Part shown: piece by piece, positions 1 through 64,000 of the stretch
Layout: each line of letters starts with the position of its first letter
Position numbering within the stretch: the stretch's first letter is position 1
Origin: a virus
DNA length: 64,000 nucleotides
Virus record (IMG/VR): IMGVR_UViG_3300007775_000001
Span: 50,951-114,950 of that record
Reading direction: 5' to 3' (one strand)
The notes under the pieces: generated by a model
Databases searched by the model: none
What the model was told of the DNA's origin: nothing
The model's input: the letters and a program-made list of their open reading frames with translations, nothing else
Made by a program: the position numbers and the translations under genes

Positions 1-272
1 GGCATACGGTCATTCCGATGTGTCGGTCGAAGAGGTGCCACGGGCAATTTTCGCTGCAACAGCGAGCACAACACGCCACTTTGGTCATATCGGTATCAGC
101 ATTCATCCGGAGAGTGGAAGAGCCTTTGTCCGGATCACGCTGAGATGGTATGCTCGATGGAATTGGATCGTGTTGAGATGGCTTCTGAAGCGAAAGAGAG
201 AGCGTTGGTTGAACCGGGCTGAAACACGATGCAGGATGGTTGTACCTAACGGAATCCGTTTGGTCGTGTACT

Positions 273-650
273 ATGGCAAGCGTAAAATCGAAGACGAGTA
301 ATTTGTTTCTTCAGATGCTCGTAACTATCAGGAAGGATCGTACCTACTTCCCGAAGGTCATTGATCAGTTCTGGGAACTGAACCATGAGCATCGCATCGC
401 CCTGGTCAGGTATCTGATGGATCAGGTAGGCAAGGAATCGTGGAAAGAATGGGCCGCCGATCCGACTCAGCATGTAGAGATCATCAAAGCGTTGTTGATG
501 GCATACACGGGTCGCAAGGAACTCGATGAGCCGTCGCGCATTGATTTGGCAAAGCTGATCGGTGGCTATACTCAGACCAAGGAGTATCGCGAGATTGAGA
601 TATCGCTTTCTTCTTCTGTGAACGTCACAGAAGCTTTGGAGAACTTGTGA
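273..650 (+). CDS. hypothetical protein
   Basis: ORF in tightly packed + strand run; start moved to ATG 273; stop overlaps next start. Confidence 0.6.
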   Translation: MASVKSKTSNLFLQMLVTIRKDRTYFPKVIDQFWELNHEHRIALVRYLMDQVGKESWKEWAADPTQHVEIIKALLMAYTGRKELDEPSRIDLAKLIGGYTQTKEYREIEISLSSSVNVTEALENL

Positions 651-868
651 TGACCGTGCTTGAACTATTGAAGATCGGGAAAGACCCGGTCAATTTCGCT
701 CTGGAACTGACAGAAACCGAGACCCAGAATTCTGTGTCTGTCAACGTGGCCGTCTTTGGCGGGAGCTACGATACGATCCTCCGTAGTTTGACCACGGCTG
801 TTCGACAGGGTCTTGCTCAAATGGGGATCACAGAAGAGACCATCGATGGACAACGAGCAGAAGGGTAG
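647..868 (+). CDS. hypothetical protein
   Basis: Translationally coupled ORF (GTGA overlap), GGAGA upstream. Confidence 0.55.
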   Translation: MMTVLELLKIGKDPVNFALELTETETQNSVSVNVAVFGGSYDTILRSLTTAVRQGLAQMGITEETIDGQRAEG

Positions 869-1020
869 GGAGTTCAGACAGGAGGAGACTCAGAATCTCC
901 AGAAGTCAGAGAGACCTGATGCGAAGTATATGCAGGATCGTCATCTCTGTACTGTCTGTCACGGTGTAGCTCGTGTGTGCGAGCGTGGGGATTGTCCCCA
1001 AAGGGGTATTGGAGGTTGAC

Positions 1021-1506
1021 ATGTCTGGCGGATTGACCAATCGTCGTACTCCCTCGAAGAAGAAGCCCGGCGTGCGTCAACGCATGCGTGGGCTTCAAGG
1101 TATCGCTCAGCACAACGCCAGTCTCGCTCAAGCGAATGGCAAGAAACTTTCAGAGGCTTCTCATTGGATTGCTGCCCTGGCTGTGACAATTCATGGACTG
1201 AAGGAGAGATTCCCCGGTCTGGAAGAAGAAGTCGTTTGGAAGTGGGCGGATTGGTTTGTCAATGCTGGCAACTACACCAAAGAGCAGATTGAGGAGCTTC
1301 AGGGTGTGGTGGCAAAGCTGCCCATCGACAAACTCAGAGTGGTGGAGAAACCAAAGCCGGAAGTTACGCCAGAGTCAAAGCCAAGGGCTCGATTCACAAG
1401 GAACCGGGATGGCAACAATCAGAACGTGCAAGGTGGCGGACTACCTCAGATTGGATCAGGTGGTCATCCATCCGGAGAACACAGAGCTTCGAAGGATCAG
1501 TCCTGA
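1021..1506 (+). CDS. hypothetical protein
   Basis: GGAGG RBS before ATG 1021. Confidence 0.6.
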   Translation: MSGGLTNRRTPSKKKPGVRQRMRGLQGIAQHNASLAQANGKKLSEASHWIAALAVTIHGLKERFPGLEEEVVWKWADWFVNAGNYTKEQIEELQGVVAKLPIDKLRVVEKPKPEVTPESKPRARFTRNRDGNNQNVQGGGLPQIGSGGHPSGEHRASKDQS

Positions 1507-2131
1507 GAAGTGGGAGTCTCTGAAGAAGTCGATCCTTGAGCATGGTGTCTATCGTCCCATCCATGTGTGGGAACAAGAACGATGGGCTTTGTCTGGCAAC
1601 CATCTCCTGAAGGCGATTCGGGAGTTGGTGCAAGAGGGTCACACTCTTGAATCGCCTTCAGGTCGTGGTTTTGTGCCGGTGATCTTCCATGATGTAGGGG
1701 AGAAAGAAGCCAAGGCGATCTTCTTCCAGACCAACAATACGTTCGCAGATTGGGTGGAAGACAATCTGAGCAACGCGATCAAGCGATACAACGAGATCGG
1801 TGGGGATGTGTATGGCCTTGGTTTTCCTCAAGGGGAAATCGAAGCGATCATGGGTGTGGTTGATCAGGCGATCAAAGAGACTGCACCCATCATGGAGAAG
1901 GTCGAGGAGTTGAACGAGCAGGTTATCCAAGATGCTGTCAACGATCCGCCTGTCGAGGCTCAACGGACTTTGACACTGAGCGAGGGTGTGTACGATCAGC
2001 TTGAGGGTGTGCTGATCGACATTGCAAAGCGGCTCAATCCAGATTGGAAGAAGGGCGACTCCTTCAATGAGGCGGTTGCTGCTCTGGTTCAGATTTGGCG
2101 AGAACGACAACTGTCTTCACAGGTCGCATGA
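1409..2131 (+). CDS. ParB/Srx N-terminal domain protein, possible C-terminal ribbon-helix-helix
   Basis: HPEN..RRI...WESLKKSILEHGVYRPIHVW...LSGNHLLKAIREL matches the ParB/Srx nucleotide-binding domain pattern. Confidence 0.75.
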   Translation: MATIRTCKVADYLRLDQVVIHPENTELRRISPEKWESLKKSILEHGVYRPIHVWEQERWALSGNHLLKAIRELVQEGHTLESPSGRGFVPVIFHDVGEKEAKAIFFQTNNTFADWVEDNLSNAIKRYNEIGGDVYGLGFPQGEIEAIMGVVDQAIKETAPIMEKVEELNEQVIQDAVNDPPVEAQRTLTLSEGVYDQLEGVLIDIAKRLNPDWKKGDSFNEAVAALVQIWRERQLSSQVA

Positions 2132-2856
2132 TCAAGGTCGAGGAGTGGGACGGTCTTCAGACCAATGTGGTCATCCACGGTGCTTTCGAAGAGGTCTACA
2201 AGAAGGCACAGATCAGGGCTGATCTTCTGGTTACGAGTCCGCCCTATCCAACGTCTACCACGAGATACATCCCCTCACTTGGCGGGAATGTGAATGACCG
2301 TACGGTGACGCGGAACAGGTTGTACAGCAAGAGTCATGCGAAGGTTGGGGAGTCCGACTATCTCAGATGGGCTCAGCTATGCATCGGTTTCGCTCCTCTG
2401 GTGTTCTTCAATATTCCTGCTCGTGTGCTTGATTACGATCTTGGTGCAAAGCCGTTTAACCATGTCGTGTGGGTGAAGACCAATGGAGCGGTGCCATTTG
2501 CTCACAAAGGGGTGGTACGTTTCCATGAGTTTATATTGCTTTTCGGTGATCACAAGCGGTTGAACAAGCCGATGCGCTCAGTTTGGGAGATGGCTTCACA
2601 ACGAGGGTCAGATCATCCAGCACCGTTCCCGATCAATCTTCCGGCGAGAGCTATTCATTATGGTAGCAAGCCTGGAGACCTTGTGTTCGATCCGTTTGGA
2701 GGAAGCGGGACTACTGCGGCGGTAGCCAAAGCCATGAATAGGCGTTGGCTCACATGCGACACAGAACAGGAGTTCTGCGAGATGATGGATGATCGAATTG
2801 CGAGGGTGAGAACTTCAGGCGACGGGAGCCAACTTGGGGGAAGGGAGGGAAACTGA
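2128..2856 (+). CDS. DNA methyltransferase, N4-cytosine/N6-adenine beta class
   Basis: TSPPY catalytic motif N-terminal; HPAPFP; VFDPFGGSGTT SAM-binding motif C-terminal. Confidence 0.9.
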   Translation: MIKVEEWDGLQTNVVIHGAFEEVYKKAQIRADLLVTSPPYPTSTTRYIPSLGGNVNDRTVTRNRLYSKSHAKVGESDYLRWAQLCIGFAPLVFFNIPARVLDYDLGAKPFNHVVWVKTNGAVPFAHKGVVRFHEFILLFGDHKRLNKPMRSVWEMASQRGSDHPAPFPINLPARAIHYGSKPGDLVFDPFGGSGTTAAVAKAMNRRWLTCDTEQEFCEMMDDRIARVRTSGDGSQLGGREGN

Positions 2857-2946
2857 CCCCCGTCGCCTTCGGTGCCGGTAAGCATGGTCAGATTCGCATG
2901 CGATTTTTCCAAAGTCAAGAACTATTTTTGGTATTGGAAAAATTTC

Positions 2947-2975
2947 TTGCGTTCTCGAAGGTGTTCTGTTAGGAT
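2947..2975 (+). promoter_or_regulatory. sigma70-type promoter with extended -10 and AT-rich upstream element
   Basis: TTGCGT-17nt-TAGGAT, TG just upstream of -10, A/T tracts at 2923-2946. Confidence 0.55.
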
Positions 2976-2980
2976 GATGA

Positions 2981-3583
2981 TCACGATGACACGGGCCTAG
3001 CATGGTGGTGGACGTGTCGGGTCAGTCTGTGGTGCAGGGCAAGGCTCTGCACTTCGCTCAAGATGAAGAAGTGCAACACGTGATGACACAGATCAGTCAT
3101 GCCTAACTGATCTTTGGGAAAGCGGGGAGACCGCTGACTCTAACGTGCCGGGTAGGGACGATGCGCTGATTCGCATTTGAGACTGGCGATAAGCGTTCCC
3201 GAGTCCCAGAAAGGAGGTGAGTCCCATGCTTAGTAATTGATAAACACTGCGCACTTGCGCGACCTTGAGTCTATTGAGGGGCCTAGACGGATATGAGTCT
3301 ATCACTATTACGATGTGTTTAGACCATCGGTCTGTGACAGCGTGGAGGCAGATAGAAGATCATTTGGGGTCTTCTCGCAGTAGCCTTTGAAGCGTACCGC
3401 CCGTTGAAGCCAAACACATGCGATGAGAAGTATACGAGGAAAGCCCCGCTATTGGATGCAATAGGATGGGGAAATACTGATGGGAAGGTACTGCGTAGTA
3501 GTGTCGTTTATGGATCGCCCCGAAGAGGAAAGGGCGTGGGAGCCCTGCCATTGAAGACATTCGTTGGCAGGGTTTCTTTTTTC
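2981..3583 (+). ncRNA. candidate ~600-nt structured non-coding RNA
   Basis: No credible ORF; flanked by promoter and terminator; many hairpins (GTGCAGGGC/GCTCTGCAC, AGATCAGT/ACTGATCT, AGCGG/CCGCT, CTTCTC/GAGAAG, CGCCC/GGGCG). Confidence 0.55.
3541..3583 (+). terminator. Rho-independent terminator
   Basis: AGCCCTGCCA/TGGCAGGGTT stem followed by T run. Confidence 0.75.
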
Positions 3584-3599
3584 CGGACAGGGAGTCGAG

Positions 3600-3830
3600 A
3601 TGGCAGAACAGGTTGATCGTCCCACCCATTACGGGGGAACAGATTGCATCGAAGCAATGGAGAAGATGCTGTCCAGAGAAGAGTTCATTGGTTTCCTTCG
3701 AGGAACCATCTTCCGATATCAATGGAGATGGCGTCAGAAGAACGGCGAGCAGGATTTGGAAAAGGCTCGTTGGTACGATAGGTATCTCAAGGAGTACATG
3801 CAGAGATGCTCTGAACCAGTTTCTACGTAG
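3600..3830 (+). CDS. DUF3310 family protein (SaV/T7 gp1.7-like)
   Basis: VDRPTHY...CIEAM...GFLRG..FRY.WR...KNGEQDLEKARWY signature. Confidence 0.85.
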   Translation: MAEQVDRPTHYGGTDCIEAMEKMLSREEFIGFLRGTIFRYQWRWRQKNGEQDLEKARWYDRYLKEYMQRCSEPVST

Positions 3831-3834
3831 AAAC
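3819..3834. repeat. dispersed 16-bp palindrome GTTTCTACGTAGAAAC, copy 1
   Basis: Perfect palindrome overlapping stop codon of DUF3310 gene. Confidence 0.95.
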
Positions 3835-3836
3835 CC

Positions 3837-4706
3837 ATGGCTGCCAAGTTTGTTCGCACGACATCCAAGCCAGAGGGCAAGAAACCCTTCGATGTGAAGT
3901 CTCTTCGCTCGAATCGACCAGTGTTCAAGCGTCGGTCTTCTGTTGCGTTGGCGACCTCTCCGGTTCCCAAGCATGGCCCGAAGATTGCTCGCATCGAAGA
4001 CCTGGATGCACTCATGGTTGAGCGTGGTGTTTTGTTTCCGCACGCTTCGATTCGCGATTACCTCATCAATGTGAAGGGGTATTCAGAGAGTCAGTACCAT
4101 ATCTTCATGAAGTTCGCTCCAGCAATGGATTGGGACGAGCGCAAGCGTCTTCTTCAAGACCAGATCACACAGCAACTCGTGGCACGGCACATCGATGGAA
4201 TTGCCGAAGCCCATGATATGTTTCTGAAGGCGTCCAAGCTGGGTATTGGGCGTGCTCTTGAAATGCTTGCTAGGCTTCAGGTGAGCGATGTTCCTGTCGA
4301 GGTGGAAGTTCCCGACTTGAAGAACCCTGGCAAGACCAAGGTGGTGAAGAAGTTCTCCTTGCGGAGCGTTGATCTTCTCAACATCTTGTCTGCTTTGAAG
4401 AGTGCTCAGGAAATCTACCGCAAGGCCATGGGGATTAACGACGAGGAAGACAGCATGGTAAACCTCATGGAGCGGTTCCGACAGACCGTTGGTGCGCAAT
4501 CACGGTTGAACATCACTCAAGTCAACGTCAACTCTGGTGGTGAGTCGAAATCGGTATCTGTCGAGGGTGTTGATTACGATGACGTGAAGCTCATCCTTGA
4601 GGCGTTGCGTCAGGCCAAAACAGAGTCCAAGGATGAAGATGAGGAAGAAGTAGCGGGAGAACTCATCATCCATGGTGATCCTGTCGTGACCAAGGTTGTG
4701 AACTGA
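3837..4706 (+). CDS. putative terminase small subunit
   Basis: Helical protein; DLLNILSALKSAQEIYRKAMGI then LNITQVNVN and an acidic tail, the usual TerS architecture; near ParB/MTase pair. Confidence 0.45.
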   Translation: MAAKFVRTTSKPEGKKPFDVKSLRSNRPVFKRRSSVALATSPVPKHGPKIARIEDLDALMVERGVLFPHASIRDYLINVKGYSESQYHIFMKFAPAMDWDERKRLLQDQITQQLVARHIDGIAEAHDMFLKASKLGIGRALEMLARLQVSDVPVEVEVPDLKNPGKTKVVKKFSLRSVDLLNILSALKSAQEIYRKAMGINDEEDSMVNLMERFRQTVGAQSRLNITQVNVNSGGESKSVSVEGVDYDDVKLILEALRQAKTESKDEDEEEVAGELIIHGDPVVTKVVN

Positions 4707-4720
4707 CTGTCGCCCCCCCT

Positions 4721-4762
4721 CCCCTTGCGTCAGTCCGTGCAACTGACGCAAGGGGTCTTTTT
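4721..4762 (+). terminator. Rho-independent terminator
   Basis: 14-bp stem CCCCTTGCGTCAGT/ACTGACGCAAGGGG followed by TCTTTTT. Confidence 0.85.
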
Positions 4763-4779
4763 GACTCCTCGTTTTCTTG

Positions 4780-4840
4780 TTGACTTCCGCTGTACTCCCT
4801 GTCATACTGTAGTCGTGGGAAGGAAGTGAGAACTCTGAAT
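4780..4840 (+). promoter_or_regulatory. early promoter cassette (divergent copy)
   Basis: TTGACT-17-CATACT then GTCGTGGGAAGGAAGTGAGAACTCTGAA, resembling copies at 5807/13504/24721. Confidence 0.55.
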
Positions 4841-4852
4841 GGAGAGAGGGTC

Positions 4853-5125
4853 ATGAACAGCGCACTGCATGAAGAAAATCACGAGGAGTTTCGAGCGAAA
4901 CTCCAGAGTGAGCGTGACCGGCTCCTTCCTATCTTCAACCGGGTCGCGAATCCGGATGACTGGAAGGCTCCGATCAGCGCATGGGTGGATGCTGCCGAAG
5001 TGGACAACGTCGTGCAAGCAATCGGGTACTTCACGGCAACGGTGGCGAAGGTCGCTTGGGGTCTGAAACCGGGCAAGGCATACGTGACTTCGGTCGGCTA
5101 CAGGGTTGGCCCGGCTGGGCCATAA
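4853..5125 (+). CDS. hypothetical early protein
   Basis: GGAGAGAGG RBS, first gene after promoter. Confidence 0.7.
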   Translation: MNSALHEENHEEFRAKLQSERDRLLPIFNRVANPDDWKAPISAWVDAAEVDNVVQAIGYFTATVAKVAWGLKPGKAYVTSVGYRVGPAGP

Positions 5126-5147
5126 CACGGGAAAAGAGGAGACTCCC

Positions 5148-5330
5148 ATGAAGAATTGTACATGCAAGGGGACGGGAAGACAGAGGGTCTACAACGGGAA
5201 GACCAATTTCACCATTCCTTGCACAACCTGCAAGGGTTTAGGCAAGCTCCCGGTGCGACTGGAGACGGGCAATCTCCAATCGCCGTTGGCGAACGTGCGC
5301 GTCTTCGAGGAAGGAACACAAGTCGGTTGA
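5148..5330 (+). CDS. small CxxCxGxG zinc-finger protein (DnaJ-type repeats)
   Basis: CTCKGTG...CTTCKGLG; GAGGAG RBS. Confidence 0.6.
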   Translation: MKNCTCKGTGRQRVYNGKTNFTIPCTTCKGLGKLPVRLETGNLQSPLANVRVFEEGTQVG

Positions 5331-5342
5331 CAAAGGAGAAAC

Positions 5343-5744
5343 ATGACTGAACCACTGTTCACCGAAGCGGATGTGATCTACGCGGTCAATCTGCGAGACG
5401 TGGTGGAAGACGGCTGGCTGGATGGCAATGCTGGAACGCTTGCACCAATCAGCCGCAAGTTCTTCAAGCATCCGGTGTGGGCTTCTCCGGGTGTGTACAC
5501 GGTGATGGAGAAGGCGGTACAGGAAGATTCGAAGTTCTATACTTTCGAGTCGCTGTGGGCGTACTTCCTATTCCGTACCGTTCGCTTCGCGGAAGACGTG
5601 AATGAATCAACTCGTAAGTTCACGTTCCAGCGTAGGACTGATGGGATGCATCATCGTCCGGTTGAGATCATGGTCTGTGTCCAGGCGTGGGCGGTCGATG
5701 ACCCCAAGCCTGTTGTGACGCTCTATCTCCCGGAGGAAGACTAG
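5343..5744 (+). CDS. DUF6573-like hypothetical protein
   Basis: LF...DVIYAVNLRDVVEDGWLD...PVVTLYLPEED pattern; AAGGAG RBS. Confidence 0.55.
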   Translation: MTEPLFTEADVIYAVNLRDVVEDGWLDGNAGTLAPISRKFFKHPVWASPGVYTVMEKAVQEDSKFYTFESLWAYFLFRTVRFAEDVNESTRKFTFQRRTDGMHHRPVEIMVCVQAWAVDDPKPVVTLYLPEED

Positions 5745-5767
5745 GGGCTCTCTCTCCCCTGCCACGA

Positions 5768-5803
5768 GAGCACTCAGGAGAAATTCTGAGTGCTCTTTTT
5801 TTT
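5768..5803 (+). terminator. Rho-independent terminator
   Basis: GAGCACTCAG/CTGAGTGCTC stem followed by T8. Confidence 0.9.
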
Positions 5804-5806
5804 GCC

Positions 5807-5864
5807 TTGACATCATGTAGTACATGTAGTACACTGTAACTGTGGCTGAGAGAGAAACCCTGAA
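5807..5864 (+). promoter_or_regulatory. early sigma70 promoter cassette
   Basis: TTGACA-17-TACACT with leader GTGGCTGAGAGAGAAACCCTGAA, repeated elsewhere. Confidence 0.8.
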
Positions 5865-5879
5865 TAGAGGAAAGAACCC

Positions 5880-6092
5880 ATGGAACATTATTCACATCTC
5901 ATGAGTGGATGCGCTGCGAAGTTTCCTTTCTGTTACGGTGACTGTGGAGACGATGTGAAGAAAAACGAGAAGACCGGTCGGTGGTATATCACGATGGGTC
6001 ATCCGGGCTTCAATAGCACGGCCAACAACGGTAACGGGTATTCGACCGAAGCCAAGGCTCGCAGTGAACTGAAACGCTACGCACGAGCGTAG
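5880..6092 (+). CDS. hypothetical early protein
   Basis: ORF directly after promoter, GAGG RBS. Confidence 0.6.
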   Translation: MEHYSHLMSGCAAKFPFCYGDCGDDVKKNEKTGRWYITMGHPGFNSTANNGNGYSTEAKARSELKRYARA

Positions 6093-6114
6093 CGTTCTGG
6101 TCGAGAGAGAGATC

Positions 6115-6411
6115 ATGTCAACAACCGTGGCGCAGACGATTCTGAAGCAGTTGGGTGGTGGTCGCTTTGCACTGATGACGGGTGCCAAGGGCTTTACGAG
6201 TACCGGCAACGGAGTGTTCTTCCGGATCGGTCGCAATCATCGAAGCATCAACAAGGTGTCGGTCGATCTGATGGGCGATGACACCTACACCATGAAGTTT
6301 TGTCGTGTGCGCAAGAGCGTGGCAACGGTGGCGAAAGAAGTCAAAGGGCTGTACTTCGATCAGTTGCAAGAGGTCTTCACACGGGAAACTGGGATGTACA
6401 CTCACTTGTAG
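6115..6411 (+). CDS. conserved phage hypothetical protein
   Basis: AQTILKQLGGGRFALMTGAK...DDTYTMKF...GLYFDQLQEVFTRETGMYT, a widespread phage family. Confidence 0.8.
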   Translation: MSTTVAQTILKQLGGGRFALMTGAKGFTSTGNGVFFRIGRNHRSINKVSVDLMGDDTYTMKFCRVRKSVATVAKEVKGLYFDQLQEVFTRETGMYTHL

Positions 6412-6420
6412 GGAAACGAG

Positions 6421-6960
6421 ATGACCAAATATACGAGGTTCCAAGACATCCCTCAGATGGTCGAAGCCGGGAGTTACGAGGTAGACATCCCGTGGGACTA
6501 TTTGGAAAAAGGGCTGGCAGGCTACCTGGAGCAAGGTTTGGTGCTTGAGCCGGACTTCCAGCGTGGTCATGTGTGGAGTGATGAGAAGCGCACGGCATAC
6601 GTGGAGTTCTGTCTTCGCGGTGGTCGTGGAAATCGTACGATCTTCTTCAACTGTCCTGGCTGGCATTCGGTGCGTCGATTGACTGCGGGGAGTTTTGTGC
6701 TCGTAGATGGTTTGCAGCGGTTGACCGCCGTGCGGATGTTCATGAGGGATGAACTGAGAGCATTCGGTTCTTTCTTCAGCGAGTACACGGATCGGATGTG
6801 GTTGTTCGGTCTGTCCGCTTCATTCCGTTTCAACGTCAATCGGTTGGAAACGCGGGCCGAAGTGCTCCGGTGGTATCTGGACATGAACACAGGCGGCGTG
6901 GTGCATGCGGAGAGCGAGCTTGACCGTGTGCGTGAACTGCTCAGCAAGGAGACGGTATGA
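6421..6960 (+). CDS. stand-alone DUF262 (ParB-like, GmrSD N-terminal) domain protein
   Basis: PDFQRGHVWS...VLVDGLQRLTA...YLDMNTGG motifs. Confidence 0.85.
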   Translation: MTKYTRFQDIPQMVEAGSYEVDIPWDYLEKGLAGYLEQGLVLEPDFQRGHVWSDEKRTAYVEFCLRGGRGNRTIFFNCPGWHSVRRLTAGSFVLVDGLQRLTAVRMFMRDELRAFGSFFSEYTDRMWLFGLSASFRFNVNRLETRAEVLRWYLDMNTGGVVHAESELDRVRELLSKETV

Positions 6961-7153
6961 AAGTCAAAGGGCATTTGTTCACGATCAATCAGAACGTCAC
7001 GCAAGGTGATCTGAACCGGCAAGTATATTGAATGTCGGGGTCTGGGTTGCGGCTGAAGCTCAAGGGGAATTCCGTCTTGCAAGAACTGGCTTCTCTGTAG
7101 TGGACATTTTTCGCGCAACGTGGTAGGCTGAATCACAAAACGGGAGATTCCAC

Positions 7154-7708
7154 ATGAAGCAAGAATTGACATTGCGACACTATTTGAAGAGTGTCTCTCA
7201 GCTTGAGAAAGACGAGGAGGTACTTCAAGCTTTGGCCGATGCGGTTATGGGTCTGGAGGCCCATCAGTTTCTTGTCTTCATGGCGCGAGTGAAGGATACC
7301 GTCAAGACGGATGCAGGATACCGCGAATTTATCTCGTCGCTCTTCGGGGGCAAGCGCAAGGTCAATCCGCGCGACGTGACCATCTATATCAAAATAGATG
7401 GTGCGCATGAGACCACTCATAACAAGATCAGTGCGATAAAGCATTGTCGTGCAGTGACGTATGGCGAGAACATGGGTTTGGTCTGTGATCCTGACAGGAT
7501 GGGTCTAAGGGAGGCCAAAGACCTCGTGGAAGCGTCGAAGATGGGTGAGGTCAAGGTCGTTCGGCTTTCTGGCAAGGGAGCCAAAGAGGCTTCCGTCCAG
7601 TTTGCGAACAATATCATGGCGTGTGGATATGACGTTCGCGTCGAGGGTGGGGACGAGGAGTATGAGAGCGAAGTCGATGACTTCATTGCGGAGCTAAAGG
7701 CACTCTGA
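7154..7708 (+). CDS. ribosomal protein bL12 (L7/L12)-like protein
   Basis: KISAIKHCRAVT...MGLREAKDLVEA matches bL12 CTD K..VIK.VR..TGLGLKEAKDLVE. Confidence 0.7.
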   Translation: MKQELTLRHYLKSVSQLEKDEEVLQALADAVMGLEAHQFLVFMARVKDTVKTDAGYREFISSLFGGKRKVNPRDVTIYIKIDGAHETTHNKISAIKHCRAVTYGENMGLVCDPDRMGLREAKDLVEASKMGEVKVVRLSGKGAKEASVQFANNIMACGYDVRVEGGDEEYESEVDDFIAELKAL

Positions 7709-8067
7709 TGACACGAGAAGAAAACGACAAGCGGGAACGCCAGATCAGATGTGTACGTAAGATGCTGGTCACCCTAGACCAGTTGTTGACTAGGAATACG
7801 TTCGATCAGGCTGAGAAGCATTACTATGGCCGCAAGAATGAGATTGTTGGCGGTGGCAACAACAGTATTTTTACGGGTTTGCGCAACGCTGCGTTTAGTG
7901 GTCAGCCATTCTACAAGTTCTCAGACGGTCAGACTGAGGTGGCTTATGACTATCTGGATGAACGATTGGTGCTCGTGAATCCCAGCAAGCCTGACATGGA
8001 AGAGCGTCTGAAGAGAGACGGGGCCATGTTCGTTCCGCTCGTGGAACTGATCAAGAAGTCGAGCTAG
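7708..8067 (+). CDS. hypothetical protein
   Basis: Coupled ORF (TGATG overlap). Confidence 0.65.
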   Translation: MTREENDKRERQIRCVRKMLVTLDQLLTRNTFDQAEKHYYGRKNEIVGGGNNSIFTGLRNAAFSGQPFYKFSDGQTEVAYDYLDERLVLVNPSKPDMEERLKRDGAMFVPLVELIKKSS

Positions 8068-8082
8068 TTTCTACGTAGAAAC
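8067..8082. repeat. dispersed 16-bp palindrome, copy 2
   Basis: AGTTTCTACGTAGAAACT at gene junction. Confidence 0.95.
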
Positions 8083-8084
8083 TC

Positions 8085-9083
8085 ATGAGCAAGAAACAAC
8101 CACGTATGGGCAAGAGCCTGAAAGAAGCCCTGGACAAGAAGGTGCGTGACCAAGCTATGATCGCCGTCATGGATCATGACTTGGGTGGCGATATGTCGGA
8201 TGCTTTTCGGTATTTGCTCAAGCCCATGATAGAGATTCCGGAGAAGAAACCCAAGGAGAATAAGCCTGTTCCTCCTCTTGTTCCTATTGTGGTCGTGGCT
8301 GTGATGATGGAAGAGATGCCCATTGACAATCACGGTGGGCATGCGTGGGGCTTCAGGTCGGTTGTGCGTCATTTTGGTCAGGGGAGCAATAACGCTCGTA
8401 CATACGCTGAAGACGATCTGTCGTTGGTGTGGAGAATCGAAGGTGAGGTTTATTATCAATCGTGGGAGTACCATCAAGCTCTTGGCTACGCGATGAACTA
8501 CGTAGCTCAGAAGTTTGGTGCAAAGCGATACGAGCTACGAGTTGTGGGGCCGATGAAGTCCATGGAAAGTCTTTATCCATATCTGCATTGGGACTCTCTC
8601 CCCGTGTCTGCCAAGAGTTTCACATTGAACTGTTCTGGGATCGGTGACTGGCCTGCATTCAATAACTTCGCCATGAAGGAGTTGGGTTGGAAGAAGCATG
8701 AGGTCAGTGACTTCGTGACCAATCCACCACGGTTTCCTGTGGCTTTGTTGACCACGAGAACCCTTGATTCTGCATTTGTCTATGCTGCGAAGCTATTGAA
8801 GGTCAAGGGCACTGCCCATCTGATGACCGATCAGGTTGCTTCTCGTCTGCCTGGACATCCGCAATCGGAGCGTGACAAGTACACCTACCAGGAAGGCGGA
8901 ATTACAGACGAGAAGGGAATCCGTCAAGCCGTCGTGTTACGGAGACAGTGGTCGGTTTGGCGTCGTGAGTTGGCGTCTGGCAAAGTGACTCTGAAGGAGA
9001 TCGAGAAGATCATCGAAATCAACAATGGGATCGATGACCGCGAGACAGAGACCGATATGCTCAAAGAGCTAGGGAGTCTGTGA
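8085..9083 (+). CDS. hypothetical protein with degenerate bL12-CTD-like region and DxxxELxxL C-terminus
   Basis: 332-aa ORF ending TDMLKELGSL. Confidence 0.7.
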   Translation: MSKKQPRMGKSLKEALDKKVRDQAMIAVMDHDLGGDMSDAFRYLLKPMIEIPEKKPKENKPVPPLVPIVVVAVMMEEMPIDNHGGHAWGFRSVVRHFGQGSNNARTYAEDDLSLVWRIEGEVYYQSWEYHQALGYAMNYVAQKFGAKRYELRVVGPMKSMESLYPYLHWDSLPVSAKSFTLNCSGIGDWPAFNNFAMKELGWKKHEVSDFVTNPPRFPVALLTTRTLDSAFVYAAKLLKVKGTAHLMTDQVASRLPGHPQSERDKYTYQEGGITDEKGIRQAVVLRRQWSVWRRELASGKVTLKEIEKIIEINNGIDDRETETDMLKELGSL

Positions 9084-9084
9084 C

Positions 9085-9396
9085 ATGGTCTTTGGAATGA
9101 GAGACGCGGTTGAAAAGGAAACGAGAGACATGGCTGCTCATGAGCCGATCTTGATGAGTTCTTACATCGTGCGTCTCATTGAGGCGTATAGTGATCATCC
9201 GGCGGCGGCTGCCCAAACCATAAGCGATTTGAGATGTGCATTGGATGCTCAGTTGGCTATGGAGCTTTGGTTATTACGAGATGGATACGATTCGGCAACC
9301 GGAATCAAGCTCGATCTGAAAACGGGCAAGCCGGTCGCTGCACCAAGAAGAGGGCCAACAGCAATTGACATCCTAGCGGAGCTTGATCAGCTATGA
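9085..9396 (+). CDS. hypothetical protein with DxxxELxxL C-terminus
   Basis: Coupled ORF ending IDILAELDQL. Confidence 0.65.
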   Translation: MVFGMRDAVEKETRDMAAHEPILMSSYIVRLIEAYSDHPAAAAQTISDLRCALDAQLAMELWLLRDGYDSATGIKLDLKTGKPVAAPRRGPTAIDILAELDQL

Positions 9397-9908
9397 GCAT
9401 GAGAATCTATGACCACTACGAGTGGAAGAGGAATCTGAACTCTCTGTTTGCCTTCTGTATCGAGCTACGCAAGAAGGAGCATGCTCGTCTGAAGGCTGAG
9501 TTCATGAAGATGACCAAGGAGCAACGCGGCAAGCTGTACGATGAAACCCATGATCGAAGGAATTTCATGCAGCGTGGGTCGTGGGAGTTCGATACGAGCA
9601 TCATGATCTACCCGTATGGGCAGCGACTGTTCTTCGGGTTGTTCGGCTTCAACTACAGCAATCCGATCCTGGAGACAGTGCAGCAAGATTCGCGGGTGGT
9701 GGACTTCCATTATCAGAATCAGTCAGATCGTCCAGACCATATCTCTCCGCAAGAGTGGCGTGCGCGTCGAAGGGTGTGGGACAAGATCGGTGAGCGAAGT
9801 CATGTTTTCGCTGAGATGGGCTTGTCCTTCCAGGTCACAAGTCTGGACACGGCAACGATCATGCTCATCATGTGTGCCCACGAGGAGAACCAATGCAACG
9901 AGAACTGA
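9393..9908 (+). CDS. hypothetical protein
   Basis: Coupled ORF (ATGA overlap). Confidence 0.7.
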   Translation: MSMRIYDHYEWKRNLNSLFAFCIELRKKEHARLKAEFMKMTKEQRGKLYDETHDRRNFMQRGSWEFDTSIMIYPYGQRLFFGLFGFNYSNPILETVQQDSRVVDFHYQNQSDRPDHISPQEWRARRRVWDKIGERSHVFAEMGLSFQVTSLDTATIMLIMCAHEENQCNEN

Positions 9909-10159
9909 CCATCCGGTATCACATCAATCAGGATGGGCTCGATGTGATGTTCGAGTTGGAAGATCGGATCATCGCTGCAATCGAGCCGTACGGTTGCAAG
10001 ATGGTGAGTGCAGGTACGATGGTGGTGGGTCGTTGGAACCGGGGTTTTCAGGTACGCGGTGACGGTGTAGAATTGGCACTCGCGAAGATCACGGAAATCA
10101 TGAAGACCGCGCGTGTTGAATTCGGTCACGAGTGGCGAGACATTCAAGAGGGGTCATGA
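9893..10159 (+). CDS. hypothetical protein
   Basis: GAGGAG RBS before ATG 9893. Confidence 0.55.
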   Translation: MQRELTIRYHINQDGLDVMFELEDRIIAAIEPYGCKMVSAGTMVVGRWNRGFQVRGDGVELALAKITEIMKTARVEFGHEWRDIQEGS

Positions 10160-10354
10160 ATAACAAGGAATTGTGGGTCGAGGTCGGAAAGACAGTGTGG
10201 TGGTTTATCATGGTTATTCCCGCTCTGCTCTTGTTGTTCGCTGTGGCTGCTCTGGCTGATGTGGTTGAGAAGTGGGTCAACACCAACAGTGTGTGCAGGC
10301 TATACAGGGTGATCATCCCATTCCCTGGGTGGATGAAACGAGACATGAGGCGGT

Positions 10355-10756
10355 ATGTTGATCGGAATCGTGGGAAGTAGATCGATCACTGACTACACGC
10401 TCTTCAAAGAAGAGCTTGAGAAGGTCATGGTGCCAGACCCCAAGCAGGACATGATTGTGTCTGGTGGGGCAAATGGGATAGACTCGCTGGCAGAGCAGTA
10501 TGCACGAGCGCACGGAATCCAACCGGTGATTCTGCCCGCCTTGTGGGACAACTTCGGCAAGGGGGCGGGAAAGATCAGGAACAGTAACGTGGTGAAGGTG
10601 GCACACATCATCATCGCATTCTGGGATCAGGAGTCACCGGGAACCAAGGACACGATTGATAAGGCTAAAGCCAATGGGAACCTTTTCGAAGTCATCCGAC
10701 TCAGACCAGGGCAAACAAGCGAGAACTCGATTGCGTGTGGTGAGTTCTTCGAGTAG
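10355..10756 (+). CDS. SLOG-family (DUF2493/YspA-like) nucleotide-binding protein
   Basis: IGIVGSR...IVSGGANGIDSLAEQYA...AGKIRN..V...IAFWD..SPGTKDTI. Confidence 0.85.
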   Translation: MLIGIVGSRSITDYTLFKEELEKVMVPDPKQDMIVSGGANGIDSLAEQYARAHGIQPVILPALWDNFGKGAGKIRNSNVVKVAHIIIAFWDQESPGTKDTIDKAKANGNLFEVIRLRPGQTSENSIACGEFFE

Positions 10757-11012
10757 ATTGCTCAAGATCAACTGGTGGTTCAGGCTGAAGAGCTGGGTCG
10801 GGTTCTGGATCGGTGAGCTAATCGCTCTGGTGCTGATCGTTGTTATCTTCTTCGGTAGTGTGGTTGCAGCGGTGGCGATAGCTCTATGGATGTTGCTGGC
10901 GATGGCTCTATGGATGTTGCTGGCGTTCCTGTTCGCGAATCCAAGGGGTATAGCATTCATGATCATCGCTCTGGCAATCGCCTACTGGATCATCACGCAC
11001 TGAGTGTGAATC

Positions 11013-11876
11013 ATGGCGATGCATAACGATTTTCGAGACGATTTTCGAGACGAGGAGCGCAAGGCCAAGGAAGACAAGGTCAGCACTCTTGCCAGAGATG
11101 CACTGGATAAGGCGCACGAGATCATTGCCAAAACGGCAGCGATCACGGACGAGAAATTCCAGGAGGAGATCAAAAAACTGGCGAAAAAGAAAGCTCTGAA
11201 ACGTTTGAAATTCAAGTTGAAGCCGCATGGCAACTACGGTGTATTGGGGGGTGTGCTCTATCCAAACCAGGATGGTAGTGGTCAGGAGTCACACTTCAAG
11301 TTTTTCGATTCGCATCTGAGTAGGCTGATCGGGAAGATGATGGCGGCGATCACTTACGATTGGTATCCATCCTTTGTGAGTGACAAGGAGATACCGGATC
11401 ATCATCACTTCACACTATATCCAATCGAGATCGACACAAGCGAGTTGGAAGGCAGACTGTGCAACGTGGTAGTGTATAGGTTTGGTCTGGAGCGAGTGAA
11501 TGGCAAGCATGACGAGTTTGTGTCGAATGCGCTGGATGGAACCTATACCAAAGAGAACAGCCAGATCGTGCGGTTCAATGGGTACTCACGGCATCGGGTG
11601 ATCAACAGACAGGCGTTACTCGATCACATTCGGGAAGAAGAGCGTGAGCAAATCCTGAATGTGAAGCGGTACTATCAAAGCCTTGACGCGCGGAACGGTT
11701 GGTCGTTGCATCACAATGTACCGTATAGCAAGAGCTTGGCGCGTTATGTAGAGCAACTGAGACGGTTGTGTGAGGAGGGGGATATCGAGATCGTATTCAA
11801 CTCTGCATTGGCGCCTAGCACGGAACCAGAGTCCGAAAAGGGGCCTGACTTCATCGAGGAGTTGAGCAAGCTGTGA
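11013..11876 (+). CDS. hypothetical protein with DxxxELxxL C-terminus
   Basis: 287-aa ORF ending PDFIEELSKL. Confidence 0.7.
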   Translation: MAMHNDFRDDFRDEERKAKEDKVSTLARDALDKAHEIIAKTAAITDEKFQEEIKKLAKKKALKRLKFKLKPHGNYGVLGGVLYPNQDGSGQESHFKFFDSHLSRLIGKMMAAITYDWYPSFVSDKEIPDHHHFTLYPIEIDTSELEGRLCNVVVYRFGLERVNGKHDEFVSNALDGTYTKENSQIVRFNGYSRHRVINRQALLDHIREEEREQILNVKRYYQSLDARNGWSLHHNVPYSKSLARYVEQLRRLCEEGDIEIVFNSALAPSTEPESEKGPDFIEELSKL

Positions 11877-12107
11877 AAGTGCGTGGTCATTGCTATCGAT
11901 GCGACAAACCCATCAATGGATCGACCCAGATGATAGAACCAAAAGATTGCTGGGAATGCCAAGTCCGAATGAAATGGTGGTGGTGGCTCCTGGAGCTTGT
12001 TTGGGTTCTGCTAGTGTTGGGTACTTGTACCTATATAGTCTTTTGGTTAGGCCATAGTGGGTTGTGGTATCTTTTTGCCCTTCTTTTGTGTGGATCGTCC
12101 CACGACC

Positions 12108-13295
12108 ATGAGAAACAACAGCACTGCTGAAGAAGCCAAGTTCAAGCAGTACCAGGATGAGAACTTCGGTGAGGTTGCATCCTGGGTGATGCGATCACGG
12201 ATCGATGGTGCTACGGAGATGTTCTTAACGGACATCTATGGCAACAAGAAGGAGATCATCACGCTACCCGATGGCAAGAAGATCATTCGACAAACAGAGT
12301 ATGTGAAGATGGAATCGATTACTCAGAAGTCAGCCAAAGTAGCCAAGAAGCGCAATCAGAAAGAGGCACCTAAGTTCTCTTCATCAGAGTTCAAGCGTGC
12401 TGTCTTGCCTACGATCAAGCCACGGAAGGATAAAATCTTCCCGTTGACCAAGAATGATAAGTGGGAAGCGGTAGCGTACTCTCCTGATTCGCCTGAAGCG
12501 ATCCAAGATGAGCGTCAAAACAGTCGCAAGGATTTGAAAGCTCGCATTCAAGCGATGGATCGTGTCATCAAGAAGCAGATCGTGGAGAGAGACAAGCTTG
12601 CGCAAGAGCTACATGACGTGGGCAAAAACGAAGAGGGTGTCAATGCTCAGTTGTCGAAACTGCTGGGCAATGCTCGCGTGTCTCAACTGACGGTGGGGGC
12701 GGCACATCCTTATGTTGACCCGCCAAGCGACATGAACACGGATGATAAGCTTCCGTGTCCCATGATGTTCTTTCATGCCGATGATCAGGTTTCGGTGTAT
12801 GCTCACTCGTTGGAGAGTGCGTATGGTTTGGCTGTGATGGTGGCACTGGTTAACGAGTTCAGTGAAGGTGAAGTGGTTGAAGATAAGGAAGACCTGTCTA
12901 ATTGGGATCAGGTGAATGCGCGGGCTGCTATCTCGCTTGCTAATACGGGGCTGAAGAAGTTGGCTGAGATGTCTGTCGCGGTATACGTGTGGGGCGTCCA
13001 ATGCTCTCATGGGATGTTCATTCCGATCATTCAGAAGTGTTTCGGTGACCTGGATGACTTCGATCAGATGTACTACAGAAATACATTGGAGCACCAAAAG
13101 TTTCCCGTGGTCGTTTATCGGGGGGCTTTGACTTCTCGTGTGCTTAAGGCTCGTGTGGTGATGGCGTCCTTTGGGATCGATGCGGAGATTCTGTTGTCTG
13201 GTCATGAGCGTCGTTCCTACCCCGATCCTGTGAAACGAAAGGAGTACAAGCGGGTCGAAGAAGGCGACATCATGAGGGAGTTGAACGAGCTATGA
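12108..13295 (+). CDS. hypothetical protein with degenerate bL12-CTD-like region and DxxxELxxL C-terminus
   Basis: Long ORF, start uncertain, ending GDIMRELNEL. Confidence 0.7.
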   Translation: MRNNSTAEEAKFKQYQDENFGEVASWVMRSRIDGATEMFLTDIYGNKKEIITLPDGKKIIRQTEYVKMESITQKSAKVAKKRNQKEAPKFSSSEFKRAVLPTIKPRKDKIFPLTKNDKWEAVAYSPDSPEAIQDERQNSRKDLKARIQAMDRVIKKQIVERDKLAQELHDVGKNEEGVNAQLSKLLGNARVSQLTVGAAHPYVDPPSDMNTDDKLPCPMMFFHADDQVSVYAHSLESAYGLAVMVALVNEFSEGEVVEDKEDLSNWDQVNARAAISLANTGLKKLAEMSVAVYVWGVQCSHGMFIPIIQKCFGDLDDFDQMYYRNTLEHQKFPVVVYRGALTSRVLKARVVMASFGIDAEILLSGHERRSYPDPVKRKEYKRVEEGDIMRELNEL

Positions 13296-13503
13296 TAAGG
13301 GGTCTAAAGGGGTCTAAAACGCACACCAAGCCCTTTTCTGCGTAGGGTGTGGGCGAGGGGATTCAGATAGCTCGTATCGACTTGATTCTGGCTACACGAT
13401 GGCTATTGTTTGGGCCTGAAATCCTCGTCTTCTGTCCTTGGCACCATAAAGCCTACTACTACCCATACTTCCGCAATGGGGTGGACAATTCCAACCTTGA
13501 GCC

Positions 13504-13561
13504 TTGACATTGTGTAGCACATGTAATACACTATAACTGTGGCTGAGAGAGAAACCCTGAA
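13504..13561 (+). promoter_or_regulatory. early sigma70 promoter cassette
   Basis: TTGACA-17-TACACT with GTGGCTGAGAGAGAAACCCTGAA, near-identical to 5807. Confidence 0.8.
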
Positions 13562-13573
13562 CGGAGAACGGTC

Positions 13574-13894
13574 ATGGGATGGGAAGCGGATGTGGAAAAG
13601 TGGAAACAGCGCGAAGAGCGCATGCGGGAAGAAGACGCGGTTGCCAAGGGCAAGGGTGAACTGGTCGGGCGGTACATCAGTGAGCATGTGGCTGATGGGT
13701 ACGCCTACTATGTGGTCGCCAAGGTCGATGGCAATACGGTAACTCTAGATCACGTGGATACCTTCGATGGTTATGCGATCCTGGCGGTCGAGGCCATGAA
13801 CCGAAGGGTTCCTCTGACTATGGTCAAGGCGTACATCTCTGTCCGCGAGAAGTGGGAAAACCTCCTGGATGCTGTCGCTACGGGGGTAGCGTAA
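13574..13894 (+). CDS. hypothetical early protein
   Basis: GGAGA RBS; VADGYAYYVV motif common in phage hypotheticals. Confidence 0.7.
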   Translation: MGWEADVEKWKQREERMREEDAVAKGKGELVGRYISEHVADGYAYYVVAKVDGNTVTLDHVDTFDGYAILAVEAMNRRVPLTMVKAYISVREKWENLLDAVATGVA

Positions 13895-14145
13895 TGGCAA
13901 TCGTCGGCAATCTGGTGAGAGAGAAATCCCGTGCGGATGCGTATGAGGCTACACACCAAGAGGAAGTCTTGGCGTGGCGTAATGCGGCGCGGGTGGCTGG
14001 CGAGCAATCGATCAAGGAACGGGAAGAGCGTTACCCTGTTCTGAATGCTGAGAACGCTGCTGAAGCAATCGAGTTTCAACAGCGTCGGTTCGCTGAGATC
14101 GTGAAGGAGCGCAAGCAGGCTCGTCAACTGAAGAGAAAGTCATGA
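13894..14145 (+). CDS. hypothetical protein
   Basis: TAATG coupling. Confidence 0.55.
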   Translation: MAIVGNLVREKSRADAYEATHQEEVLAWRNAARVAGEQSIKEREERYPVLNAENAAEAIEFQQRRFAEIVKERKQARQLKRKS

Positions 14146-14429
14146 ACGAGAGAAAGCCCAGTGCTGCCGCGATGCGGCTGGCTCAAGATATTCAAACGTT
14201 GCAGCAATGCCATGTGGCTCTAGGGCGGCAATGGGTAGGAGCCTGCACTGAACTCCCGCCCATTGCCCACGTCATTGACGACAGAGGGCTGGCAGATGCA
14301 ATCGAGGTAATCAAGAGACTGATGACGATTGCCCAACGGCCGTCGGTTGGTTCGCCCGGCGAGAGATACATCAACAGCATACTCGATGCCGCGTTGGCTA
14401 CTCTTGTCAAGCTAGAGGGAGACCAATGA
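14142..14429 (+). CDS. hypothetical protein
   Basis: ATGA coupling. Confidence 0.55.
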   Translation: MNERKPSAAAMRLAQDIQTLQQCHVALGRQWVGACTELPPIAHVIDDRGLADAIEVIKRLMTIAQRPSVGSPGERYINSILDAALATLVKLEGDQ

Positions 14430-14716
14430 CCACCAACCCCAAACCCAGCGCCGCCGCGATATGGACATGCAAGGAAGCTGTCCAGCACATTGAGCCCAAT
14501 GCGCTGTGTGTGAAGAAGGATGGGTTGTTCTTTGTCTTCGAGAGCGATATCCACGAGTTCATGGGAGCCGGGATGGCTATCGGGGAGGGCGAATCGCCGG
14601 TTGGTGCATGGACAAGAGCCCTGGAGCATTTGATTCCTGGGCGGGTTCACCGCGAAGTCTTTCGGATGTTGCGTGGGTCGCGGCTCGGCGCGGTTCTTCA
14701 AGAGGGTGTCAAGTGA
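14426..14716 (+). CDS. hypothetical protein
   Basis: ATGA coupling, GGGAG RBS. Confidence 0.55.
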   Translation: MTTNPKPSAAAIWTCKEAVQHIEPNALCVKKDGLFFVFESDIHEFMGAGMAIGEGESPVGAWTRALEHLIPGRVHREVFRMLRGSRLGAVLQEGVK

Positions 14717-15219
14717 ACGAGCAGGCCCGGAAACTAATGAGGAAGTCATGAGCGAGAGTCATCCGGACATTATGAGCTTTGTGGCCAATGCCGATCCTGA
14801 CGCGCTCCGCGCAGAAGGAGCCAAAATCATGAATCTAATCCTAATCGCGCTCGCTGCTGTGTGGGTCGCTGGAGCTATCTTCGGATTTGGGGCAACCAAT
14901 GCTTTTTTTCTCAAAAGATATGCGCACTTGTACTATTGGGGGGCGGCACAAACCGCGTACCCAAACTTGTACTTCAGTGGATGGGATTCGAGAGAGCCGG
15001 GGCTTCTGTTCAAGGCCCCTATAGTCGCCCTCTCCTGCGTCGTGGCCATATCGAGTCCATTCAGTCTCCTGGTTCTGATTACCGGATGGCGCTGGCGGCA
15101 TGGTCTTAAGTTCCGCTGGTGGAGGCCGGAGCCGTATCTACCGGAACTGAAGATGAAACACAGCAAGTAGCGTGCCAACAGGAGGAGTAAGTCACAAGCG
15201 AACATACGGATGGTGAACC

Positions 15220-15453
15220 ATGCTCAATCTCAAGTACATCGTGTACTGGAACGGGATCAGTGAAGTGATGGTGATGTTCGATCCGTCGTTGCGTCATGTG
15301 GATGTGACAGTTGGTCTTCGCGCTGCCGGTCAGGTTCGCGGCGCAGGCTTGGTGGACTTGGAAACGCGGCGATGCTTCGGGGATTCTTACACGCTGATGG
15401 TGGCAAGCCGTCCCGAAGATACAGAGCTTCTGAAGTGTTACTTTGGGGATTGA
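15220..15453 (+). CDS. hypothetical protein
   Basis: Compact ORF (KYIV...VMF...H...AG.V...CFGDS.TL...SRPED) typical of phages. Confidence 0.6.
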   Translation: MLNLKYIVYWNGISEVMVMFDPSLRHVDVTVGLRAAGQVRGAGLVDLETRRCFGDSYTLMVASRPEDTELLKCYFGD

Positions 15454-15456
15454 CAC

Positions 15457-15804
15457 ATGTCTGGAAAGATAGCTAAACGCACGTCACAGCGGGTCGAGTA
15501 TTGGGCCTTTGTGAAGTATCCGAATCACTTTTGCTTGCCTGAAGAGGCTCGCACGCTGAGCACGCCAACCATGTTCTCAGTGGAGATCAGTCATGTGAAT
15601 CTGTATAAGCGGGAAGTGACTGTACGCACAGGTGATGTGTATGAGTTGGGTCAACCGTCTGACGAGTACGCGAAATGGCTCGTCGAGTATAGCGCGAAAT
15701 TTCGGTCGTGGTCTTTTCAGCTTAAGGAGTGGATCGAAGAGGCAAAGAGTGATGTGTTGGCAGAGATCGAATCTTTGGGAGAGACCGAAGAACCGCCATT
15801 TTGA
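15457..15804 (+). CDS. hypothetical protein
   Basis: Closely spaced ORF; DVLAEIESL near C-terminus. Confidence 0.55.
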   Translation: MSGKIAKRTSQRVEYWAFVKYPNHFCLPEEARTLSTPTMFSVEISHVNLYKREVTVRTGDVYELGQPSDEYAKWLVEYSAKFRSWSFQLKEWIEEAKSDVLAEIESLGETEEPPF

Positions 15805-15977
15805 TGCTCAGGTAGGAATGCTATCCCATCCGGTGTGACCAGGATTGGTAGAGCGTCCAAAGAGGCCGCAAAGGCAAGAAAGCAGTCCACGGAAGGGCAG
15901 AGTACCGGGTTGCCATGAATCGGGCAGTATTGCATGTTTAGACCTCTTGTGAGAGCCTTTTCGGAAGGAGATTGACT

Positions 15978-16259
15978 ATGGGACTGCTTAACCGGCTAGA
16001 GGCGAAGCAAGAGCCTACTCAAGCGCAAATCGACCACTTCAATAGTCTGTCGGTCGAGACTCTGAAGAAGATGATGCGCAAGCGGTATCTGGCTTGGAAT
16101 GCTTTGATGGAAGACTTCGACTGCGGAGGCAGTCTGGCCGCTCATATTAGCCCACGGGTGTATGAGGCGGCACACGTCTGCAACAATATCGCGCGTCGGC
16201 TCAAGGAGATTGATCCGACCTTTCCGAAGACATGGGTGTCATTGCCAGAGGGAATATGA
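15978..16259 (+). CDS. hypothetical protein
   Basis: AAGGAG RBS. Confidence 0.6.
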   Translation: MGLLNRLEAKQEPTQAQIDHFNSLSVETLKKMMRKRYLAWNALMEDFDCGGSLAAHISPRVYEAAHVCNNIARRLKEIDPTFPKTWVSLPEGI

Positions 16260-16604
16260 ACGTCGATCCGTTTGTGAATATCCCGTTTGGGGGGATGACC
16301 AATGGCCGGTATGGCGTACTTGCATACGTTTACACGTTTGGTCAGTTGCGTCTGAAGATCACGGATTCAGAGGTGTCGGATTCAGACGCACCAATTGGAC
16401 ACGGGGCAATCGTGCGAGAGGCTTGAACATACGATATGACAAGACTGCTGGATGCAGTCGTGAAGATCATGCGCGCCGAAGACCCGATTGCCGAATACGA
16501 GTCGTGGCGAAAACCTGGAGTGAACGACAATCATGGTCGTATCCGTCTCGATCATCAAGGAGATTGACATAGAGGGAAGCTTTTGATACGGTTGTTGCCT
16601 TGCT

Positions 16605-16675
16605 CCTCCTATAGCCAAGAGGAAAGGCGACTGGCTGCAACCCAGTGATCACTGGTTCGAATCCAGTTGGGAGGT
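16605..16675 (+). tRNA. tRNA-Cys(GCA)
   Basis: Cloverleaf; anticodon loop CT-GCA-AC; GTTCGAATC. Confidence 0.9.
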
Positions 16676-16905
16676 CTGATGAAAGACGTGCCAAGATTCA
16701 AGCCTGTGGCTTGGGTCGTGAACAGCGAGAGCCAAAAGCTATCGCTAACTCATCTGATGCACGAGGGGAGAATCCTGTGTACGGTCAAACTTCCTACCGA
16801 TCCTACTGTGCAGATTGTGACGCGCGGTCGGGTGGATTGCTTCAACTGTGTGAAGCGGGGTCGGAGTCTGCAAGGAAGAAACGTCGAGACAGGTAAACCC
16901 TATGA

Positions 16906-16978
16906 TGCCCCGTAACTCAACTGGTAGAGTACCCGGCTCTTAACCGGGAGGTTGCAGGTTCGAAGCCTGTCGGGGCAA
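16906..16978 (+). tRNA. tRNA-Lys(CTT)
   Basis: Cloverleaf; CT-CTT-AA. Confidence 0.9.
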
Positions 16979-16987
16979 TCAGTTCAT

Positions 16988-17058
16988 TGCTCCGTAGCTC
17001 ATCGGTCGAGCGTCCGGCTTTTAACCGGAAGGCTGGGGTTCAACTCCCCACGGGGCAA
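16988..17058 (+). tRNA. tRNA-Lys(TTT)
   Basis: Cloverleaf; CT-TTT-AA. Confidence 0.85.
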
Positions 17059-17064
17059 CTATAT

Positions 17065-17140
17065 ACCGGGATGGACTGGAGTGGTTCCAGCGCGAGACTC
17101 ATAATCTCGACCGACGTGGGTTCGAATCCCACTCCCGGCA
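17065..17140 (+). tRNA. tRNA-Met(CAT), initiator-like 1:72 mismatch
   Basis: CT-CAT-AA; A1:C72 mismatch. Confidence 0.8.
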
Positions 17141-17144
17141 CTAC

Positions 17145-17227
17145 GGAAGGATGGCCGAGAGGCTGAAGGCTCCTGTTTTGAAAACAGGCGTGCGAGAGCA
17201 CCGGGGGTTCGAATCCCTCTCCTTCCG
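17145..17227 (+). tRNA. tRNA-Ser(TGA)
   Basis: Class II cloverleaf; TT-TGA-AA. Confidence 0.9.
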
Positions 17228-17232
17228 CTTAC

Positions 17233-17307
17233 ACACCGGTAGCTCAGTCTGGATAGAGCGGGGGCCTTCGAAGCCCATGGTCGCGGGTTCGAATCCTGCC
17301 CGGTGTG
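17233..17307 (+). tRNA. tRNA-Arg(TCG)
   Basis: CT-TCG-AA. Confidence 0.9.
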
Positions 17308-17391
17308 CTGACCGCACCAAGAACCAACAGAGGAGATTGATCATGTTGCGTGATACTGGCGCGGTGTTGTGGTGGGTCGTAGTGGGTGTAT

Positions 17392-17474
17392 GGAAGCGTG
17401 GCTGAGCGGACAAAAGCACCTGTTTCGAAAACAGGCGGACGCAAGTCCCGAAGGTTCGAATCCTTCCGCTTCCG
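17392..17474 (+). tRNA. tRNA-Ser(CGA)
   Basis: Class II; TT-CGA-AA. Confidence 0.9.
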
Positions 17475-17479
17475 TTACC

Positions 17480-17562
17480 GGGGAGTTGGCTGAGTGGTCT
17501 AAAGCACTGCGTTGGAATCGCAGCGGACGTAAGTCCCGTAGGTTCGAATCCTACACTCTCCG
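17480..17562 (+). tRNA. tRNA-Ser(GGA)
   Basis: Class II; TT-GGA-AT. Confidence 0.9.
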
Positions 17563-17565
17563 CTT

Positions 17566-17651
17566 GGAAGGATGGCTGAGTGGCCGAAAGCACCGCATTG
17601 CTAACGCGGCGGACGCAAGTCCCGTGAGTTCGAATCTCACTCCTTCCGCCA
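17566..17651 (+). tRNA. tRNA-Ser(GCT)
   Basis: Class II; TT-GCT-AA; encoded CCA. Confidence 0.9.
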
Positions 17652-17667
17652 ATTTCTACGTAGAAAC
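17652..17667. repeat. dispersed 16-bp palindrome, copy 3 (1 mismatch)
   Basis: ATTTCTACGTAGAAAC immediately after tRNA CCA. Confidence 0.9.
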
Positions 17668-17684
17668 TGATTGAGAGGTTGACT

Positions 17685-18194
17685 ATGCATGTTCGCAATG
17701 CAGTATGTAACGCGATTCAAGATTGTGTCGATCACAAGGAAGGCAAGTTCAGTGAGTCTGCGAATCTGAGAGATGATCTTGGTGTGGATTCACTTGATAT
17801 CGTGGAGATCGTGATGCAGGTTGAAGAGGAATTGGGTATCATGATCGAAGATGACCAGTTCAGCAACCTGATGACTGTAGGAGAGTTGATGCGTGTCGTT
17901 GAGAAGGCGACAGGCTATCGGAAGAGGGGTGTGAGCGATACGATTGAAGTCCTTGTGGTTGGACATGCAAGTTTGGTGGCACGCGAAGCTTCTCGTCGCA
18001 AGATTCCCTTTGTGTTCTTGCGCGAGATTCGCGGAAAGGTGAATGGTCTCGAAGGCCCAACTGTGCATACGGTTGGGAAGGTCAATCAGGTTTTCCGTGA
18101 CGATGTTGAAAAGTGGGAGAAGGAGAGTTGTCAGACATGGGCCGGGATTCATATCCCTGGGTCATTGGTGCAGATCAGTAACAAGCCCTTGTAG
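17685..18194 (+). CDS. acpP: acyl carrier protein fused to an unknown C-terminal domain
   Basis: DDLGVDSLDIVEIVMQVEEELGI.IED......TVGEL; DSL phosphopantetheine serine. Confidence 0.85.
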   Translation: MHVRNAVCNAIQDCVDHKEGKFSESANLRDDLGVDSLDIVEIVMQVEEELGIMIEDDQFSNLMTVGELMRVVEKATGYRKRGVSDTIEVLVVGHASLVAREASRRKIPFVFLREIRGKVNGLEGPTVHTVGKVNQVFRDDVEKWEKESCQTWAGIHIPGSLVQISNKPL

Positions 18195-18258
18195 CTCAGC
18201 TAGGCAGAGCGGCTGTTTTGTAAACAGCGGGTCGGCGGTTCGATTCCGTCCAGGGGCT
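18185..18258 (+). tRNA. tRNA-Thr(TGT)
   Basis: TT-TGT-AA. Confidence 0.9.
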
Positions 18259-18259
18259 C

Positions 18260-18330
18260 TTAGGGATCGTCTAGTGGTAGGACGCTGGGCTCTGAACTCA
18301 GAAACCTTGGTTCGAATCCAAGTCCCTAAA
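18260..18330 (+). tRNA. tRNA-Gln(CTG)
   Basis: CT-CTG-AA. Confidence 0.9.
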
Positions 18331-18331
18331 C

Positions 18332-18405
18332 CTGGGTGTAGCTCTTAACGGTAGAGCGCGTGCTTTGGGAGCATGAGGCTGCTGGTTCGAATCCAGTCAC
18401 CCAGA
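18332..18405 (+). tRNA. tRNA-Pro(TGG)
   Basis: TT-TGG-GA. Confidence 0.9.
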
Positions 18406-18411
18406 CTACAT

Positions 18412-18485
18412 GGCGTGGGTAGCCAAGCGGTTAAGGCAGAAGGCTGTGAACCTTCCATGCATGGGTTCGAATCCCATCCCTCGCC
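18412..18485 (+). tRNA. tRNA-His(GTG)
   Basis: CT-GTG-AA; G-1 and C73. Confidence 0.9.
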
Positions 18486-18693
18486 CTGGAGGCACACCAA
18501 TGATCAGTTTGATGTTACCGAATGCTTCGCGTTCAGAAGTGATTGCGGTGAGTCGAATGGTTGCGCGCATGAAGGTCGGAATGCATGTCACACGGGCGAG
18601 AGACGCAGTGTGCGATCATTCGCAATGGAGTTGGGATACCCATGGTCGGGTGTGTGACTGTGGGGCGTTCATGGTTGATTTCGGAGATTGACG

Positions 18694-19062
18694 ATGGGCC
18701 ACAAAGAGAAGCTGATCAAAGTGAACGCTCTGATTGACGAGGGCGTTATCCCGCTTGTGGAAGCATTGAATGAGCTTCCCCGCGTGGTGACTTACAATAG
18801 CTGCGAGCAGTACAACGGTAAGGCAGAGGTGATGTTTCATATCATCGAGCCTGAGCGTGGAGAAGAGCCACGATTCGTGCGTGATCTGTCGAAGCAAATT
18901 GCTCGCATCAACGGAGATTTTGCTGTATGCTTGAGTCTTGAATGGTTTGCTGGAGGTGATGCGTCGATGTGGCTTCGTGTCCCTACTGAGCAAGTCGAGG
19001 TGGTAGCGAGCGCGATCAGACTGATTGCTACGGAGAGAAAAAGGAATGCCTCTCAAGAATAA
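18694..19062 (+). CDS. hypothetical protein with TYW3-like N-terminal motif
   Basis: IDEGVIPLVEALNEL..VVTYNSCE. Confidence 0.55.
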   Translation: MGHKEKLIKVNALIDEGVIPLVEALNELPRVVTYNSCEQYNGKAEVMFHIIEPERGEEPRFVRDLSKQIARINGDFAVCLSLEWFAGGDASMWLRVPTEQVEVVASAIRLIATERKRNASQE

Positions 19063-19429
19063 GACCCAACCGATCTATCTAACACCGGATTGGAGATTCT
19101 ACCAGGACGGTAACAACTTTGTGCTTGAGCACAAGGAGCGGGTCAGGAAGAAGGATGGTATCAACATGGCCGAGCGATGGTCGCAATTTTTTTACTCGTC
19201 GCTCGAAGCTGCTGTGCCAGGGCTGCTTAGTCGTGATATCATGGCTGGCAGAACTCTGGAGGAAATGAAGACTCGTCTTGAGGAGACGGCTCAACGGATC
19301 ATCTCTGTTCTTCGGGGTGCTCCTAATTTTGGTGTAGCACAGCGGTTGGCAGATGTGGGTGAGTCAGACCCGAATGTCACGGCTGTACCTCGAAGGCGGT
19401 TTTTTCGGCGCAACCGCCAAGCAACCTAA
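19046..19429 (+). CDS. hypothetical protein
   Basis: GGAG RBS; overlaps upstream gene end. Confidence 0.6.
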   Translation: MPLKNKTQPIYLTPDWRFYQDGNNFVLEHKERVRKKDGINMAERWSQFFYSSLEAAVPGLLSRDIMAGRTLEEMKTRLEETAQRIISVLRGAPNFGVAQRLADVGESDPNVTAVPRRRFFRRNRQAT

Positions 19430-19466
19430 CCAAAGCGTCGATTCTCTCTGTCGGAGTTAGAACCCG

Positions 19467-19622
19467 ATGAGTAACACACAGCAAGTCAACATGAAGGATC
19501 ACGTCGAATCGCTGATCAAGAAGGCAGCAACGGCGGCAAGAGCGGACGAGGCGATGAAGTTCTCGCAAGCTGCAACCAATGCCGCGAATGCGATGTGTGC
19601 ATTGCGAGAGGCGATGAAATAG
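19467..19622 (+). CDS. small hypothetical protein (51 aa, absent from ORF track)
   Basis: GGAG RBS; MSNTQQVNMKDHVESLIKKAATAARADEAMKFSQAATNAANAMCALREAMK; followed by GC hairpin 19630-19656. Confidence 0.6.
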   Translation: MSNTQQVNMKDHVESLIKKAATAARADEAMKFSQAATNAANAMCALREAMK

Positions 19623-19659
19623 AACGGTGGCGGGCGGGATGAGTCTCGCCCGCTTTCAT

Positions 19660-19732
19660 GTTGCGATAGCTCAGTCCGGTAGAGCGGTGGGTTGAAGCCC
19701 CATATGCAGAGGTTCGATTCCTCTTCGCAACA
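19660..19732 (+). tRNA. tRNA-Phe(GAA)
   Basis: TT-GAA-GC. Confidence 0.9.
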
Positions 19733-19733
19733 C

Positions 19734-19762
19734 TTGACAAACGGTAGCACATGTAGTACAGT
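19734..19762 (+). promoter_or_regulatory. sigma70 promoter sharing the cassette spacer
   Basis: TTGACA-17-TACAGT with GTAGCACATGTAGTACA. Confidence 0.65.
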
Positions 19763-19798
19763 ACAAGAGCGGTGGATATCTTGTGGAGGAAGTGATTC

Positions 19799-19886
19799 GG
19801 GGATGTGCGTCAAGTGGCGAAGACAGCGGACTGTAAATCCGTGACCCATGCGGTAAACATCGAAGGTTCGACTCCTTCCGTCCCCA
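19799..19886 (+). tRNA. tRNA-Tyr(GTA)
   Basis: Class II; CT-GTA-AA. Confidence 0.9.
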
Positions 19887-19907
19887 CTGACAACGTGATG
19901 AGCTATC

Positions 19908-20339
19908 ATGCCGATTAAGATCGGGCGGTTCCAGGGTGAGTACAGGTTCCTGAGCAATTTTTGGCCTGCTCGTGTGAACTACGGAGGGATAGACTTCCCC
20001 ACCGTAGAACATGCCTATCAGGCTGCCAAAACGGACGATCAGAAGGCTCGTTTGGAGATTGCCAAGGCCCGTACTCCTGGGGTGGCAAAACGCCTTGGGA
20101 AGCGTGTTACGATGCGTCATAATTGGGATAGCATCAAGCTCAAGGTGATGAGTGTTCTGGTGACACAGAAGTTCACGAGCAATCCGCTTCTGAAGAAGCT
20201 TTTGCTTGACACCGGAGATGCGGAACTGATAGAAGGGAACGATTGGAATGACACCTTCTGGGGTATCTGTCGTGGGAAGGGTAGCAACCATCTGGGCAAG
20301 ATTTTGATGAGTGTTCGCGAATCGCTCAGATTGGTATGA
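19908..20339 (+). CDS. NADAR family protein (YbiA-like)
   Basis: FLSNF...FPTVEHAYQAAK...AKRLGK...W...M...KF...LLDTGDAELIEGN.W.D.FWG...G.N.LGKILM.VR. Confidence 0.92.
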   Translation: MPIKIGRFQGEYRFLSNFWPARVNYGGIDFPTVEHAYQAAKTDDQKARLEIAKARTPGVAKRLGKRVTMRHNWDSIKLKVMSVLVTQKFTSNPLLKKLLLDTGDAELIEGNDWNDTFWGICRGKGSNHLGKILMSVRESLRLV

Positions 20340-20340
20340 T

Positions 20341-20413
20341 GTGGGTCTAACTCAACTGGTAGAGTGTCGGCCTTCCAAGCCGGATGTTGCGGGTTCGACT
20401 CCCGTGGCCCACT
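20341..20413 (+). tRNA. tRNA-Gly(TCC)
   Basis: CT-TCC-AA. Confidence 0.9.
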
Positions 20414-20482
20414 TAGGCAGATTGCGAGACTGGTGTGATTCGCTCCATTGTGACTGAGAGTGTCACCGTGATCTGCCTTCAT

Positions 20483-20557
20483 GGGGTATGGGACTGCTAG
20501 GGGTGGTCATCTGCCTTGCAAGCAGAACACAGCCCGGTTCGAATCCGGGATACTCCA
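20483..20557 (+). tRNA. tRNA-Ala(TGC)
   Basis: CT-TGC-AA; G3:U70. Confidence 0.85.
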
Positions 20558-20560
20558 TTG

Positions 20561-20646
20561 GCCCGTTTGTGCTAGGTAGAGACAACGAGATCAGCTAACC
20601 ACTGATCAAGCGGCTTGCCAAGGTGGTTCCTTGGTGCTGGCGGGCA
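20561..20646 (+). ncRNA. degenerate tRNA-like element
   Basis: 7-bp acceptor-like stem, D-loop-like GCTAGGTAGAG, GATCAG/CTGATC arm with 7-nt loop, CCAAGG/CCTTGG arm lacking TTCGA. Confidence 0.4.
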
Positions 20647-20653
20647 TTGTAAT

Positions 20654-20733
20654 GCCGATGTGGTGAAACTGGCAGACACGTCACCTTGAGGGGGTGATGC
20701 TTCGGCGTACAGGTTCGAGTCCTGTCATCGGCA
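20654..20733 (+). tRNA. tRNA-Leu(GAG)
   Basis: Class II; TT-GAG-GG. Confidence 0.9.
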
Positions 20734-20735
20734 CT

Positions 20736-20930
20736 GTAGGGAGTAGGGCACGGGGAGTTGTCTACGCTGTGAAAGCTGGTGATCGATCAATCGCCGGTGA
20801 GGGTTGAATGGTTAAGACCGGAAACCCAAGTAGCAGCTATCGAGGCGTACCCCACGGTTAGGCCTAGTAACTGCGCGAAGCGACCAGAATGCCGAGCATG
20901 AACGGGGGTTCGGGACTTCTCGTTTCCTAC
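20736..20930 (+). ncRNA. candidate ~195-nt structured RNA
   Basis: Terminal pairings GTAGG/CCTAC and ACGGGGAGT/ACTTCTCGT with several internal stems; no ORF. Confidence 0.45.
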
Positions 20931-20937
20931 TTCTGAC

Positions 20938-21279
20938 ATGGAACACAAAGAGCTATTCAACGCGATTAAGGCTCTGTATAGTGAAGAGCCATACGTGACT
21001 CAGCATGAGATTGCGGTAGCTCTGAATCAAATGAAGGTACGGCCAATTGGTGCGAGACAATGGACAGCGTCAACCGTATCGTTGTTCATGGTGCATCATG
21101 GGTGCGTGAGACGGAAGCTGCACAGGGCTTTCGAATGGCGGCGGCCTTCACAGATCGGTTGTAGACAATGCATTGAGCAGGGCGTAGAGTACGATACCAA
21201 ACAACTTGCTCCATGGATCAGAATCGCCATAGAGCGCGGGAAATTGAGGTTGAGAGATGAGAATCCATACACGGCGTGA
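20938..21279 (+). CDS. hypothetical protein with recombinase-type DNA-binding motif
   Basis: EIAVALNQMKVRPIGARQWTASTV resembles the IA..LN..G......W....V recombinase motif. Confidence 0.5.
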   Translation: MEHKELFNAIKALYSEEPYVTQHEIAVALNQMKVRPIGARQWTASTVSLFMVHHGCVRRKLHRAFEWRRPSQIGCRQCIEQGVEYDTKQLAPWIRIAIERGKLRLRDENPYTA

Positions 21280-21302
21280 AGAGATGGAGAGCGAGGAGAT
21301 GC

Positions 21303-21378
21303 GCTCCCATCGTCTAGTGGTCTAGGATATCAGACTTTCAATCTGATGACACGGGTTCGAATCCCGTTGGGAGTACCA
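21303..21378 (+). tRNA. tRNA-Glu(TTC)
   Basis: CT-TTC-AA; encoded CCA. Confidence 0.9.
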
Positions 21379-21462
21379 CATGTTCAAGAAGCACGATTGG
21401 GTTCTGGTGGTTGTTGTTGGAGCATTGTGTGCTGCTGTCATGTGGGTGTGGTTGTTCTAGCT

Positions 21463-21538
21463 ACCCTTGTGGCGGAACTGGTAGACGCGCTACGTTCAGA
21501 CCGTAGTTGTATTGGGAGTTCGAGTCTCCCCAAGGGTA
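21463..21538 (+). tRNA. tRNA-Leu(CAG), short variable arm
   Basis: TT-CAG-AC. Confidence 0.85.
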
Positions 21539-21541
21539 TTT

Positions 21542-21617
21542 GCCTCTGTGGCCTAGTCTGGTTCAGGGCAACAGGTTGTCAACCTGGAGATCACGGGTTC
21601 GAATCCCGTCAGGGGCG
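21542..21617 (+). tRNA. tRNA-Asp(GTC)
   Basis: TT-GTC-AA. Confidence 0.9.
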
Positions 21618-21622
21618 TACAC

Positions 21623-21696
21623 AGGTCGGTAGCTCAGCTAGGTAGAGCGGCGGCTTCCAAACCCGCTGGTCGAGGGTTCGAATCCTTCCCGGCCTG
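21623..21696 (+). tRNA. tRNA-Trp(CCA)
   Basis: TT-CCA-AA. Confidence 0.88.
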
Positions 21697-21716
21697 CTTT
21701 CAAAAGGAGATTGACC

Positions 21717-21929
21717 ATGAAAATCAGTGTTGATGCATTCGAAGATGCTGTGACCCGATGGAAGCAGAGTGGCGCACGAGACGGAACGCATCAACGCCTG
21801 GGTCAATACTTGATGAACGTCTTCTTTGCTCATCAGCCGGGGATTTCTGTTCCTGGAATTTTCTACGAGGAAGACTGGAAGAAGGCGTACGCAATGTTCA
21901 GGGAGCGGTTTGTCGATAACCAACTCTGA
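21717..21929 (+). CDS. hypothetical protein
   Basis: AAGGAG RBS; QRLGQYLMN motif. Confidence 0.6.
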   Translation: MKISVDAFEDAVTRWKQSGARDGTHQRLGQYLMNVFFAHQPGISVPGIFYEEDWKKAYAMFRERFVDNQL

Positions 21930-21991
21930 CTTCCTCTTCAGGAACAGTTGCAAGACTTGAAAGAGAAGCTGATAGAGGAGATGAAGATCAT

Positions 21992-22063
21992 TGCTCCGTA
22001 GCTCAGGGGTAGAGCGGTGGTTTTACAAGCCGCTGGTCGTAGGTTCGAATCCTACCGGGGCAA
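21992..22063 (+). tRNA. tRNA-Val(TAC)
   Basis: TT-TAC-AA. Confidence 0.9.
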
Positions 22064-22079
22064 CTAGGTTGTGCAATCA

Positions 22080-22153
22080 GGGCTGGTAGCTCAATCGGTC
22101 AGAGCGGCTGACTCATAATCAGAAGGCTGCTGGTTCGAGTCCAGCCCAGCCCA
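22080..22153 (+). tRNA. tRNA-CAT (Ile2 or elongator Met)
   Basis: CT-CAT-AA; GGGCT start as in Ile2. Confidence 0.85.
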
Positions 22154-22156
22154 TAT

Positions 22157-22230
22157 TGGACAGTAGCTCAGTCGGTTAGAGCGCGATCCTGATACGGTCG
22201 AGGTCGAAGGTTCGATTCCTTCCTGTCCAA
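22157..22230 (+). tRNA. tRNA-Ile(GAT)
   Basis: CT-GAT-AC. Confidence 0.9.
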
Positions 22231-22305
22231 CTGACGATCCGATTTGGTAGCGTTGATGCTCCATAGACGTTCTGGGTCGAGATCAGTTGTACTTTAATAT
22301 GGAGC

Positions 22306-22429
22306 ATGATGGTGGCGTATCAACGCATGCGGTGAAGCCGTGCGAGTAACTGTTGGCGCGCATGACAGGAATCGACGGAAGAAACTGCCGTGGCGAGTCC
22401 CCGGAGTGATAACCGGGCGTCACCATCAT
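22306..22429 (+). ncRNA. candidate oversized cloverleaf-like RNA
   Basis: 12-bp closing stem ATGATGGTGGCG/CGTCACCATCAT enclosing four hairpins. Confidence 0.45.
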
Positions 22430-22431
22430 CT

Positions 22432-22504
22432 GTGGATGTAGCTCAATCGGCAGAGCGTCACGTTGCCAACGTGAAGGTTGTGGGATCGTTGCCCATCATC
22501 CACT
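22432..22504 (+). tRNA. tRNA-Gly(GCC)
   Basis: TT-GCC-AA; atypical T loop (GATCGTTG). Confidence 0.85.
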
Positions 22505-22509
22505 TGCAC

Positions 22510-22582
22510 TGTCCTGTAGCTTAGTCGGTAGAGCGAGTGCCTGTTAAGCACTTTGTCGTTGGTTCGAGCCCAACCAGGACAG
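22510..22582 (+). tRNA. tRNA-Asn(GTT)
   Basis: CT-GTT-AA. Confidence 0.9.
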
Positions 22583-22604
22583 CTAAATCTAAAAGAGACC
22601 AACC

Positions 22605-23276
22605 ATGACCATGCGGGACTGTGACATTCATGCGGCAATCGAAGCCGGTGAGCTTTCAATTGATCCGTACGATCCGGATTCCGTAGGGCCTGCATCAATC
22701 GATCTGACTCTGAGTGTTTATTTCATGAGGGTGGATGGTCAGGGTACGGGTGGGGTGATCAGAATGGATCAACCCATCGAGTACGAGAAGTTTACTCGCC
22801 AGCGTGTGATTATCCCTCCGAAGTCCTTCATTCTTGCTAGTACCATCGAGCGTGTTACTCTTCCCGCTGATATCTGTGCAAAGGTCGAGGGTCGATCATC
22901 TATCGGTCGTATGGGTCTGTTTGTACAGAATGCTGGATGGGTTGATCCTGGTTGGGATGGGTGTCTGACTCTGGAACTGTACAACGCCAACGAGTTCCCC
23001 ATCGAGATCGTTGCTGGTCGCCGGATTTGTCAATTGGTGTTGGATCGTATGACCGGCCCGGTTGACAAGCCCTATGCTGGAAAGTACAAGGGCGATGGAT
23101 CGGTAGCAGGTAGTCGTATCTACAAGGATTGGGAAGCGTTGCTTGATGACTGCGAAATCTGCAATGGAGAGTTAGGCGGGGTCAAGGGAAATGAGAACGT
23201 CATTCATGGCAAGAAGGTCTGTGACTACTGTTATGCGAAGATGATGCGAGGAGAGATTCTGTACCCCGAAGGTTGA
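22605..23276 (+). CDS. dcd: dCTP deaminase with C-terminal CxxC-CxxC extension
   Basis: PASIDLTL, EGRSSIGRMGL, AGWVDPGWDG.LTLEL, RICQL, Y.GKY. Confidence 0.93.
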   Translation: MTMRDCDIHAAIEAGELSIDPYDPDSVGPASIDLTLSVYFMRVDGQGTGGVIRMDQPIEYEKFTRQRVIIPPKSFILASTIERVTLPADICAKVEGRSSIGRMGLFVQNAGWVDPGWDGCLTLELYNANEFPIEIVAGRRICQLVLDRMTGPVDKPYAGKYKGDGSVAGSRIYKDWEALLDDCEICNGELGGVKGNENVIHGKKVCDYCYAKMMRGEILYPEG

Positions 23277-23283
23277 CAAATCT

Positions 23284-23364
23284 GCCCGCGTGGTGGAATC
23301 TGGTAGACACAACAGGCTCAAACCCTGTGGCTTCGGCGTCCCGGTTCGAATCCGGGCGCGGGTA
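23284..23364 (+). tRNA. tRNA-Leu(CAA)
   Basis: Class II; CT-CAA-AC. Confidence 0.9.
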
Positions 23365-23444
23365 TTTTTTTGGCTTGAGTTGAGAGAATTGTCCGTCAAT
23401 GTCAGAGAACGTTGATACATCAGGATACACCAAGAGGAATCACG

Positions 23445-23957
23445 ATGATCAAATATGATTTTAAGATTGGTTGGTTTGAAAGCGAGTCGGAAGAGTATCC
23501 GTCTGACAACTTTGTGACCGGTGTACTATTCAAGAGAGGCGGAAAAGCTTTGATTTCTCATATCATCGATCTTCGGACAGAATGGCCTATCTGTAATCCG
23601 CCGAAGATGAGCAAGAAGACATGGAATAGACCACCGAAAACAGAGATTGTGAAACTCTTTTCTGAAGTTAATTTTGGTGTGAGTACCTTTCATTTGGATT
23701 GCATGGTTTGTTTTGACATGTATGCCAAGACACTGACAGACAAGAAAAGTTCTGCACTGGCTGTGTACAACATAAGGAAGGAAATGATGGATCACAATGA
23801 TCCTCTTTCCAAGGCTGGTTATGATGACTGCGTCATCATCAAGGAAAATAGTCTTGTCAAAGCCAAGGTTTCTGAATTCATTGAAAGAGGAATTAAAGAG
23901 AGGGGGGAAAGGAGGGGTGATCGAAATACTCACTCTGGAAAACGAAAAGCAAAATAG
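23445..23957 (+). CDS. hypothetical protein
   Basis: GAGG RBS; lower GC. Confidence 0.55.
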   Translation: MIKYDFKIGWFESESEEYPSDNFVTGVLFKRGGKALISHIIDLRTEWPICNPPKMSKKTWNRPPKTEIVKLFSEVNFGVSTFHLDCMVCFDMYAKTLTDKKSSALAVYNIRKEMMDHNDPLSKAGYDDCVIIKENSLVKAKVSEFIERGIKERGERRGDRNTHSGKRKAK

Positions 23958-23974
23958 AAAACCAAAGGAGAGAC

Positions 23975-24478
23975 ATGACCAGCATGTATATCTTGGAAGA
24001 CGGAAAGCCAAAGCTGGTGACTGATGAATTGGAATGGGGTCACTGGTTCGAGGCGAACAATCACAAGCGGATTGTAGCGCGAACGTACTACTCCGCGATT
24101 CTGGATGGAGAGCATTTTGTCTCAACCGTGTTTTTGGCTCTGGATCATGGGTGGCGCGACGATGGGGGCGATCCTGTCTTGTGGGAAACCCTGGACTTCC
24201 CTGGCTATGATGTGATGCGGCGATACACCTCAAAAGAAGACGCGATCAAAGGTCATTGGGATGTGGTCAAGCTCTTCCCGCTGAAGGTGTATCGGTTGAA
24301 GATCACGACGTATAACCGTGCGGTCTATTACCGTAACGTGTCTGGGATCAGCATAAGTGAGGCAATCCAGATCATCAAGTCTGAGGCATGGCCGTTTGGT
24401 GTGGAGTTCATCGAAGTCGAGGAAGAAGTCAAGTACGGTTGGAAGATGCACAAGTTGGTCTACCAAAATGAGGATTAG
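23975..24478 (+). CDS. conserved phage hypothetical protein
   Basis: AAGGAG RBS; VSTVFLALDH...PVLWET motif. Confidence 0.75.
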   Translation: MTSMYILEDGKPKLVTDELEWGHWFEANNHKRIVARTYYSAILDGEHFVSTVFLALDHGWRDDGGDPVLWETLDFPGYDVMRRYTSKEDAIKGHWDVVKLFPLKVYRLKITTYNRAVYYRNVSGISISEAIQIIKSEAWPFGVEFIEVEEEVKYGWKMHKLVYQNED

Positions 24479-24720
24479 CCTTTTAGGATTGAATTCTTGG
24501 AGGTTCTGATATGGTTTTTGTCGTTCAGGTGTATCGAGGAAACAGGGTTTCTGGTAGATGGGAAGATGTTAAAGATAGGCGTAATTTCGAGCTTGCTAGG
24601 GGCGATGCCTGGGCTCTTTCTCAAAAAAAGTCTGAAGGGTCGTATGGTGCCCTTACAAGAGTGATCATACGGTCAGAGGCAGTATTGTGCAGGTTCGGTC
24701 AGTTGGATCGAAAATGAGCC

Positions 24721-24774
24721 TTGACTTTCCGTCATACATGTAGTACATTAGAATCGTGGCTGAGAGAGAAACCC
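24721..24774 (+). promoter_or_regulatory. early sigma70 promoter cassette
   Basis: TTGACT-17-TACATT with TACATGTAGTACA and GTGGCTGAGAGAGAAACCC. Confidence 0.78.
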
Positions 24775-24808
24775 CGGCGGAACCGGGAACCTAGACCGAG
24801 GGTGGATC

Positions 24809-25033
24809 ATGAAAACAGTGCTGAGCGACTGCCGCGTCCACACGCTGGAGGAGGCAATAACGGCTTTGCAGGACATCGCCAAGGCATATGCTGGGGATGA
24901 ACGCTCCAGCAGCCCCGCAGAGATTCACCTCGCACATTCTGGACGGTTCGGTGGGGATGGCTGGCAGTTGTATCTCCATGAGGAATCGCTATCCGATGGA
25001 TCGGTGGTGCTCAGTCTGCTAGTCGCCGCCTGA
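24809..25033 (+). CDS. hypothetical early protein
   Basis: First ORF after promoter. Confidence 0.6.
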   Translation: MKTVLSDCRVHTLEEAITALQDIAKAYAGDERSSSPAEIHLAHSGRFGGDGWQLYLHEESLSDGSVVLSLLVAA

Positions 25034-25110
25034 CGCCAGCAAGAGGCTCCACGCTACACAGCACGGGCCTGGACGCTACCAGGAACCTTGAAATCTGAGG
25101 CAGAACAACA

Positions 25111-25452
25111 ATGGACGCCAAGATCATTGCAATCTGGAATCAATCTTGCCTGCGGGCGGGGGAGCAATGCCGCGCCTGTGAAGACCGGAAACTGTCGCAG
25201 TCATACCCATTGTACGACGTGACCTTGTATCTGTACACGGAGCCGCGCCAAGTCGTGAGCTATGCTCGTGCTCTGTTCCGGCGCTCCCGCAAGAGCGAGC
25301 ATCGCGACAACGGCGTCTATCTGCGGGCCGTCGCCCGGAACCTGATACGTGGCCTCGACTTTCCCGACGATCTTGACGGCCTGGAAACCGTCAATCTTTA
25401 TGGGTCTCCCGTACCTATCACGCCGGACGATTGTGTGCGGTTGGATCGCTAA
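25111..25452 (+). CDS. hypothetical protein
   Basis: GAGG RBS. Confidence 0.55.
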   Translation: MDAKIIAIWNQSCLRAGEQCRACEDRKLSQSYPLYDVTLYLYTEPRQVVSYARALFRRSRKSEHRDNGVYLRAVARNLIRGLDFPDDLDGLETVNLYGSPVPITPDDCVRLDR

Positions 25453-25472
25453 CCCCAGCGGAGCGGGAGTCG

Positions 25473-25488
25473 GTTTCTACGTAGAAAC
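25473..25488. repeat. dispersed 16-bp palindrome, copy 4
   Basis: GTTTCTACGTAGAAAC, intergenic. Confidence 0.95.
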
Positions 25489-26037
25489 TGGCGAAACCTT
25501 CATTCTGAGGGTTTACTTTCCGAAAATTTGGGTGTAAGCTGCCCCATAGTCTGAGGCTGTGATGGAGCCACTTCAACTGAACGAGAACATCGATCCAGGT
25601 CTGGTGCGTGAGAAGGATGGTGCGCTGGGCTTGTATCTGGATAGGCACAAGGCTTTCGGGTTCGCAATTGTGATTCGCAATGCGGTCGAGATGCCGGATA
25701 GTCCAATGTGTTTGCGGGGCTTGCTAACAGTGGTAGAAGAACTGCTTGCTCCGTATGATGATCAACAAGTGGCTCTCGCGGTCTACAACGGGGTGAAGAG
25801 GTTGTTGGATGACCTAACGTGACCATGGAGGTTGACGTGTCAACACCAATCGTGATGACCAAGAGAGAGTTTGCCGAAGCCCAAGAAGCAGCGCGGAAGT
25901 ATCGTCATACCAGTAGCAGGATGACGATGCGACTGATGCAGGCGATCAAGCAACGGCACCCAAGGGCAGACAAGCGGCTTGCCAATTCAGCCTAGCGGTG
26001 TTAGGATAGTCTACCCCAAAAAAACAGGAGATTGACC

Positions 26038-26739
26038 ATGGGCGTCTACCAACGGTTGTTGGAGAAGGTCGAAGAAATTCCGTTTCTGCGTGATCCTCGA
26101 TTCGACAAATACGAATTCGAGTTCAAGCTGAGTAGACCGGATTTCTCTTCCTTTATCACTGAAGGTGGAACCGATGTGGTTCCTGGGAACGGGTACGCCA
26201 CCTTCTACTGGAAGGAAGGCCGCACGTTCAAGGTGTTGCCGTACGATCATGATCAAGCCGATGCTCCCATTGGGATGCTAACCACGGCTCCCGAAGAGCT
26301 TCTGAAGCAGGCGATAGAGGGCACGGAATACGAGGCTATGGCTCTCGATCCGCGTACGGGGCAATACTACGACGTGAAGAAGGGGTCGCCCAAACCTGAA
26401 AGTTGTGAGATGGGCAAGTGGTCGCCGGAACATCTGGACGCCACTCTCACGCATCATTACATGAGCCTGTCGGAGCACGAACGTTTCAAGGTCACTCGTG
26501 ACCTGATGAACATGCTCTACATGATGATGACGGATCGTTCGCTGATGGCGGTGGGGTATCTGAACAACAATCCCACCTTGGTTGATCTGATCCATATCCA
26601 CAAGCATCTGATGATCCATGCGGACAAGGAGATGAAGGACATCCTGTCCGGTGCTCTGAAGAAGCTTGGGATCGATGTGGGAGACTCCAAGCCTGACACG
26701 CCTGAAAAGCCTGAGAACGACGGCAAGGTTTTGAACTAG
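26038..26739 (+). CDS. hypothetical protein
   Basis: AGGAG RBS; 233 aa. Confidence 0.7.
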   Translation: MGVYQRLLEKVEEIPFLRDPRFDKYEFEFKLSRPDFSSFITEGGTDVVPGNGYATFYWKEGRTFKVLPYDHDQADAPIGMLTTAPEELLKQAIEGTEYEAMALDPRTGQYYDVKKGSPKPESCEMGKWSPEHLDATLTHHYMSLSEHERFKVTRDLMNMLYMMMTDRSLMAVGYLNNNPTLVDLIHIHKHLMIHADKEMKDILSGALKKLGIDVGDSKPDTPEKPENDGKVLN

Positions 26740-26773
26740 AGCCGTCCGCTTTCAATCAGACGAGTAACCTGTC

Positions 26774-27292
26774 ATGAAAAAGTGGCTAGGGAGGCTGGTT
26801 TTCTTTTCCGTGTGCTATGTGGCGAGCGTGGCGACGGTTGTGTTCGGTCTGTCCGATCACATCATCGATAACGCGGTGAGTCTGAAGATGCTGGCTTCCC
26901 GCGTGAACACTCTGGAAGAGACAGTCAGTCTGAAGCATGTGCAAAAGCTGACCGTCACAGCATACTCTCCCAGACGAGTCGAAACGGATGATGATCCGTT
27001 TATCAACGCTTCGATGACTCCCGTGAGCGAGGGGCAGATTGCGGTATCTCGTGATCTGTTCAACGATGGATGGGTCTTCTATCGGTATGTATACATCAAG
27101 GGGTATGGAATCTTTGAGATTCGCGATCTGATGAACGTCCGGTACAAGAAGAGAATCGATGTGTTCTTTAACGACACTCGAAAAGCCCGTCAATGGGGTG
27201 TGAAGCGGCTTACGGTGGCACTGCTTGCGAACACTGAAAATAGGCTGCTACGGGGCACCAAAGGGCTTGCAAGTCCACCGATCATACAGTAG
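26774..27292 (+). CDS. membrane-anchored 3D-domain (MltA-like) cell-wall protein
   Basis: N-terminal TM; TVTAYS...TDDDPFINAS...IAVSRDL...IRDLMN.RY..RIDVF. Confidence 0.85.
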   Translation: MKKWLGRLVFFSVCYVASVATVVFGLSDHIIDNAVSLKMLASRVNTLEETVSLKHVQKLTVTAYSPRRVETDDDPFINASMTPVSEGQIAVSRDLFNDGWVFYRYVYIKGYGIFEIRDLMNVRYKKRIDVFFNDTRKARQWGVKRLTVALLANTENRLLRGTKGLASPPIIQ

Positions 27293-27301
27293 AGTAGAGA
27301 T

Positions 27302-27484
27302 AGCCTCTGGCCATCACAGGAGCGCGGGTTTTTCCTCCTTTTTTCCCGTGCTCATTGGCCTTGTTTGTCCGTTGCCCGAAACAACCAGACAGGGCGATGG
27401 TCAGAGGTTCCTTCGAATAGACTCGCTCCTTCCCGTTGCGAGTCTTGTGAGCCGGAAGAGGTAACCCCCACCTCTTCCGGTTTT
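27302..27484 (+). ncRNA. candidate sRNA with anti-Shine-Dalgarno loops
   Basis: Promoter TTGCAA-17-TAGAGT (27267-27295); 14-bp closing stem; loops containing CCTCCT and TCCTTCCC; terminator GCCGGAAGAGG/CCTCTTCCGGT followed by T run. Confidence 0.6.
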
Positions 27485-27500
27485 CTCAATAGGTGAGTCC

Positions 27501-27884
27501 ATGGAAGCCCGAATCCCTATCGTGCGGGTGACTGCAAAGGACTGCCGTTGGGATTACTTCAGGGCTTCCGGAGCCGGTGGTCAGAAGCGCAACAAGACAT
27601 CTTCAGCCGTTCGCTGTACCCATGACCCTAGCGGTGCGGATGGGACAGCGTCAGATACCCGTTCGCAATCCAAAAACAGAGAGCTTGCTTTCTACAGGAT
27701 GGCAAGTTCAGACGAGTTCAACAAATGGCTGCGTTTGGAGACAGCAAGGCAGACGGGTGAGCAGGAACGTATCGAGAAGCGTGTTGAAACGCAAATGCAG
27801 CCCGAAAACCTGAAGGTAGAGGGTCGGGTCAACGGTAAGTGGAAACCCCTGGAGATTGACGATGACGGAAGCACAACAAGTTGA
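27501..27884 (+). CDS. class-1 release factor GGQ-domain protein (peptidyl-tRNA hydrolase, ArfB/PrfH-like)
   Basis: FRASGAGGQKRNKTSSAVRCTH.PSG......RSQ..N...A. Confidence 0.9.
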   Translation: MEARIPIVRVTAKDCRWDYFRASGAGGQKRNKTSSAVRCTHDPSGADGTASDTRSQSKNRELAFYRMASSDEFNKWLRLETARQTGEQERIEKRVETQMQPENLKVEGRVNGKWKPLEIDDDGSTTS

Positions 27885-28251
27885 GAAGCCGGATTGGGGT
27901 CTGTGGCGGTATCGTGAAGACCTGAAGGGTGGGAAATACCTTGTTCTCAGACGGGATGGTACGGTGTTCACAGAGCCCAACTTTGTGTTGGGGCCGAATG
28001 ATCGTGCATCGTACCACGCCATGCTGGCGTATGCGGACAAGTGCGAAGAGTTCATGAATGCTGGTGATACCAACTACAATCCTGAGTACATCGCTGACTG
28101 TCGCCGGTTGGCTGATGATATGCTCAATCTCAGGATGAATACAGGTGTCAATGGCGATCCTGGGAAGGGCAGACATCGGAAGGATCATCCCAAGATCATC
28201 GAACAGATGCTCAATCCGGACAAAAGGGTGCTGGCACCACTGGAGGAGTGA
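27862..28251 (+). CDS. hypothetical protein
   Basis: GKYLVLRRDG...FVL...D.....A..AYA phage family. Confidence 0.7.
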   Translation: MTEAQQVEKPDWGLWRYREDLKGGKYLVLRRDGTVFTEPNFVLGPNDRASYHAMLAYADKCEEFMNAGDTNYNPEYIADCRRLADDMLNLRMNTGVNGDPGKGRHRKDHPKIIEQMLNPDKRVLAPLEE

Positions 28252-28858
28252 TGTTTCAGAGGCTCGCGAACAAGTTTGTGATGTGGGCTCTTCAATTCGA
28301 TGGAGCCAAGACCGTCATTCTCAGACCGGGTGAAACCCTGGTCATTCAGCCAGCGCGAGCGATTCCAGAACACGATCTTGAGGTCTTCCGGAAAGCTTTC
28401 GCTGGTCGCAACATGCCTGTTGTGATCCTTCCGCACGATGCGAGCACGACCAAGGTTGACTTCAGGCTGACAGGAGGTCGCAGATGGCGAGGAAGAGGCA
28501 ACACCAGAAGCCGGGAAAAGAAGGCCGAGCGTACAAGAAGTGGTTGACTTGTCTACATTCCTGGGATGCTCATGGGGTCGATGTTCGAAACCTCCGTCCC
28601 GATGATCCGAAGCTTCTGGCACAAGAATGCATCAACTGTGGTGTGACCATTAAGCAGCATATTGAGTGGTCAAATCAACGCACTGGCTTGGACATGAGCG
28701 CCTTTGACGGCAGTGTGTTTTTCGATCAGCGGACTGCGCCTGGGTCGTGACATTTGAGAAAAATGTCATAACTCATTGTTTTGCTTGACTTTGGTGCAAA
28801 ACAGGGGTTATCGTGTGGGTCACTATGAGTTTTTGCTTTCACTCACGGTGGCCCACGG

Positions 28859-30337
28859 ATGGTTGCTGCTCTTACCACTGCTCAGGTAGACTCTCTACTC
28901 CGTAGTCCGGAAGTAGAAGAACTCTTGCTCAGGAACGACTTGGCGTATTTCGCTGAGAAGATTCTTGGCATGGAAGTTGTTGCTCATCACAGGAAGTGGT
29001 CAGAGCTTACCGCGAAGTACAATCGTCTCTGCATCAACTGTGCTCGTGACCATGGGAAGAGCTTCTTTTTTTCTCATGCGTATGTGATCTGGAGAGCCTA
29101 TTTCAAATGGCTGCCGGACTATGGTGACAGCAAGTCTCTTCCGAAGTTCCCCATTGGCTACATCTGGTCGAACACAGAACAACAGGCAATTGACCATCTC
29201 ACGCTGGTTCAGCAAGAGATTCTGAGTAATCCAAAGCTTCGCTTCCTTGTCCCTCCTGGCAAGGGTGTTGGCGGCATGCCCGCTGGGTGGAGTAAGAAGC
29301 GGATGCGGTTGTCCAACGGTGTGAGCATCCGTGCAATCGGTTGGGGTGGTAGAGTCCGTGGGGCTCATCCTGTCTGGGCGGTCTTCGATGACATCCTGAA
29401 CGACGAGACGATCTACTCTGAGTTGGTGCGGCGCAAGCAGATCGACTACTTCTACTCAGCCGCGACACCGTCCGTGGTTCCAGGTGGTCAGATCATCGTT
29501 GTGGGTACACCGTTTCATCAAGAAGACCTGTATGCAGAACTGAAGAAGAACCCGGAGTATGTCTTCGCTCGTTACCCATCACTCAGCGAAGATGGCAACG
29601 AGAAGCCTCTTTGGCCTACGCGGTACAGCAAGGAAATCCTCCTCAGAAAGCGTCGTGAAGTTGGACAGGTTCGGTTCGCTCGCGAATATATGTGCGTTCC
29701 GATTTCGGATGAGTCCAGCTTGTTCCCGGAGCGCATCATTGTGCCGTGCTTCGAGGAGTCATTCCGAATGCCTACGCATCTGACGGCCGAAGACTTGTCT
29801 GAGCTTCAGGTGTATACGGGGGTTGACCTTGCAATGTCTGCTAATGTGGGAGCGGACTGGACTGTAATCATTACGATTGGGATTGACCGCTACAAGAATA
29901 TCTGGGTTCTGAACATTCGAAGATTCAAGGGCAAAGGTCTGACTGAGCAGTTGAAGGCTATCCAGGATGTGTACAACAGCTTCAAGCCCCGCAAGATTTG
30001 GATCGAAGACAATAACTTCCAGCGCATCTTCAAGGATGAGTTGGTCAAGAATACCGATCTGCCGGTACAGGGGTATACAACACATGCTCGCAAGAAGAAC
30101 TCGATGGAAGAGGGTGTTCCGTCGATGCAAATCTTGTTTGAGAATCGGAAGTTTGTTATTGCTCGTGCCACGGCTTATGACCGTGAGATCACGGATCAAC
30201 TGATCGGTGAGTTGAAATCTTTCTCGTGGATGGACGGTAAGCTTCAGGGTGTTGGGTCGCATGATGATATGGTAATGGCTCTTTGGATTGCGCTGGAGGC
30301 GTCCAGGGAAGGGGAGTTTCAATTTTCATTTGCGTGA
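28859..30337 (+). CDS. terL: terminase large subunit
   Basis: Walker A ARDHGKS, VRGAHP, Walker B FDD, VVGTP, nuclease GVD.A...D...HDDMVMA. Confidence 0.95.
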   Translation: MVAALTTAQVDSLLRSPEVEELLLRNDLAYFAEKILGMEVVAHHRKWSELTAKYNRLCINCARDHGKSFFFSHAYVIWRAYFKWLPDYGDSKSLPKFPIGYIWSNTEQQAIDHLTLVQQEILSNPKLRFLVPPGKGVGGMPAGWSKKRMRLSNGVSIRAIGWGGRVRGAHPVWAVFDDILNDETIYSELVRRKQIDYFYSAATPSVVPGGQIIVVGTPFHQEDLYAELKKNPEYVFARYPSLSEDGNEKPLWPTRYSKEILLRKRREVGQVRFAREYMCVPISDESSLFPERIIVPCFEESFRMPTHLTAEDLSELQVYTGVDLAMSANVGADWTVIITIGIDRYKNIWVLNIRRFKGKGLTEQLKAIQDVYNSFKPRKIWIEDNNFQRIFKDELVKNTDLPVQGYTTHARKKNSMEEGVPSMQILFENRKFVIARATAYDREITDQLIGELKSFSWMDGKLQGVGSHDDMVMALWIALEASREGEFQFSFA

Positions 30338-30340
30338 GCT

Positions 30341-30787
30341 ATGTCTTCCTATCTTCCTCCTGCGAGAGAACGGTTGCGGAATCTTGTGGCAACGTGTGTA
30401 AGGCATGGTGACTTCACACTGAGAAGTGGTCAGAAGAGCGATACGTTCATTGATCTTGAGGAGGTGTCTAGCACTTCATTGTTCATGATTCTCTTTCTGG
30501 ATGTGCTCAGGGAGATCGTGCGAGGCGATGTGTATGACACCTTCATTGGCCCGTCGAAGGGTGCTGATCCTCTCGTCTATGTTGGACGAGAGGGTATCAG
30601 GAACAGGCGGGGGACAAGAGCGATTGTGTTGGAAGACGTGTTGACAACGGGTGGATCGGTGCTTCGTTGTATCGAAGAGTCCGGAATGACCCCTGTGCGG
30701 ATTGTTTCAGTTGTGGACAGAGGGTGTTCGGTTGAGCTACCCGCTCCCTATACCCCAATCCTGTCTATTGGCGAAATTTCTACGTAG
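30341..30787 (+). CDS. orotate phosphoribosyltransferase-like protein (shortened)
   Basis: GDFTLRSGQKS..FID and PRPP loop IVLEDVLTTGGSV...VVDR. Confidence 0.8.
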   Translation: MSSYLPPARERLRNLVATCVRHGDFTLRSGQKSDTFIDLEEVSSTSLFMILFLDVLREIVRGDVYDTFIGPSKGADPLVYVGREGIRNRRGTRAIVLEDVLTTGGSVLRCIEESGMTPVRIVSVVDRGCSVELPAPYTPILSIGEIST

Positions 30788-30791
30788 AAAC
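30776..30791. repeat. dispersed 16-bp palindrome, copy 5 (1 mismatch)
   Basis: ATTTCTACGTAGAAAC overlapping stop codon. Confidence 0.9.
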
Positions 30792-30805
30792 CGGAGTCTT
30801 GTAAA

Positions 30806-31060
30806 ATGGCGCGCGGGAATGTGGTCTGGTTCGATATCCAGAAGGGTTTTGGATTCATCACAGACGAGGCTCAAGGGGACGATGTATTTGTCCACTACTC
30901 GAAGATCGAGGGGCCAGAAGGTGAGTTCAAATATCTCGATGCTGGAGACCTTGTGGAGTTCGAGCGGTTTGAGGTGGACAGAGGTAATGGCCTGAAGAAA
31001 CCTCAAGCGAAGAACGTAAAGCTTGTCAGCCGCCGCGAAACCACAAAGGGCGACAAGTGA
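30806..31060 (+). CDS. cold-shock domain protein
   Basis: RNP1 KGFGFI and RNP2 VFVHYS; PQAKNV. Confidence 0.93.
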
Positions 31061-31752
31061 GATCAGAGATCGTGAAGTGGATTCGGATTGTTGTTTTCAG
31101 GACGGTGAAGGGAAAGGGGTTGATCAATCTTGACATTGACAACCTCATCTCCGCCGGATATCTGGGTTACGCTCAGGCGTTGAAGAACTACGATGAGCGT
31201 AAGAAGGTCAAGTTCAAGACCTTTGCTGAGTATCGCATCAAAGGCGCGGTACTTGACGAGGTTCGACGTGTGATCGGTGACGAGCGGTGTAAGACGGAAA
31301 GGCCAGTTAGGGTCAATGATGTCGATTTCGAGATGATCATTGATCCTCGTGACTATGGTTGTGAGTTCGAGATCGATTTCGAGAAGTTCATGGATGCGTT
31401 GCCGATGACTGTCCGTGAGAAGAACATTCTCCGATCACGCATTCAGGGTATGAGCCTGAAGGAGATCGGACAGCAGTTTAGGTTCAGCGAATCCCGTGCT
31501 TCTCAGATTCTCTATAGCATCCGTGTGAAGGCTGCACCAACGTTCGAGCGATTTTTTGGAATCAAGGTGGTGGTTGCACCAAGATTTCGCAAGTATCGGC
31601 GTACCTCGTCCGATAATGGAGTGAGGAGATTCCCGTGGAATCTGGCGTTTGCCGATATGTGTCGGCGCAACAGGGTGGGGCGAATCATTTCAATTCGGTC
31701 GCACCAATTCCCAATCCAACCTCTCCCTTGGCTTAGAGCGAGCGGTCAATGA
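31057..31752 (+). CDS. phage sigma70-family factor, FliA/WhiG-like
   Basis: [12 protein letters not shown]...YD.....[18 protein letters not shown]; region 4 [17 protein letters not shown]. Confidence 0.88.
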
Positions 31753-33617
31753 AGCTGACCTTGGACGATTACGCCGCTGTGTTGGATGACGTTGTCAAAG
31801 CGGCTTCCAAGAGTTCGGGACGCAAGACATTCGAAGATTTTGAAGAAGAGATCGGTAAGTCTCTAACCTTCAATCCGCTTGCTCCCACAGAGATGACTCC
31901 TGAAGTTGTTGCGAGAGAGGGTATTTACTCTCCCTATGCACAGGCTCCAGAAGGCGGGTTTGTACCGCATACCGCTGAGCACTGGATGGGGATGGGCAAA
32001 GACCCCGATGACTATCGCAACGTTCACCAGATTTATGAGGAAGCTGGTGCCAAACAGCCTTCTCTCGATAGCCTGAGACACATGTTCGTGCAAGCTATCG
32101 AAGACACTGATCGCGCTGGCCGAAGTTTCTCGTTCCTGTCGCGTTCTATCAAGCCGACTGAATGTGAAATGATCGTGAAGGGTATTCCTATGCCGTCCAA
32201 GGGTGGCGGCATGAAGGATATGGGGATGCCTGTGGGAACGATTCATCGGTTCAGTGATGGTAAGCAGTATCGGAAAGAAGCTCCTGGCAAGTGGGTTCCG
32301 GTGTCAGCCGGTGCGAAGCCGGGTGGAAAGGAAGACGCTACTCAGTCAGGACACGTTGAGATCGAGCGACATGCGATGATCACTCGTATTCGACAGGAGA
32401 TGGATCGTCGTACCAAAGCGGCTGCTGACCAGAAGCAGTTGGAAGGTCGTATGAAGCAGACGGCCAAGAAGTATGCGACCAAACAGACTGAAGCGGCTGG
32501 GATCAAGTCCCCGGTAGATCAGCTACCGAAAGACAAGGACAAGCCTGGAAACTTCGATCTGTTGGAAGGAGCGGACGCGGCGAAGAAGATTTACTTCATC
32601 GAGGGCTCGAAGGTCAAGATGGATCACGTTCAACAGTTCTTGAAGGAGTTCAGTCAGGACTTCAAGGACATCGATTCGAACGGTCAGAATTCGAAGTTCC
32701 GTGAAGACATGATGAGCAATGGGGCGTTGTATTATACATCCCGGCTCAAGGGGCCTGATTCTCTACTGAAGAAGATGCAGAGCAAGTATCTCGACCGCTC
32801 TCTTAACACGGTGACTGACGCGATTGGTGCGAGAGCGTTGGCAGGTAGTCTGGAAGATCAGAAGCGGCTCTTCACGTTCTTCAAGTCTCAGCATGAGTTG
32901 GTCGAAGAGGAAGACTTCGCTGAGCAGGGGCGTCCCGATGGATATCGGGCGATCCATTGTCTGTTCCGGACAAGTTCCGGAAAGATCGGTGAGTTTCAGT
33001 TCAAGACGATCAATCAACAGCTTTACTCTGGGTATTTCCATGACACGGTTTACAAGGGTAGTAAAGCTATTCAGGACGATCCAGAGGTAGCGAAATTTCA
33101 GAGAGATGTGTCGGACTATCTGCACAGGCTTGATTCTGGTCAGGAACAGTTCGATATCAATCGCGCTCCAAAGGCTCCAAAGCAACTTGTGGCTGCGAAG
33201 TACAAGGACGAGAAGGGTAAGGAGCAGACGGCTGGAGAGTTTCCTTGGGAAAACGTTCGGACTAAGAATGTGGGTGACTATCTGTACAAGGCAGATGACG
33301 AGTCTCAGAGTGTGAAGTATTTTCTGGTGTTGCGCGATAAGAAAGGCAACACGGTTGGAACCAAGAGCTACAACAGCCTGGAGGCTGCGCAGAAAGAACA
33401 GACACGTCTTCTCAATCAGAAGAACTATGGCGATCTTCCTATTGCTCAGGCTACGAGCGAGAAGGAGTTGTTCGCCACCTTCCATGAGTACAGACCACGG
33501 GTCGGCTCACAGGTTGACGATCAGAGCAAAGACAAAAGCCCTGCCAAGTACACAAGGGGTTCAAAAACGACCCCTCAGAAGCGGAAATTTGGGAGAGACC
33601 AAAATGGCTCACGATGA
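31749..33617 (+). CDS. head-module protein with RelA/SpoT-type small alarmone synthetase domain
   Basis: SRLK..DSL.KK, TDAIGAR, GYRAIH, EFQFKT, HD.VYK. Confidence 0.85.
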   Translation: MKLTLDDYAAVLDDVVKAASKSSGRKTFEDFEEEIGKSLTFNPLAPTEMTPEVVAREGIYSPYAQAPEGGFVPHTAEHWMGMGKDPDDYRNVHQIYEEAGAKQPSLDSLRHMFVQAIEDTDRAGRSFSFLSRSIKPTECEMIVKGIPMPSKGGGMKDMGMPVGTIHRFSDGKQYRKEAPGKWVPVSAGAKPGGKEDATQSGHVEIERHAMITRIRQEMDRRTKAAADQKQLEGRMKQTAKKYATKQTEAAGIKSPVDQLPKDKDKPGNFDLLEGADAAKKIYFIEGSKVKMDHVQQFLKEFSQDFKDIDSNGQNSKFREDMMSNGALYYTSRLKGPDSLLKKMQSKYLDRSLNTVTDAIGARALAGSLEDQKRLFTFFKSQHELVEEEDFAEQGRPDGYRAIHCLFRTSSGKIGEFQFKTINQQLYSGYFHDTVYKGSKAIQDDPEVAKFQRDVSDYLHRLDSGQEQFDINRAPKAPKQLVAAKYKDEKGKEQTAGEFPWENVRTKNVGDYLYKADDESQSVKYFLVLRDKKGNTVGTKSYNSLEAAQKEQTRLLNQKNYGDLPIAQATSEKELFATFHEYRPRVGSQVDDQSKDKSPAKYTRGSKTTPQKRKFGRDQNGSR

Positions 33618-36600
33618 CCTGTTGGCGAAAGCTGGCATTCGGGTCGGCAATCCAGCGGAGCGGCGTTTGATCAACGATGAGCCTTCTCATCGATTTGTGG
33701 TCAAGGGCTTCAAGAATAGAGGAAGCGTCTCTCGTGCTGGTTCTCAGTCCAGCCCCCGCGAGAATTTGCTTCGAAGTCTGGGCATTCCGGACGAGGGTGC
33801 TCTTGAGAAGGCTACTCTGTACGGGAACGATGGTGATCTGGAGTACGTTCCTGATACGTACACGGGTCAGGATGTGTATCATCAAGACCCGTACAACGAG
33901 GTTCAGGTGACACGTCAGGAAGTGCTCGATACGCATGGTGAGCATTTTCACAGCGATATCGATCCAGATGTGGAGCGCATTTTGAGTGAAGTTACCGAAG
34001 CGGGAACACACTTCGACTACACTCGTCAGTTCGGTCGTTCGATGGGTGCCTTCGATGGTGACGATGATGGTGATGACAACACAGAAGGTAAAGAGGAAGA
34101 AGAGAAGTCGAAGCTCAAGGCCAAGGATGTCAAGAAAGCTAGAAGAAGTGGCCCTGGTTCCCGTGGTGGAAGGGTAATTGGTCATACTCGTTCTGGCAAA
34201 CCGATCTATGACAACAGTGCGAAAAATCACAGTGGATTCACAAAAGAAGATCATGCCGATGCTCGTGATCTTCATACCTCTATCCATGAAAAGATGCTCG
34301 AAAGAGTGATGCATGGTGGAGAGTTTCCATCTGATTCGGCCATACTGAGCACAAAGGCCAAAGATTATCATGCTCGTTTGGCAAAATCTGAATCAGACGA
34401 TGAAGAAGAAAGCGACGAGGAGCCAGATGATGATGAAGACGATCAGGAGAAGTCTCTGTCTGGCATTTTGGATGATCTGATCAAGGGAGAGGGTGAAGGT
34501 TCTCGTGGTGGCAAAGTGATTGGTCATACATCGAGTGGGAAACCAATCTATATCCACGAGCCGAATTTGGGTACTTCTAGTGCTGGTGGTATCCATGGAA
34601 AGAATTATAAGGGGTGGAATTGGAAAGATCATGAAGAAGCGTATGCTGCGCATTCTGCCGCTGCTAATTCTCTCGTACAGAAGCATGGTGGGTATCCAAA
34701 AGGTGATGATGCAAAGACTTATGTGCAGCATGCTCACAACAAGGATGCACATTACTTTTGGGCAAAAAAGACTGGTCATCCTGAATTGAACAAAAGCCTG
34801 GGAAAGTCTAGTGCCGGGGAGGGTTCCAAGGGTGGTCAGGTGATCGGCCATACCCGCTCTGGCAAGCCGATCTATGCTCACGATTCAGCGATCTATGCCC
34901 ATGGCACAGGCGCTTTCAGTGGGTACAGCAAGGGTGATCACTTTGATGCCTACACGCGCCATTCAAACGATCTGAAGTACAAACGTGGTCGTAGTGGGAA
35001 GAAGAACTTCTTGTCCGCGATGAAGCTCCATTCGCAGGCTTACTACGCTGCGAAGAGCGAGCGTGATCCAGACCTTCCAGACTTTTTGAAGTCGAAGAGT
35101 GGCGAGGGCTCTCGTGGTGGCAAGGTGATTGGTCACACACGGTCTGGCAAGCCGGTCTATGAGGGTAAGGCGGCGTCTAAGTATTCTGATTTTTCACGTC
35201 AGGATCACAAAGATGCTGCTGCCCAACACATGCGTCATTGGCATGATGATGACTCAGAGAGTGCGGACGGGAGTGATCAAATTTCGGTCGATCATGATCG
35301 ATTGTCTTTGACTCCAGAGCAGTTGAAGAATCGTGATGCCAAGCGCCGTGGTGTTCTTGGCAAAAAGTCTGTTTCTGTTCTGGACGATTTGGTCAAAGCT
35401 GTAACTGGCGAGGGCTCCCGTGGTGGTGTGGTTGTGGGTCATACATCGAGTGGCAAACCCATCTATCAAGGTGAGACTCATTCGACACGGATTCACACTA
35501 CGACTGGCGAAGAGACTTCCCATGTGAATTCGTACATCCAGCATGCGGGTGATGAGAAACCGTATGGTGGTGAGAACTACCACGTTTTCTATCAACGCAA
35601 GGGTGCTCAAACCCAAGGCGACAATGAGACTGATGCGGATCGGGATTACGTTGGGTATGTGATCCGCCACAAAGACGAGGGCATATGGTCTGGTCACCCT
35701 GAGATCACGAGCATGAGTGCTTACAAGCAGGCGAAGAACTTCAAGACCAGAGGCGAAGCTGAACACCATATCCTGAGCACCTATAAACGGTATCAGGAAG
35801 CGTCGAAGCCGAAAGATCAAAAAGCCGCTAGCGTCCAGGAGGCGAACGATCTGTACAAGGCTTTGATGGATATCTCGTTGAACAAAGCCACCGATGCCCA
35901 AGAAGACAAGGTGCATCAGGTGATGCGCGAATTCAAAGAAGGCACGCTTCGTTCGGGGAGCAAGACTGGCCCGAAGGTCAAGAACCGGAAGCAGGCGATT
36001 GCCATTGCCATGAATCAGTCTGGGCAGTCGAACAAGTCTGACGATGAGGCGAGCGATCTTCTCAAGAGCAGAATCTTCCCCATCGGTACAGTTCATACGT
36101 TCAGTGATGGCAAGCAGTACAAGAAGGTCGCTAACAACGAGTGGCACCCTGTTAAGGGAGAAGGCCCACGTCGATATGACTACGCCGCTGCTGTTGACCA
36201 CAACAGCAAGATCGAGGTTGGTCAACATGTCCGTGTAAATTGGACGGCTGGGAGTTTCGGTCACTACACGGGCAAGGGCACCGTGACCAAAGTCAATGCC
36301 AAATCTGTAGCGGTGGCATTGGATGAACCCGTTGCTGATCAAAGTGGCCTTGGCGGAAGTGGCTATCCCGCTGGTCGTCGAATTGTTGTTCCACGGGCTG
36401 ACATGTTCAGTGGTGCAAACTCCAAATGGGCATGGCACAACGGAGTTTTCCCGGTTCATGGTGAGGGCAAGAAGTCGAGTATCGATGAATTGCTCGATCT
36501 TGTGAAAGCTGGCTCATCGAAAGAAGTTGCGCCAACTTCTACACCAACAAGAAGGACTGTTCCTTCCGCGCGCAACTCGTTCATCAAAGCGGCTGGCCCT

Positions 36601-37089
36601 GGAGGAGTCCTGTTCGATTTTGGTCATCTGACCGGGAACCTTGCTGCCGACAGATATTCCGAGCTTGCCAATCAGCATGCGGAGCCGCAACAGGCTGCAA
36701 TTCTGAAGTCTCAGAAAGCTGAGTACGATCAGGCTCTCGTGGAGTATGTCACTACTGGTCGTACGAGAGAACAGGATGTTTCTCCACAACAGGGTGCAGA
36801 TGTTCAGAAGTCAGATGAGCAACATGGTGCTCAAACGGCCGATGTGTCAAAGCCGGTCTTCATGGGCGATTTTCGGACTCAGTTCGAGAGCAAACAGGCT
36901 CGTGTTGGTAGTGAGGTCGTGAAGGCTCAGTCTGAGACCGACCAAGCTGTGATCGAGATGTTTGGTAAGAACCTGGGTGATGCTCCAACCGATATGACCA
37001 TGGCTGGGAAGACCCCGGTTGTTCTCGATCTGGCTTCGGGAGCGGCAATCGACATGCAGAGCGGCGAGCAGATTCAACCTGCTGAGTAA
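33604..37089 (+). CDS. modular head-associated polyprotein (5 GxGSRGG repeats, DUF6496-like and SH3-like domains)
   Basis: ATG 33604 with GGGAGAG RBS; internal repeats; many xxK[AS] sites; directly upstream of portal. Confidence 0.8.
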   Translation: MAHDDLLAKAGIRVGNPAERRLINDEPSHRFVVKGFKNRGSVSRAGSQSSPRENLLRSLGIPDEGALEKATLYGNDGDLEYVPDTYTGQDVYHQDPYNEVQVTRQEVLDTHGEHFHSDIDPDVERILSEVTEAGTHFDYTRQFGRSMGAFDGDDDGDDNTEGKEEEEKSKLKAKDVKKARRSGPGSRGGRVIGHTRSGKPIYDNSAKNHSGFTKEDHADARDLHTSIHEKMLERVMHGGEFPSDSAILSTKAKDYHARLAKSESDDEEESDEEPDDDEDDQEKSLSGILDDLIKGEGEGSRGGKVIGHTSSGKPIYIHEPNLGTSSAGGIHGKNYKGWNWKDHEEAYAAHSAAANSLVQKHGGYPKGDDAKTYVQHAHNKDAHYFWAKKTGHPELNKSLGKSSAGEGSKGGQVIGHTRSGKPIYAHDSAIYAHGTGAFSGYSKGDHFDAYTRHSNDLKYKRGRSGKKNFLSAMKLHSQAYYAAKSERDPDLPDFLKSKSGEGSRGGKVIGHTRSGKPVYEGKAASKYSDFSRQDHKDAAAQHMRHWHDDDSESADGSDQISVDHDRLSLTPEQLKNRDAKRRGVLGKKSVSVLDDLVKAVTGEGSRGGVVVGHTSSGKPIYQGETHSTRIHTTTGEETSHVNSYIQHAGDEKPYGGENYHVFYQRKGAQTQGDNETDADRDYVGYVIRHKDEGIWSGHPEITSMSAYKQAKNFKTRGEAEHHILSTYKRYQEASKPKDQKAASVQEANDLYKALMDISLNKATDAQEDKVHQVMREFKEGTLRSGSKTGPKVKNRKQAIAIAMNQSGQSNKSDDEASDLLKSRIFPIGTVHTFSDGKQYKKVANNEWHPVKGEGPRRYDYAAAVDHNSKIEVGQHVRVNWTAGSFGHYTGKGTVTKVNAKSVAVALDEPVADQSGLGGSGYPAGRRIVVPRADMFSGANSKWAWHNGVFPVHGEGKKSSIDELLDLVKAGSSKEVAPTSTPTRRTVPSARNSFIKAAGPGGVLFDFGHLTGNLAADRYSELANQHAEPQQAAILKSQKAEYDQALVEYVTTGRTREQDVSPQQGADVQKSDEQHGAQTADVSKPVFMGDFRTQFESKQARVGSEVVKAQSETDQAVIEMFGKNLGDAPTDMTMAGKTPVVLDLASGAAIDMQSGEQIQPAE

Positions 37090-37091
37090 CC

Positions 37092-38849
37092 ATGGGAATC
37101 ATTCAGAAAGCTGGTCGATATATCCTGGGCGAAATCGCTGGGATGAGACCCGATATGGTCAAGGCGGGTCTCATGTCTCCGGATTCGTCTGCCTACGATC
37201 CAAAGACATCCCTTGTCGATCCTCTCTCGTTTCAATCGCTCAGTGCATTTGGGTATCGAGAGAAGTTCAGTCTTCTGGATTACTCCCGGTTGCGGGCGAT
37301 CAGCTTGAATGATTCGGTGGTTGCTGCTGTGATTCAAACCCGGTTGAATCAGGTGGCTGGGTTTGCCACGTTGCAGGCCGACAAGCATACGGGTGGTTTC
37401 ACGATCCGTATGCGAGACAGGGACAAGAAGCCAAACTCTGCTGCTCAAAAGCGTATTAAGGAATTCCAGGAGTTCATGATCAACTGTGGTGTGCCTGAGC
37501 AGTTCGAAGACACACCGGAGCGTAAGCGTCGTGACAATTTCGACACCTTCTTGCGCAAGTTGACACGGGATTCTTTGACGTATGATCAAGCCAACTTTGA
37601 GATAACGCCAAGAAGGAATGGGATGCCGTACGAGTTCGGTGCGGTAGATGCCTCTACTATTCGGCTCATCCCGGACAAGAAGGAATTGATCGATCAGTTC
37701 AACAACGAGCGTGCAGCACAGTATGCTCTTCAGACGATGAAGGATACGATCAAGGTTGCTGAGAATTCTGGCAAGGTCTTCAAGCCCCGTCATCCGAAGT
37801 ATGTCCAGGTGATCAATGGGATCATCAAGCACGACTACGATGAATGGGAGATGGCGTTTGGTGTACGCAACCCCCGGACAGATGTAATGTCGTATGGGTA
37901 TGGATTCAGTGAGATCGAAATGCTGGTGACGATCATCACTGCACACATGAATGCGGAGACCTACAACCGGAAGTTCTTCACACAGGGGACAAACGCCAAG
38001 GGAATTCTCCACTTCGAGGGTCAGGTTCCGCGTGATCAACTTCAGGAGTTCCGGCACCAATTCCACATGCAGGCGGCTGGAATCGCCAACTCCTTTAAGA
38101 CCCCGATCATTGCGACGGCAAAGGAAACTAAGCTTCAGTGGATGGACTTCCAGAAGTCAAACCGCGAGATGGAATTTGGGCGGTGGTTGGAATACTGCAT
38201 CAAGGTTGTCTGCTCTGTTTACCAGATCGATCCGATTGAAATCGGATTCGACATCTCTCGAATGGGTTCGGGTGCATCACAGGGCGGTGGGTATGGGATG
38301 GGTGCCAGTGCTGGTGACCCGACTTCCAAAATTTCGAGTTCTCAGGACAAGGGACTCAAACCATTGCTGCGCTTCCTCCAATCGCTGATCAATGACTACA
38401 TCGTTTACCGATTGGATGCGGACTTCGAGTTCGAATTTGTTGGTCTCAACGCGGACTCTGATAGCGAAGCTCTGGACAAGATTGGCAAAGAGGTCAAGAC
38501 ATTCAAAACGATCAACGAGGTCAGGGCGGAGCAGGATAGACCTGCTTTGCCTCCTCTTGATCAGATTGAGTCTCCTGGTGATCTGCTTCTCGATAGCACT
38601 CTTCTTACTATTTGGGGACAAGAGAGACAGGCAAAACAACAGCAAGACATGATGGCTCAGCAAGGGCAGGACGGTGGTGATGGGAATCCCGTTGGCGAAG
38701 ATGAGCAGCCTGATTACCAGAACATGAGTGATGAAGACCTTCAGCAACAGTACAAGAAGTTGCAGGAAGGCGGCGGTGGTGGTGGAAGCCTTTCCCAAGG
38801 TGGCGTCAACAAATCGATGCCCCGGTTGACTCGCACACTGAGACTGTGA
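37092..38849 (+). CDS. portal protein
   Basis: Herelleviridae-type: II.TR.NQV..F, DSLTYDQ.NFE, VDASTIR, RNPRTD...YGYGFSE.E, YN.KFF.QG, DP.EIGF, S.DKGLKPLL.F, TINEVR. Confidence 0.92.
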   Translation: MGIIQKAGRYILGEIAGMRPDMVKAGLMSPDSSAYDPKTSLVDPLSFQSLSAFGYREKFSLLDYSRLRAISLNDSVVAAVIQTRLNQVAGFATLQADKHTGGFTIRMRDRDKKPNSAAQKRIKEFQEFMINCGVPEQFEDTPERKRRDNFDTFLRKLTRDSLTYDQANFEITPRRNGMPYEFGAVDASTIRLIPDKKELIDQFNNERAAQYALQTMKDTIKVAENSGKVFKPRHPKYVQVINGIIKHDYDEWEMAFGVRNPRTDVMSYGYGFSEIEMLVTIITAHMNAETYNRKFFTQGTNAKGILHFEGQVPRDQLQEFRHQFHMQAAGIANSFKTPIIATAKETKLQWMDFQKSNREMEFGRWLEYCIKVVCSVYQIDPIEIGFDISRMGSGASQGGGYGMGASAGDPTSKISSSQDKGLKPLLRFLQSLINDYIVYRLDADFEFEFVGLNADSDSEALDKIGKEVKTFKTINEVRAEQDRPALPPLDQIESPGDLLLDSTLLTIWGQERQAKQQQDMMAQQGQDGGDGNPVGEDEQPDYQNMSDEDLQQQYKKLQEGGGGGGSLSQGGVNKSMPRLTRTLRL

Positions 38850-39415
38850 TGAAGAAAATCATTCGCGATGCATTCTCGTATGTTGAGTACAAGGGGAAGA
38901 CTGCGCCGCAAGAGCGATGCAGTACTTGCTTCTATGGGACGTTTCCAGGAAGTAAGTGCTCGTTGTACGAGGCTATCAATGGGTTGATGCCCGAAGCATG
39001 GAATCTCGAAGATACCGTGAATCCAAACGGAGCATGCAACGCTTTTACTGACAAGGAAGTGACAAAGGCAGTGATTAGACGTGATCCGATTTTTGTGCTG
39101 AAGGCTGGTGGCGAGGGTTCTCGTGGTGGCAAGGTGATTGGTCACACATCGAGTGGAAAGCCGATTTATGGAGATAGTCATTTGAGAGGTACGCGGGAAT
39201 GGTCTGAGCGTGACCATTTTGAAGCGTATCACGTTCATGGTAAGGCGGATAGACCGGGTTCTTCGCTTGAAGACGCTAGACTCCATTCTGCCGCAAGGTC
39301 TTATCATCTTAGTGAGGGTAGTAAGGTTGGTGGAATCAAGAATGATGGGCCACATAAAAGACATCCTTGGTTCACATCAAGCGGTCAACGGAAACGGTTT
39401 ATGAGCAGATCATGA
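38849..39415 (+). CDS. HiPIP-like Cys4 domain fused to GEGSRGG repeat
   Basis: Y........CSTC.......CSL...VNPNGACNAF then LKAGGEGSRGGKVIGHTSSGKPIY. Confidence 0.6.
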   Translation: MKKIIRDAFSYVEYKGKTAPQERCSTCFYGTFPGSKCSLYEAINGLMPEAWNLEDTVNPNGACNAFTDKEVTKAVIRRDPIFVLKAGGEGSRGGKVIGHTSSGKPIYGDSHLRGTREWSERDHFEAYHVHGKADRPGSSLEDARLHSAARSYHLSEGSKVGGIKNDGPHKRHPWFTSSGQRKRFMSRS

Positions 39416-39639
39416 TCGAAGTCAAGATCAGTGCGGATACTCAAGAGGAGTTCGATGCCAAACGTGCCGATCTTGCCAAGGCTGTTATCGGCCCGAAGGC
39501 TATCACCCCTCGAAAGGCTTATCATCGGTATCAGAACGACTTGCTGGACTATGTGAACGCACTATACCTCAAGCGTATAGCGCAAATGAAGCGAGAGATC
39601 GATGTTGTGATCCGGCGCGCCCAGGCGCGAATCCAATGA
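39412..39639 (+). CDS. hypothetical protein
   Basis: ATGA coupling; contains DLAKA. Confidence 0.6.
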   Translation: MIEVKISADTQEEFDAKRADLAKAVIGPKAITPRKAYHRYQNDLLDYVNALYLKRIAQMKREIDVVIRRAQARIQ

Positions 39640-39869
39640 AGATTCTGCTGATGATCACTGTGGTGGCGATGTCGGGTGTCAAAGCTCCTGCAATCAGCTT
39701 CAAGAGCATGTGTGATGCGATTGATCCTGAAGCTATCACGCTCATCACAATTCGGCCTTTCAGGGACGCACAGAATGGGACTGTTATTCCAGGCGTTGTC
39801 TACCAGTGTGTGCGGATCACGGAAGGTGAAGAGAAGGGCACCAAACCTCAAAGGAAGCAGAAGGCATGA
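39636..39869 (+). CDS. hypothetical protein with signal-peptide-like N-terminus
   Basis: ATGA coupling at both ends. Confidence 0.5.
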   Translation: MKILLMITVVAMSGVKAPAISFKSMCDAIDPEAITLITIRPFRDAQNGTVIPGVVYQCVRITEGEEKGTKPQRKQKA

Positions 39870-42800
39870 GCAGTTTCTACGTAGAAACTGAATCTGTTTC
39901 CAAGGGTGGTCGAGAGGTTGCTTCCGTTGCGGTGATGAGCGGGTCGAATCTCTTGATGGGCCGCCGCAAGGATTCTGGCGAGTGGACTTTGCCGGGCGGT
40001 GGATTGGAACCGGGCGAGAAGCCCGAAGAAGGGGCCAAGAGGGAGCTTTTTGAGGAGGCAGGGGTCAGGGTAGGGCAGCTCCGATATCTGGGCTCCAGGC
40101 GCGTTAAGGGCGTTCCTGATAACGATCTGATCACGGTGCATGCCTTCCTGGTGCATCAACATGGGAAGGCAACTGTCCGAAACGATCCTGACAAGGAAGT
40201 GAGCCGGTGGTCATGGATCGATGTGAGCAACGGTCTTCCGAAAGCGATTGAAGATGAACTTCACTCCCCACGGAACGTGGTTCTCATGATGATGGGTATT
40301 CAGAAAGAGCCAAAACCGTCCCTGGTGATTCGATCTGACCTGGGGCCTATCGACCTATCCAAGATGTATGGAGGAGGGGTTGGAGAGGCTTCTGACAGCG
40401 AATTTGGTACCTATTCTGGCGGTGGTGGGAAAAAGCCGGGTGGCCCTGGTTCTCGCGGTGGAAAGGTGATCGGACGTACACGGTCTGGGAAACCGATCTA
40501 CGAGAGCGCATCCCATTATGGTCACAACAGCTTCTTTGCGGAAGAGCATCTTCAGGCTGCTGAAGCGCACAAGCATCATGCAGGGAGTTTGCTTGAACAC
40601 ATGAAGGGCAACCTTCATGGGAATACTTCGAATTTCAAGACGCTGATGGGCAAGATTGAAGCCCACATGACTGAGGCCGATGAGCATCGGAAGAAAGCTG
40701 GAACCGCTCCAAAAGCTCCCCGCAAGAAGGCCGAGCCGGCCAAGAAGGAGTATCGCTATGCAGCTTCCGTATTCGATGATTCGGATATCATCAAGAGTCT
40801 GGAGGCCATAGTTAAGCATGTCGAAAAGCCCGGTTCTCGTGGTGGTCATATCATCGCCTGGAGAGATGGCGAACCGATTTATGGAAAGGAGCAGCCAAAA
40901 GTTAAACGTAAGGTGGCTAGTGCTACAGTCAAATACACAACAGCATTGAGTCCTAGTGGGAAGAAAGAAAACGTGGCTGTTCATTTGAATCCATCCGCTG
41001 ATGATTTGGCTGAACATATTCCAGCCGGTGCAAGAGCGTGGCTTCTGCCGGGTGGAAATTTGTATGTCATGGACAACAAGAATATTTTGCATCTTTCTGC
41101 TATCGAGTCTGTGATGAATTCTGGATTCATCACCAAGCAGCAATTCAGAGATATCATCCCGCCAAAGAGTTTCTTGAGTGATACCGATCCTTCTGAGGGT
41201 ATCATGTTGGAGAGAGTTGGTAATTCCAATATGTTTGTGTTGGGTGAATCTTATGAAGGCGGTGTTCCGGAGGGTGATGAGCTATCTGACATCAAGGATT
41301 CGATCAGAGCTTTCAAGAAAAATTCAAAAGGCGTGATCATCCGGCCAAGTAGTATTAGAGATTTCAATGTCGAAGACTACTTGCATATGAGCTTCGATCA
41401 AGAAGAATTTGATCTGTGGAAGGCGGATGATAAGATGATTTCCACTCCCCAGAAGGGGATGGTTAAAAAGCATGAACATCTTGTCCGCGTCCCGAAGACA
41501 CCAAGCCATATGAGCTTTTTTGTGAAGGCTGCTCCAGGAGAAGTCCGCCCTGGTCACAAGTATTTGCGACGGTACAGACGGAATGATCAGTGGGTATACG
41601 TCTATCGCGAGCCAGAAGGTGATACCCGTGAATTGAACGAGGAGGCTATGTCGCTTCTTCACCATCTTGCGGCGCGTGGTGACGAAGATGCCACGTATCT
41701 TCTGAACAACCTGAAAGAGAAAGCGGCTGACGAGGTTCTTGATCGTGAGTTGAATGGCACGGAACGTCATGATGTTGTGCAGATGATTCGGAACAGTCTC
41801 GATCAGAATGTGTTCCGATATTTGAATCAGTATACTACGAGCCCGTTCCATCAAACGCTCACACGGAATCGTGTGACGTTGGATTCCGTGATGTCTCAGG
41901 TTCAGGGACAGACATTGCGCGGTCTGCTGACAAGTTATCACAACGCCCTGCGAGATGTGGATCGGGCTCATTCGACATTGCAGATCACGAGTTCTCAGAA
42001 CACTGATGCTCGCGGTGCGGGTGGTTATGCAAATCTTGCGTACAACAGAGCCTTGCAGGCGTTGGAGACTCGTACTGCGTTCTTGCCAGCGCGCTATTCC
42101 GAAGTCCATCGGAGAGGTACACGGAGCGGTTCGAATGATCTTGAACCGTTTGTGAACACTCAAGAGATACGAGAAGCCGCTGAGCGCCAAGAGCGAGAGC
42201 GTCAAGCTGCCGAAGCTGAACGCGAACGACAAGCCGCTGAAGAACGCGAGCAGATCATGGGTGAGTATCGCACCAAGATGACCGGTGCGATCATCGATCA
42301 TCTTGATCCTAGCGTTCATGTTTCTCCTGACAAGATTGCGACCATCCATCGTGCTCTGAAGAACATGTTCGGTGGCAATGTTCCTACACGGGAACAGTGG
42401 CCTTACGACTTTTCACAGTATGGGTACAGGGTCAAGATTTCTGATGTGGCCGCTGACAACAATACCATCTCGTTCGCACTGAGCGCGACCAACGCTTCTG
42501 GAGAGCAAGTCACTCGTTCATGGCGTCGGAATTGGCGGAACAACGGTGGTCATCCAGCGATCTACAACGCGCTCCTGGAGACCTATCCATCCGCTCGTGG
42601 GACTGGCCCTGAGATTGGCGAGTTGATCAACAAGGCTCAGAACAAGTTGATGCATGAGACCGATCCTGACCATGGTGTGATTGGAGTCTTCGCTGCAATG
42701 ACAGTGGGTGGCTACAATTGGGCCAATCAGGGCTTCAGATTTGATCGGGCAAGTGGTGATCGTGGTGTGGTTTTGATGCAGTTTAGGAACTTCCTGGCTG

Positions 42801-43735
42801 AGCATGGGATCAGATTGACAGACGAGGAACTGAGTCACTTCAAGGAGCCATGCCATTTTGCCGCTTTCCATGATGGCAAGTTCTACGAGGTGCATACTTC
42901 GGACGATCTCGCACTGAAGCCCGATCAGGTTGCTCATGGAACATTGGACGGGAAACCTGGAGGTAGACCGCTTACTCCTTCTGAGATTAGCGCAGGTCGC
43001 ACCAATCGAATGCTTGTTCACCTTGGCAAGATGTTTCTCTTGGGCAAGTCATGGCACGGTATCTCTAGGGCTTCGGAGCAGAATGACCGCAACGAGGCGT
43101 GGCGGTTCTTCCAGATTTATCGTCGCATGAAGGTGGATTCCTGGAAGGTACTCAATGACCGATACAAGGCTGCTGTTGAAGCTGTACAGCAGGGCCAGCG
43201 CACTATGACTTCAGAGCAGCGAGCGGCTGCGATTTCAAGCTACAACCCGTACGTGCGGAGAGGAAGTAGGCGTCGAAGATCGTCAACTATTCGAAGACCG
43301 AATCGATTCAGGGATTGGACTCCAACCCAACAGAGAACTTGGATTGATCGGAATCGCGGTCAGTTGTCGGATGCTCAATACAATTCGGCATGGGAAGTGA
43401 TGAGAAGTGCGAGACATCGTGTTGACATGGCGAGTCGTGCTCTTCAGACGTTTGTGAATGATGGTATTGTGACCGCGCCTTCGGCACCTCTCAATGAGAT
43501 GAACGAGACAGACCTTCGACACTTTTTCCATGGTGAGTATAATTACTCAACGCGGACACAGGTTTCGCAAGGTGTCATGAATGAGCTTCGAGCGCATTAT
43601 GGTGAAGGCGATACAGCAATCTACAATCGCCATTTCCGGGAACTCAGGTTCTATCAGGACGATTTGATCAATGCTCGTCGTGCTCGTATTGCCGCTGAAG
43701 CGCGGCCAGCCGGACAACAAAGAGCAACAGGATAA
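39866..43735 (+). CDS. modular head-associated polyprotein: Nudix hydrolase, GxGSRGG repeats, GNAT-like domain
   Basis: Nudix box GGGLEPGEKPEEGAKRELFEEAG; PSARGTG..IG...VGGYNWANQGF. Confidence 0.8.
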   Translation: MSSFYVETESVSKGGREVASVAVMSGSNLLMGRRKDSGEWTLPGGGLEPGEKPEEGAKRELFEEAGVRVGQLRYLGSRRVKGVPDNDLITVHAFLVHQHGKATVRNDPDKEVSRWSWIDVSNGLPKAIEDELHSPRNVVLMMMGIQKEPKPSLVIRSDLGPIDLSKMYGGGVGEASDSEFGTYSGGGGKKPGGPGSRGGKVIGRTRSGKPIYESASHYGHNSFFAEEHLQAAEAHKHHAGSLLEHMKGNLHGNTSNFKTLMGKIEAHMTEADEHRKKAGTAPKAPRKKAEPAKKEYRYAASVFDDSDIIKSLEAIVKHVEKPGSRGGHIIAWRDGEPIYGKEQPKVKRKVASATVKYTTALSPSGKKENVAVHLNPSADDLAEHIPAGARAWLLPGGNLYVMDNKNILHLSAIESVMNSGFITKQQFRDIIPPKSFLSDTDPSEGIMLERVGNSNMFVLGESYEGGVPEGDELSDIKDSIRAFKKNSKGVIIRPSSIRDFNVEDYLHMSFDQEEFDLWKADDKMISTPQKGMVKKHEHLVRVPKTPSHMSFFVKAAPGEVRPGHKYLRRYRRNDQWVYVYREPEGDTRELNEEAMSLLHHLAARGDEDATYLLNNLKEKAADEVLDRELNGTERHDVVQMIRNSLDQNVFRYLNQYTTSPFHQTLTRNRVTLDSVMSQVQGQTLRGLLTSYHNALRDVDRAHSTLQITSSQNTDARGAGGYANLAYNRALQALETRTAFLPARYSEVHRRGTRSGSNDLEPFVNTQEIREAAERQERERQAAEAERERQAAEEREQIMGEYRTKMTGAIIDHLDPSVHVSPDKIATIHRALKNMFGGNVPTREQWPYDFSQYGYRVKISDVAADNNTISFALSATNASGEQVTRSWRRNWRNNGGHPAIYNALLETYPSARGTGPEIGELINKAQNKLMHETDPDHGVIGVFAAMTVGGYNWANQGFRFDRASGDRGVVLMQFRNFLAEHGIRLTDEELSHFKEPCHFAAFHDGKFYEVHTSDDLALKPDQVAHGTLDGKPGGRPLTPSEISAGRTNRMLVHLGKMFLLGKSWHGISRASEQNDRNEAWRFFQIYRRMKVDSWKVLNDRYKAAVEAVQQGQRTMTSEQRAAAISSYNPYVRRGSRRRRSSTIRRPNRFRDWTPTQQRTWIDRNRGQLSDAQYNSAWEVMRSARHRVDMASRALQTFVNDGIVTAPSAPLNEMNETDLRHFFHGEYNYSTRTQVSQGVMNELRAHYGEGDTAIYNRHFRELRFYQDDLINARRARIAAEARPAGQQRATG
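39873..39888. repeat. dispersed 16-bp palindrome, copy 6 (20-bp perfect)
   Basis: CAGTTTCTACGTAGAAACTG just inside ORF start. Confidence 0.95.
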
Positions 43736-43737
43736 TC

Positions 43738-43941
43738 ATGCCAAAAGACATCAAGCCAATCGAGTCGGTCAAAGACCGACTCGTTGATGTGAATGACATT
43801 GACAGCGAGCTTGACATCGATCCGTATTTCGGTGAACAGGTCGCTGACGCGGCGCGGGAATCGTTCAAGGAGTCCAATCCTGGTCTGTATGCTGTACTGA
43901 CCAAATACCGGAATCATGGCACTGACAGCAAGGGAACTTGA
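43738..43941 (+). CDS. hypothetical protein
   Basis: Closely coupled ORF. Confidence 0.55.
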   Translation: MPKDIKPIESVKDRLVDVNDIDSELDIDPYFGEQVADAARESFKESNPGLYAVLTKYRNHGTDSKGT

Positions 43942-44953
43942 GGAGATTCGCGATATCGTCCGTAGGCATTATCTTGCTCTGACGCATGATGCCACGGGTA
44001 ACATTTCGCTGACTCCAGCGGAACTTGCTGAGCTTCGCCGTGCTGGTCTGATCACTGGTCGTGAACCGGTGGTTATGCAGAATGCGTACGAGTTCGGCAA
44101 GGTGGCCGTTGCTGTGGGGCCGATTGCGGCCAGAGCCATGACGGTTGAACAAGTGCGTCTGGCGATTTCGAAAATGAAGCCTCTGACTGAAGTCGAGAGG
44201 GCCTCATTGGATTTCGCTCGTGCAAGTGCTGGGCAGTACATCAAGGGCATTATGGACATGACCCTGAAGGATGCCACTACTTCTGCAATGCGTGCTTCTG
44301 GTGCGGCATTGAGGGCTGTTCAGGAGGGTGTTTCAGAGGCAGTGGCAGACCGCAAGACGATCAGCGAGCTTCGCACTGAATTGTTTAACACCATCGACAA
44401 CCGGTCTCGTGACTGGACACGTATCGCTCACACAGAACTGACCAACGCGATCCAGAACGGTATCTACAATGAGATCAGGGATACCTCTCCGGCGGGGGCC
44501 GATCAGGTGGTGTTCAAGAGTCCGAATCCAGATGCCTGCAAATACTGCAAGGCACTCTATCTAAAGCCTGATGGAATTACACCACGGGTATTCAAGCTGA
44601 GAGACCTGGAGCCGTCAAACTTCGGCAGACGAGCGCGTGATTGGAAGCCTGTTGTTGGTGCAACTCATCCATGGTGCAACTGCCAGATTCACATCGTTCC
44701 GGATGGGTACGACTTTGTCACGAGGCCAGTGGTTCAAGAACAGTTTGACGAGGGCGGGAAGACGTACAAGCAGGGTCAACGATTGAGCGAGACAGAGTAT
44801 CGTACACTTCGGTCTTCGCATGCCGACAAGATAGGGAAAGGAGCGATTCTTGAGTTCACTGGTACGACGGCTGCACCAGAGATCATGAGAAGCATGTTGG
44901 ACAGTATCCCTATCCATTCGGTTGACGAGGAAGAACCGATCTGCGAGTGCTGA
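43916..44953 (+). CDS. MuF-like (SPP1 gp7) head morphogenesis protein
   Basis: RIAHTELTNA...G...ACKYC...THPWCNC. Confidence 0.85.
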   Translation: MALTARELEEIRDIVRRHYLALTHDATGNISLTPAELAELRRAGLITGREPVVMQNAYEFGKVAVAVGPIAARAMTVEQVRLAISKMKPLTEVERASLDFARASAGQYIKGIMDMTLKDATTSAMRASGAALRAVQEGVSEAVADRKTISELRTELFNTIDNRSRDWTRIAHTELTNAIQNGIYNEIRDTSPAGADQVVFKSPNPDACKYCKALYLKPDGITPRVFKLRDLEPSNFGRRARDWKPVVGATHPWCNCQIHIVPDGYDFVTRPVVQEQFDEGGKTYKQGQRLSETEYRTLRSSHADKIGKGAILEFTGTTAAPEIMRSMLDSIPIHSVDEEEPICEC

Positions 44954-44954
44954 G

Positions 44955-47240
44955 ATGCCAAGAGGAACCCACAAGTACATTCGACGCGAAGGCACTTCGG
45001 GCAACTATCGCTACTTCTATTCCGATGCTCAAGGTCGGGAGAAGCCAGCGACGGACGAGAAGCATCGGAATGCTGTTCGCGATCACATTCGCCGTCTGAT
45101 CATTCATTTTCTTGGTCAAGGCGCACGGCCAAACTCAGAGGTGATGCAGCAAATTGCGAACGAGGTGGGCGTTTCTGTCCGTACGGTCTGGGACAATCTT
45201 TCCAATATGCGTCAACGTGGTTCGCGGCGTGTGCGTAGGAATGAAGTGTCTGCGGCTGGTCAAGACTTGGCTGCATGGGGTCACGATTACGATACGCATC
45301 ATATCAGTGAGGCGGGATCGAGTGTTGGTTCTGCGATGAATCAAGAAGCTGTTGATCGTGCTCGTGGAGTTGAACGGGCTTCTTCCAGACCAACACCAGA
45401 AAGGGTGCGTGCAAACAGGGTAGCTTCCCAGCAGCCCGGTTGGTCTCAGGTCAATGATCTTGCTACGTTTCGCACCAAGGCCAGTACGAGACCCGGTTTG
45501 CGTTTCGGTTTTTTGAACGAGCACGGCGATCCGTCTCTATATCAGGTGACGGGTGTCGTGCCCACTGGTATTTCCGTCAGCATCGTTCAGAATCCAGTCG
45601 ATCCAAGTCGTGTTGGACACGTAGGGGATATCCACAACAATTACCTGAGCACGGTGATTTCAGAGGGTCGGCTTGGTATTCCCGATACTCAAGAAACACC
45701 ATCAACACCTCCTCAGATTGAAAGGGAAGCGCAAGAAGCTGAACCTTCTGATGAGGGTTCTCCCGCTCCACATGTGACGGGCCTGACACAAACTCTGTCT
45801 TATTGGCTCAATCTTGATCGTAGGGCGAGAAGCACATCGGCTGTAACGAGTGCTCATGAATGGAGTCGGTTGGCTCGTAACTATGAGCTTGAACTCAACT
45901 ATGCGGCTGATGTTTTGAAGGATAATAACATCTCTCGTTGGAGAGATGTTCGGGCAACGGCTGGGATCATTGGCTCGTTGATGAGTGGTAGTCATTCGGT
46001 CGGTGACAAGGCGGCTGCACTCAACAATGCTCGCGTGCAGTTGAGATGGGCTTCTGGTGCTGTCTATGCAATCCGTTCTGCTCGTGGCGAGCGGGGCAAT
46101 GATCGGAGTCTTCGCAGTTTGACGGGTAAATCTGTGGAAGTTGTGCGGCCTGCTCTTCGAGACAATGATCTTGTGGTTCTGCCGAGTGGCGTTGTCGCTG
46201 AGATTCAGAACCATGATGACAGGGGTTTCACGGTTCGCACTCAATACGATCCGGGTGGCGCTCTTCCTCAGACGATTGAAGTTCGTGGAAGTTTGGTTGA
46301 GCAGATCGCGTCTGGTTCGTATCTCCATGTGAAATCATCGCGTGAACCAATTCCTGTTGTTGAAGCAGAGAGCAGGCGGACGCGCCGACCAAATCTTGCT
46401 CTGGGTAACAGAGTGAGAACACGGACGGGTCAGACCGGAACTGTTGTATCCATGCATCGCAATAACGAGAATACGGGGTGGGGTGGTGCCCACGTGGCAT
46501 GGGACTCTTCTCCCGATAATCCCGTGTATGTGAATGCCTCTGGATTGCGACGGATGGAGCATAGCAGACCGTCTTCAACTGATCCGCGACCCGAAACTCC
46601 TGAGCTTCAGAGCACTTTCGAGCAGAGAATCCGTGGCTCTCATGGTCGAAGCGAGAACACTTTCCAACTAGACACGAGTCGAATGGAAGGTGCAAGACAT
46701 GGTGGTTTGCACACTGGAACCTATCAAGTGTTGTATGTTCATGGAGGAACAGTAACGCTTGGTATTCCTAATGGTGGACAGCATTCCATTCCGATCACGG
46801 AACTTGACAGGATGAGAAGGTCTGGTGCGACTTTCAGATTCGCACCGGTTAGAGGTCAACACGACTACTTTACAAGTGCATACAATCCGGTTCCATTGCA
46901 GCGTGTGGGTGCTGAGCCGCCCCCAAGACATGCACCAACTGCTGACCCACATCCTGCACATCGTCCTGAGAATGCAGCGGGCGAGGTTGCTGCTTCTCCG
47001 ATTGCCGGAACGCCTGCTGAGATTAGAGAAAGGTTGCGACGTGAACACGGGATCGATCTTGATCGTGTGACACGACATCGCTTCGGAATCAATCGCTCGT
47101 TCATTGTCGAGGAGAAACAAACTCTTCGGAAGGGACGTGTGCTGTTGGTCGTTGACAAGGATGCCGAAGAGGCTGATGGATTTCAAAGTCTGATTCACGA
47201 GAGAACTCATGACTTGCGATCTTACGTGTCGGTGCGGTAA
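44955..47240 (+). CDS. modular protein: HKYIRR motif, HTH and SH3/KOW-like domains
   Basis: QQIANEVGVSVRTVWDNLSNMRQRG (HTH); LGNRVRTRTGQTGTVV (SH3-like). Confidence 0.7.
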   Translation: MPRGTHKYIRREGTSGNYRYFYSDAQGREKPATDEKHRNAVRDHIRRLIIHFLGQGARPNSEVMQQIANEVGVSVRTVWDNLSNMRQRGSRRVRRNEVSAAGQDLAAWGHDYDTHHISEAGSSVGSAMNQEAVDRARGVERASSRPTPERVRANRVASQQPGWSQVNDLATFRTKASTRPGLRFGFLNEHGDPSLYQVTGVVPTGISVSIVQNPVDPSRVGHVGDIHNNYLSTVISEGRLGIPDTQETPSTPPQIEREAQEAEPSDEGSPAPHVTGLTQTLSYWLNLDRRARSTSAVTSAHEWSRLARNYELELNYAADVLKDNNISRWRDVRATAGIIGSLMSGSHSVGDKAAALNNARVQLRWASGAVYAIRSARGERGNDRSLRSLTGKSVEVVRPALRDNDLVVLPSGVVAEIQNHDDRGFTVRTQYDPGGALPQTIEVRGSLVEQIASGSYLHVKSSREPIPVVEAESRRTRRPNLALGNRVRTRTGQTGTVVSMHRNNENTGWGGAHVAWDSSPDNPVYVNASGLRRMEHSRPSSTDPRPETPELQSTFEQRIRGSHGRSENTFQLDTSRMEGARHGGLHTGTYQVLYVHGGTVTLGIPNGGQHSIPITELDRMRRSGATFRFAPVRGQHDYFTSAYNPVPLQRVGAEPPPRHAPTADPHPAHRPENAAGEVAASPIAGTPAEIRERLRREHGIDLDRVTRHRFGINRSFIVEEKQTLRKGRVLLVVDKDAEEADGFQSLIHERTHDLRSYVSVR

Positions 47241-47427
47241 CAAGCTGGCGAAGTCTCAGAACGGTGAGGTCAAACTTCGCGTCAAGCTCGTGAAGTGGAA
47301 CCGCAACGGGATGTTCGCTGTATGCAAGTCGTGCGGTGACGATGTTTCCGTGGATGTCGAATTCTTGAAGGGGCTGGAGTCTAGCTTTGCCTATGAGGTG
47401 GAAGCTCACTCTTCAGTTTCTACGTAG
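47209..47427 (+). CDS. small zinc-ribbon protein
   Basis: CRCGNKLAK...VCKSCG. Confidence 0.7.
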   Translation: MTCDLTCRCGNKLAKSQNGEVKLRVKLVKWNRNGMFAVCKSCGDDVSVDVEFLKGLESSFAYEVEAHSSVST

Positions 47428-47431
47428 AAAC
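47416..47431. repeat. dispersed 16-bp palindrome, copy 7
   Basis: GTTTCTACGTAGAAAC overlapping stop codon. Confidence 0.95.
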
Positions 47432-47477
47432 CCGATAAGGCTGTCAAGAGCAATCAAAACTTCGAGGAGTCAGAACC

Positions 47478-47927
47478 ATGGCGTACAGAAATAGCGTATT
47501 GCGAGACCTTTTTCCGGAACAGGACAAGTTTCTTCAGGCTCTTGCTGAGATACGTGATGATCCGTATCAGCATGTGTTCGAATTTCCTGGTGTGGCTTCA
47601 AACAACAACGAGTGGGCTCCTGGTCGCAAGATCGAGATCGTTGGCCTTCGGGTAGCGAATGGCGCGGTTGCACAGGCGGCTTCGACCAACACGACAGCCA
47701 TTGGTCTTGACACCTACAACAACGATCCAACTACACCGGCCAAGACACACGACCCGGCGGACAAAGCTGCTGCGACAGCTATCCCCGCTCATGGTTGGAT
47801 CAGTCTTCCTGTTCCTACCGATGGTTCTCAGTTTGTCGAAGCGACAGAATCTCTGTTCGCATCGAGAACCATTGCGGGTACTCAAGCGGAATGCGCTCTC
47901 ATCGTGGATTACGTGTATCGCGACTAG
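47478..47927 (+). CDS. putative virion (decoration-like) protein
   Basis: GAGGAG RBS; Ala/Thr-rich beta protein in head module. Confidence 0.55.
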   Translation: MAYRNSVLRDLFPEQDKFLQALAEIRDDPYQHVFEFPGVASNNNEWAPGRKIEIVGLRVANGAVAQAASTNTTAIGLDTYNNDPTTPAKTHDPADKAAATAIPAHGWISLPVPTDGSQFVEATESLFASRTIAGTQAECALIVDYVYRD

Positions 47928-48035
47928 GGGTTGACATTCTGAAAGTTCAGTTGTAGGGTAATCAAAATCCTACCTCGCAAGAGACTCGCGTTTGACGGAG
48001 TGGCGGGGGATGCAGGCGAAACAGGGTCTCTTGCT

Positions 48036-48902
48036 ATGCATGCCTCAGATTTCTTCATTGGCGAAGAAGCTTTCCGTGTGATCGTTCCTGAAGTAGCTTT
48101 CTTTGAGAAGGCTGATCAGGAAGAATTCAACAGTCGTCAAATCGCTGGCGTCATGTCCAGCGAGCGCACGGATCGTCAGGATGAGATTGTCATTGCCAAG
48201 GGTCTCGACTTCGAAGATTTCCTGAAGTCGGGTCACTTCAATGACAATCACAGTCAAGAGACCTCTGCAATCGTTGGCTACCCCGAAGAAGTCAAGCACC
48301 ATGAAGACCTTGGTTCGGTCAACAAGGCTCTCGAAGGTGCTCCTGGATGGACGTGCCGTGGCTATGTGCTGAAAGGCACCAAGCGTGCGGATGCAATCTG
48401 GGAACTTGCCAAGTCTCTTGCCGGAAACCCCAAGAAGAAGCTGGGCTTTTCTATCGAGGGGAAGATCATCCGTCGTTCTGATCATCGTATCGAGAAAGCG
48501 AGAATTCGGAACGTGGCAATCACAAACTGTCCTGTCAACACAGATGCAACCTGGAGTGTGTTGACCAAGTCCTTCTTGGACAGTGACTTTGCTATCAAGT
48601 CTTTGTCGGCTGGATACGCTACCAGTCCTGGTGTGCAATCTGGTGGTGGTGCTCTTCGCACTGAAGACCTCGATTCAGACGAGAAAGACGTGATGGAGGA
48701 GCGGAAGCGGAAAGAAGCCGCCAAGCTCAAAAGGGCGATGGACGCTCTTGCGAACGAGATCGGGTTCGACAATCTGCTGAAGGCAATGCAGGTGGTGATG
48801 GAGGAGCGGCCAGAATTCACAGAAGAGGCAGCCGCCTGCCTCGTGGTACGGAAATTCTTTGCCAAAGGAGCAAGCCATGAGCATTCAGTACGGGCGGCTT
48901 GA
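48036..48902 (+). CDS. prohead protease
   Basis: IAG.MS....DRQDE.V...GLD...F...G.FN..H...IVG.P; LGFSIEG; VAIT.CPVN.DATW. Confidence 0.9.
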   Translation: MHASDFFIGEEAFRVIVPEVAFFEKADQEEFNSRQIAGVMSSERTDRQDEIVIAKGLDFEDFLKSGHFNDNHSQETSAIVGYPEEVKHHEDLGSVNKALEGAPGWTCRGYVLKGTKRADAIWELAKSLAGNPKKKLGFSIEGKIIRRSDHRIEKARIRNVAITNCPVNTDATWSVLTKSFLDSDFAIKSLSAGYATSPGVQSGGGALRTEDLDSDEKDVMEERKRKEAAKLKRAMDALANEIGFDNLLKAMQVVMEERPEFTEEAAACLVVRKFFAKGASHEHSVRAA

Positions 48903-49101
48903 GTCCGCCAGTCAGAAGGTGATCAACGATACACCTTCTGTGAAAGTGGCCGCGATGCTGAGCAAGCAAGATGAGATCATCGATACGCTTGCCTCCCTGA
49001 CTGCGAAGATGGATGCGGACTTCGCTGATGTGGCCAATGCATCTGTGAACTATGCGGCGTCGATTACGGATGGTCTGACCAAGATCGACATCATTGACTA
49101 G
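48877..49101 (+). CDS. small head protein
   Basis: AAGGAG RBS; LTAKMDAD motif. Confidence 0.6.
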   Translation: MSIQYGRLESASQKVINDTPSVKVAAMLSKQDEIIDTLASLTAKMDADFADVANASVNYAASITDGLTKIDIID

Positions 49102-49116
49102 ACCTGGAGAGTGATC

Positions 49117-49956
49117 ATGCCAAAGGAAATCAGTCGTGACGATGTCCTGAAGGCTTTGGGAGAGCTTGAGGGTCATCTTCTTGGTCTCGATGGTGACGAT
49201 CTGGAAGATGATGTAACCAAGGCTTCCGAAGACGATCTGGATCAACCAGAAGGCGGGGACATGGGTTGGGGTGCTAACGGTAATCCCAAACTGTCCGATG
49301 AAGCGAATGATGACAACGGAGCCGGTGGGGCCAAGAAGAAGTCGCCCAAGAGCGGTTCTGTCAAGTCGGTGACCGGCAACAACAACAAGGTGAACGCCAT
49401 GGGCGACGATCTGTTGGACAAGTCCCACAAGGACTTCATGGATGACGAGGTGACAACCAAGATTGACGTGTCTGACTTCCTGAAGTCCATGGTTGAGGGC
49501 ACCGGGAAGTACATGGACAATCTTCGGGATGCTCTCGTGAAGTCGAGCGAGATCAATGAGGCGCGGTTCGATGATCTGATGACGGCTCATCAGGAAGTCG
49601 TTCAGAATCAAGCCAAATTGGGCGTGGTTCTGAAGGCGATCTGCGAGCGCATTGGTATGATCGAGAACTCGCCTGCTCATTCGGCCAAGTCCGACACGGT
49701 TGCCAAAGCTGGTGACGGTGCCCCAGCAGAGCGTCAGTTCCATCAAGGTCAAGAGCAGGAAGGCAATCAGCCCATCCTGAAGGGACTGAACAGCAATCCT
49801 ATGATTGCGAAGTCTCAGATTGCCGATACCCTGATCGGTCTCGTCAAGAAGGGTGAGGCGGAAGAAATGGACGTTGTCCAGTTCGATACGAACGGAATGA
49901 TCCGTCCAGAACTCATGCCCAAGCTTCAAGAGAAGTTTGGGATGCAGGCCAACTAG
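49117..49956 (+). CDS. putative capsid scaffolding protein
   Basis: Acidic/coiled-coil, between protease and MCP, with numerous xxK[ASG] sites. Confidence 0.7.
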   Translation: MPKEISRDDVLKALGELEGHLLGLDGDDLEDDVTKASEDDLDQPEGGDMGWGANGNPKLSDEANDDNGAGGAKKKSPKSGSVKSVTGNNNKVNAMGDDLLDKSHKDFMDDEVTTKIDVSDFLKSMVEGTGKYMDNLRDALVKSSEINEARFDDLMTAHQEVVQNQAKLGVVLKAICERIGMIENSPAHSAKSDTVAKAGDGAPAERQFHQGQEQEGNQPILKGLNSNPMIAKSQIADTLIGLVKKGEAEEMDVVQFDTNGMIRPELMPKLQEKFGMQAN

Positions 49957-49992
49957 AACGGCTGGATTCATTAAGGTGCAAGGAGAACAACG

Positions 49993-51468
49993 ATGAATGT
50001 TCCAATCATCGATCCGCGCCAGTATGAATCTCTTGGCAGAGATTTCAATGGATTTGGTGAATCCAGCCAAGAGATCGTCGCTGATCTGAACAAGGCTCTG
50101 TCGGCTGGCTACGCTACCGATCCGGCTTCTCAGTCGGCTGGCGGTGCGCTGCGCGTGGAGTCGTTGGATGCGACGTTGAAGATCGTGTCCTTCATGATGA
50201 AGCACATCCGGCTCTACAACGATGTGCCGAAGTCCAAGGCGTACAACACGGTGGAGGAGTACAACCTGCTCAGCAAGTATGGTGGGCGGGGGAGCTACTT
50301 CATCTCCGAAGGTGGTCTTCCTCGAACAGAGGATTCGACCTACCAACGCAAGGTGCAATTCGTGAAGTACATGGGCACCACAAGAGAGGTGACCCATCCG
50401 ATGCTTCTCGTCCGCCCTGCCCACGGAAACGTGGTTGCGTTGGAGACCAAGAATGGTTCGATGTGGATGCTGCAACGGATGGAAGAGGCTTTGTTCAAGG
50501 CCAACTCCGCTTCCGTGCCGCTGGCCTTCGATGGTCTGGATACTCAGTTGAAGGCTGGGTATGCAGATGCCGATACTGCTGGCGACGGCATTGCCGACAC
50601 TTCGGCCGTACATGTGCTCGACCTTCGGGGCGATCCACTGACGGAAGCTGTCTTCGAAGAAGCGGCGAAAGTCCTGCTCGACAACTATATGTTTCCAACG
50701 CACATGTACTTGCCGAATCAGGCGCACAGCGACTTCAACAAGATGTTCTTCAGCAAGGGTCGCTACAACATCCCGGTCGGTCAGGACATGGCGGTTGGTT
50801 TCAATACCGAAGCTGTGAAGACTTCCGGCGGCGCGGTGCAACTGCGGCCCGATGTGTTCCTGAGAACGGATCAGCAACCACCCACGACGGCGGACAACTC
50901 TTCCGCTCCGACCGCTCCTGCTTCGGCAACGGTTGCGGTGCAAGCGAAATCCACATCTCGTGGCTTCAAGACTGCTGAGTTCGGAACCTATGCCTACAAA
51001 GTGACTGCGATTTCGCAGTCTGGCGAATCGGCTCCGACTGCTGGTTCCGGGAACGCGGTGGTTGCTGCTCTGGGTGCTTCGGACGAGGTGAAGATTACCA
51101 TCGGTCGGGGTGCTCAGTCTGGCAACGATCTGACCACTGGTTACCGCATTTACCGCACGCGGTTGGAAGACGGCGCACCGGGAACGACTTGGTACTTTGT
51201 GACCGAGATTGCTTCTTCGGGTGCATCCACGATCTACCTGGACGGCAACGAGTTCTTGCCCGGTTTGGGTACTGCCTACATGGGGCAGATGGATGAGACA
51301 GTGTTGACCCTGAGAGAACTGAGCCCGATGCTCAAGTTCCCCCTGGCGACCATCGCATCCAGCATTCGGTGGATGCAACTGTACTACAACACGCCGATTA
51401 TCTTCCGCCCGCGTGGATGGGTGATCGTCAAGAACATCGGGCGCACTGGCGTACCGACTCTTGGCTAG
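49993..51468 (+). CDS. major capsid protein (Herelleviridae-type precursor)
   Basis: LNKA/LSAGY...GGALRVESLD; TVEEY; EG....D....RK....KYM; FDGL; PRGWVIVKNI. Confidence 0.93.
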   Translation: MNVPIIDPRQYESLGRDFNGFGESSQEIVADLNKALSAGYATDPASQSAGGALRVESLDATLKIVSFMMKHIRLYNDVPKSKAYNTVEEYNLLSKYGGRGSYFISEGGLPRTEDSTYQRKVQFVKYMGTTREVTHPMLLVRPAHGNVVALETKNGSMWMLQRMEEALFKANSASVPLAFDGLDTQLKAGYADADTAGDGIADTSAVHVLDLRGDPLTEAVFEEAAKVLLDNYMFPTHMYLPNQAHSDFNKMFFSKGRYNIPVGQDMAVGFNTEAVKTSGGAVQLRPDVFLRTDQQPPTTADNSSAPTAPASATVAVQAKSTSRGFKTAEFGTYAYKVTAISQSGESAPTAGSGNAVVAALGASDEVKITIGRGAQSGNDLTTGYRIYRTRLEDGAPGTTWYFVTEIASSGASTIYLDGNEFLPGLGTAYMGQMDETVLTLRELSPMLKFPLATIASSIRWMQLYYNTPIIFRPRGWVIVKNIGRTGVPTLG

Positions 51469-51477
51469 ATTGAACTG

Positions 51478-51505
51478 AGCCTCTAGGGATAACACCCTAG
51501 AGGCT
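51478..51505 (+). terminator. hairpin after major capsid gene
   Basis: AGCCTCTAGGG/CCCTAGAGGCT; weak U tail. Confidence 0.5.
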
Positions 51506-51527
51506 TCACCACGATTGGGAGATGATC

Positions 51528-51902
51528 ATGAAGTTTTTCATGGGCGAAGCACGCATCGGTCAGGTCTTTTGTGCTCCCGGCCCGAAAGATTACACGGTCG
51601 ATGAGCGCGGGATCATGGAAGTGAAGGACAAGAAGCACGTCGAGCATTTCACTGCCGCTGGTTTCGCTACTTACGATCCGGACAATCCGATTCATCAGGT
51701 TGGCGGGAACACTCCTCAAATTGAAGAAGAGGAGCCGAAAGAAGAGACAGACGATGAACCTTCGAAAGAAGAGAAGGACACCGACTCTGAAAAGAAGCCC
51801 GAAGGCAAGGTTGACTCAACAGAAGCAGCCAAGCCAACGGAAGAAGTGAACAAGGCCGAAGGCGGCGATGGCAAGAATCCGAAGTGGACACGAGGTAAAT
51901 AG
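51528..51902 (+). CDS. hypothetical virion-associated protein
   Basis: Follows MCP; acidic tail. Confidence 0.6.
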   Translation: MKFFMGEARIGQVFCAPGPKDYTVDERGIMEVKDKKHVEHFTAAGFATYDPDNPIHQVGGNTPQIEEEEPKEETDDEPSKEEKDTDSEKKPEGKVDSTEAAKPTEEVNKAEGGDGKNPKWTRGK

Positions 51903-51907
51903 TCGCC

Positions 51908-52249
51908 ATGACAACTGAACTCAAGAATCGGGTCACTCCGTATTTGGATGTGGTGGATGTTGTCCGCTTCAAGCCGGACAAGACTACTACTCCGGTGCGG
52001 AACACTGCGCCTATCGTAACCGTGAATGGTGCGGTGAAGATCAAGCCTCGAACGAGGTATTTGCTGATCGTTGACACGACCGCGATTCGGTTCAAGTTGT
52101 CGGTTGCTGGGACGGGTGCGGCGGCTGCTACGGATACATTGTGGCCGCCAAACACGCCATTGGTGTTTGACTCTGAGACCTTCGACACGTTCCATGCGAA
52201 CGGTACGACTGGCACTTTGACGGAGCTTGGAACGTCAAACAATGCATAG
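51908..52249 (+). CDS. hypothetical structural protein
   Basis: GAGGT RBS; position in module. Confidence 0.6.
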   Translation: MTTELKNRVTPYLDVVDVVRFKPDKTTTPVRNTAPIVTVNGAVKIKPRTRYLLIVDTTAIRFKLSVAGTGAAAATDTLWPPNTPLVFDSETFDTFHANGTTGTLTELGTSNNA

Positions 52250-52258
52250 GTTGACCCC

Positions 52259-52480
52259 GTGTTCTCGACGCTGAATTACTTGTTCGCTTCCTATCTTCAG
52301 ACTCGCGAAGGTGGCAGTCACAAGATAGAGAAGGTTGAAAAGCTTCGGGTCGGCAAGGCTCGATTCTTTTTTGACCTCTCTAGCGAGGAGGCCACTCAAC
52401 TCCAGTTGGCATTTCACAATTCTGCCGCTCATGAGTTCGAGACGATCAGAAAGAAAACGATCAATCTGGCCTACAAGTGA
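52259..52480 (+). CDS. hypothetical protein
   Basis: FSTLNYLFASYL...FFFD phage family. Confidence 0.55.
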   Translation: MFSTLNYLFASYLQTREGGSHKIEKVEKLRVGKARFFFDLSSEEATQLQLAFHNSAAHEFETIRKKTINLAYK

Positions 52481-52483
52481 CCC

Positions 52484-53266
52484 ATGCCAAATGCTCACAA
52501 CATCCGGACTCTGAATGATGTAGATGTCATTACCGCAACAGAACTGAGAGCACTGTATCTGTTCGGCGTGACATTGAAGGATGGAGACGGCAATGATATG
52601 CCGGACTCTACGTTGACTCACTACATCAAGTCTGCGATGCGGTGGCTCGAAGCGGAAATCCCTGGTCTGATTTTCAATGAGAGTGTAGTTATCACTGATG
52701 AGGTGCATGATTATTACTTCTCAGACTATACAAACTTCGGTGCGATTCAGACGAGGCATTTCCCTGTACTCTCGATTGAGAAGTATGCTGTTCAGTTCCC
52801 GCTTAACACGACTCTTATTGAGTTCAGTACGGATTGGTTGAAGGTCTCCAATATCAGTGGTCACATCAATCTGATTCCGACTCAGGGGACGTTGAGTAGC
52901 ATTCTGATTGGTCAGGGTGGCTCGTTCTTGCCACTGGTTTATAGTGGTCAGGGACATGTTCCATTCTTGATCCATGTGAATTATACAGCCGGGTTTGCGG
53001 CTGGCAAAATTCCAGAGATCATCAAAGACCTCGTTGGTCAGAAGGCAGCCATTGGTGTTCTGCACATCATGGGTGACTTGATTGCTGGTGCTGGTATTGC
53101 TAACAAGTCAATCTCATTGGATGGTGTGAGTCAGTCTATCGGGACAACTTCTTCTGCGACCAATGCTGGCTATGGTGCCAGAATCATCAACTATGAGAAG
53201 CAGATCAAGGAAGCCCTAGAGCAACTGAGGAACTATTATGTTGGCATTAACATGGTGGTGGCCTGA
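52484..53266 (+). CDS. head-tail adaptor/neck protein
   Basis: YLFGV...D..G...PD; Y.AGF; GDLIAGAGIA..SISLDGVSQSI.TT.SA...GYGARI. Confidence 0.8.
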   Translation: MPNAHNIRTLNDVDVITATELRALYLFGVTLKDGDGNDMPDSTLTHYIKSAMRWLEAEIPGLIFNESVVITDEVHDYYFSDYTNFGAIQTRHFPVLSIEKYAVQFPLNTTLIEFSTDWLKVSNISGHINLIPTQGTLSSILIGQGGSFLPLVYSGQGHVPFLIHVNYTAGFAAGKIPEIIKDLVGQKAAIGVLHIMGDLIAGAGIANKSISLDGVSQSIGTTSSATNAGYGARIINYEKQIKEALEQLRNYYVGINMVVA

Positions 53267-54000
53267 TGCCAACGAGACCAAAAAGACTACCCGCTCTTCC
53301 TGAACGTGTTGATCTGAACATCGAGGAAATTGACAACCTCGTTGAAGATCAGGGCGTTTATTTGTTGGTCACACCTTCAATCCAATGTCCGAATCGAAGT
53401 GATATCACGAGCAACAACCATGTGCTTGATTGCCCGTTGTGCAATGGGAATCAGTCTCTTGATATCACGGCACAGGCGTTCAACGCATGGGGCGTGATTC
53501 AGAGCATCAACCTGAAGGCGGATTACGCGGTTCAGGGTAGGTTCGATATCAAAGATGCTCTGCTTACAACCAAATCTGGGATTCGGTTGTGGTATTGGTA
53601 CAAGATCGAGATTCTTGATCACACCTCTATCTTCAATGAGTTGGTGCAGCGATCTGGAGCTACCGACAAGCTCAGATATGTTGAGAAGACGAACATCAAT
53701 AATGACCCGGTCTATCTGATCGGTGCGGATGGGACTGCATACGTCAAGGGGACAGATTTCACGATTGCTGGTCAGGTGCTTACCTGGGTGACAGCGGGGC
53801 CAGTCGAAGGGTCTGTCTACTCCATCTCATATCCGATCTTGCCGACGTTTAGAGTGGTGGAATTCCTGAAGGAGAATCGGTACTACTACACAGACTTTCA
53901 TGCTGCTGTGAAGACACCGGTTCAACTTCCAATGCATTCAGTCCTGAGATGGGACTATCTTGCATTCGAGAGTGGTCAGAATGAGCCTGTTTCACAATAG
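53266..54000 (+). CDS. head completion/neck protein
   Basis: CP...CPLCNG N-terminal motif; conserved position. Confidence 0.7.
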   Translation: MPTRPKRLPALPERVDLNIEEIDNLVEDQGVYLLVTPSIQCPNRSDITSNNHVLDCPLCNGNQSLDITAQAFNAWGVIQSINLKADYAVQGRFDIKDALLTTKSGIRLWYWYKIEILDHTSIFNELVQRSGATDKLRYVEKTNINNDPVYLIGADGTAYVKGTDFTIAGQVLTWVTAGPVEGSVYSISYPILPTFRVVEFLKENRYYYTDFHAAVKTPVQLPMHSVLRWDYLAFESGQNEPVSQ

Positions 54001-54006
54001 GTGGTC

Positions 54007-54807
54007 ATGGGTTTGGTCTCTGTACAAGCGAAGCTTGATGACAAGGGAATTGACCTTGATCTGTGGGATTCTGCAACGGTAGAGGGGTTCCATCGTGGTA
54101 TCGCTGGGATTGCTCAGGGAGCCCATGCAGAATGGATGAGAATTGCACAGAACAGATTGCGTACCTCTCGCGCGATCTACATCAACGGTCTGCAACAGGC
54201 TGAATCATTCACGACGCAAGTGGTCGGAACGACTTCGGTCTTCGAGATCACGTTGGTAGGTCGCATGCCGAATGCCTTTGAGTTTGGCATGCCAGCATTC
54301 GATATGAAAGAAGTGCGTCCAGGGTGGTTGGGTGGACGTAGAGCGAAGACAGCATCGGATGGTCACAAGTACATTGTGATTCCGTTCAGACACTCTCTCA
54401 CGAGTGGGGCTTCGTTGGCCTATTCTGGGAAGGCTCGACGGGAAGATGTCATTTCGAATCTGAAAGATGTGGTCAGGAAATATGGGTTGAACAAGATGGT
54501 ACGCGGCCCCGGTGGTAGGGTGCTAACAGGCCCGGTCAAACGGCTCCCTCCTGGACAACCGAATGTGCATCGTTTCCTTGAAGGATTGACTCGCGTACAG
54601 GATCGGGTTGCTGGACGCACACCGTCTGGAAAGGAAAAGGGTTCTGGTCAACTGATGACGTGGCGGGTGATGTCGGACAAAAGTCCGCCCGGTTCCTGGG
54701 TTCATCCAGGATTGACAGCGGCGAACATCATGCCAGAGGTTGAAACCTGGATTGATGGTCAGTTGGGCAAGATCATTAACGAGATGTTTACAGCGGGAGT
54801 GCTCTGA
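54007..54807 (+). CDS. neck/tail completion protein
   Basis: DG.KYIVIPFRH...TWRVMSDKSP..SW.HPG. Confidence 0.7.
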   Translation: MGLVSVQAKLDDKGIDLDLWDSATVEGFHRGIAGIAQGAHAEWMRIAQNRLRTSRAIYINGLQQAESFTTQVVGTTSVFEITLVGRMPNAFEFGMPAFDMKEVRPGWLGGRRAKTASDGHKYIVIPFRHSLTSGASLAYSGKARREDVISNLKDVVRKYGLNKMVRGPGGRVLTGPVKRLPPGQPNVHRFLEGLTRVQDRVAGRTPSGKEKGSGQLMTWRVMSDKSPPGSWVHPGLTAANIMPEVETWIDGQLGKIINEMFTAGVL

Positions 54808-55517
54808 TGGCTCAGGTTCAAGAAACACCTCCTACATATGGTGTCTATCCTGTTGACTTCATCCTGGAGTCTGTTCTTAACACTGGTCTTGCATGGTTTC
54901 GTACAGACGCCACGGCGAAAAACAAGGTGTTCGGTCATCTTCTTGATTCGATCCTTGTAGCTGGTCGGTATGGACAGACAAAGATCGATGAGATTGGTGC
55001 GTACATCAACAACAATAGGATCAGGGTTGTGCAGCATTGGGGTCAGGTCGCACAGAACACGCCATGCTTCTCAATCCAGTTGCTTGATGGGAGGGAAGAT
55101 CAGCGATACGTGGGCATGGCTGATCACGATGACGATCTGGACACCATTGATGATGTGACAAACGAGGTGGTTGCCAGAGAGGGAATCCTATACTCTCCAA
55201 TTTCGGATCAGATTCAGATCGGCATTCATTCGCATGACACACCAGACCTCGCGAAATACCTGTACTATCTTGCTGTCTACATCCTGGAAATCTACAAGCC
55301 AACACTGGAAGCTGGTGGTCTCGAATTGACCACATTCCAGGCGACTGACCTCTCACGGATCAACGAGTACCTTCCCGAAAATATCTTCTCCAGGTTCATC
55401 AACTATTCGATCCTGACGTTTCCAAAATTCAGTGGGTCTGCCGATACGATTATCACAGCCATTGAAGCGTATTCAGCTTCCGAAGGCGGCGGTATCTCAT
55501 TTGACACTGGAGGCTGA
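54807..55517 (+). CDS. putative tail terminator
   Basis: Position before sheath; coupled. Confidence 0.55.
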   Translation: MAQVQETPPTYGVYPVDFILESVLNTGLAWFRTDATAKNKVFGHLLDSILVAGRYGQTKIDEIGAYINNNRIRVVQHWGQVAQNTPCFSIQLLDGREDQRYVGMADHDDDLDTIDDVTNEVVAREGILYSPISDQIQIGIHSHDTPDLAKYLYYLAVYILEIYKPTLEAGGLELTTFQATDLSRINEYLPENIFSRFINYSILTFPKFSGSADTIITAIEAYSASEGGGISFDTGG

Positions 55518-55879
55518 TGATGGCACGCGGACAATTTTCGAGGAAAGACAAGTCGCCTGACCAGACTTCCGATAAGGGGACTGAAGGGGTTCAAGCTCAA
55601 GACGCGGAGAAACCCGTGAGCGAAGAGAAAGTTTTCTCTGTGGAAGAGAAGATCAAGGCGATCAAGAAGTCTGAAATGCCGGAAGAACAGAAGCGTGAGT
55701 ACATTGCTACTCTGACCAACGCTGGTTCTCCTCCGAAGGATGCGGTTCCCCTGAACGTCTACTTCAGGTTGAGGAGAATTGTCCCAGCATTTCATGATTC
55801 GATGCGGGCATATAAGAACGCCAAGGGTGTATCCGTGGCTACACCGGCCCAATGGGACGAGATTTTCAAGGGCTTCTAA
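55517..55879 (+). CDS. hypothetical protein
   Basis: Small gene preceding sheath. Confidence 0.6.
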   Translation: MMARGQFSRKDKSPDQTSDKGTEGVQAQDAEKPVSEEKVFSVEEKIKAIKKSEMPEEQKREYIATLTNAGSPPKDAVPLNVYFRLRRIVPAFHDSMRAYKNAKGVSVATPAQWDEIFKGF

Positions 55880-55894
55880 CGAGGAGAGCCGTAG

Positions 55895-58030
55895 ATGTCG
55901 ATCAAGATCACGTTCAATGGTGCCACGATCATCCATCCTGGTGCCTACTCCAAGACAGTTGTGGAGAACCTGACTGGCTTTCCTCTCCAGGCTACCGGTA
56001 TCGTAGGTGTCATCGGTGAAGCTCCTGGTGGAGAGCCCCGCGTTCTCGATATTTTGACGAGAGATCAGATTCAAGCGGCGAAGTCGCGCTACAAGTCAGG
56101 TGCGATTGCTGATTGTCTTGATCTGCTTGCCGCTCCTGGCAACGACGTTCGAGTTCCGAATGGGGCCAGTCAGATCGTCGTATACAAGACCAATCTGAGC
56201 ACAAAGTCTCAAGCTTTTCTTCAGAATGCTGTGCCTGCGAATGTGCTTCAGATTGATTCTGTCAATTGGGGAGTGGATGAGAACAATACAAATCTGTTGG
56301 TATCTGCTGGTCAGGTGGCGGATGCGGACGCGGTGATCGAGGGTACGATTGCTGGCCCATTCACATTGTCTGGCGGTGAGACTCTGATTTTGGATATCAA
56401 CGGGGTGACGTATACCTTCACCAATACGCTCACTGGCGCGACTGTTGTTGCGGACATGGTGACGGAACTGAACACAGATGCGCGGTGGTCTCCTGCTACC
56501 GCTCCGGTGACAGCGGCACTCAACACGCTGGGGACGGGTGTCAAGATCACTATCGATCCGGTTGTGGTGACAGGTGGAGAACTGGACTACGGATATATCA
56601 GTGTCGATGCCACATCGACTATTGACACGATTCTGGGTATCACGGGAACCAATCGTGGTGTGAAGGGCTCTCGTCTGATCACTGTGACCAGGGGTACAAC
56701 TGTCGAAGATATCCCAGAGGTCGGCAATCGTGAATCGATGACCGTGAAGTATGTTGGTGCAGGCACAAGCTGCTTGCTCGATATCCAGGATATCGCTGGT
56801 GAACGGCGACTTCAAACCACTGTGACCGGTGTGGGTGCAGATGATTTGGATTTGTTGCTCGTGGACAGTCAGGGTGTGAACCAGTTCACAGTGCAAGAGC
56901 TTGTTGACCAGATCAATGCTCTTGCAGCGTACGAGGCGACAGTCCTTGACACCAATCCGGATCGGAACGTTGGCGAGCTTGACTACTACAACAATCTGGA
57001 AGTCATCGATGTGGCTGGTGTGATTTACAGTGACATTGCTGACACAATCGAACAGGTCAATCTCATTAGTCAACTGGTCACAGCGACGGCAATTTCGAAC
57101 GCTGTCCGGGCGATTGCAACCTTCTCGACAGTCAAATTCTTGACGGGTGCGGTAGATGGCTCTTCGGTGAACTCCGATTGGGTGACCGGTCTGGCTGCGT
57201 TCGAACAGATTCGGATCAACAGTATCGTGCCCCTGATCAGTGCTGACAAGGGCTCTCTGACTATCGATTCGATCAATGCTGCTGTGAAGACCCACGTCAC
57301 AAAGATGTGGGGAACTCTCGGTCGCTCTGAGCGTCAAGCTTTTCTTTCCAAGCTTGGCACCAAGACGGAACTCAAAGATGCGGCCAAGACACAGAACAGT
57401 GCCTATTGTTCGATGTTCGGGCAACAGGTGCGGGTGTTTGATCGGTTCGGTGACCTGCAATGGAAAGACCCGTGGGCGTTGGCTTGCATTGCAGCCGGTG
57501 TTCGCTCCGGTACAGATGTGGGCGAGCCGCTGACATACAAGGTCATCAACGTCAACGATGTTCGAGTCAATGACTCGTCCTGGAATCCGAAGACTGATTT
57601 TGTCGAGATGTTGGATTCCGGAGTCACCATCGTTGAACCTCTGGATACGGGCGGTTTCAGAATCGTGCTCGACAACACAACGTACGGTGTTGATGCCAAC
57701 TTTGTCTGGAACCGTGGCTCTGTGGTTGAGGCTGGTGGCTATGTGGCCTACGATCTACGGTACAACCTGGAGCTTGTGTTCACTGGCACAAAGGCGAGAA
57801 CAGGAACCGCCGAAGCGATCAGGAATTTCATCATTGCTCGCATGACCATCTACCTGAACGCGGACATCATCGTTGGAGATGATTTGAACGATGGTCTTGG
57901 CTTCAAGAACCTGTCGGTGAGCATCAACGGGAGCACGGCGACGATCAATATGGCGATCACGCCGGTTCAGGGTATCGACTTCTTGTTGCCCACCCTGTAT
58001 CTCCAGAACATCCAGCAAACCGCTGCGTAA
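55895..58030 (+). CDS. tail sheath protein
   Basis: F.G..IIHPGAYS...VIGEA.GG.P; GEPLTYK; GFRIV.D.TTY. Confidence 0.92.
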   Translation: MSIKITFNGATIIHPGAYSKTVVENLTGFPLQATGIVGVIGEAPGGEPRVLDILTRDQIQAAKSRYKSGAIADCLDLLAAPGNDVRVPNGASQIVVYKTNLSTKSQAFLQNAVPANVLQIDSVNWGVDENNTNLLVSAGQVADADAVIEGTIAGPFTLSGGETLILDINGVTYTFTNTLTGATVVADMVTELNTDARWSPATAPVTAALNTLGTGVKITIDPVVVTGGELDYGYISVDATSTIDTILGITGTNRGVKGSRLITVTRGTTVEDIPEVGNRESMTVKYVGAGTSCLLDIQDIAGERRLQTTVTGVGADDLDLLLVDSQGVNQFTVQELVDQINALAAYEATVLDTNPDRNVGELDYYNNLEVIDVAGVIYSDIADTIEQVNLISQLVTATAISNAVRAIATFSTVKFLTGAVDGSSVNSDWVTGLAAFEQIRINSIVPLISADKGSLTIDSINAAVKTHVTKMWGTLGRSERQAFLSKLGTKTELKDAAKTQNSAYCSMFGQQVRVFDRFGDLQWKDPWALACIAAGVRSGTDVGEPLTYKVINVNDVRVNDSSWNPKTDFVEMLDSGVTIVEPLDTGGFRIVLDNTTYGVDANFVWNRGSVVEAGGYVAYDLRYNLELVFTGTKARTGTAEAIRNFIIARMTIYLNADIIVGDDLNDGLGFKNLSVSINGSTATINMAITPVQGIDFLLPTLYLQNIQQTAA

Positions 58031-58043
58031 CGAGTGAGGTGAC

Positions 58044-58457
58044 ATGTCCAGGGTGATGACAGGTGCGAGAGCCATTTTCCGTATTAATGGAACCAAGGTC
58101 GCTCTCGCCAGCCAATGCACGTACAACGAGGCTATCCAACTGGAGCCCGTGAACGTGCTGGATCAACTCGAAGTCGAAGAGTACGCTGAAGTTGGGTACA
58201 CCGTCGATCTTCAGTGCCAAGCGTTTCGCGTTCAGAATCAGTCCGTGAAACAGCTTGGGATCATGCCCAAGCTCAACGCGATTCTCACATCTGGCGAGAT
58301 GACGGCTGAGATCATCGACCGTGTTACCAATTCCGTCATCCTTTTGATGGAAGGTGTGAAGATGGAGAGCCGTCAGAGCACGGTGGATGCTCGTGGTGTG
58401 ATGACCGAAACATGGACTTTCAGAGGTATCAAGTCTTCCGACGAGGCGGGTGCGTAG
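58044..58457 (+). CDS. tail tube protein
   Basis: 137 aa directly after sheath; VMTGARA...NG..V. Confidence 0.85.
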   Translation: MSRVMTGARAIFRINGTKVALASQCTYNEAIQLEPVNVLDQLEVEEYAEVGYTVDLQCQAFRVQNQSVKQLGIMPKLNAILTSGEMTAEIIDRVTNSVILLMEGVKMESRQSTVDARGVMTETWTFRGIKSSDEAGA

Positions 58458-58481
58458 AGCGGGTGATTGATAGATTGACCA

Positions 58482-58497
58482 GTTTCTACGTAGAAAC
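58482..58497. repeat. dispersed 16-bp palindrome, copy 8 (20-bp perfect)
   Basis: CAGTTTCTACGTAGAAACTG, intergenic. Confidence 0.95.
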
Positions 58498-58524
58498 TGA
58501 CATCTCTAGATTGAAAGAGGCTCT

Positions 58525-58971
58525 ATGGCAGCATCGAGGGTACTTCCTTCCAGCCAGCACCGGTTTCACATCTCTGTGACAGGAGAGGAAACCGGCATTC
58601 CCTTCGAGGGCGATTTTGTATTTCATCGCCCTAGCATTGGCGAAAGATCACAGATCGATGTCACACGGGCGCGTTTGTGTGGCGACATGAGCAATCTTGA
58701 TCCGTTGGTGGCGGATCAGAACTACATGCTCGCGTTCTTGCGCGTGACCATCAGTGAATTCCCTTCATGGTGGCGTGATGCGGACATGGGCATGGGTCTG
58801 TTCGATCTGAACGTGGTCATGGCTGTATATGACCAATGCCTCAACTTCGAGAAGGAATGGCGGGAGAAGGTTTATGGAAGCAATGACCCTGGCAAGCCGA
58901 AGTTTGTTCGGAATCGACAGGGAAATCAGGGAAGCGATCAAGAAGAAGCACCAAGAGATCGGGAAGATTGA
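58525..58971 (+). CDS. tail assembly chaperone
   Basis: G.F.FHRPSIGE...I...R..L...P.WW; position after tube. Confidence 0.7.
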   Translation: MAASRVLPSSQHRFHISVTGEETGIPFEGDFVFHRPSIGERSQIDVTRARLCGDMSNLDPLVADQNYMLAFLRVTISEFPSWWRDADMGMGLFDLNVVMAVYDQCLNFEKEWREKVYGSNDPGKPKFVRNRQGNQGSDQEEAPRDRED

Positions 58972-59383
58972 GTTCAATGATGCGGAGATGCATCGTCTTG
59001 CTATCGATGCTCTGAACAATTCTCTGGTCTATCTTGAGACGTGGTGGCGTGACAGGTATCGCGTCCCTGGCAAGCCGTTCGAAGATCACTCCTTTGAGGA
59101 GTTGTATCTTGAACGGCTGATTAGTTTCTACTACGAGCATCCTGACGAGATCAAAAAGACTCTTCAGAATCTTGTATACGATGATGATGATTGGGACGGT
59201 GAACTTTCTGATGAAGAGGAAGATCGTGTCCAGGCGTGGGCAAGCAGGCGTAAGGTCGATCTGAGCAAGTACCAATCCGATGAAGAGGTGACAGAAGAAG
59301 AGGAAGAACGCATCATCCGGAGCCTTGGCACCAACTCTCCCGGTGAAGACCCACACGAGTTTGAAGAGAACTTCGAGGAGTAA
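58874..59383 (+). CDS. second tail assembly chaperone (pre-TMP)
   Basis: WW..RY..P motif, acidic; overlaps upstream chaperone; start uncertain. Confidence 0.6.
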   Translation: MEAMTLASRSLFGIDREIREAIKKKHQEIGKIEFNDAEMHRLAIDALNNSLVYLETWWRDRYRVPGKPFEDHSFEELYLERLISFYYEHPDEIKKTLQNLVYDDDDWDGELSDEEEDRVQAWASRRKVDLSKYQSDEEVTEEEEERIIRSLGTNSPGEDPHEFEENFEE

Positions 59384-61389
59384 TGGCGGCTGGGAACAGG
59401 GTTGCTAAGATTACGCTGTCTGCGGACACGCAAGAGCTTACTCGTAAGGTCAATGAGACCAAGAAGCTTTTTCAATCGCTTGGACAAGTTGATGTTTCTC
59501 GCGCTACTCGTCGTGACATCCATAGTTCACAGATCGGACAACTAAACGAGCTTGCTGGTAGAGTCAAGAATAGGCTCGAAGAGGTGAAGTCTGAGCTTGT
59601 GAAGATCGGCAAAGCGTCGAGTGATGCTTTCGATCCAACTAAGCTTCGCACACTGTTGATGGAGGCGAGCCGTCTGAAGGCGGCATACAGCGATATTGGT
59701 CGGATAAGTGGAGGAGGTGGTGTTGGCGGTAGAGGAGGTGGTGTTGGCGGTAGAGGAGGTGGTGTTGGCGGTGGGGGTGGAACAGTTTCTCAGATTGCTA
59801 GTGCTCTTTCGAAAAATCAGATTGTGAGACTGGTCGGTGGAGCTTTTGCTATTGGTACAGGGATTGCTCTGTTTCGTAGGCAGCTTGGAATTTCTCGCCA
59901 GTTTCAGGACATCCGTGGATTGACCGGGATTGGTGGTCTCCCCGATGCACTTACCGGTGCTGGTGGTTCTCTTGGTTTCGCGACTGATGAGAGACGGCAG
60001 CGTGCCATTGGTCTTGCTTCTGCTCTTGGTCGTGATGTGAGTTCCAATGAACTTACGAGTCTGGTAAATAAAGGTGAGGTATTGCAACGTGCCTATGGTG
60101 TGAGTCAACAGGGTGTATCTGGTCTCCTTGGTGCAGGTAGAAGAGCGGGCATGGGGACTGAGGTGTTGTCTCAGACTGTTGGTCAAGCTCGCGCGGCTGG
60201 TTTGAGAGGCAGCAGGGTTGAAGAATATCTTGACTCGATTGCTCAGGGAATCTCTTCCATGTCTCAGGGGATCAACATCAATCGTGACTCATTCACTGGC
60301 ATGATGGGGTGGATGCTATCGATGCCGTTCTTCAAGAACGATCCGCAACGTGGTCTTGCGGCTGCTCAGTCGCTCAATCAGGCATTCACAAGTGGTGACA
60401 GATTCCAACAAGCGATGGCTGCTCGTGCTATTCAGCTTGCCGCTGGCTCTCCTATTAGACCGGCGGGTGTTGAGACCAGACGGCGTATGGGCCTTTTCGG
60501 TGGCTTTAAGAAGAGCGAACTTGACGATCTCAAAAATCTCGATGAAGAAACAAAACAAGCACTAGGAGTTAGTGGTTCGAGCATCATCGCTAAGATATTC
60601 AGTAACGTTATGGGCGCTACTGAGGGCTTGCCGCAGATCAGTAGACTGAATGCGTTTTTGAATGCGACAACCCTTCAACCCGGCCCTGGAGTTAGCATCT
60701 TCAATCGTCTCTTGCAGAACGGTGGTCAGATCGATGAGAAGGAATTCAACAAGATGGTCAACGCTGGCAGTGATGGCAATCCCGCTGAGCTTGCCAGACA
60801 ACGTTTGGAGACTGAGAGGAATCTTCTGCAAACCAATGTGAAGTTGTCTGAATCTATGGATCAGCTTTCCGGTTTGTTCGGCGGCGCGGGTGGCAAAATA
60901 CTTAATGATTTGACAGGCTCTCTACGTGATTTTCTAAAAGGATTCGACATCCAGACGGTCACAAAACAAGCAACAGACATGTGGGATGGCGCGAAGACCG
61001 TCTTTATAGAACTCAAGGACGCGGTTATTGAACTGAAGGATACGCTTCAGAACTCATGGTTGTTTAGAGGGATTAAGTCTCAGCCTGCTCCTGGGACATC
61101 CCCTCAAGAGATGGAAGAGTTTCGGAATATGAAGAATCCGATTGGCCAGGGTCTTAAATGGCTTTGGGACAGATTGCAACAGAGTGGTGATTCTTCTCTA
61201 TTCAAAGGGAACTCTCCAATGACGTTGGGGATGTCATACGCTCCTGGTGTGGAGTCAGATTCGAATGCTCGTTTGGTGGCTGTGCTTGAATCACTGGTCA
61301 CAGCGATCACGCAGAACAGTGATACGGTGCGGGGTTCTTCGCGCATGCATCGACGGAACATGACGATTGGCAAACAGAGCTATGCGTGA
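59383..61389 (+). CDS. tape measure protein
   Basis: Gly/Ala-rich helical protein following chaperones. Confidence 0.7.
   Translation: MAAGNRVAKITLSADTQELTRKVNETKKLFQSLGQVDVSRATRRDIHSSQIGQLNELAGRVKNRLEEVKSELVKIGKASSDAFDPTKLRTLLMEASRLKAAYSDIGRISGGGGVGGRGGGVGGRGGGVGGGGGTVSQIASALSKNQIVRLVGGAFAIGTGIALFRRQLGISRQFQDIRGLTGIGGLPDALTGAGGSLGFATDERRQRAIGLASALGRDVSSNELTSLVNKGEVLQRAYGVSQQGVSGLLGAGRRAGMGTEVLSQTVGQARAAGLRGSRVEEYLDSIAQGISSMSQGININRDSFTGMMGWMLSMPFFKNDPQRGLAAAQSLNQAFTSGDRFQQAMAARAIQLAAGSPIRPAGVETRRRMGLFGGFKKSELDDLKNLDEETKQALGVSGSSIIAKIFSNVMGATEGLPQISRLNAFLNATTLQPGPGVSIFNRLLQNGGQIDEKEFNKMVNAGSDGNPAELARQRLETERNLLQTNVKLSESMDQLSGLFGGAGGKILNDLTGSLRDFLKGFDIQTVTKQATDMWDGAKTVFIELKDAVIELKDTLQNSWLFRGIKSQPAPGTSPQEMEEFRNMKNPIGQGLKWLWDRLQQSGDSSLFKGNSPMTLGMSYAPGVESDSNARLVAVLESLVTAITQNSDTVRGSSRMHRRNMTIGKQSYA
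59711..59772 (+). repeat. 21-bp tandem repeat x3 (GGRGGGV)
   Basis: GAGGAGGTGGTGTTGGCGGTA repeated. Confidence 0.9.
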
Positions 61390-63074
61390 TGGCTACTGCG
61401 ACCTCATTTGACAAGCGGTTGAATGCCCCGTATGCGAAGTTTCCACTTCAGCAACGGTCACCTTCTTCTCGTGCGACGTTCTGTCGGATTACTGTGTATC
61501 GGTATCTGATGCAGAACTTCAACGAGCCGTCAAATATCCGCGATCCAGTTGCAACTGGAGACCTGATGGAGACGGACTCGTTCAACATCACGAGTGCTAT
61601 TGCTGGTGTGACGGTGAACAAGAACATCAACGCACCATCCAGCACTTTTGAATTTTCGCTTCATCCGTCTGAGAACTGGAAGTCGCGAATCTCTCCTGGT
61701 GATTGGGTTGCGATCTATCTGTACAGCACGTCACGAGCTTTCGATGAGGGGGAAAACGATCTTCGATACCTTGTATCGTTCGGGAATGTTGATCGTGTGT
61801 CTCGTGTGATCGAGAAGGACGAGATCACGGACAAAACCACATTGCGATACAAGATCAGTGGGCGGGGCTTTGGGAAAGTGTTTGAGACCACCGATCTGTG
61901 GTTTGATCCGTATCTTCTTCAGAAGGAGACGCTTGATGTTGCTTTGAGAACATCTGGCTTACTCATGAGTGGCACAGTTAACGATCATTTGGAAACTGTG
62001 CTTCGTGTGTTCTTGGGTCAGGGTGCAGATTTTCCGACCATTGGTCGTACGTCTCCTCTTGATCAGTGGATTATCCCGGAATCGCTTGCGGTTCTCTTCG
62101 GGATAGAAGATGCGGCTGGTCTCACAGATGAAGGCTTTCCAAGATTGTATGGCATTCTGAGGCGTCAGTTCTTTGAGAACATGCCCGGTGCCAAGGTGAT
62201 GACGGCTGTTGGGCTGGATAGCAACGGAAGCGTGTGGGACTTGATCACACGGGTCTCAAATCAGCCCATCAACGAGGTTTTCTTGGAAGAGGTGAGGGAT
62301 GGGTCGGGATACGCATTTCCGACGATTGTAGTGCGTCCTAGACCCCTTAACACCACTTTTTTGAGGAACAACCTGGGCAACAAGGCAGATGAACTGATCA
62401 GTACACTTAATGGTGCGGTTACGATTTTCCAAGAATTCGCTAGACAGAGCTACTTGGAGATTTCTCAGGCTGAAGTCATGTATGAAGACCTGGGTCGTGA
62501 CGATCATTCGCGGCTAAACATGTTCATGCTTCAGAACAAGGAACTACTTGCATCCTATCTTCATCCGTCTACCAATATAAATCCTAACAACAAGGGATTG
62601 GGTTGGCCTCTTGTTAGTAGAGAATCGATCAAAAGACATGGTCTTAGAAGATATGATACTTTTGAGGAGTTTCTGTATACGCGCACAGATGTCAAAGAAA
62701 ACGTTCCTTTGAGTAATTTGATGTTGGCTTTTTTGGGACAGATTTACGATCAGAATTTTGCGAACACGTTGTACGAGTCTGGAACAATTGAGTGTACCGG
62801 TGTGCTCGAAGCTGAGCTTGGAAAGGTATTGCGTGTAATTTCTCAAGACGATTCACCAGATAAATTTTTCTATATCGAAGGATATGAGCATCAGTGGACG
62901 TACCCCCAAACATGGAGAACGACATTCACTCTGACTCATGGTCAATTCGATACTCTTGGTCAATCTGGTGGGAATCCTTTTATTGACTCTTCGTTTGAAG
63001 ATGGTGGAAGACCAGACCTTTCTTTTACATCTGTTTATATCGCGAAGACCGATGCGAAGAGGTCAGATAGATGA
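61389..63074 (+). CDS. baseplate hub-like protein
   Basis: K.I.APS.TF...L...W...I.PGD; P.NEVF; RP.P; SGTI...G...ELG; FYIEG..H.W....W.T...LT.G. Confidence 0.7.
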   Translation: MATATSFDKRLNAPYAKFPLQQRSPSSRATFCRITVYRYLMQNFNEPSNIRDPVATGDLMETDSFNITSAIAGVTVNKNINAPSSTFEFSLHPSENWKSRISPGDWVAIYLYSTSRAFDEGENDLRYLVSFGNVDRVSRVIEKDEITDKTTLRYKISGRGFGKVFETTDLWFDPYLLQKETLDVALRTSGLLMSGTVNDHLETVLRVFLGQGADFPTIGRTSPLDQWIIPESLAVLFGIEDAAGLTDEGFPRLYGILRRQFFENMPGAKVMTAVGLDSNGSVWDLITRVSNQPINEVFLEEVRDGSGYAFPTIVVRPRPLNTTFLRNNLGNKADELISTLNGAVTIFQEFARQSYLEISQAEVMYEDLGRDDHSRLNMFMLQNKELLASYLHPSTNINPNNKGLGWPLVSRESIKRHGLRRYDTFEEFLYTRTDVKENVPLSNLMLAFLGQIYDQNFANTLYESGTIECTGVLEAELGKVLRVISQDDSPDKFFYIEGYEHQWTYPQTWRTTFTLTHGQFDTLGQSGGNPFIDSSFEDGGRPDLSFTSVYIAKTDAKRSDR

Positions 63075-63943
63075 TCACTCCTGACGGTGCTGTTGTATCG
63101 AATAAGCTTCCTGTGTCTGAGAAGCGTGGTGCTTCTCAGTTCAACAAGCTTGGTCTGTTTCGTGGTGTTGTTCTTGGCCCGATCTATACCGATGATCTGA
63201 TCAACAACAACGGTGAACAGATTCGATACAAGATCAGGGTCAGAGGACAGGTTTACATCAATGCGATTGACGGACGGGCGACGGGTGGAATCTTTGACTA
63301 CGATGAATACGTCTTCAAAGGCCCGGAAGTAGCTCAGCAAAGAAGGAGTCTTGACGATCACGTATATGATGCTCTGACGGACGGTGAACATGTCCTGGTC
63401 GGATTCATCGAAGGGAACGCGGAAGTACCCGTCATCATCTGTGGGCTTCCTCATCCACGTTCGGGGACGTACAAACCAAACCCGGTGCGTGCTGATGGTC
63501 GATACAGGAAGTCTGAATTCAACGGTGTTGAGGTTACCTTCGACAAAGACGGTGGTTATACGATCAAGATCGTTGGAAAGAAGAACCCTCAAGGTGCCGT
63601 GCTCAACGGCGGCGCGGTTGGAGCAGAGGTATCAATCAACGGACAGACGGGTGATGCACAAGTCAAAGACTCGCATGGTAATGTCATCACGCTTTCGGAT
63701 GGAAATGTTACCGTAACTGCGAATGGTGATGTGGTTGTCAATGCGGGTGGTGACGCCAACGTGATTGCCGGTGGTGCTGCGAATGTTCAGGCCGGAGGGA
63801 ATGCCAAAGTGAAGGGTTCTCAAGTTCAACTTGAATCTGGTTCAAATAGCATCAATGGTGGAGTTGTGACCAACAACGCCGTGAACAACGATCCGATCAC
63901 GGGAATCCCACTGACCCCTTGTGGTGGGGTTGTGACTCAGTAA
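63071..63943 (+). CDS. baseplate spike (gpV/gp5-like)
   Basis: GEHVLVGFIEG...PVII..LPHP OB-fold then beta-helix repeats V.A.G. Confidence 0.75.
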   Translation: MITPDGAVVSNKLPVSEKRGASQFNKLGLFRGVVLGPIYTDDLINNNGEQIRYKIRVRGQVYINAIDGRATGGIFDYDEYVFKGPEVAQQRRSLDDHVYDALTDGEHVLVGFIEGNAEVPVIICGLPHPRSGTYKPNPVRADGRYRKSEFNGVEVTFDKDGGYTIKIVGKKNPQGAVLNGGAVGAEVSINGQTGDAQVKDSHGNVITLSDGNVTVTANGDVVVNAGGDANVIAGGAANVQAGGNAKVKGSQVQLESGSNSINGGVVTNNAVNNDPITGIPLTPCGGVVTQ

Positions 63944-64000
63944 CATATGGCTCTGTCGATCACTACCTATGCGGCACTCATCAAATCCAACATCCAGTCA

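Follow-up and report, generated by a model that had tools for sequence, protein, structure and literature searches.

An evenly spaced array of a plasmid-type parS palindrome in an uncultured soil phage

The 114,950-bp genome of an uncultured soil phage carries, dispersed among its genes, 13 evenly spaced copies of a palindrome that is identical to the centromere site of a family of Burkholderiaceae plasmids and is conserved among related phages, while the phage itself encodes neither a cognate ParB nor a ParA. These sequence comparisons support the classification of the motif as a parS-type site. The explanation that we favor, at somewhat less than an even chance, is centromere mimicry, in which a plasmid-type parS array would be read by a ParB that a host replicon provides in trans, and the phage may thus borrow the DNA segregation protein of a resident replicon. 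In bacteria, chromosomes and plasmids alike have ParB acting at parS as their standard centromere. Our literature search turned up no phage in which the exact centromere of a plasmid family forms an evenly spaced, strongly conserved array while the ParB and ParA that read it are missing.

The array and its conservation

The stretch that we analyzed site by site (the window; 64,000 nucleotides, bases 50951-114950 of the phage record) contains eight matches to the palindrome, at window positions 3819, 8067, 17652, 25473, 30776, 39873, 47416, and 58482, just as a first-pass annotation of the sequence had listed them, including the two (17652 and 30776) that start with A. Shuffling the window gave an expectation of 0.01 sites, and none of 100 shuffles reached eight. 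Extending the scan to the whole genome, as that annotation had proposed, brought the count to 13 copies of the 14-mer TTTCTACGTAGAAA, with no variation in the 14-bp core. Ten of the 13 are the exact 16-mer GTTTCTACGTAGAAAC, and the other three carry one mismatch, at position 1 or 16. The halves, GTTTCTAC and GTAGAAAC, make up a palindrome of 16 bp that has T-rich arms and CG at its center. Match quality is all-or-none: the whole-phage scan for degenerate copies with 2 or 3 mismatches found none beyond the 13. On the circular map, the 13 gaps between sites range from 4.2 to 13.6 kb, with a CV of 0.34 versus 0.90 for random placement, and the spacing is more even than expected from either uniform placement or randomly chosen gene junctions (P ~1e-4 for both). 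The base farthest from any site is ~6.8 kb away, and the sites are dispersed rather than clustered by a par operon or an origin.

Twelve of the 13 sites fall in transcribed junctions or right where a gene begins. The earlier statement that all of them sit at gene junctions is true of nearly all; the exceptions are the intragenic site at 39873..39888, which occupies codons 3-8 (S-F-Y-V-E-T) of a 1289-aa virion-region gene, and one site beyond the window that falls within dnaE. Three sites do supply the TAG stop codon of the preceding gene, as had been noted. The copy of GTTTCTACGTAGAAAC at 3819..3834 terminates the ORF at 3564..3830, with the ATG of a 289-aa gene following 2 nt later, and the palindrome at 47416..47431, which precedes the genes for protease, scaffold, and capsid, terminates a 72-aa gene (47209..47427); both reading frames end in VST. 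The third, at 30776..30791, is a variant with A at position 1 and terminates a 148-aa gene (30341..30787) ending in IST; genes for cold-shock-like and sigma-factor-like proteins lie downstream of it. The first base of the exact 16-mer at 8067..8082 is the end of a 119-aa gene, and the ATG of a 332-aa gene follows the site after 2 nt. The variant at 17652..17667 (ATTTC...GAAAC, A at position 1) directly follows the tRNA-Ser(gct) gene (17566-17651), the exact 16-mer at 25473..25488 is intergenic, 21 nt past a 113-aa gene, and the site at 58482..58497 comes immediately after a 137-aa tail-tube-like gene.

The 14-mer is invariant among phages whose capsid proteins are ~70% identical, whose GC contents are 45% versus 52%, and whose flanking sequences are unrelated. 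The site at 39873 keeps its position and reading frame (FYVET) in relatives g1 and L019, and the tail-tube junction has the site in g1, L071, and L140 as well. Sister lineages carry other CG-centered palindromes of 14-16 bp in the same places, ACTTCTACGTCGAAGT in G413 and CTTCACCGGTGAAG in g6/g417. Orthologous places shared by the three lineages are the position after the tail-tube gene (occupied in G413 by its lineage-specific variant), the FYVE codons of dnaE, the start of the 1289-aa gene (in lineage C, the lineage's own motif lies immediately upstream of the ortholog), and a point ~300 bp upstream of a gene for a ParB_N protein. The G413 variant is asymmetric and occurs in both orientations among genes of the same (plus) strand. 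Even spacing is significant only in the genome described here (g1, P 0.13; G413, CV 0.82). We count the invariant 14-mer, the all-or-none match quality, and the even spacing as signs of selection on the sites.

Identity with a plasmid centromere

Burkholderiaceae plasmids of one ParABS family repeat the exact 16-mer GTTTCTACGTAGAAAC immediately upstream of parA, as seen in six of six replicons inspected. These ParABS loci have 2-7 copies there and often one more within parB; in a 40-kb Rep3/KfrA/ParA/ParB element, for instance, two of three exact copies lie 26 and 120 bp upstream of parA, and the third lies within parB. In all five plasmids that we retrieved from R. solanacearum, B. cepacia, B. 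multivorans, and B. thailandensis, 2-7 copies (exact or with one mismatch) precede parA. The ParBs of these five plasmids share only 48-64% identity with the ParB of the 40-kb element. When 185,579 species genomes (GTDB) were scanned, every one of the 16 stretches with multiple copies came from Burkholderiaceae. In 12 of these, a member of the plasmid ParB family is encoded in the same 8-kb stretch, adjoining the sites, and in the remaining four the sites are at the edge of the fetched stretch. The 14-mer is essentially confined to one cluster in four such bacteria (5.6-8.7 Mb). Plasmids bearing the motif belong to Burkholderia, Paraburkholderia, Cupriavidus, and Ralstonia, and as a positive control the same screen picked up parS-G4, a validated site, upstream of parA on pBcp895-1. 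The first-pass annotation's proposal of a parS-type site is supported by these exact 16 bases. Its statement that the motif has one extra base per half compared with bacterial parS was wrong: both sequences have 16 bp and are palindromic about a central ACGT, and they agree at 4 of 8 half-site positions.

The motif also resembles the Bsr centromeres, palindromes of 16 bp centered on CG (Pillet et al. 2017, PMC5450999), in being a perfect palindrome of that length with T-rich arms and the same center. A single symmetric change, at positions 6/11, separates the phage motif from GTTTCAACGTTGAAAC, the parS that has been validated by experiment for Ralstonia pickettii 12D plasmid 1 (PMC5450999). 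The ParB12D of that plasmid tolerates changes at positions 1/16 (binding score 28 versus 42; PMC5450999), which are also the sole variable positions of the phage sites. The phage 16-mer is not bound by this noncognate ParB (binding score 5 versus 42; PMC5450999) and therefore belongs to a separate specificity class. Letter for letter, it is the site upstream of parA in the ParB family sister to that of ParB12D. The 6-bp core departs from the published Bsr composition, being 2T 2A 1C 1G rather than 2C 2G 1A 1T (PMC5450999). We found no binding assay in the literature for a cognate ParB of the class that the phage motif represents. The arrangement of the sites differs as well: plasmids have 2-7 copies within less than ~1.5 kb beside parAB, whereas the phage has 13 copies, one every 4-14 kb, and no parAB.

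A proposed reader supplied in trans

Profile searches of G000 and G001 gave no match at E <= 1 to HTH_ParB (PF17762) and none to ParA (PF13614), a profile that in the same search detects the ParA of plasmid-like element G007. An HMM built from 86 plasmid ParBs returned nothing from the phage but a weak N-domain match, and with neither search did we find a homologue of the DNA-binding part of plasmid ParBs. Given the lack of a helix-turn-helix ParB and of ParA, the reader most likely comes, in trans, from a secondary replicon or plasmid that a Burkholderiaceae host carries; the binding, this source, the host, and a benefit to the phage are what we infer from the comparisons above. The 16-mer would serve as a parS site for a dimeric ParB of the kind found on Burkholderiales secondary replicons and plasmids, and ParB dimers would load at each site, like the CTP-dependent clamps on plasmids. 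With every base within ~6.8 kb of a site, the clamps could spread over the entire phage DNA and turn it into a body resembling a partition complex, which a resident ParA might position or segregate, for example in a nonintegrated carrier state. Coating by ParB could alternatively condense or shield the phage DNA. The function of the sites would then be segregation or genome organization, as first proposed. Recognition at the DNA level is favored by the loop of the palindrome, which is itself palindromic, together with the G413 variant that occurs in both orientations.

Several observations count against centromere mimicry. Reliance on the protein of an accessory replicon would be risky for a phage. 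The GC content of the phages (45-52%) is far below that of Burkholderiaceae genomes, a capsid search of 400 such genomes gave only two matches, of 33%, and the spacing is even in one genome only. The concerted change of motif in sister lineages would also be expected of a phage-encoded protein and its sites. A bolder version, which we regard as possible though rather doubtful, extends mimicry to a ~110-kb soil myovirus clade of virulent type that would write the parS of a host replicon into its DNA at regular intervals and retune the array when the target ParB changes. Sites would then be placed even within dnaE and a virion gene, and the resident ParB-CTP clamp, perhaps with ParA, would coat, position, or partition the DNA; the phage's ParB_N-methyltransferase could conceivably dock on the clamps through N-domain contacts and ride along the genome.

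Among known systems, the linear plasmid-prophage N15 is temperate, encodes its own SopA and SopB, and has four dispersed sopC-like centromere sites. Its plasmid-type centromere copies are, as here, scattered among phage genes instead of clustered, but the phage described here has 13 evenly spaced sites and lacks ParA and a cognate ParB, and no integrase was found in it. Loading of a host or plasmid ParB on the sites, if it does occur, would represent a novel type of phage-plasmid interaction. It would also suggest that this clade of uncultured phages infects Burkholderiaceae, and it would offer a natural setting in which to test how far from a loading site ParB clamps travel. Such a reading is directly testable, as the site has just 16 bases and strains with known genome sequences carry cognate ParB genes, for example on B. 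cepacia ATCC 25416 plasmid NZ_CP007745 and R. solanacearum pHA4-1.

Phage-encoded alternatives

The main rival, to which we give a distinct minority of the probability, is that the array is a genome-wide operator or loading array for a dimeric DNA-binding protein encoded by the phage, comparable to KorB-OB, the P1 C1 operators, or phiC31 CIR, with a specificity that coincides with, or was copied from, plasmid parS. Three lineages with their own palindromes in orthologous places are the signature of a coevolving protein-site pair, and our searches found no plasmid counterpart of ACTTCTACGTCGAAGT or CTTCACCGGTGAAG. Against this stands the 16/16 identity with a centromere that is conserved over ParBs of 48-77% identity, which is unlikely to arise by chance, as well as the absence from the phage of HTH_ParB and of any homologue of the plasmid ParB DNA-binding part; matching the presence/absence profile of g0 proteins to the array yielded just five weak, unannotated candidates. 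The likeness to IncP plasmid RK2 lies in a short palindrome dispersed about a dozen times (12 OB operators) round a replicon and in its reader KorB, a CTP clamp of the ParB family with action at a distance. RK2, however, encodes KorB itself, whereas the phage has no helix-turn-helix ParB, and many OB sites are at promoters, whereas the phage sites lie off the clear sigma-70-type promoters and terminators of its sequence. The L5 stoperators, P1 C1 operators, and phiC31 CIR are read by the phage's own repressor and serve lysogeny control. They too are many identical short sites in short intergenic gaps over all phage modules, but we found no lysogeny module or repressor of this kind here, and the sequence is that of a plasmid centromere.

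The first-pass annotation had linked the sites to the ParB-domain gene at 1409-2131, whose product, alone or with the adjacent methyltransferase, we consider quite unlikely to bind them. The ParB N-domain fold of this protein is genuine (Z 10.4; rmsd 1.9-2.4 Å for 90-93 residues), and a site lies 260-340 bp upstream of the gene in g1 and L052, as does the lineage-specific motif in g417. The protein matches that fold only. There is no match to Pfam HTH_ParB, the GERRxR CTP box is replaced by GNH(L/R)L, and the acidic, poorly conserved part past the N-domain is modeled as long helices that appear to form no clear helix-turn-helix bundle; overlays through the DNA-binding domain (rmsd 5.8-7.8 Å) would be compatible with a degenerate helix-turn-helix. 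Its subfamily is the N-terminal module of N6/N4 DNA methyltransferases, to which eight of eight long homologues, and the ortholog in g417, are fused, and the neighboring gene (2095-2856) encodes a CcrM-like N6_N4 methyltransferase. Nor does protein similarity follow the motif: g1 and G413 (53% identity) and L052 and g417 (57%) have different motifs, while g0 and g1 share a motif at 34%. Both g415 (complete, 103.9 kb) and g414 encode the protein and lack a dispersed palindrome, and g0 and G413 have no site near its gene. The proposed link is not supported, given the protein's nature as a methyltransferase module, its failure to track the motif, and its presence in array-less relatives. A "ParB" gene in such phages can be a methyltransferase N-terminal module rather than the reader of the sites.

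Action as RNA, with the motif forming a short hairpin for attenuation, 3'-end stabilization, or intergenic processing, is very unlikely despite the placement of 12 sites at transcribed junctions or gene starts and the one site that passes a loose terminator scan, since the stem is weak (-3.2 kcal/mol), most sites lack a U tract, the outer-base variants create an A-C mismatch, the 4-nt loop is palindromic, a symmetry that an RNA function would not need, transcripts of the G413 variant would have two different loops, and the identity with plasmid sites upstream of parA is left without an account. The clear TTGACA-17-TACACT promoters and terminators of the phage (window 4721/4780, 5766/5807, 13504, and 19629/19734), its strong pairs, are located elsewhere and coincide with no site. 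In place of the motif, g415 and g414, which lack the array, have ordinary G+C-rich hairpins at their tail-tube junction, and this would fit a role in RNA.

The palindromic array

The first-pass annotation placed a 16-bp parS-like palindrome, GTTTCTACGTAGAAAC, at window positions 3819, 8067, 17652, 25473, 30776, 39873, 47416 and 58482, and our pattern search matched all eight sites, six of them exact and two (17652 and 30776) with A at position 1, where shuffles gave an expectation of 0.01 matches. Over the whole genome of the phage (g0), a 114,950-bp IMG/VR record that has a terminal overlap of 123 bp and of which the window covers bases 50951-114950, the invariant 14-mer core TTTCTACGTAGAAA occurs in 13 copies, 10 of which are exact 16-mers and 3 of which deviate at position 1 or 16 and nowhere else. 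We found no additional copies in the genome with up to three mismatches, and match quality is therefore all-or-none; isolated half-sites number only two. On the circular map the gaps between sites range from 4.2 to 13.6 kb; their coefficient of variation is 0.34, versus 0.90 for random placement, and this evenness is significant (P ~1e-4) whether the comparison is with uniformly placed sites or with sites drawn at random from the gene junctions.

The plus strand of g0 is ~93% open reading frame, and 11 of the 13 sites lie in or at gene junctions; three of these sites provide the TAG at which the upstream gene stops, in agreement with the earlier annotation. The earlier statement that every site sits at a junction does not extend to the remaining two, which are intragenic: the site at window 39873 occupies codons 3-8 of a 1289-aa gene, and another, outside the window, lies in dnaE; both are read in the frame F-Y-V-E-T. 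In the 28-gene tRNA region, the 3' end of tRNA-Ser(gct) abuts site 17652, the palindrome starting at the next base (window 17566-17667).

The motif at plasmid partition loci

When IMG/VR was scanned for the 16-mer, the matches came from relatives of the phage and from a single unrelated element, G007, which is circular and 40,474 bp long. Its genes include those for a Rep3 initiator, KfrA, a ParA of 218 aa and a ParB of 344 aa that has both ParB_N and HTH_ParB domains. Three exact 16-mers lie within 1 kb: parB contains one, and the other two are upstream of parA, at distances of 26 and 120 bp. G007 is listed as viral in IMG/VR, and a reverse-transcriptase gene (group II intron-like, 8597-10102) lies directly upstream of its parS-parA region; Cupriavidus has contigs of near-identical size (~40 kb) with ParBs 67-77% identical to that of G007.

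Homologues of the G007 ParB (48-77% identity) are annotated as partition proteins on replicons of Cupriavidus, Ralstonia, Burkholderia, Paraburkholderia and Pandoraea. We examined five plasmids, namely Ralstonia solanacearum pHA4-1 (CP022483) and p71.9 and plasmids of Burkholderia cepacia ATCC 25416 (NZ_CP007745), B. multivorans (NZ_CP048463) and B. thailandensis. The 16-mer, exact or with one mismatch, is present two to seven times within a few hundred bases upstream of parA in all five, often with an additional copy ~190 bp into parB. When one genome from each of 185,579 species was scanned for the exact 16-mer, 62 stretches contained it. All 16 multi-copy stretches come from Paraburkholderia, Burkholderia, Cupriavidus or Candidatus Burkholderia, and single-copy stretches elsewhere occur in a number in line with chance. 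The ParB family adjoins the sites within the same 8-kb stretch in 12 of the 16, the other 4 being cut by the stretch edge, and in four of these bacteria the 14-mer is essentially confined to that single cluster. As a control, the same palindrome screen on B. cenocepacia pBcp895-1 picked up the experimentally validated parS-G4, ATCTCCACGTGGAGAT, which lies upstream of parA.

The centromeres from Burkholderiales partition families of the Bsr kind are palindromes of 16 bp, T-rich at the ends and with CG at the centre (Pillet et al. 2017, PMC5450999). The parS of R. pickettii 12D plasmid 1 (parS12D), GTTTCAACGTTGAAAC, has a ParB12D binding score of 42, and the phage motif, one symmetric step away, is mutant probe S85 of the same supplement, which ParB12D leaves unbound (score 5); the phage motif thus belongs to a separate specificity class (PMC5450999). 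A probe altered at positions 1/16 (ATTTC...GAAAT) was still bound by ParB12D with a score of 28 (PMC5450999), and positions 1/16, where these probes tolerate change, are exactly those at which the phage sites vary. In the literature searched, we found no published binding assay for the cognate ParB of the phage-motif class, nor any description of dispersed plasmid parS in lytic phages; the 12-mer core occurs there in 3 unrelated papers.

On the B. cepacia ATCC 25416 plasmid (L145, 2079-2786), two exact and five one-mismatch copies lie upstream of parA. Two of the latter, GTTTCAACGTAGAAAC, combine one parS12D-type arm with one arm of the phage motif and, judged by their sequence, look like intermediates between the two classes. 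A 1.8-Mb Ralstonia megaplasmid (L327) and a 2.5-Mb Cupriavidus replicon (L328) encode ParBs 45-49% identical to the G007 ParB, and their sites, in 2-3 copies flanking parA, are CTTTCAGCGCTGAAAG, so ParBs about as similar as those with the phage motif can differ in specificity.

Candidate readers of the sites

Sequence identity and context mark the motif as a plasmid-type parS, and each phage copy is a putative binding site. We propose that a ParB dimer of the kind encoded by Burkholderiaceae plasmids or secondary replicons would load at the phage sites; of the readings considered, this mechanism appears to be the best supported. Because the phage encodes no such ParB, the protein would most likely come from a resident replicon of the host. 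ParB spreads several kilobases from its site, and sites spaced evenly, the largest gap being 13.6 kb, would fit coverage of the genome by spreading clamps. The function may be to position or partition phage DNA that is not integrated, to condense it or to shield it. The case combines an exact match to a plasmid centromere with a genome in which no helix-turn-helix ParB was found. The phage has a contractile tail, a DnaE-type polymerase, DnaB, a DnaG-like primase, an SbcC-like protein, 28 tRNAs and a GC content of 52%; neither a tyrosine integrase nor ParA was found in it. Its closest cultured phages by capsid protein (~40% identity) are SPO1-like Bacillus phages, and megablast against GenBank phages gave no match. 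A capsid search of 400 Burkholderiaceae genomes gave just two matches, at 33% identity, which are uninformative on the host.

The main rival is that a protein of the phage itself reads the sites, and here the related phages are relevant. Lineage A, comprising g0, g1 (G001; 108 kb, GC 45%) and the fragments L138, L052, L019 and L071, shares the same core and 16-mer with variation at positions 1/16 (13 copies in g0, 6 in g1), and the sequences flanking the sites are unrelated between members. Lineage B, represented by the complete 110-kb G413, has 8 copies of the slightly asymmetric ACTTCTACGTCGAAGT in both orientations, and lineage C (g6 and g417, GC 58-60%) has 6 copies of CTTCACCGGTGAAG. A site follows the tail-tube gene in g0, g1, G413, L071 and L140. 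In dnaE, g0 and G413 have a site at the same spot, read as FYVE in both and formed in G413 by the motif of that lineage; the g417 motif there gives F-T-G-E in frame, at what tblastn coordinates indicate to be the equivalent codons. In g0, g1 and L019 a site lies where the 1289-aa gene begins, and g417 has one just upstream. Since positions are kept while the motif differs by lineage, the array is old and has been re-tuned as a whole. This is what a phage-encoded protein and its site would do, and it is also expected from tracking different host replicons. The rival also draws on the lack of a plasmid counterpart for motifs B and C: 401 Burkholderiaceae genomes held scattered matches and no clusters, multiple copies in IMG/VR scans were restricted to the phages themselves, and four further par loci had other palindromes. 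These searches have little power, because the parS family of the phage motif is itself found in well under 1% of species.

The asymmetric G413 sites form two blocks of four by orientation, an arrangement that is not significant (P ~0.03-0.11). Repeated 12-mers in the relatives g415 and g414 were considered as arrays and turned out to be tandem repeats, with a 42-bp unit at both ends of g415 (1-130 and 103822-103921) and an 11-bp unit repeated eight times in g414 (1955-2035). In the g1 lineage the dnaE orthologue has 1425 aa, versus 1087 aa in g0 (L024 4445-8755; G001 78348-82625), and a break of ~1 kb in the tblastn match hints at an intein or some other insertion.

The specific reader first put forward, the ParB-domain gene at window 1409-2131 (true start ~1409), is discarded as the main reading. 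Its ParB N-domain is real: the AlphaFold model (mean pLDDT 88) matches CTP-bound ParB N-domains with Z 10.4 and rmsd 1.9-2.4 Å over 90-93 residues. Yet its GERRxR box is replaced by GNH(L/R)L, the protein beyond the N-domain is acidic and poorly conserved, and we saw no clear helix-turn-helix bundle in the model. HTH_ParB had no match in g0 or g1; against their six-frame open reading frames, phmmer found no G007 ParB homologue and an HMM of 86 family members gave just a weak N-domain match. Each of the eight long homologues tested is fused to an N6_N4 DNA methyltransferase, as is the g417 orthologue, a single 431-aa protein, and in g0 a CcrM-like N6/N4 methyltransferase gene (window 2095-2856) directly follows. 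The proposed co-occurrence check also went against the gene, whose similarity does not follow motif identity: g1 and G413 (53% identity) and L052 and g417 (57%) have different motifs, g0 and g1 (34%) have the same one, and g414 and the complete 103.9-kb g415 carry the gene and lack any dispersed palindrome. A site does lie 260-340 bp upstream of it in g1, L052 and g417, but none is near it in g0 or G413. The two g0 genes overlap by 37 nt in different frames, and in g1 the best methyltransferase match is ~14 kb away; lineages differ in whether the module is split or fused.

RNA structure and transcription signals

The suggestion that the motif acts as an RNA hairpin is favoured by one observation, that array-less relatives have ordinary G+C-rich hairpins at the tail-tube junction. 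There are several reasons to prefer a dimer that recognises the motif as double-stranded DNA. The RNA stem has an energy of only -3.2 kcal/mol, the loop too is a palindrome, and the A1 variant would create an A-C mismatch. Moreover, among plus-strand genes the asymmetric G413 motif is found facing either way, which would give transcripts with two different loops.

A role as an ordinary promoter or terminator was rejected, since the early region of g0 has clear TTGACA-17-TACACT sigma-70 promoters, preceded by strong intrinsic terminators, and none coincides with a palindrome. Terminators followed within ~10-80 bp by a near-consensus TTGACA-17-TAC(A/C)(C/G)T promoter lie at window 4721-4808, 5766-5835, 13504-13532 and 19629-19762; these pairs are discrete early transcription units for a host sigma-70-type polymerase, independent of the palindromes. 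Directly after site 30776 lies a cold-shock-protein-like gene (window 30806-31060; phrog_729, E 8e-12), followed by a sigma-factor-like gene (31057-31752; phrog_351, E 2e-11) that is 55% identical to its g1 orthologue and may act as the sigma factor for late genes in this group of phages.

Follow-up and report, generated by a model that had tools for sequence, protein, structure and literature searches.

A C-terminal tag carried by unrelated proteins of an uncultured soil phage resembles the tip of gp32-type SSBs

The window analysed here is a 64,000-bp stretch covering bases 50,951–114,950 in the record (114,950 bp, with terminal repeats) of an uncultured 115-kb soil phage. It contains five plus-strand genes whose products end in similar nine-residue peptides. 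These are a 184-aa protein (7154..7708) with the tag DFIAELKAL (7679–7705) placed after an acidic linker, a 332-aa orphan (8085..9083) with DMLKELGSL (9054–9080), a 103-aa orphan (9085..9396) with DILAELDQL (9367–9393), a 287-aa orphan (11013..11876) with DFIEELSKL (11847–11873), and the product of a 412-aa ORF (12057..13295; 395 aa from the ATG at 12108) with DIMRELNEL (13266–13292). Re-reading of the ORFs confirmed that these five C-termini lie where an earlier note on this DNA had placed them, and the two near-matches that it listed are also present. One is the degenerate tail NVTEALENL of the 136-aa p136 (240..650, plus strand), which belongs to a clade-wide tagged family, and the other is DVLAEIESL (15751–15777), which is subterminal in a 115-aa protein (15457..15804, plus strand) and is followed by GETEEPPF. 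The count of five proteins given there was too low for the genome as a whole, in which about 10 such tails were found, all in real plus-strand genes. Outside the window, clear tails end the plus-strand ORFs at genome positions 17244–17621 (DILAELANI), 21168–21410 (DFMSDLQDI), 29103–29354 (DVMEELKAL) and 37585–37848 (DILAELKDI), and a weaker one (TFLDMLEDI) ends that at 17681–18592. None was found among the 495 minus-strand ORFs of the genome. The tags have hydrophobic residues at positions 2, 3, 6 and 9 and a Pro, Gly or Ser cap before them, and the linkers ahead of them, usually Pro/Gly-rich and hydrophilic, contain many D, E, P, G and S residues. Upstream of the five genes, a terminator-like hairpin (5766–5797) precedes a plus-strand match to a sigma-70-like promoter (TTGACA-17-TACACT, 5807..5835), which is a consensus match only, of a kind whose count is not above that in shuffled sequence, and which may mark the start of a unit holding the five tagged genes. 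A second identical promoter-like sequence, again a consensus match only, is located just past the last of them on the same strand (13504..13532).

The tag was defined strictly as D-[FILMV]-[FILMV]-x-E-[LIVM]-x-x-[LI]. This pattern occurred eight times in the 36,344 residues of the proteome, at the extreme C-terminus in seven cases and subterminally in one. The seven terminal matches were far above the shuffled background, on which 0.0014 were expected (0.0017 when calculated analytically). The codons used for the same residue differ between copies, for instance GAC or GAT for Asp1, CTT, CTA, CTG or TTG for Leu6, and CTG, CTC, CTA or ATT for the last residue. The DNA of the copies is therefore different, as had been claimed, with synonymous codons varying at every position, and because of this the repeat lies in the protein and not in the DNA, with selection acting at the protein level. 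The carriers are also unrelated to each other, in agreement with the earlier claim, since their bodies without the last 12 residues gave no matching pair within any one genome at E<0.1. The tag is thus a real and terminal motif that has moved between unrelated carriers. The stop codon TGA ends 9 of the 11 tagged genes, which was not significant when compared with other early genes (p = 0.09). In three soil or wetland runs, every contig obtained had an identity of 99% or more except a single piece of 36 bases, so that there was no tail variation on which selection could be tested.

Searches in Pfam, PHROGs, NCBIfam and PDB sequences gave nothing above threshold for the function of the carriers, and these match no gp32 or SSB family (OB-fold, zinc-binding), which only the SSBs themselves do. 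One carrier had been called a bL12 homologue. Residues 71–167 of this 184-aa protein show fold-level likeness to the bL12 C-terminal domain or to ClpS in the ESM Atlas, and the Pfam match to the bL12 C-terminal domain, with 17 bits (E 0.007), missed the cut-off of 25.9 bits, so the protein is at most a putative bL12 homologue. The homologue search with the 395-aa carrier gave only one fragment, which was 84% identical and kept an identical tail, and scans that used the 332-aa carrier or Rad50 as single queries found no relatives. The model of DUF6744, a tagged family discussed below, had a pLDDT of 84 with the tag as a confident helix (residues 293–302), and it matched no PDB fold.

The distribution of the tag was then compared among related phages. 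No close cultured phage was found, and the terminase is 31% identical to those of Bacteroides phages. In related phages whose DnaE is about 50–55% identical, the tag occurs in dialects particular to each, and 9 to 17 proteins per complete genome carry it. A loose pattern gave 9 tails in G000, 9 in G001 and about 9 in G009, as against 0.3–0.4 expected by shuffling, and a Phe-anchored pattern gave 17 in real genes of G009 as against 7 in 3,665 ORFs of distant DnaE-phage loci. Within a genome one dialect is common to unrelated proteins, and it shifts together between genomes; position 5, for example, is E in G000, is either D or E in G001, and is A in both G006 and G009. Four orthologous carrier families (p136, DUF6744, p125 and a small protein encoded after the terminase) keep the tail while the identity of their bodies drops to about 30%, so the conservation in orthologues that the earlier note had asked about was found. 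The p136 orthologues, for instance, end in DFKSELEAI, SFGSMMEEI, SFKEELEAL and EFKEGLESL. A profile search with DUF6744 for further relatives added little. No tags were found near DnaE in 70 distant DnaE-phage loci (about 30% DnaE identity), and because of this the tag is specific to the clade and not general to phages with DnaE.

The closest relative of the tag, which the earlier note had missed, is the conserved C-terminal tip of gp32-type SSBs, including that of the phage itself. About 40 representative clusters of gp32-like SSBs end in [DE]-[LIV]-[ED]-x-E-L-[KR]-x-L-G-[VI], of which the residues E, L, L and G were invariant in an alignment of 16 sequences. The SSB of this phage ends AELNAELKALGIE, and AELKAL is common to it and the 184-aa carrier. 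Both the tags and these tips have the spacing [DE]-h-x-x-E-L-x-x-L, and both would form an acidic amphipathic helix at the terminus, preceded by an acidic linker that is disordered. They differ in that the SSB tips have an acidic residue at position 3 and a G-[VI] extension, whereas the tags are hydrophobic at position 3 and stop at Leu or Ile. When a matrix was built only from the roughly 40 foreign SSB tips, that is, from those of other phages, the tagged ends were the top 8 of 183 C-termini, and two tags were among the best five of 34,963 nine-mers. The same matrix picked out the tags in G001 and G009, while in the control 8 of 3,665 ORFs scored at least 4. The likeness could still be convergent, since proteins often arrive at helices of the acidic amphipathic type. 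Outside the clade, an unbiased scan of IMG/VR with a DNA pattern yielded 14 loci, and in three of them an ORF ended at the match. Two of these were identical copies of a hydrophobic ORF of 33 residues, each on its own contig, and were taken as chance matches, and the third was the end of a 361-aa gp32-like SSB (...DDFMKELEGI). The phage that encodes this SSB also has an amidoligase ending in DVFDELHRV.

Tails of this kind are known as docking sites. In T4, UvsX, UvsY, Dda and gp59 dock on the acidic C-terminal domain of gp32 (PMC3016280), and a helix of this domain sits in a groove of Dda (PMC11551737). In bacteria, genome-maintenance proteins have pockets that read the free carboxylate of the SSB tip D-D-D-I-P-F (PMC7913777, PMC3159472). 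The tags are like the bacterial tip in being terminal acidic and hydrophobic peptides, and unlike it in having no Pro-Phe end ([DE]-[DE]-[ILV]-P-F); only the 115-aa protein at 15457–15804 ends in EEPPF. With the gp32 tail and the bacterial tip, one protein is read by many, and the direction is reversed in this phage, where many unrelated proteins carry the tail. The acidic C-terminal tails of T7 gp2.5 (SSB) and gp4 (helicase-primase) both dock on the gp5 polymerase (see also PMC10359462). The T7 arrangement is similar in that different proteins, with an SSB among them, share a terminal tail for one replisome partner, and it differs in having two carriers as against ten or more here, and in a tail that is an acidic run ending in Phe and not an amphipathic helix.

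The tag is probably an address label for one partner. That it forms a helix, that it docks, and on what it docks is what we infer from these comparisons. The docking helix proposed in the earlier note agrees with all the findings, namely the terminal position, the amphipathic pattern, the linker, the unrelated carriers and the retention in orthologues; the hubs named there did not find support. The reading that we favour, tentatively and at somewhat less than an even chance, is a portable docking helix read by one receptor, which would most likely be a recombination or replication protein that reads the SSB tail. The tails would then all be instances of a single, portable short linear motif: an acidic amphipathic helix, nine residues long, N-capped by Pro, Gly, Ser or Asp and with a free C-terminus. 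Each carrier, mostly a small fast-evolving orphan made along with the replication genes, would plug into the same receptor groove, and the tagged proteins would thereby concentrate at SSB-covered DNA or at replication forks, or compete with SSB there. The closeness of the motif to the SSB tip points to replication and recombination and not to the ribosome, and makes it likely that the receptor belongs to the T4-like recombination and replication set. The phage encodes such machinery, including a gp32-like SSB, RecA/UvsX-like, Mre11/Rad50-like and DnaB-like proteins, a primase, DnaE, a UvsW-like helicase and a protein with a UvsY-like fold adjoining DnaE. Candidates for the receptor would be the UvsY-like mediator, the UvsX-like recombinase, the UvsW-like and DnaB-like helicases, the primase and DnaE. 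A complex prediction run without controls, in which the final 44 residues of the 103-aa carrier were paired with the cores of the UvsX-like protein and of SSB, scored 0.01 (mark, 0.32) and speaks neither for nor against these two as receptors. Mimicry of the UvsX N-terminal helix, which is loosely tag-like in G001 and G002, was considered separately and rejected, as position 5 showed no co-variation in G000 and G009.

Several observations stand against a receptor that reads the SSB tail. The tags differ systematically from the SSB tips at position 3 and in the G-[VI] extension, as described above. The SSB tips are constant across the clade while the tags drift between lineages, and one shared groove would predict that they co-vary. 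Further, the WGR-like p125 and DUF6744, both of them tagged families found across the clade, are located not in the recombination module but in a module with a CobT-like VWA protein and, in the adjoining gene, a putative MoxR. The tags might accordingly be client peptides of this MoxR (CobS-like) AAA+ and VWA (CobT-like) pair, in which the VWA domain would capture the tail by binding its terminal carboxylate or an acidic side chain at the metal site, after which the ATPase would remodel the tagged proteins or assemble them. It has been proposed that VWA domains capture peptides and that MoxR releases them (PMC7159879), and CobT, NorD and CbbO engage partners through the VWA metal site (bioRxiv 10.64898/2026.10.09.757910). 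The pair is conserved in G001, G002, G008, G009 and G010, all six of the VWA proteins examined have an intact DxSGS metal-site motif, and the phages are without CobN. DUF6744 retains its tail even in the distant G010, and a third tagged gene is directly upstream of the VWA gene. The phage shares with CobST, NorQD and CbbQO the possession of a MoxR-VWA pair, here with its metal site intact, next to which lie the genes of two conserved tagged proteins. To our knowledge, no client motif has been defined for MoxR-VWA systems, and binding of C-terminal helices has not been described for them. On the other hand, only 3 of about 11 tagged genes are inside the module and most are elsewhere, G001 has nine tags and no detectable DUF6744, and G002 and G010 have the module and no canonical tags in the DNA sampled. 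The acidic position 5, moreover, is not conserved, and the likeness to SSB tips is left unexplained, so we regard this explanation as unlikely, though one to be taken seriously.

A hub in the host, such as the ribosomal stalk, RNA polymerase, the beta clamp, RecA or a protease/unfoldase, to which the tags would deliver takeover or anti-defence effectors, is somewhat less probable again, though likewise a serious rival. The dialect varies between relatives of 45–58% G+C, which suggests different hosts, while the phage SSB tips are constant; the orphan carriers are encoded in a stretch that has promoter matches of the host type, one of them has the bL12-CTD/ClpS-like fold, and the phage has a DnaE polymerase and no clamp of its own. 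A universal host machine, however, should not need lineage-specific dialects. The tag may resemble bL12 helix 1, and the G006 dialect may resemble the N-terminal helix of bacterial RecA. Regarding the clamp, the tails of T4 gp43, gp33 and gp55 on gp45 and the bacterial beta-clamp motifs offer a similar arrangement, in which unrelated proteins present one short hydrophobic and acidic end to one pocket. The tags are unlike these motifs (QL[SD]LF or QLxLxL), because none begins with Gln, the Leu-Phe pair is absent and the spacing differs; as read from the sequences, they have neither a clamp motif of the Gln-Leu-x-Leu-Phe type nor an LAA-type ending. No DnaN or gp45 domain was found among the phage genes, though a clamp of the host might still serve as reader, and the clamp named as a hub in the earlier note is not borne out, since the defining Gln is missing and the phage encodes no clamp. 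A 356-aa ORF after DnaE was considered as a clamp and rejected, being a poorly modelled orphan.

The remaining explanations do without a docking partner of this kind. Helices that pack on their own proteins or self-associate, with a likeness that is convergent, are improbable: amphipathic terminal helices are common, and the confident tag helix in the DUF6744 model could mean packing on its own body, but a dialect shared within a genome and shifting together between genomes is hard to explain without one reader, and the tag usually follows a Pro/Gly-rich hydrophilic linker. Still more improbable is a degron or timer, in which the common non-polar C-terminus would be the signal for a protease that clears this class of proteins at a set time. 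This would suit a motif that is strictly terminal, ends in Leu or Ile and is carried among early and middle genes. However, the conserved SSB-like spacing, the acidic face and the N-cap point to a specific groove, the long-lived SSB bears the sister motif, and the conserved, structural-looking families DUF6744 and p136 carry the tag. The tails, moreover, end in Leu or Ile after polar residues and not in a ClpX/ClpA-type end (Ala-Ala or LAA-like). An origin in a repeated regulatory element, or in the ribosome-binding site of the next gene translated by chance, has practically no probability in spite of the repeated GAG-CTN at positions 5–6 and the overlap of several tagged genes with the next start codon, as it is ruled out by the codon variation and by the absence of the pattern from other frames and the opposite strand, and the tag is also followed by differing 3' contexts (overlapping starts, promoters or spacers) and retained across relatives of 37–58% G+C.

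In T4 and T7, two or three replisome proteins are known to have a docking tail in common. We found no description in the literature of 10 to 17 unrelated and mostly orphan proteins per genome with one SSB-like tail. The more general possibility, which we consider rather doubtful, is a tag-and-hub system with an SSB-tail-derived label on 5–10% of the phage proteins, in which orphan genes would join the replication and recombination factory by gaining nine residues. If this is true, the reader, whether of the UvsY/UvsX type, MoxR-VWA or another factor, would organise the whole viral interactome, and terminal address labels may be a widespread and so far undescribed principle of phage cell biology. 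If one receptor reads all the tags, a single peptide would give access to a class of phage “dark matter” proteins by pull-down, localisation and competition, and would show how new phage genes get wired into existing machinery. As a sequence signature the tag is simple, and orphan genes with linked functions can be sought with it in metagenomes.

The five C-terminal tails described in the earlier note, DFIAELKAL (window 7154), DMLKELGSL (8085), DILAELDQL (9085), DFIEELSKL (11013) and DIMRELNEL (12108), were all found at these positions, as were its two near-matches, DVLAEIESL (15457, subterminal) and NVTEALENL (273). Whole-genome scanning for this nine-residue tag (strict form D-[FILMV]-[FILMV]-x-E-[LIVM]-x-x-[LI]) added DILAELANI, DFMSDLQDI, DVMEELKAL and DILAELKDI and a weaker fifth, TFLDMLEDI, all on plus-strand genes between 17 and 38 kb of the genome; no tag was found among its 495 minus-strand ORFs. 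The strict pattern matched eight times in 36,344 residues, seven times ending the protein and once subterminally, and the seven terminal matches compare with 0.0014 expected by shuffling. Several synonymous codons are used at every tag position and the DNA downstream differs between copies, so the repeat is selected in the protein. When the tagged proteins (carriers) of one genome were compared with their tails removed, no pair was alike. A hydrophilic stretch usually precedes the tag, with a Pro or Gly placed two to four residues ahead of position 1, and the tag's hydrophobic positions 2, 3, 6 and 9 would lie on one face of a helix. One carrier, the DUF6744 protein, was modelled with an alignment; its tag forms a helix of its own, predicted with confidence.

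The genomes compared belong to a clade defined by a DnaE scan (polymerases 50–55% identical) and comprise the complete genomes G000 (the phage under study), G001 and G009 and the fragments G002, G006, G008, L006 and L116–L119. Each genome of the clade has its own dialect of the tag: D-h-h-x-E-L-x-x-[LI] in G000, x-F-M-x-[DE]-L-x-x-[IL] in G001 (9 proteins), [SA]-F-L-x-A-L-x-x-I plus one extra residue in G006, [DE]-F-x-x-A-L-K-x-L in G009 (17 proteins) and a mixed form in G008. Twelve of the 17 tagged genes of G009 (L132) lie within about 49.6–57.8 kb, all ending F-x-x-A/G-L-x-x-L, and form the densest tag array seen; eight of these are back-to-back small genes (50450–52902). A loose pattern gave nine matches each in G000 and G001 and about nine in G009, against 0.3–0.4 by shuffling. 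No tags were found near DnaE in 70 distant DnaE-phage loci, where a Phe-anchored pattern matched 7 of 3,665 ORFs, mostly hydrophobic noise. The carriers mostly lack orthologues between genomes, the exceptions being four families, p136 (window 240–650), the WGR-like p125, DUF6744 and a small protein after terminase, which retain the tail with bodies that are about 30% identical; thus the tag is both portable and conserved.

The gp32-like SSB of G000 ends AELNAELKALGIE, and those of G001, G002, G006 and G009 have the same type of ending. The 204 SSB relatives found among 1.8 billion representative proteins include about 40 clusters with the ending [DE]-[LIV]-[ED]-x-E-L-[KR]-x-L-G-[VI], and more distant gp32-like SSBs end D-[LI]-D-x-L-L-x-x-L, the type to which the T4 gp32 tip presumably belongs; some SSBs among the matches end ...MPF or ...VPF. 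Only 14 columns of a 16-sequence alignment are invariant, and the tip residues E, L, L and G account for four of them. When the 183 C-termini of G000 were scored with a matrix made only from foreign SSB tips, the eight clearest tags took the first eight places. Among genome-wide nine-mers the matrix ranked the phage's own SSB tip first, the tag of ORF 7154–7708 second and that of genome ORF 29103–29354 fifth. The same matrix found tags in G001 and G009, and 8 of 3,665 ORFs of the control loci scored 4 or more. Searching IMG/VR with a degenerate DNA pattern for the tag gave 18 stretches, four in the clade and 14 outside it. Of the latter, 11 do not coincide with the end of an ORF, two are copies of a single 33-residue hydrophobic ORF that is identical on two contigs and was taken as chance, and one is the C-terminus (...DDFMKELEGI) of a 361-aa gp32-like SSB of an unrelated phage, whose amidoligase ends DVFDELHRV. 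In that phage, a high-G+C fragment (G005; L111/L112), the genes for the gp32-like SSB and the Amidoligase_2 protein lie on the minus strand within 21062–22330 and 25141–26226, and the two products have the tag-type ending in common. In the 115-aa protein at window 15457–15804, the subterminal tag is followed by the end GETEEPPF, whose acidic run and Pro-Phe resemble the bacterial SSB tip; this protein may mimic the SSB tails of both phage and host.

The window covers bases 50951–114950 of an IMG/VR virus record. This 114,950-bp record has direct terminal repeats, carries nearly all genes on the plus strand and encodes a cluster of 28 plus-strand tRNA genes covering most amino acids (window 16605–23365). 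None of the cultured phages is a near relative, the terminase being 31% identical to those of Bacteroides phages; near-identical DNA occurs in soil metagenomes from two studies and, for a small part, in a wetland run. Among its products are a primase, a polymerase of the DnaE type, a DnaB-like helicase, a gp32-like SSB, Mre11/Rad50-like proteins and a RecA/UvsX-like recombinase. The sole clear minus-strand gene, located where the late and early regions meet, encodes a UvsW-like helicase (ResIII, Helicase_C, UvsW_N; L002:12473–13822). Directly after DnaE lies a conserved 158-aa helical-hairpin protein without a Pfam family (L005:6244–6717, genome 42244–42720, just before the window). The ten best PDB fold matches of its model (pLDDT 81) all belong to the recombination mediator UvsY of T4, as ten chains in four entries (TM 0.55–0.69, E about 0.03), which makes it a probable UvsY-like protein. 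Other genes include a YspA/SLOG (DprA-like) domain in a 133-aa protein between tagged genes (window 10355–10756; Pfam E 3e-10; PHROG 289) and an N6/N4 DNA methylase domain (window 2095–2856), whose G001 homologue follows terminase beside a small tagged ORF. An OMP-decarboxylase-like gene and an Nmad5 nucleotide-modification gene (L003:9276–10058 and L003:15307–16008) hint at modified nucleotides. In some relatives DnaE has 1,425 aa against 1,087 and UvsX 656 or 493 aa against 323 (L009:10001–14311; G002 34700–36670; L118:5090–6571), which suggests inteins or other insertions.

Since the tag appears to be a sister of the SSB tip, its receptor is most likely among the proteins that read that tip, within the phage's T4-like recombination and replication set; many carriers would dock by the same handle onto this one receptor. 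In T4, UvsX, UvsY, Dda and gp59 dock on the acidic C-terminal domain of gp32 (PMC3016280), one helix of which packs into a hydrophobic groove of Dda, flanked by a salt bridge (PMC11551737). However, there are systematic differences between tags and SSB tips (in the tags position 3 is hydrophobic and G-[VI] is absent), the tags drift between lineages whereas SSB tips are constant, and two conserved tagged families lie in a MoxR-VWA module. These weaknesses make the MoxR-VWA pair a serious rival as receptor. The module (L121:5244–11325, genome 17244–23325), which is conserved in relatives, encodes the WGR-like p125, DUF6744, a histone-deacetylase-like protein and a putative CobS-like MoxR beside a CobT-like VWA protein and has no CobN; the E. 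coli yeh operon has a similar grouping of WGR, MoxR and VWA genes. The VWA metal site is intact in 6 of 6 orthologues checked. MoxR-VWA pairs have been proposed to capture peptides (PMC7159879), and in CobST, NorQD and CbbQO it is the VWA site that binds partners (bioRxiv 10.64898/2026.10.09.757910). A host protein as hub would account for the lineage-specific dialects. As for the hubs named in the earlier note, the carrier regarded as a bL12 homologue has a Pfam match below threshold and resembles, in fold, the C-terminal domain of bL12 or ClpS, and the tag does not fit a beta-clamp motif; no clamp gene was found in the phage genome.

Shared or docking terminal tails are known in principle, as in the clamp-binding tails of T4, the acidic tails of T7 and the SSB-Ct hubs. 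Within the reach of our searches, what is new here is the scale, the kind of carriers and the link with the SSB tip. The best-supported reading of the tag is a docking handle common to many clients of one receptor.

Follow-up and report, generated by a model that had tools for sequence, protein, structure and literature searches.

Why should a run of large, modular genes be interspersed with the packaging and capsid genes of a phage, and what might become of their products? The question is raised by five genes in the window, by which we mean the whole stretch of DNA analyzed here: 64 kb at the right-hand end of the genome, 115 kb long, of an uncultured phage with a Herelleviridae-type head module. 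Our best explanation, which we favor on balance, is that these genes encode phage-type polyvalent (multi-effector) virion proteins that would be cut at lysines and carried in the head. Because their units start with the lysine motif of the head protease and a hairpin, the products are most likely enzyme cargo that would be taken into the capsid, cut apart, and passed on together with the DNA.

On this model the proteins would be chains of units, each with an acidic-hydrophobic leader that ends in hydrophobic-x-Lys just before an Ala, Ser, or Gly, the predicted cut lying between the two, and with a small basic/aromatic beta-hairpin (tag1, tag2, or tag3, and a fourth kind in relatives) within 2–6 residues of the Lys. 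The cargo proteins would co-assemble into the prohead alongside the scaffold, portal, and MuF-like protein, and the prohead protease (48000-48902) would cleave them after lysines, as it would the scaffold, itself, and the capsid protein. The released units, including a RelA/SpoT-type nucleotide pyrophosphokinase, a Nudix hydrolase, arrays of ~85-aa His-rich domains, and DUF6496, would remain inside the capsid, exit with the DNA, and act early in the next cell. The sequences make cutting of the cargo by the prohead protease quite likely and its packaging probable; its ejection we give an even chance, and a role for the hairpin in targeting or retention is possible, if doubtful. The motif beside the tags may belong to the module itself and stay uncleaved, and the ~10 kDa fragments might leave the prohead like scaffold fragments instead of being delivered. 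What the sequences show directly is the unit grammar, along with its statistics, how far it is conserved, and its link with the SPO1-type head lineage.

The head module and its relatives

All genes lie on the + strand; greedy ORF calling on both strands was discarded, as it let long, spurious ORFs on the antisense strand take the place of real genes. With its 115 kb and terminal repeats, the phage looks lytic. The SPO1/Herelleviridae-type head assignment rests on the homology of the major capsid protein (MCP), portal, and prohead protease. The head genes are as follows:

28859-30337, terL
37092..38849, + strand, portal (PF04860 and phrog_12 E 1.5e-45; ~40% identity to SPO1-group portals)
43916..44953, + strand, divergent MuF-like minor head protein, 345 aa, with four invariant Cys and one His
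48000..48902, + strand, prohead (head maturation) protease (phrog_1028 E 1.6e-47)
49111..49956, + strand, acidic scaffolding protein (phrog_15087)
49993..51468, + strand, MCP (phrog_752 E 3e-89)
50077-50097, predicted MCP maturation cut after K34

The MCP is 36–41% identical to those of Bacillus SPO1-group phages. The MuF-like protein, g43916, has no direct Pfam match; among the 17 members of its family, one matches PF04233 Phage_Mu_F (1.6e-5) and one has a fused InPase, and cultured phages of Bacillus, Lysinibacillus, and Bacteroides have homologues, one of which is annotated as a minor capsid protein. Genomic context in relatives was read from IMG/VR loci, the close relatives having been found with an alignment query; a single-protein portal query of IMG/VR did not find them.

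Five modular genes between terL and the protease

The first-pass annotation had described five modular genes between terL and the prohead protease. All are present as ORFs, interspersed with the portal and MuF-like genes, and four of the starts it gave hold; the fifth, 38849, is the second codon of the ORF 38846-39415. Their parts are as follows:

31749..33617, + strand, g31749, 622 aa: N-terminal domain, tag2, RelA_SpoT, small C-terminal domain
32229-32306, tag2 of g31749
32739-33062, RelA_SpoT domain of g31749 (Pfam E 3.4e-11)
33604..37089, + strand, g33604, 1161 aa: five tag1 domains, DUF6496, tag2, C-terminal unit
34156, 34498, 34822, 35107, and 35413, tag1 cores of g33604
35902-36015, DUF6496 of g33604 (E 8.9e-9)
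36079-36156, tag2 of g33604
from about 36490, C-terminal unit of g33604, its own gene in relatives
38846..39415, + strand, g38846, 189 aa: Cys-rich N-terminal part, K86 site, one tag1 domain
39089-39106, K86 site of g38846
39116-39181, tag1 core of g38846
39866..43735, + strand, g39866, 1289 aa: NUDIX, tag1 domain, degenerate tag1 unit, tag3, C-terminal region
39920-40234, NUDIX of g39866 (E 2e-19)
40448-40513, tag1 domain of g39866
40781-40798, K310 site of g39866, with the degenerate tag1 unit
41408-41530, K519 and K554 sites of g39866
41555-41620, tag3 of g39866
44955..47240, + strand, g44955, 761 aa: tag3 at the extreme N-terminus, weak HTH
44970-45035, tag3 of g44955
45144-45221, weak HTH of g44955 (E 6e-4 on a 100-aa piece)

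Profile searches upheld three of the cargo labels originally proposed, RelA_SpoT (E 3e-11), NUDIX (2e-19), and DUF6496 (9e-9), and supported the HTH weakly (6e-4); the SH3-like label did not reach significance (E 0.12), and the GNAT-like and HiPIP-like labels drew no profile support. No match to g38846 was found in Pfam, NCBIfam, or PHROG, and a look-up in the ESM Atlas (best scores 0.85, low-confidence model) gave nothing usable; the C-terminal ~700 aa of g39866 were assigned to no family. Sigma-like, cold-shock, and PRTase-like genes adjoin the cargo genes.

The N-terminal domain of g31749 is conserved in the clade and has three conserved K sites (K17, K37, and K144). In an alignment with four relatives (A6), these three sites and tag2 are kept and the C-terminal cargo differs, and the K514 site that follows the RelA/SpoT domain is not conserved. 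An AlphaFold model of the whole protein from 5 sequences (mean pLDDT 47.8) is too poor for domain boundaries, with the small C-terminal domain after the K514 linker modeled confidently and three strands at tag2. Like K514 of g31749, the last K of g33604 is not conserved. The K554 site and tag3 of g39866 are kept in two related loci, L055 and L046, in which g44955 homologues at the same position also begin with tag3.

A lysine motif shared with the probable capsid-maturation site

The same hydrophobic-x-Lys motif had been said to end the MCP propeptide, and the alignments support this. The MCP aligns to SPO1 gp6.1 and to the phi812-type MCP, and the first residue of PDB chain 9row (439 aa; the full-length 5lii chain has 463 aa) is aligned with A35, the phi812-type mature N-terminus being deduced from the length of the deposited sequence. 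The pattern [D/E]-[L/I]-x-K-A, with the predicted cut after K, is kept in 15/15 MCP homologues of related contigs, and the MCP N-terminus of the cultured phage YungSlug is the same. Together these comparisons support h-x-K-[A/S/G] as the probable capsid-maturation site of the lineage, where the predicted cut would follow a conserved Lys near residue 24–34. Myxococcus phage Mx1 also keeps the capsid site, and close to its head genes it encodes a Nudix protein of 1479 aa; with the patterns used here, the tags and the motif enrichment are both absent from it.

Each of the 15 motifs listed for the cargo genes, and each of those given for the MCP, scaffold, portal, and protease, is where it was said to be. 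Head-module proteins have 1.06 matches to the pattern [LIVFM]xK[ASG] per 100 aa and the other 145 ORFs have 0.39, a 2.7-fold difference, and with an upstream acidic residue the densities are 0.53 and 0.08. When matches were compared with per-protein shuffles, the top three scorers genome-wide were the protease (10 matches vs 1.6 expected, z 6.9), the scaffold (10 vs 1.6, z 6.8), and g33604 (18 vs 5.0, z 6.1), and because the motif is part of a repeated unit, the excess in g33604 is partly non-independent, reflecting duplication. The expected enrichment holds for the head module overall and for these three proteins; it is weak for g31749 (6 vs 3.0) and g39866 (7 vs 3.7) and absent from g44955 (1 vs 0.7).

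The same distribution is found in relatives, with observed/expected ratios of 4.2 for the protease, 5.9 for the scaffold, and 0.93 for terL. YungSlug has a similar excess in its protease (z 7.8) and scaffold (z 11.3). Tagged proteins are still 1.85-fold enriched (z 15.7) after tag-adjacent sites are dropped. Most of the 10 scaffold matches are invariant K-[A/S] columns across two relatives (alignment A7; 37–49% identity), the N-terminal K site of the portal (37146-37166) recurs in 8 loci, and the protease holds, downstream of a K site, a copy of the MCP N-arm (48582-48674; tblastn) that is conserved in three related loci (L055, L006, and L005).

Coupling of sites to tags

The three shared peptides noted in the cargo genes are present: tag1 in 8 copies in three genes, tag2 in two copies in two genes, and tag3 in two copies in two genes, and nowhere else in the 115-kb genome. 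Across 76 related viral loci, every tag family has a site 2–6 residues upstream or else lies at the N-terminus. For tag1, K[ASG] stands 2–5 residues upstream in 289/314 internal copies vs a background of 28%; for tag2 (16/16), tag3 (17/17), and tag4, the fourth hairpin kind seen in relatives (14/15), a site precedes the tag vs a background of 15%. Other copies lie directly at the N-terminus, and this combination of internal tags behind a K site and N-terminal tags is the pattern that cutting would be expected to leave. The tag1 copy at 40448 in g39866 has no canonical site upstream. At tag1 sites the Lys and the hydrophobic residue at P3 are constant and the P2 and P1' residues vary.

The idea of a short tag followed by variable cargo does not fit tag1, which is the beta-hairpin of a conserved ~85-aa His-rich domain. 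AlphaFold models the tag1 unit with a pLDDT of 80.6, giving values of 50–61 for the leader and site and above 90 for the hairpin and helices, so that the K site is modeled as accessible and flexible; the domain ends in a helical hairpin. A fold search of PDB and BFVD with this model gave no match at E <= 0.001, a complex prediction for the scaffold (A7) and the tag1 unit (A5) gave no answer (score 0.00) and weighs neither for nor against binding, and a literature search gave no text match to the tag1 peptide. By itself, the tag1 domain defines some 1,800 clusters of proteins at the 50% identity level.

A likeness of the tags to the removed T4 targeting sequence had also been suggested, and here the order tells against it: the site comes before the tag, so the tag would remain on the released piece. 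The acidic leader helix before the Lys is a candidate for targeting at least as good as the tags.

Fission, fusion, and repertoire in relatives

In 60 of the 76 viral loci with tag1, a homologue of at least one of four head proteins of the window (portal, MuF-like protein, protease, and MCP) lies within 10 kb, and the gene order around the portal and MuF-like genes is the same in relatives. Parts that are fused here are separate genes elsewhere, among them the C-terminal unit of g33604, single tag1 domains, the unit after K310 of g39866 (its own gene in L048), and the Nudix unit (its own gene in L006). An N-terminal leader ending in a K site is found in 17/23 of the tag1 proteins that stand alone and in 4/4 of the C-terminal units that do so, which supports the view that the motif marks joints corresponding to gene boundaries in relatives. 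Tagged relatives carry NUDIX, InPase, Zeta toxin, RelA_SpoT, LPD1, and SAM lyase, a repertoire that, judged from these domain matches, supports a likeness to packaged early effectors. A genome-collection search gave 3 MAG contigs only, and tblastn of g33604, a tag1 unit, and a multi-tag1 protein vs 50,697 cultured phage records gave no match.

Alternative explanations

The products of g33604, and perhaps of other cargo genes, could instead be auxiliary scaffold or core proteins that are cut at lysines and expelled before or during packaging, an account we consider rather unlikely. The motif density of g33604 is like that of the scaffold, tag1 occurs within protease–scaffold fusion proteins in some relatives, and most database tag1 proteins have no recognizable enzyme. 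The helical hairpin at the end of the tag1 domain would fit as well, since a helical hairpin is the coat-binding part of some scaffolding proteins, the parallel being the P22 scaffolding protein; by the same account, which is similarly improbable on this point, the hairpin and helical-hairpin domains would bind the inner shell, with the enzymes either passengers or acting late in the producing cell. However, tag1 is not needed for assembly, since cultured phages that share this head lineage form with no tag1 protein, and the SAM lyase, Zeta toxin, Nudix, InPase, and RelA/SpoT domains in relatives' cassettes make sense only in a host cell.

A different objection is that no proteolysis occurs: the motif and hairpin would form a conserved N-terminal cap, the polyvalent proteins would act at full length, and the likeness to the capsid site would be convergent. 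The motif is indeed brief and frequent (unrelated proteins have 0.39 per 100 aa), the spacing of site and tag is as tight as in one structural element, and in two contigs of another portal family tag1 follows a different leader with no lysine. Yet that spacing varies by 2–5 residues, the Lys and P3 hydrophobic residue are constant beside variable P2 and P1' positions, and the site region is modeled as flexible. Moreover, the scaffold and protease are rich in the same motif with no tag, tagged proteins stay enriched once tag-adjacent sites are set aside, and the leader of stand-alone units is conserved only in its end, the site; we thus think it unlikely that the proteins stay uncut. The cargo genes might also be late, non-virion enzymes merely housed in the head operon, their motifs irrelevant to them. 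Moron-like genes are known in head operons, and the sigma-like, cold-shock, and PRTase-like neighbors would suit such a setting, but neither the site–tag grammar and its restriction to five genes, nor the conserved position around the portal and MuF-like genes, nor the N-terminal leaders would be explained, and we rate this very improbable.

Comparison with known systems

Read as lysine-cut cargo of the head, the five genes are a new variant on polyvalent proteins and T4-type internal proteins. Capsid-carried, injected phage proteins are already known; for large multi-effector proteins, the means of reaching the head and of being separated has been worked out in only a few model phages (T4, P1, and phiKZ-like), and for polyvalent proteins separation has so far been a guess that invokes an embedded metallopeptidase. 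The grammar described here predicts, residue by residue, the cuts of the head protease and the start of each piece in a very large group of uncultured phages, and would make their early anti-host arsenal readable from sequence. We also put forward, as a speculation that we think somewhat unlikely, that the leader–site–hairpin cassette is a portable address label, by which any domain placed behind it would enter SPO1-type proheads, be cut free, be held by its hairpin, and be delivered. The basic hairpin would then, equally tentatively, hold cargo on the DNA or the shell in the filled capsid. Were the cassette portable, it could serve as a means of getting foreign proteins into phage heads, and were the label reading true, it would amount to a general modular delivery code in thousands of uncultured phages, reusable for engineered cargo.

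Polyvalent proteins are large, multidomain proteins that combine effectors and are encoded in late or virion gene neighborhoods of phages and conjugative elements (Iyer et al. 2017, PMC5512222). Their description names RelA/SpoT, Nudix-linked InPase, PRTase, and LPD domains and an association with MuF or portal genes, and proposes that domains are freed by a zincin-like metallopeptidase embedded in the protein or by an assemblin-like peptidase at its C-terminus; the lysine site, leader, and hairpin motifs are absent from its text (PMC5512222). Like these proteins, g39866, g31749, and g33604 each join at least two unrelated domains in one polypeptide, the cargo genes lie among packaging genes (portal, MuF-like, and the terL–protease interval), and the repertoire includes RelA_SpoT and NUDIX in the window and InPase, LPD1, Zeta toxin, and SAM lyase in relatives. 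Unlike many of them, the five cargo proteins showed no embedded zincin-like metallopeptidase, a feature that is common there and not obligatory, and searches of Pfam, NCBIfam, and PHROGs found no peptidase family in any of the five.

T4 IPI–III and Alt are carried in the head, ejected, and processed by gp21 at a capsid targeting sequence (Mullaney and Black 1996, cited in PMC10052503). The stand-alone units of relatives resemble them in having a short N-terminal leader that ends in the protease motif and would be removed. However, gp21 cleaves behind the Glu of L/I-x-E and not at a motif ending in Lys as here, the protease of the window (phrog_1028) is unrelated in sequence, and the MCP is SPO1-like rather than T4-like. 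T4 cargo consists of single proteins whereas that described here consists of polyproteins with internal joints, and the targeting sequence is removed in T4 whereas the conserved hairpin would stay on the mature piece. Phage P1 DdrB and DarA are likewise processed and packaged. In giant phages (SPN3US gp245, phiKZ-like), many internal or ejection proteins are cut at one short motif, with sites predicted from sequence and confirmed by MS (14 sites in nine proteins; PMC10052503). There, barring self-cleavage of the protease, the cuts remove N-terminal propeptides and do not segment multi-effector polyproteins, and both the motif and the head lineage differ from those here.

Among cultured phages, the Herelleviridae (SPO1 gp6.1, phi812/K-type, and A511) have a homologous portal, protease, and MCP (about 36–41% identity) and the same capsid site after Lys; YungSlug shares the overload of motifs in protease and scaffold. 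The Bacillus phages YungSlug, SP-10, and Nachito are the nearest cultured ones with this head type. Unlike the window, cultured Herelleviridae-type members lack both tag1 and multi-unit cargo genes, and YungSlug has a single PARP-like gene before its portal in which the motif is not enriched. Finally, the MuF-fused polymorphic toxins of temperate phages carry variable effectors, including RelA/SpoT, on the minor head protein and are thought to be carried in the capsid (Jamet et al. 2017, PMC5576092). In contrast, g43916 ends shortly after its MuF-like core with no C-terminal effector, and the cargo here is encoded in neighboring genes with their own leaders. In relatives, some g43916 orthologues carry an extension, such as InPase or Hint.

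Organization of the head module

The virus record that holds the window is 114,950 bp long with direct terminal repeats, and the window corresponds to its bases 50951-114950. ORFs on the plus strand account by themselves for 91% of the genome, and therefore all genes lie on one strand. Two-strand greedy ORF calling was misled by long antisense ORFs, and an 892-aa minus-strand open frame (48817-51495), antisense to the protease, scaffold and MCP, was rejected as spurious because the genes run on one strand and those on the plus strand are strongly supported by homology. The five large proposed cargo genes (g31749, g33604, g38846, g39866 and g44955, named by start) sit within the head module as follows.

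28859-30337, plus strand: terL, start of the head module
30341-31752, plus strand: three genes of the late head operon that follow terL and precede the first cargo gene, namely PRTase-like (weak match, E 1e-4, below cut-off), cold-shock-domain (match 7e-20) and sigma-70-like (regions 2 and 4)
Upstream of the portal, plus strand: g31749, then g33604
37092-38849, plus strand: portal
Downstream of the portal, plus strand: g38846 and two small ORFs
Next, plus strand: g39866 and a small acidic ORF
43916-44953, plus strand: MuF-like gene
Between the MuF-like gene and the prohead protease, plus strand: g44955, then g47478
47209-47427: Cys-rich ORF of 72 aa with zinc-ribbon-like spacing, overlapping the end of g44955
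48000-48902, plus strand: prohead protease
49111-49956, plus strand: scaffold
49993-51468, plus strand: MCP

SPO1-group Bacillus phages share 36-41% identity with the MCP and portal, and the MCP matches the solved capsid proteins SPO1 gp6.1 and phi812-type. The MuF-like label is an indirect, putative assignment through family members: the gene's own sequence has no Pfam match, while one member of its 17-member family matches PF04233 and one carries a fused polyvalent-type InPase.

Lysine sites in capsid proteins and proposed cargo genes

The first-pass annotation had proposed that these genes encode polyproteins cut at hydrophobic-x-Lys motifs within the prohead; its observations were confirmed, and its interpretation is supported in part. 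Every motif that it named was found in place. Head-module proteins carry [LIVFM]xK[ASG] at 1.06 per 100 aa, compared with 0.39 in the other 145 ORFs (2.7x denser), and the motif with an upstream acidic residue is 6.6x denser. The predicted enrichment held for the head module and for the protease, scaffold and g33604, the top three genome-wide by z-score against shuffles; it was weak in g31749 and g39866, and none was seen in g44955. Three matches in the 72-aa Cys-rich ORF may be chance.

In A511 and K-type phages, about 23 residues are lost from the capsid protein. The MCP motif here ends in K34 and can be aligned with the phi812-type MCP, for which chain 5lii has the full-length 463 residues and chain 9row has 439, beginning directly after the aligned lysine; we read 9row as the deposited mature form. 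[D/E]-[L/I]-x-K↓A (arrow, proposed cut) is kept in 15/15 MCP homologues with an N-terminus from related contigs, and the MCP N-terminus of cultured Bacillus phage YungSlug is almost identical. In relatives, the observed/expected motif ratio is 5.9 in scaffold and 4.2 in protease; terL and the MuF-like protein have 0.93 and 1.2. The YungSlug z-scores are 11.3 (scaffold) and 7.8 (protease), and the scaffold sites are invariant across sequences of only 37-49% identity. The protease also contains, after a lysine site, a ~30-residue copy of the mature MCP N-arm (48582-48674; 66% identical by tblastn), kept in relatives L055, L006 and L005 (L-numbers label the contigs compared), at which the protease could cut itself or through which it could co-assemble with the capsid protein. 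At L038:9893-13189 and L039:11197-14493 the protease forms part of a 1098-aa fusion, which includes an MCP-N-arm-like site and a core of the shared peptide tag1. In the portal, a conserved h-x-K↓A-G site lies at residue 24 (37146-37166), and portals of relatives have a second site ~18 residues after the first (12 clustered segments, drawn from 8 loci), which suggests N-terminal trimming of the portal.

Tags and their coupling to lysine sites

The three short shared peptides reported earlier are real and were all located in cargo genes; they are absent from every other gene of the genome. Tag1 (8 copies in 3 genes) runs from a Gly/Arg-rich stretch into G-H-T-x-S-G-K-P-I-Y, tag2 (2 copies) reads G-T-x-H-x-F-S-D-G-K-Q-Y and tag3 (2 copies) H-K-Y-x-R-R ... 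Y-x-Y. A profile built from all eight tag1 units matched 1,818 of 1.84 billion cluster representatives at E <= 0.001 and 980 at 1e-10, usually in proteins with 2-8 copies each and almost no Pfam domain. K-[A/S/G] lies 2-5 residues upstream of the tag1 core in 289/314 internal copies, compared with a 28% background, with P3 hydrophobic in 85% and P4/P5 often acidic. Assumption-free clustering of the 30 residues following all acidic-h-x-K-[A/S/G] matches recovered tag1, tag2, tag3 and a fourth hairpin that is not in the window, together with the MCP N-arm, the portal N-terminus and a conserved C-terminal peptide. The fourth hairpin (tag4; G-P-Y-I-G-P-R-G-G-K-W ... H-T-I-P-W) heads many units of giant proteins in L008, L023, L043, L021 and L061 (e.g., L008:15-5228). 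A lysine site precedes 16/16 internal copies of tag2, 17/17 of tag3 and 14/15 of tag4 (background 15%), and copies lacking one lie at the extreme N-terminus, as in g44955; tags are therefore N-terminal already or would be so after a cut.

An IMG/VR scan yielded 76 tag1 loci, 60 of which have a homologue of the window's portal, MuF-like protein, protease, MCP or terL within 10 kb, and the close relatives L055, L006, L046 and L074 keep the gene order seen here with different cargo. Tag1 was not found in any cultured phage record searched, and the only genome-collection contigs with it were three MAG contigs. Myxococcus phage Mx1 keeps the capsid lysine site, and a search for the tags there found none. 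At L048:5215-9459 and L040:1898-2467, where the portal belongs to another family (phrog_146), six or seven tag1 proteins that stand alone have a short leader ending in M-R/T-N-D rather than h-x-K, and the motif is rare across both contigs; these leaders may co-vary with another protease specificity, or there may be no cleavage at all.

Structure and possible role of the tags

An AlphaFold model of the tag1 unit (103 sequences) reached pLDDT 80.6, with the leader and lysine site flexible (50-61) and the beta-hairpin, which is the 'tag', and two long helices with conserved His/Asp above 90. Tag1 is therefore modeled as part of one ~85-residue domain, so the proposed arrangement of a short tag followed by variable cargo does not describe it; tag3, with unrelated sequences after it, comes closer to a true header. 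The tag1 fold had no match in PDB or BFVD. In tag1 domains at 34156-35478, 39116-39181 and 40448-40513, the conserved residues are the G-H-T His, a D-H pair and additional His residues in the helices, a possible metal site; a few family members carry ferritin-like and YHYH domains. As the hairpin follows the lysine site, it would remain on the released piece. By analogy, the acidic leader is the closer counterpart of the T4 targeting sequence. More speculatively, binding of the basic hairpins to DNA or shell could retain the fragments within the capsid, or the hairpins could have a part in ejection.

Fusion, fission and exchange of the proposed cargo

In four relatives, the last ~190 residues of g33604 form a gene of their own directly ahead of the portal, and these versions begin with the short acidic leader and lysine site found inside g33604. 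Similarly, the unit after K310 of g39866 and its Nudix unit are each separate genes elsewhere, and 17/23 stand-alone tag1 proteins have a 25-40-residue leader ending in a lysine site. The site is therefore kept even with nothing upstream to separate, which, by analogy with T4 and SPN3US (PMC10052503), is the characteristic sign of a propeptide that is cut off within the prohead. Members of the g31749 family share the N-terminal domain, three lysine sites and tag2, with the C-terminal cargo swapped. A conserved peptide at the g33604 C-terminus (36910-37086; S-E-T-D-x-A-V-I-E-M) is also found in seven relatives, at the end of the gene directly before the portal; its start is probably not a cut site, because the preceding residue is not always Lys, and it could be a portal-docking tail.

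Among the cargo labels first assigned, RelA_SpoT, NUDIX and DUF6496 were recovered and HTH was weak; SH3, GNAT and HiPIP had no significant profile support. InPase, Zeta toxin, LPD1, SAM lyase, DUF5661 and DUF6582 also occur in tagged proteins of relatives, and together these domains make up the repertoire seen in packaged polyvalent proteins. In YungSlug (L083:13345-15954, Herelleviridae), an 869-aa gene annotated as PARP polymerase lies between the MuF-like gene and portal, the slot that cargo genes occupy here; it shows neither tags nor motif enrichment.

Comparison with known systems

We propose that the prohead protease would cut the cargo proteins at capsid-type lysine sites and, on balance, lean towards this lysine-cut head cargo as the overall mechanism. 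The cargo genes fit the definition of polyvalent proteins (PMC5512222), but Pfam, NCBIfam and PHROG profiles found in them no sign of the processing metallopeptidase proposed for those. The proposed processing resembles that of the internal proteins of T4 and the head proteins of giant phages (PMC10052503), yet differs in its motif, with the cut after Lys, in head lineage and in having internal joints that segment polyproteins. The literature searched contained no description of this leader-site-hairpin grammar.
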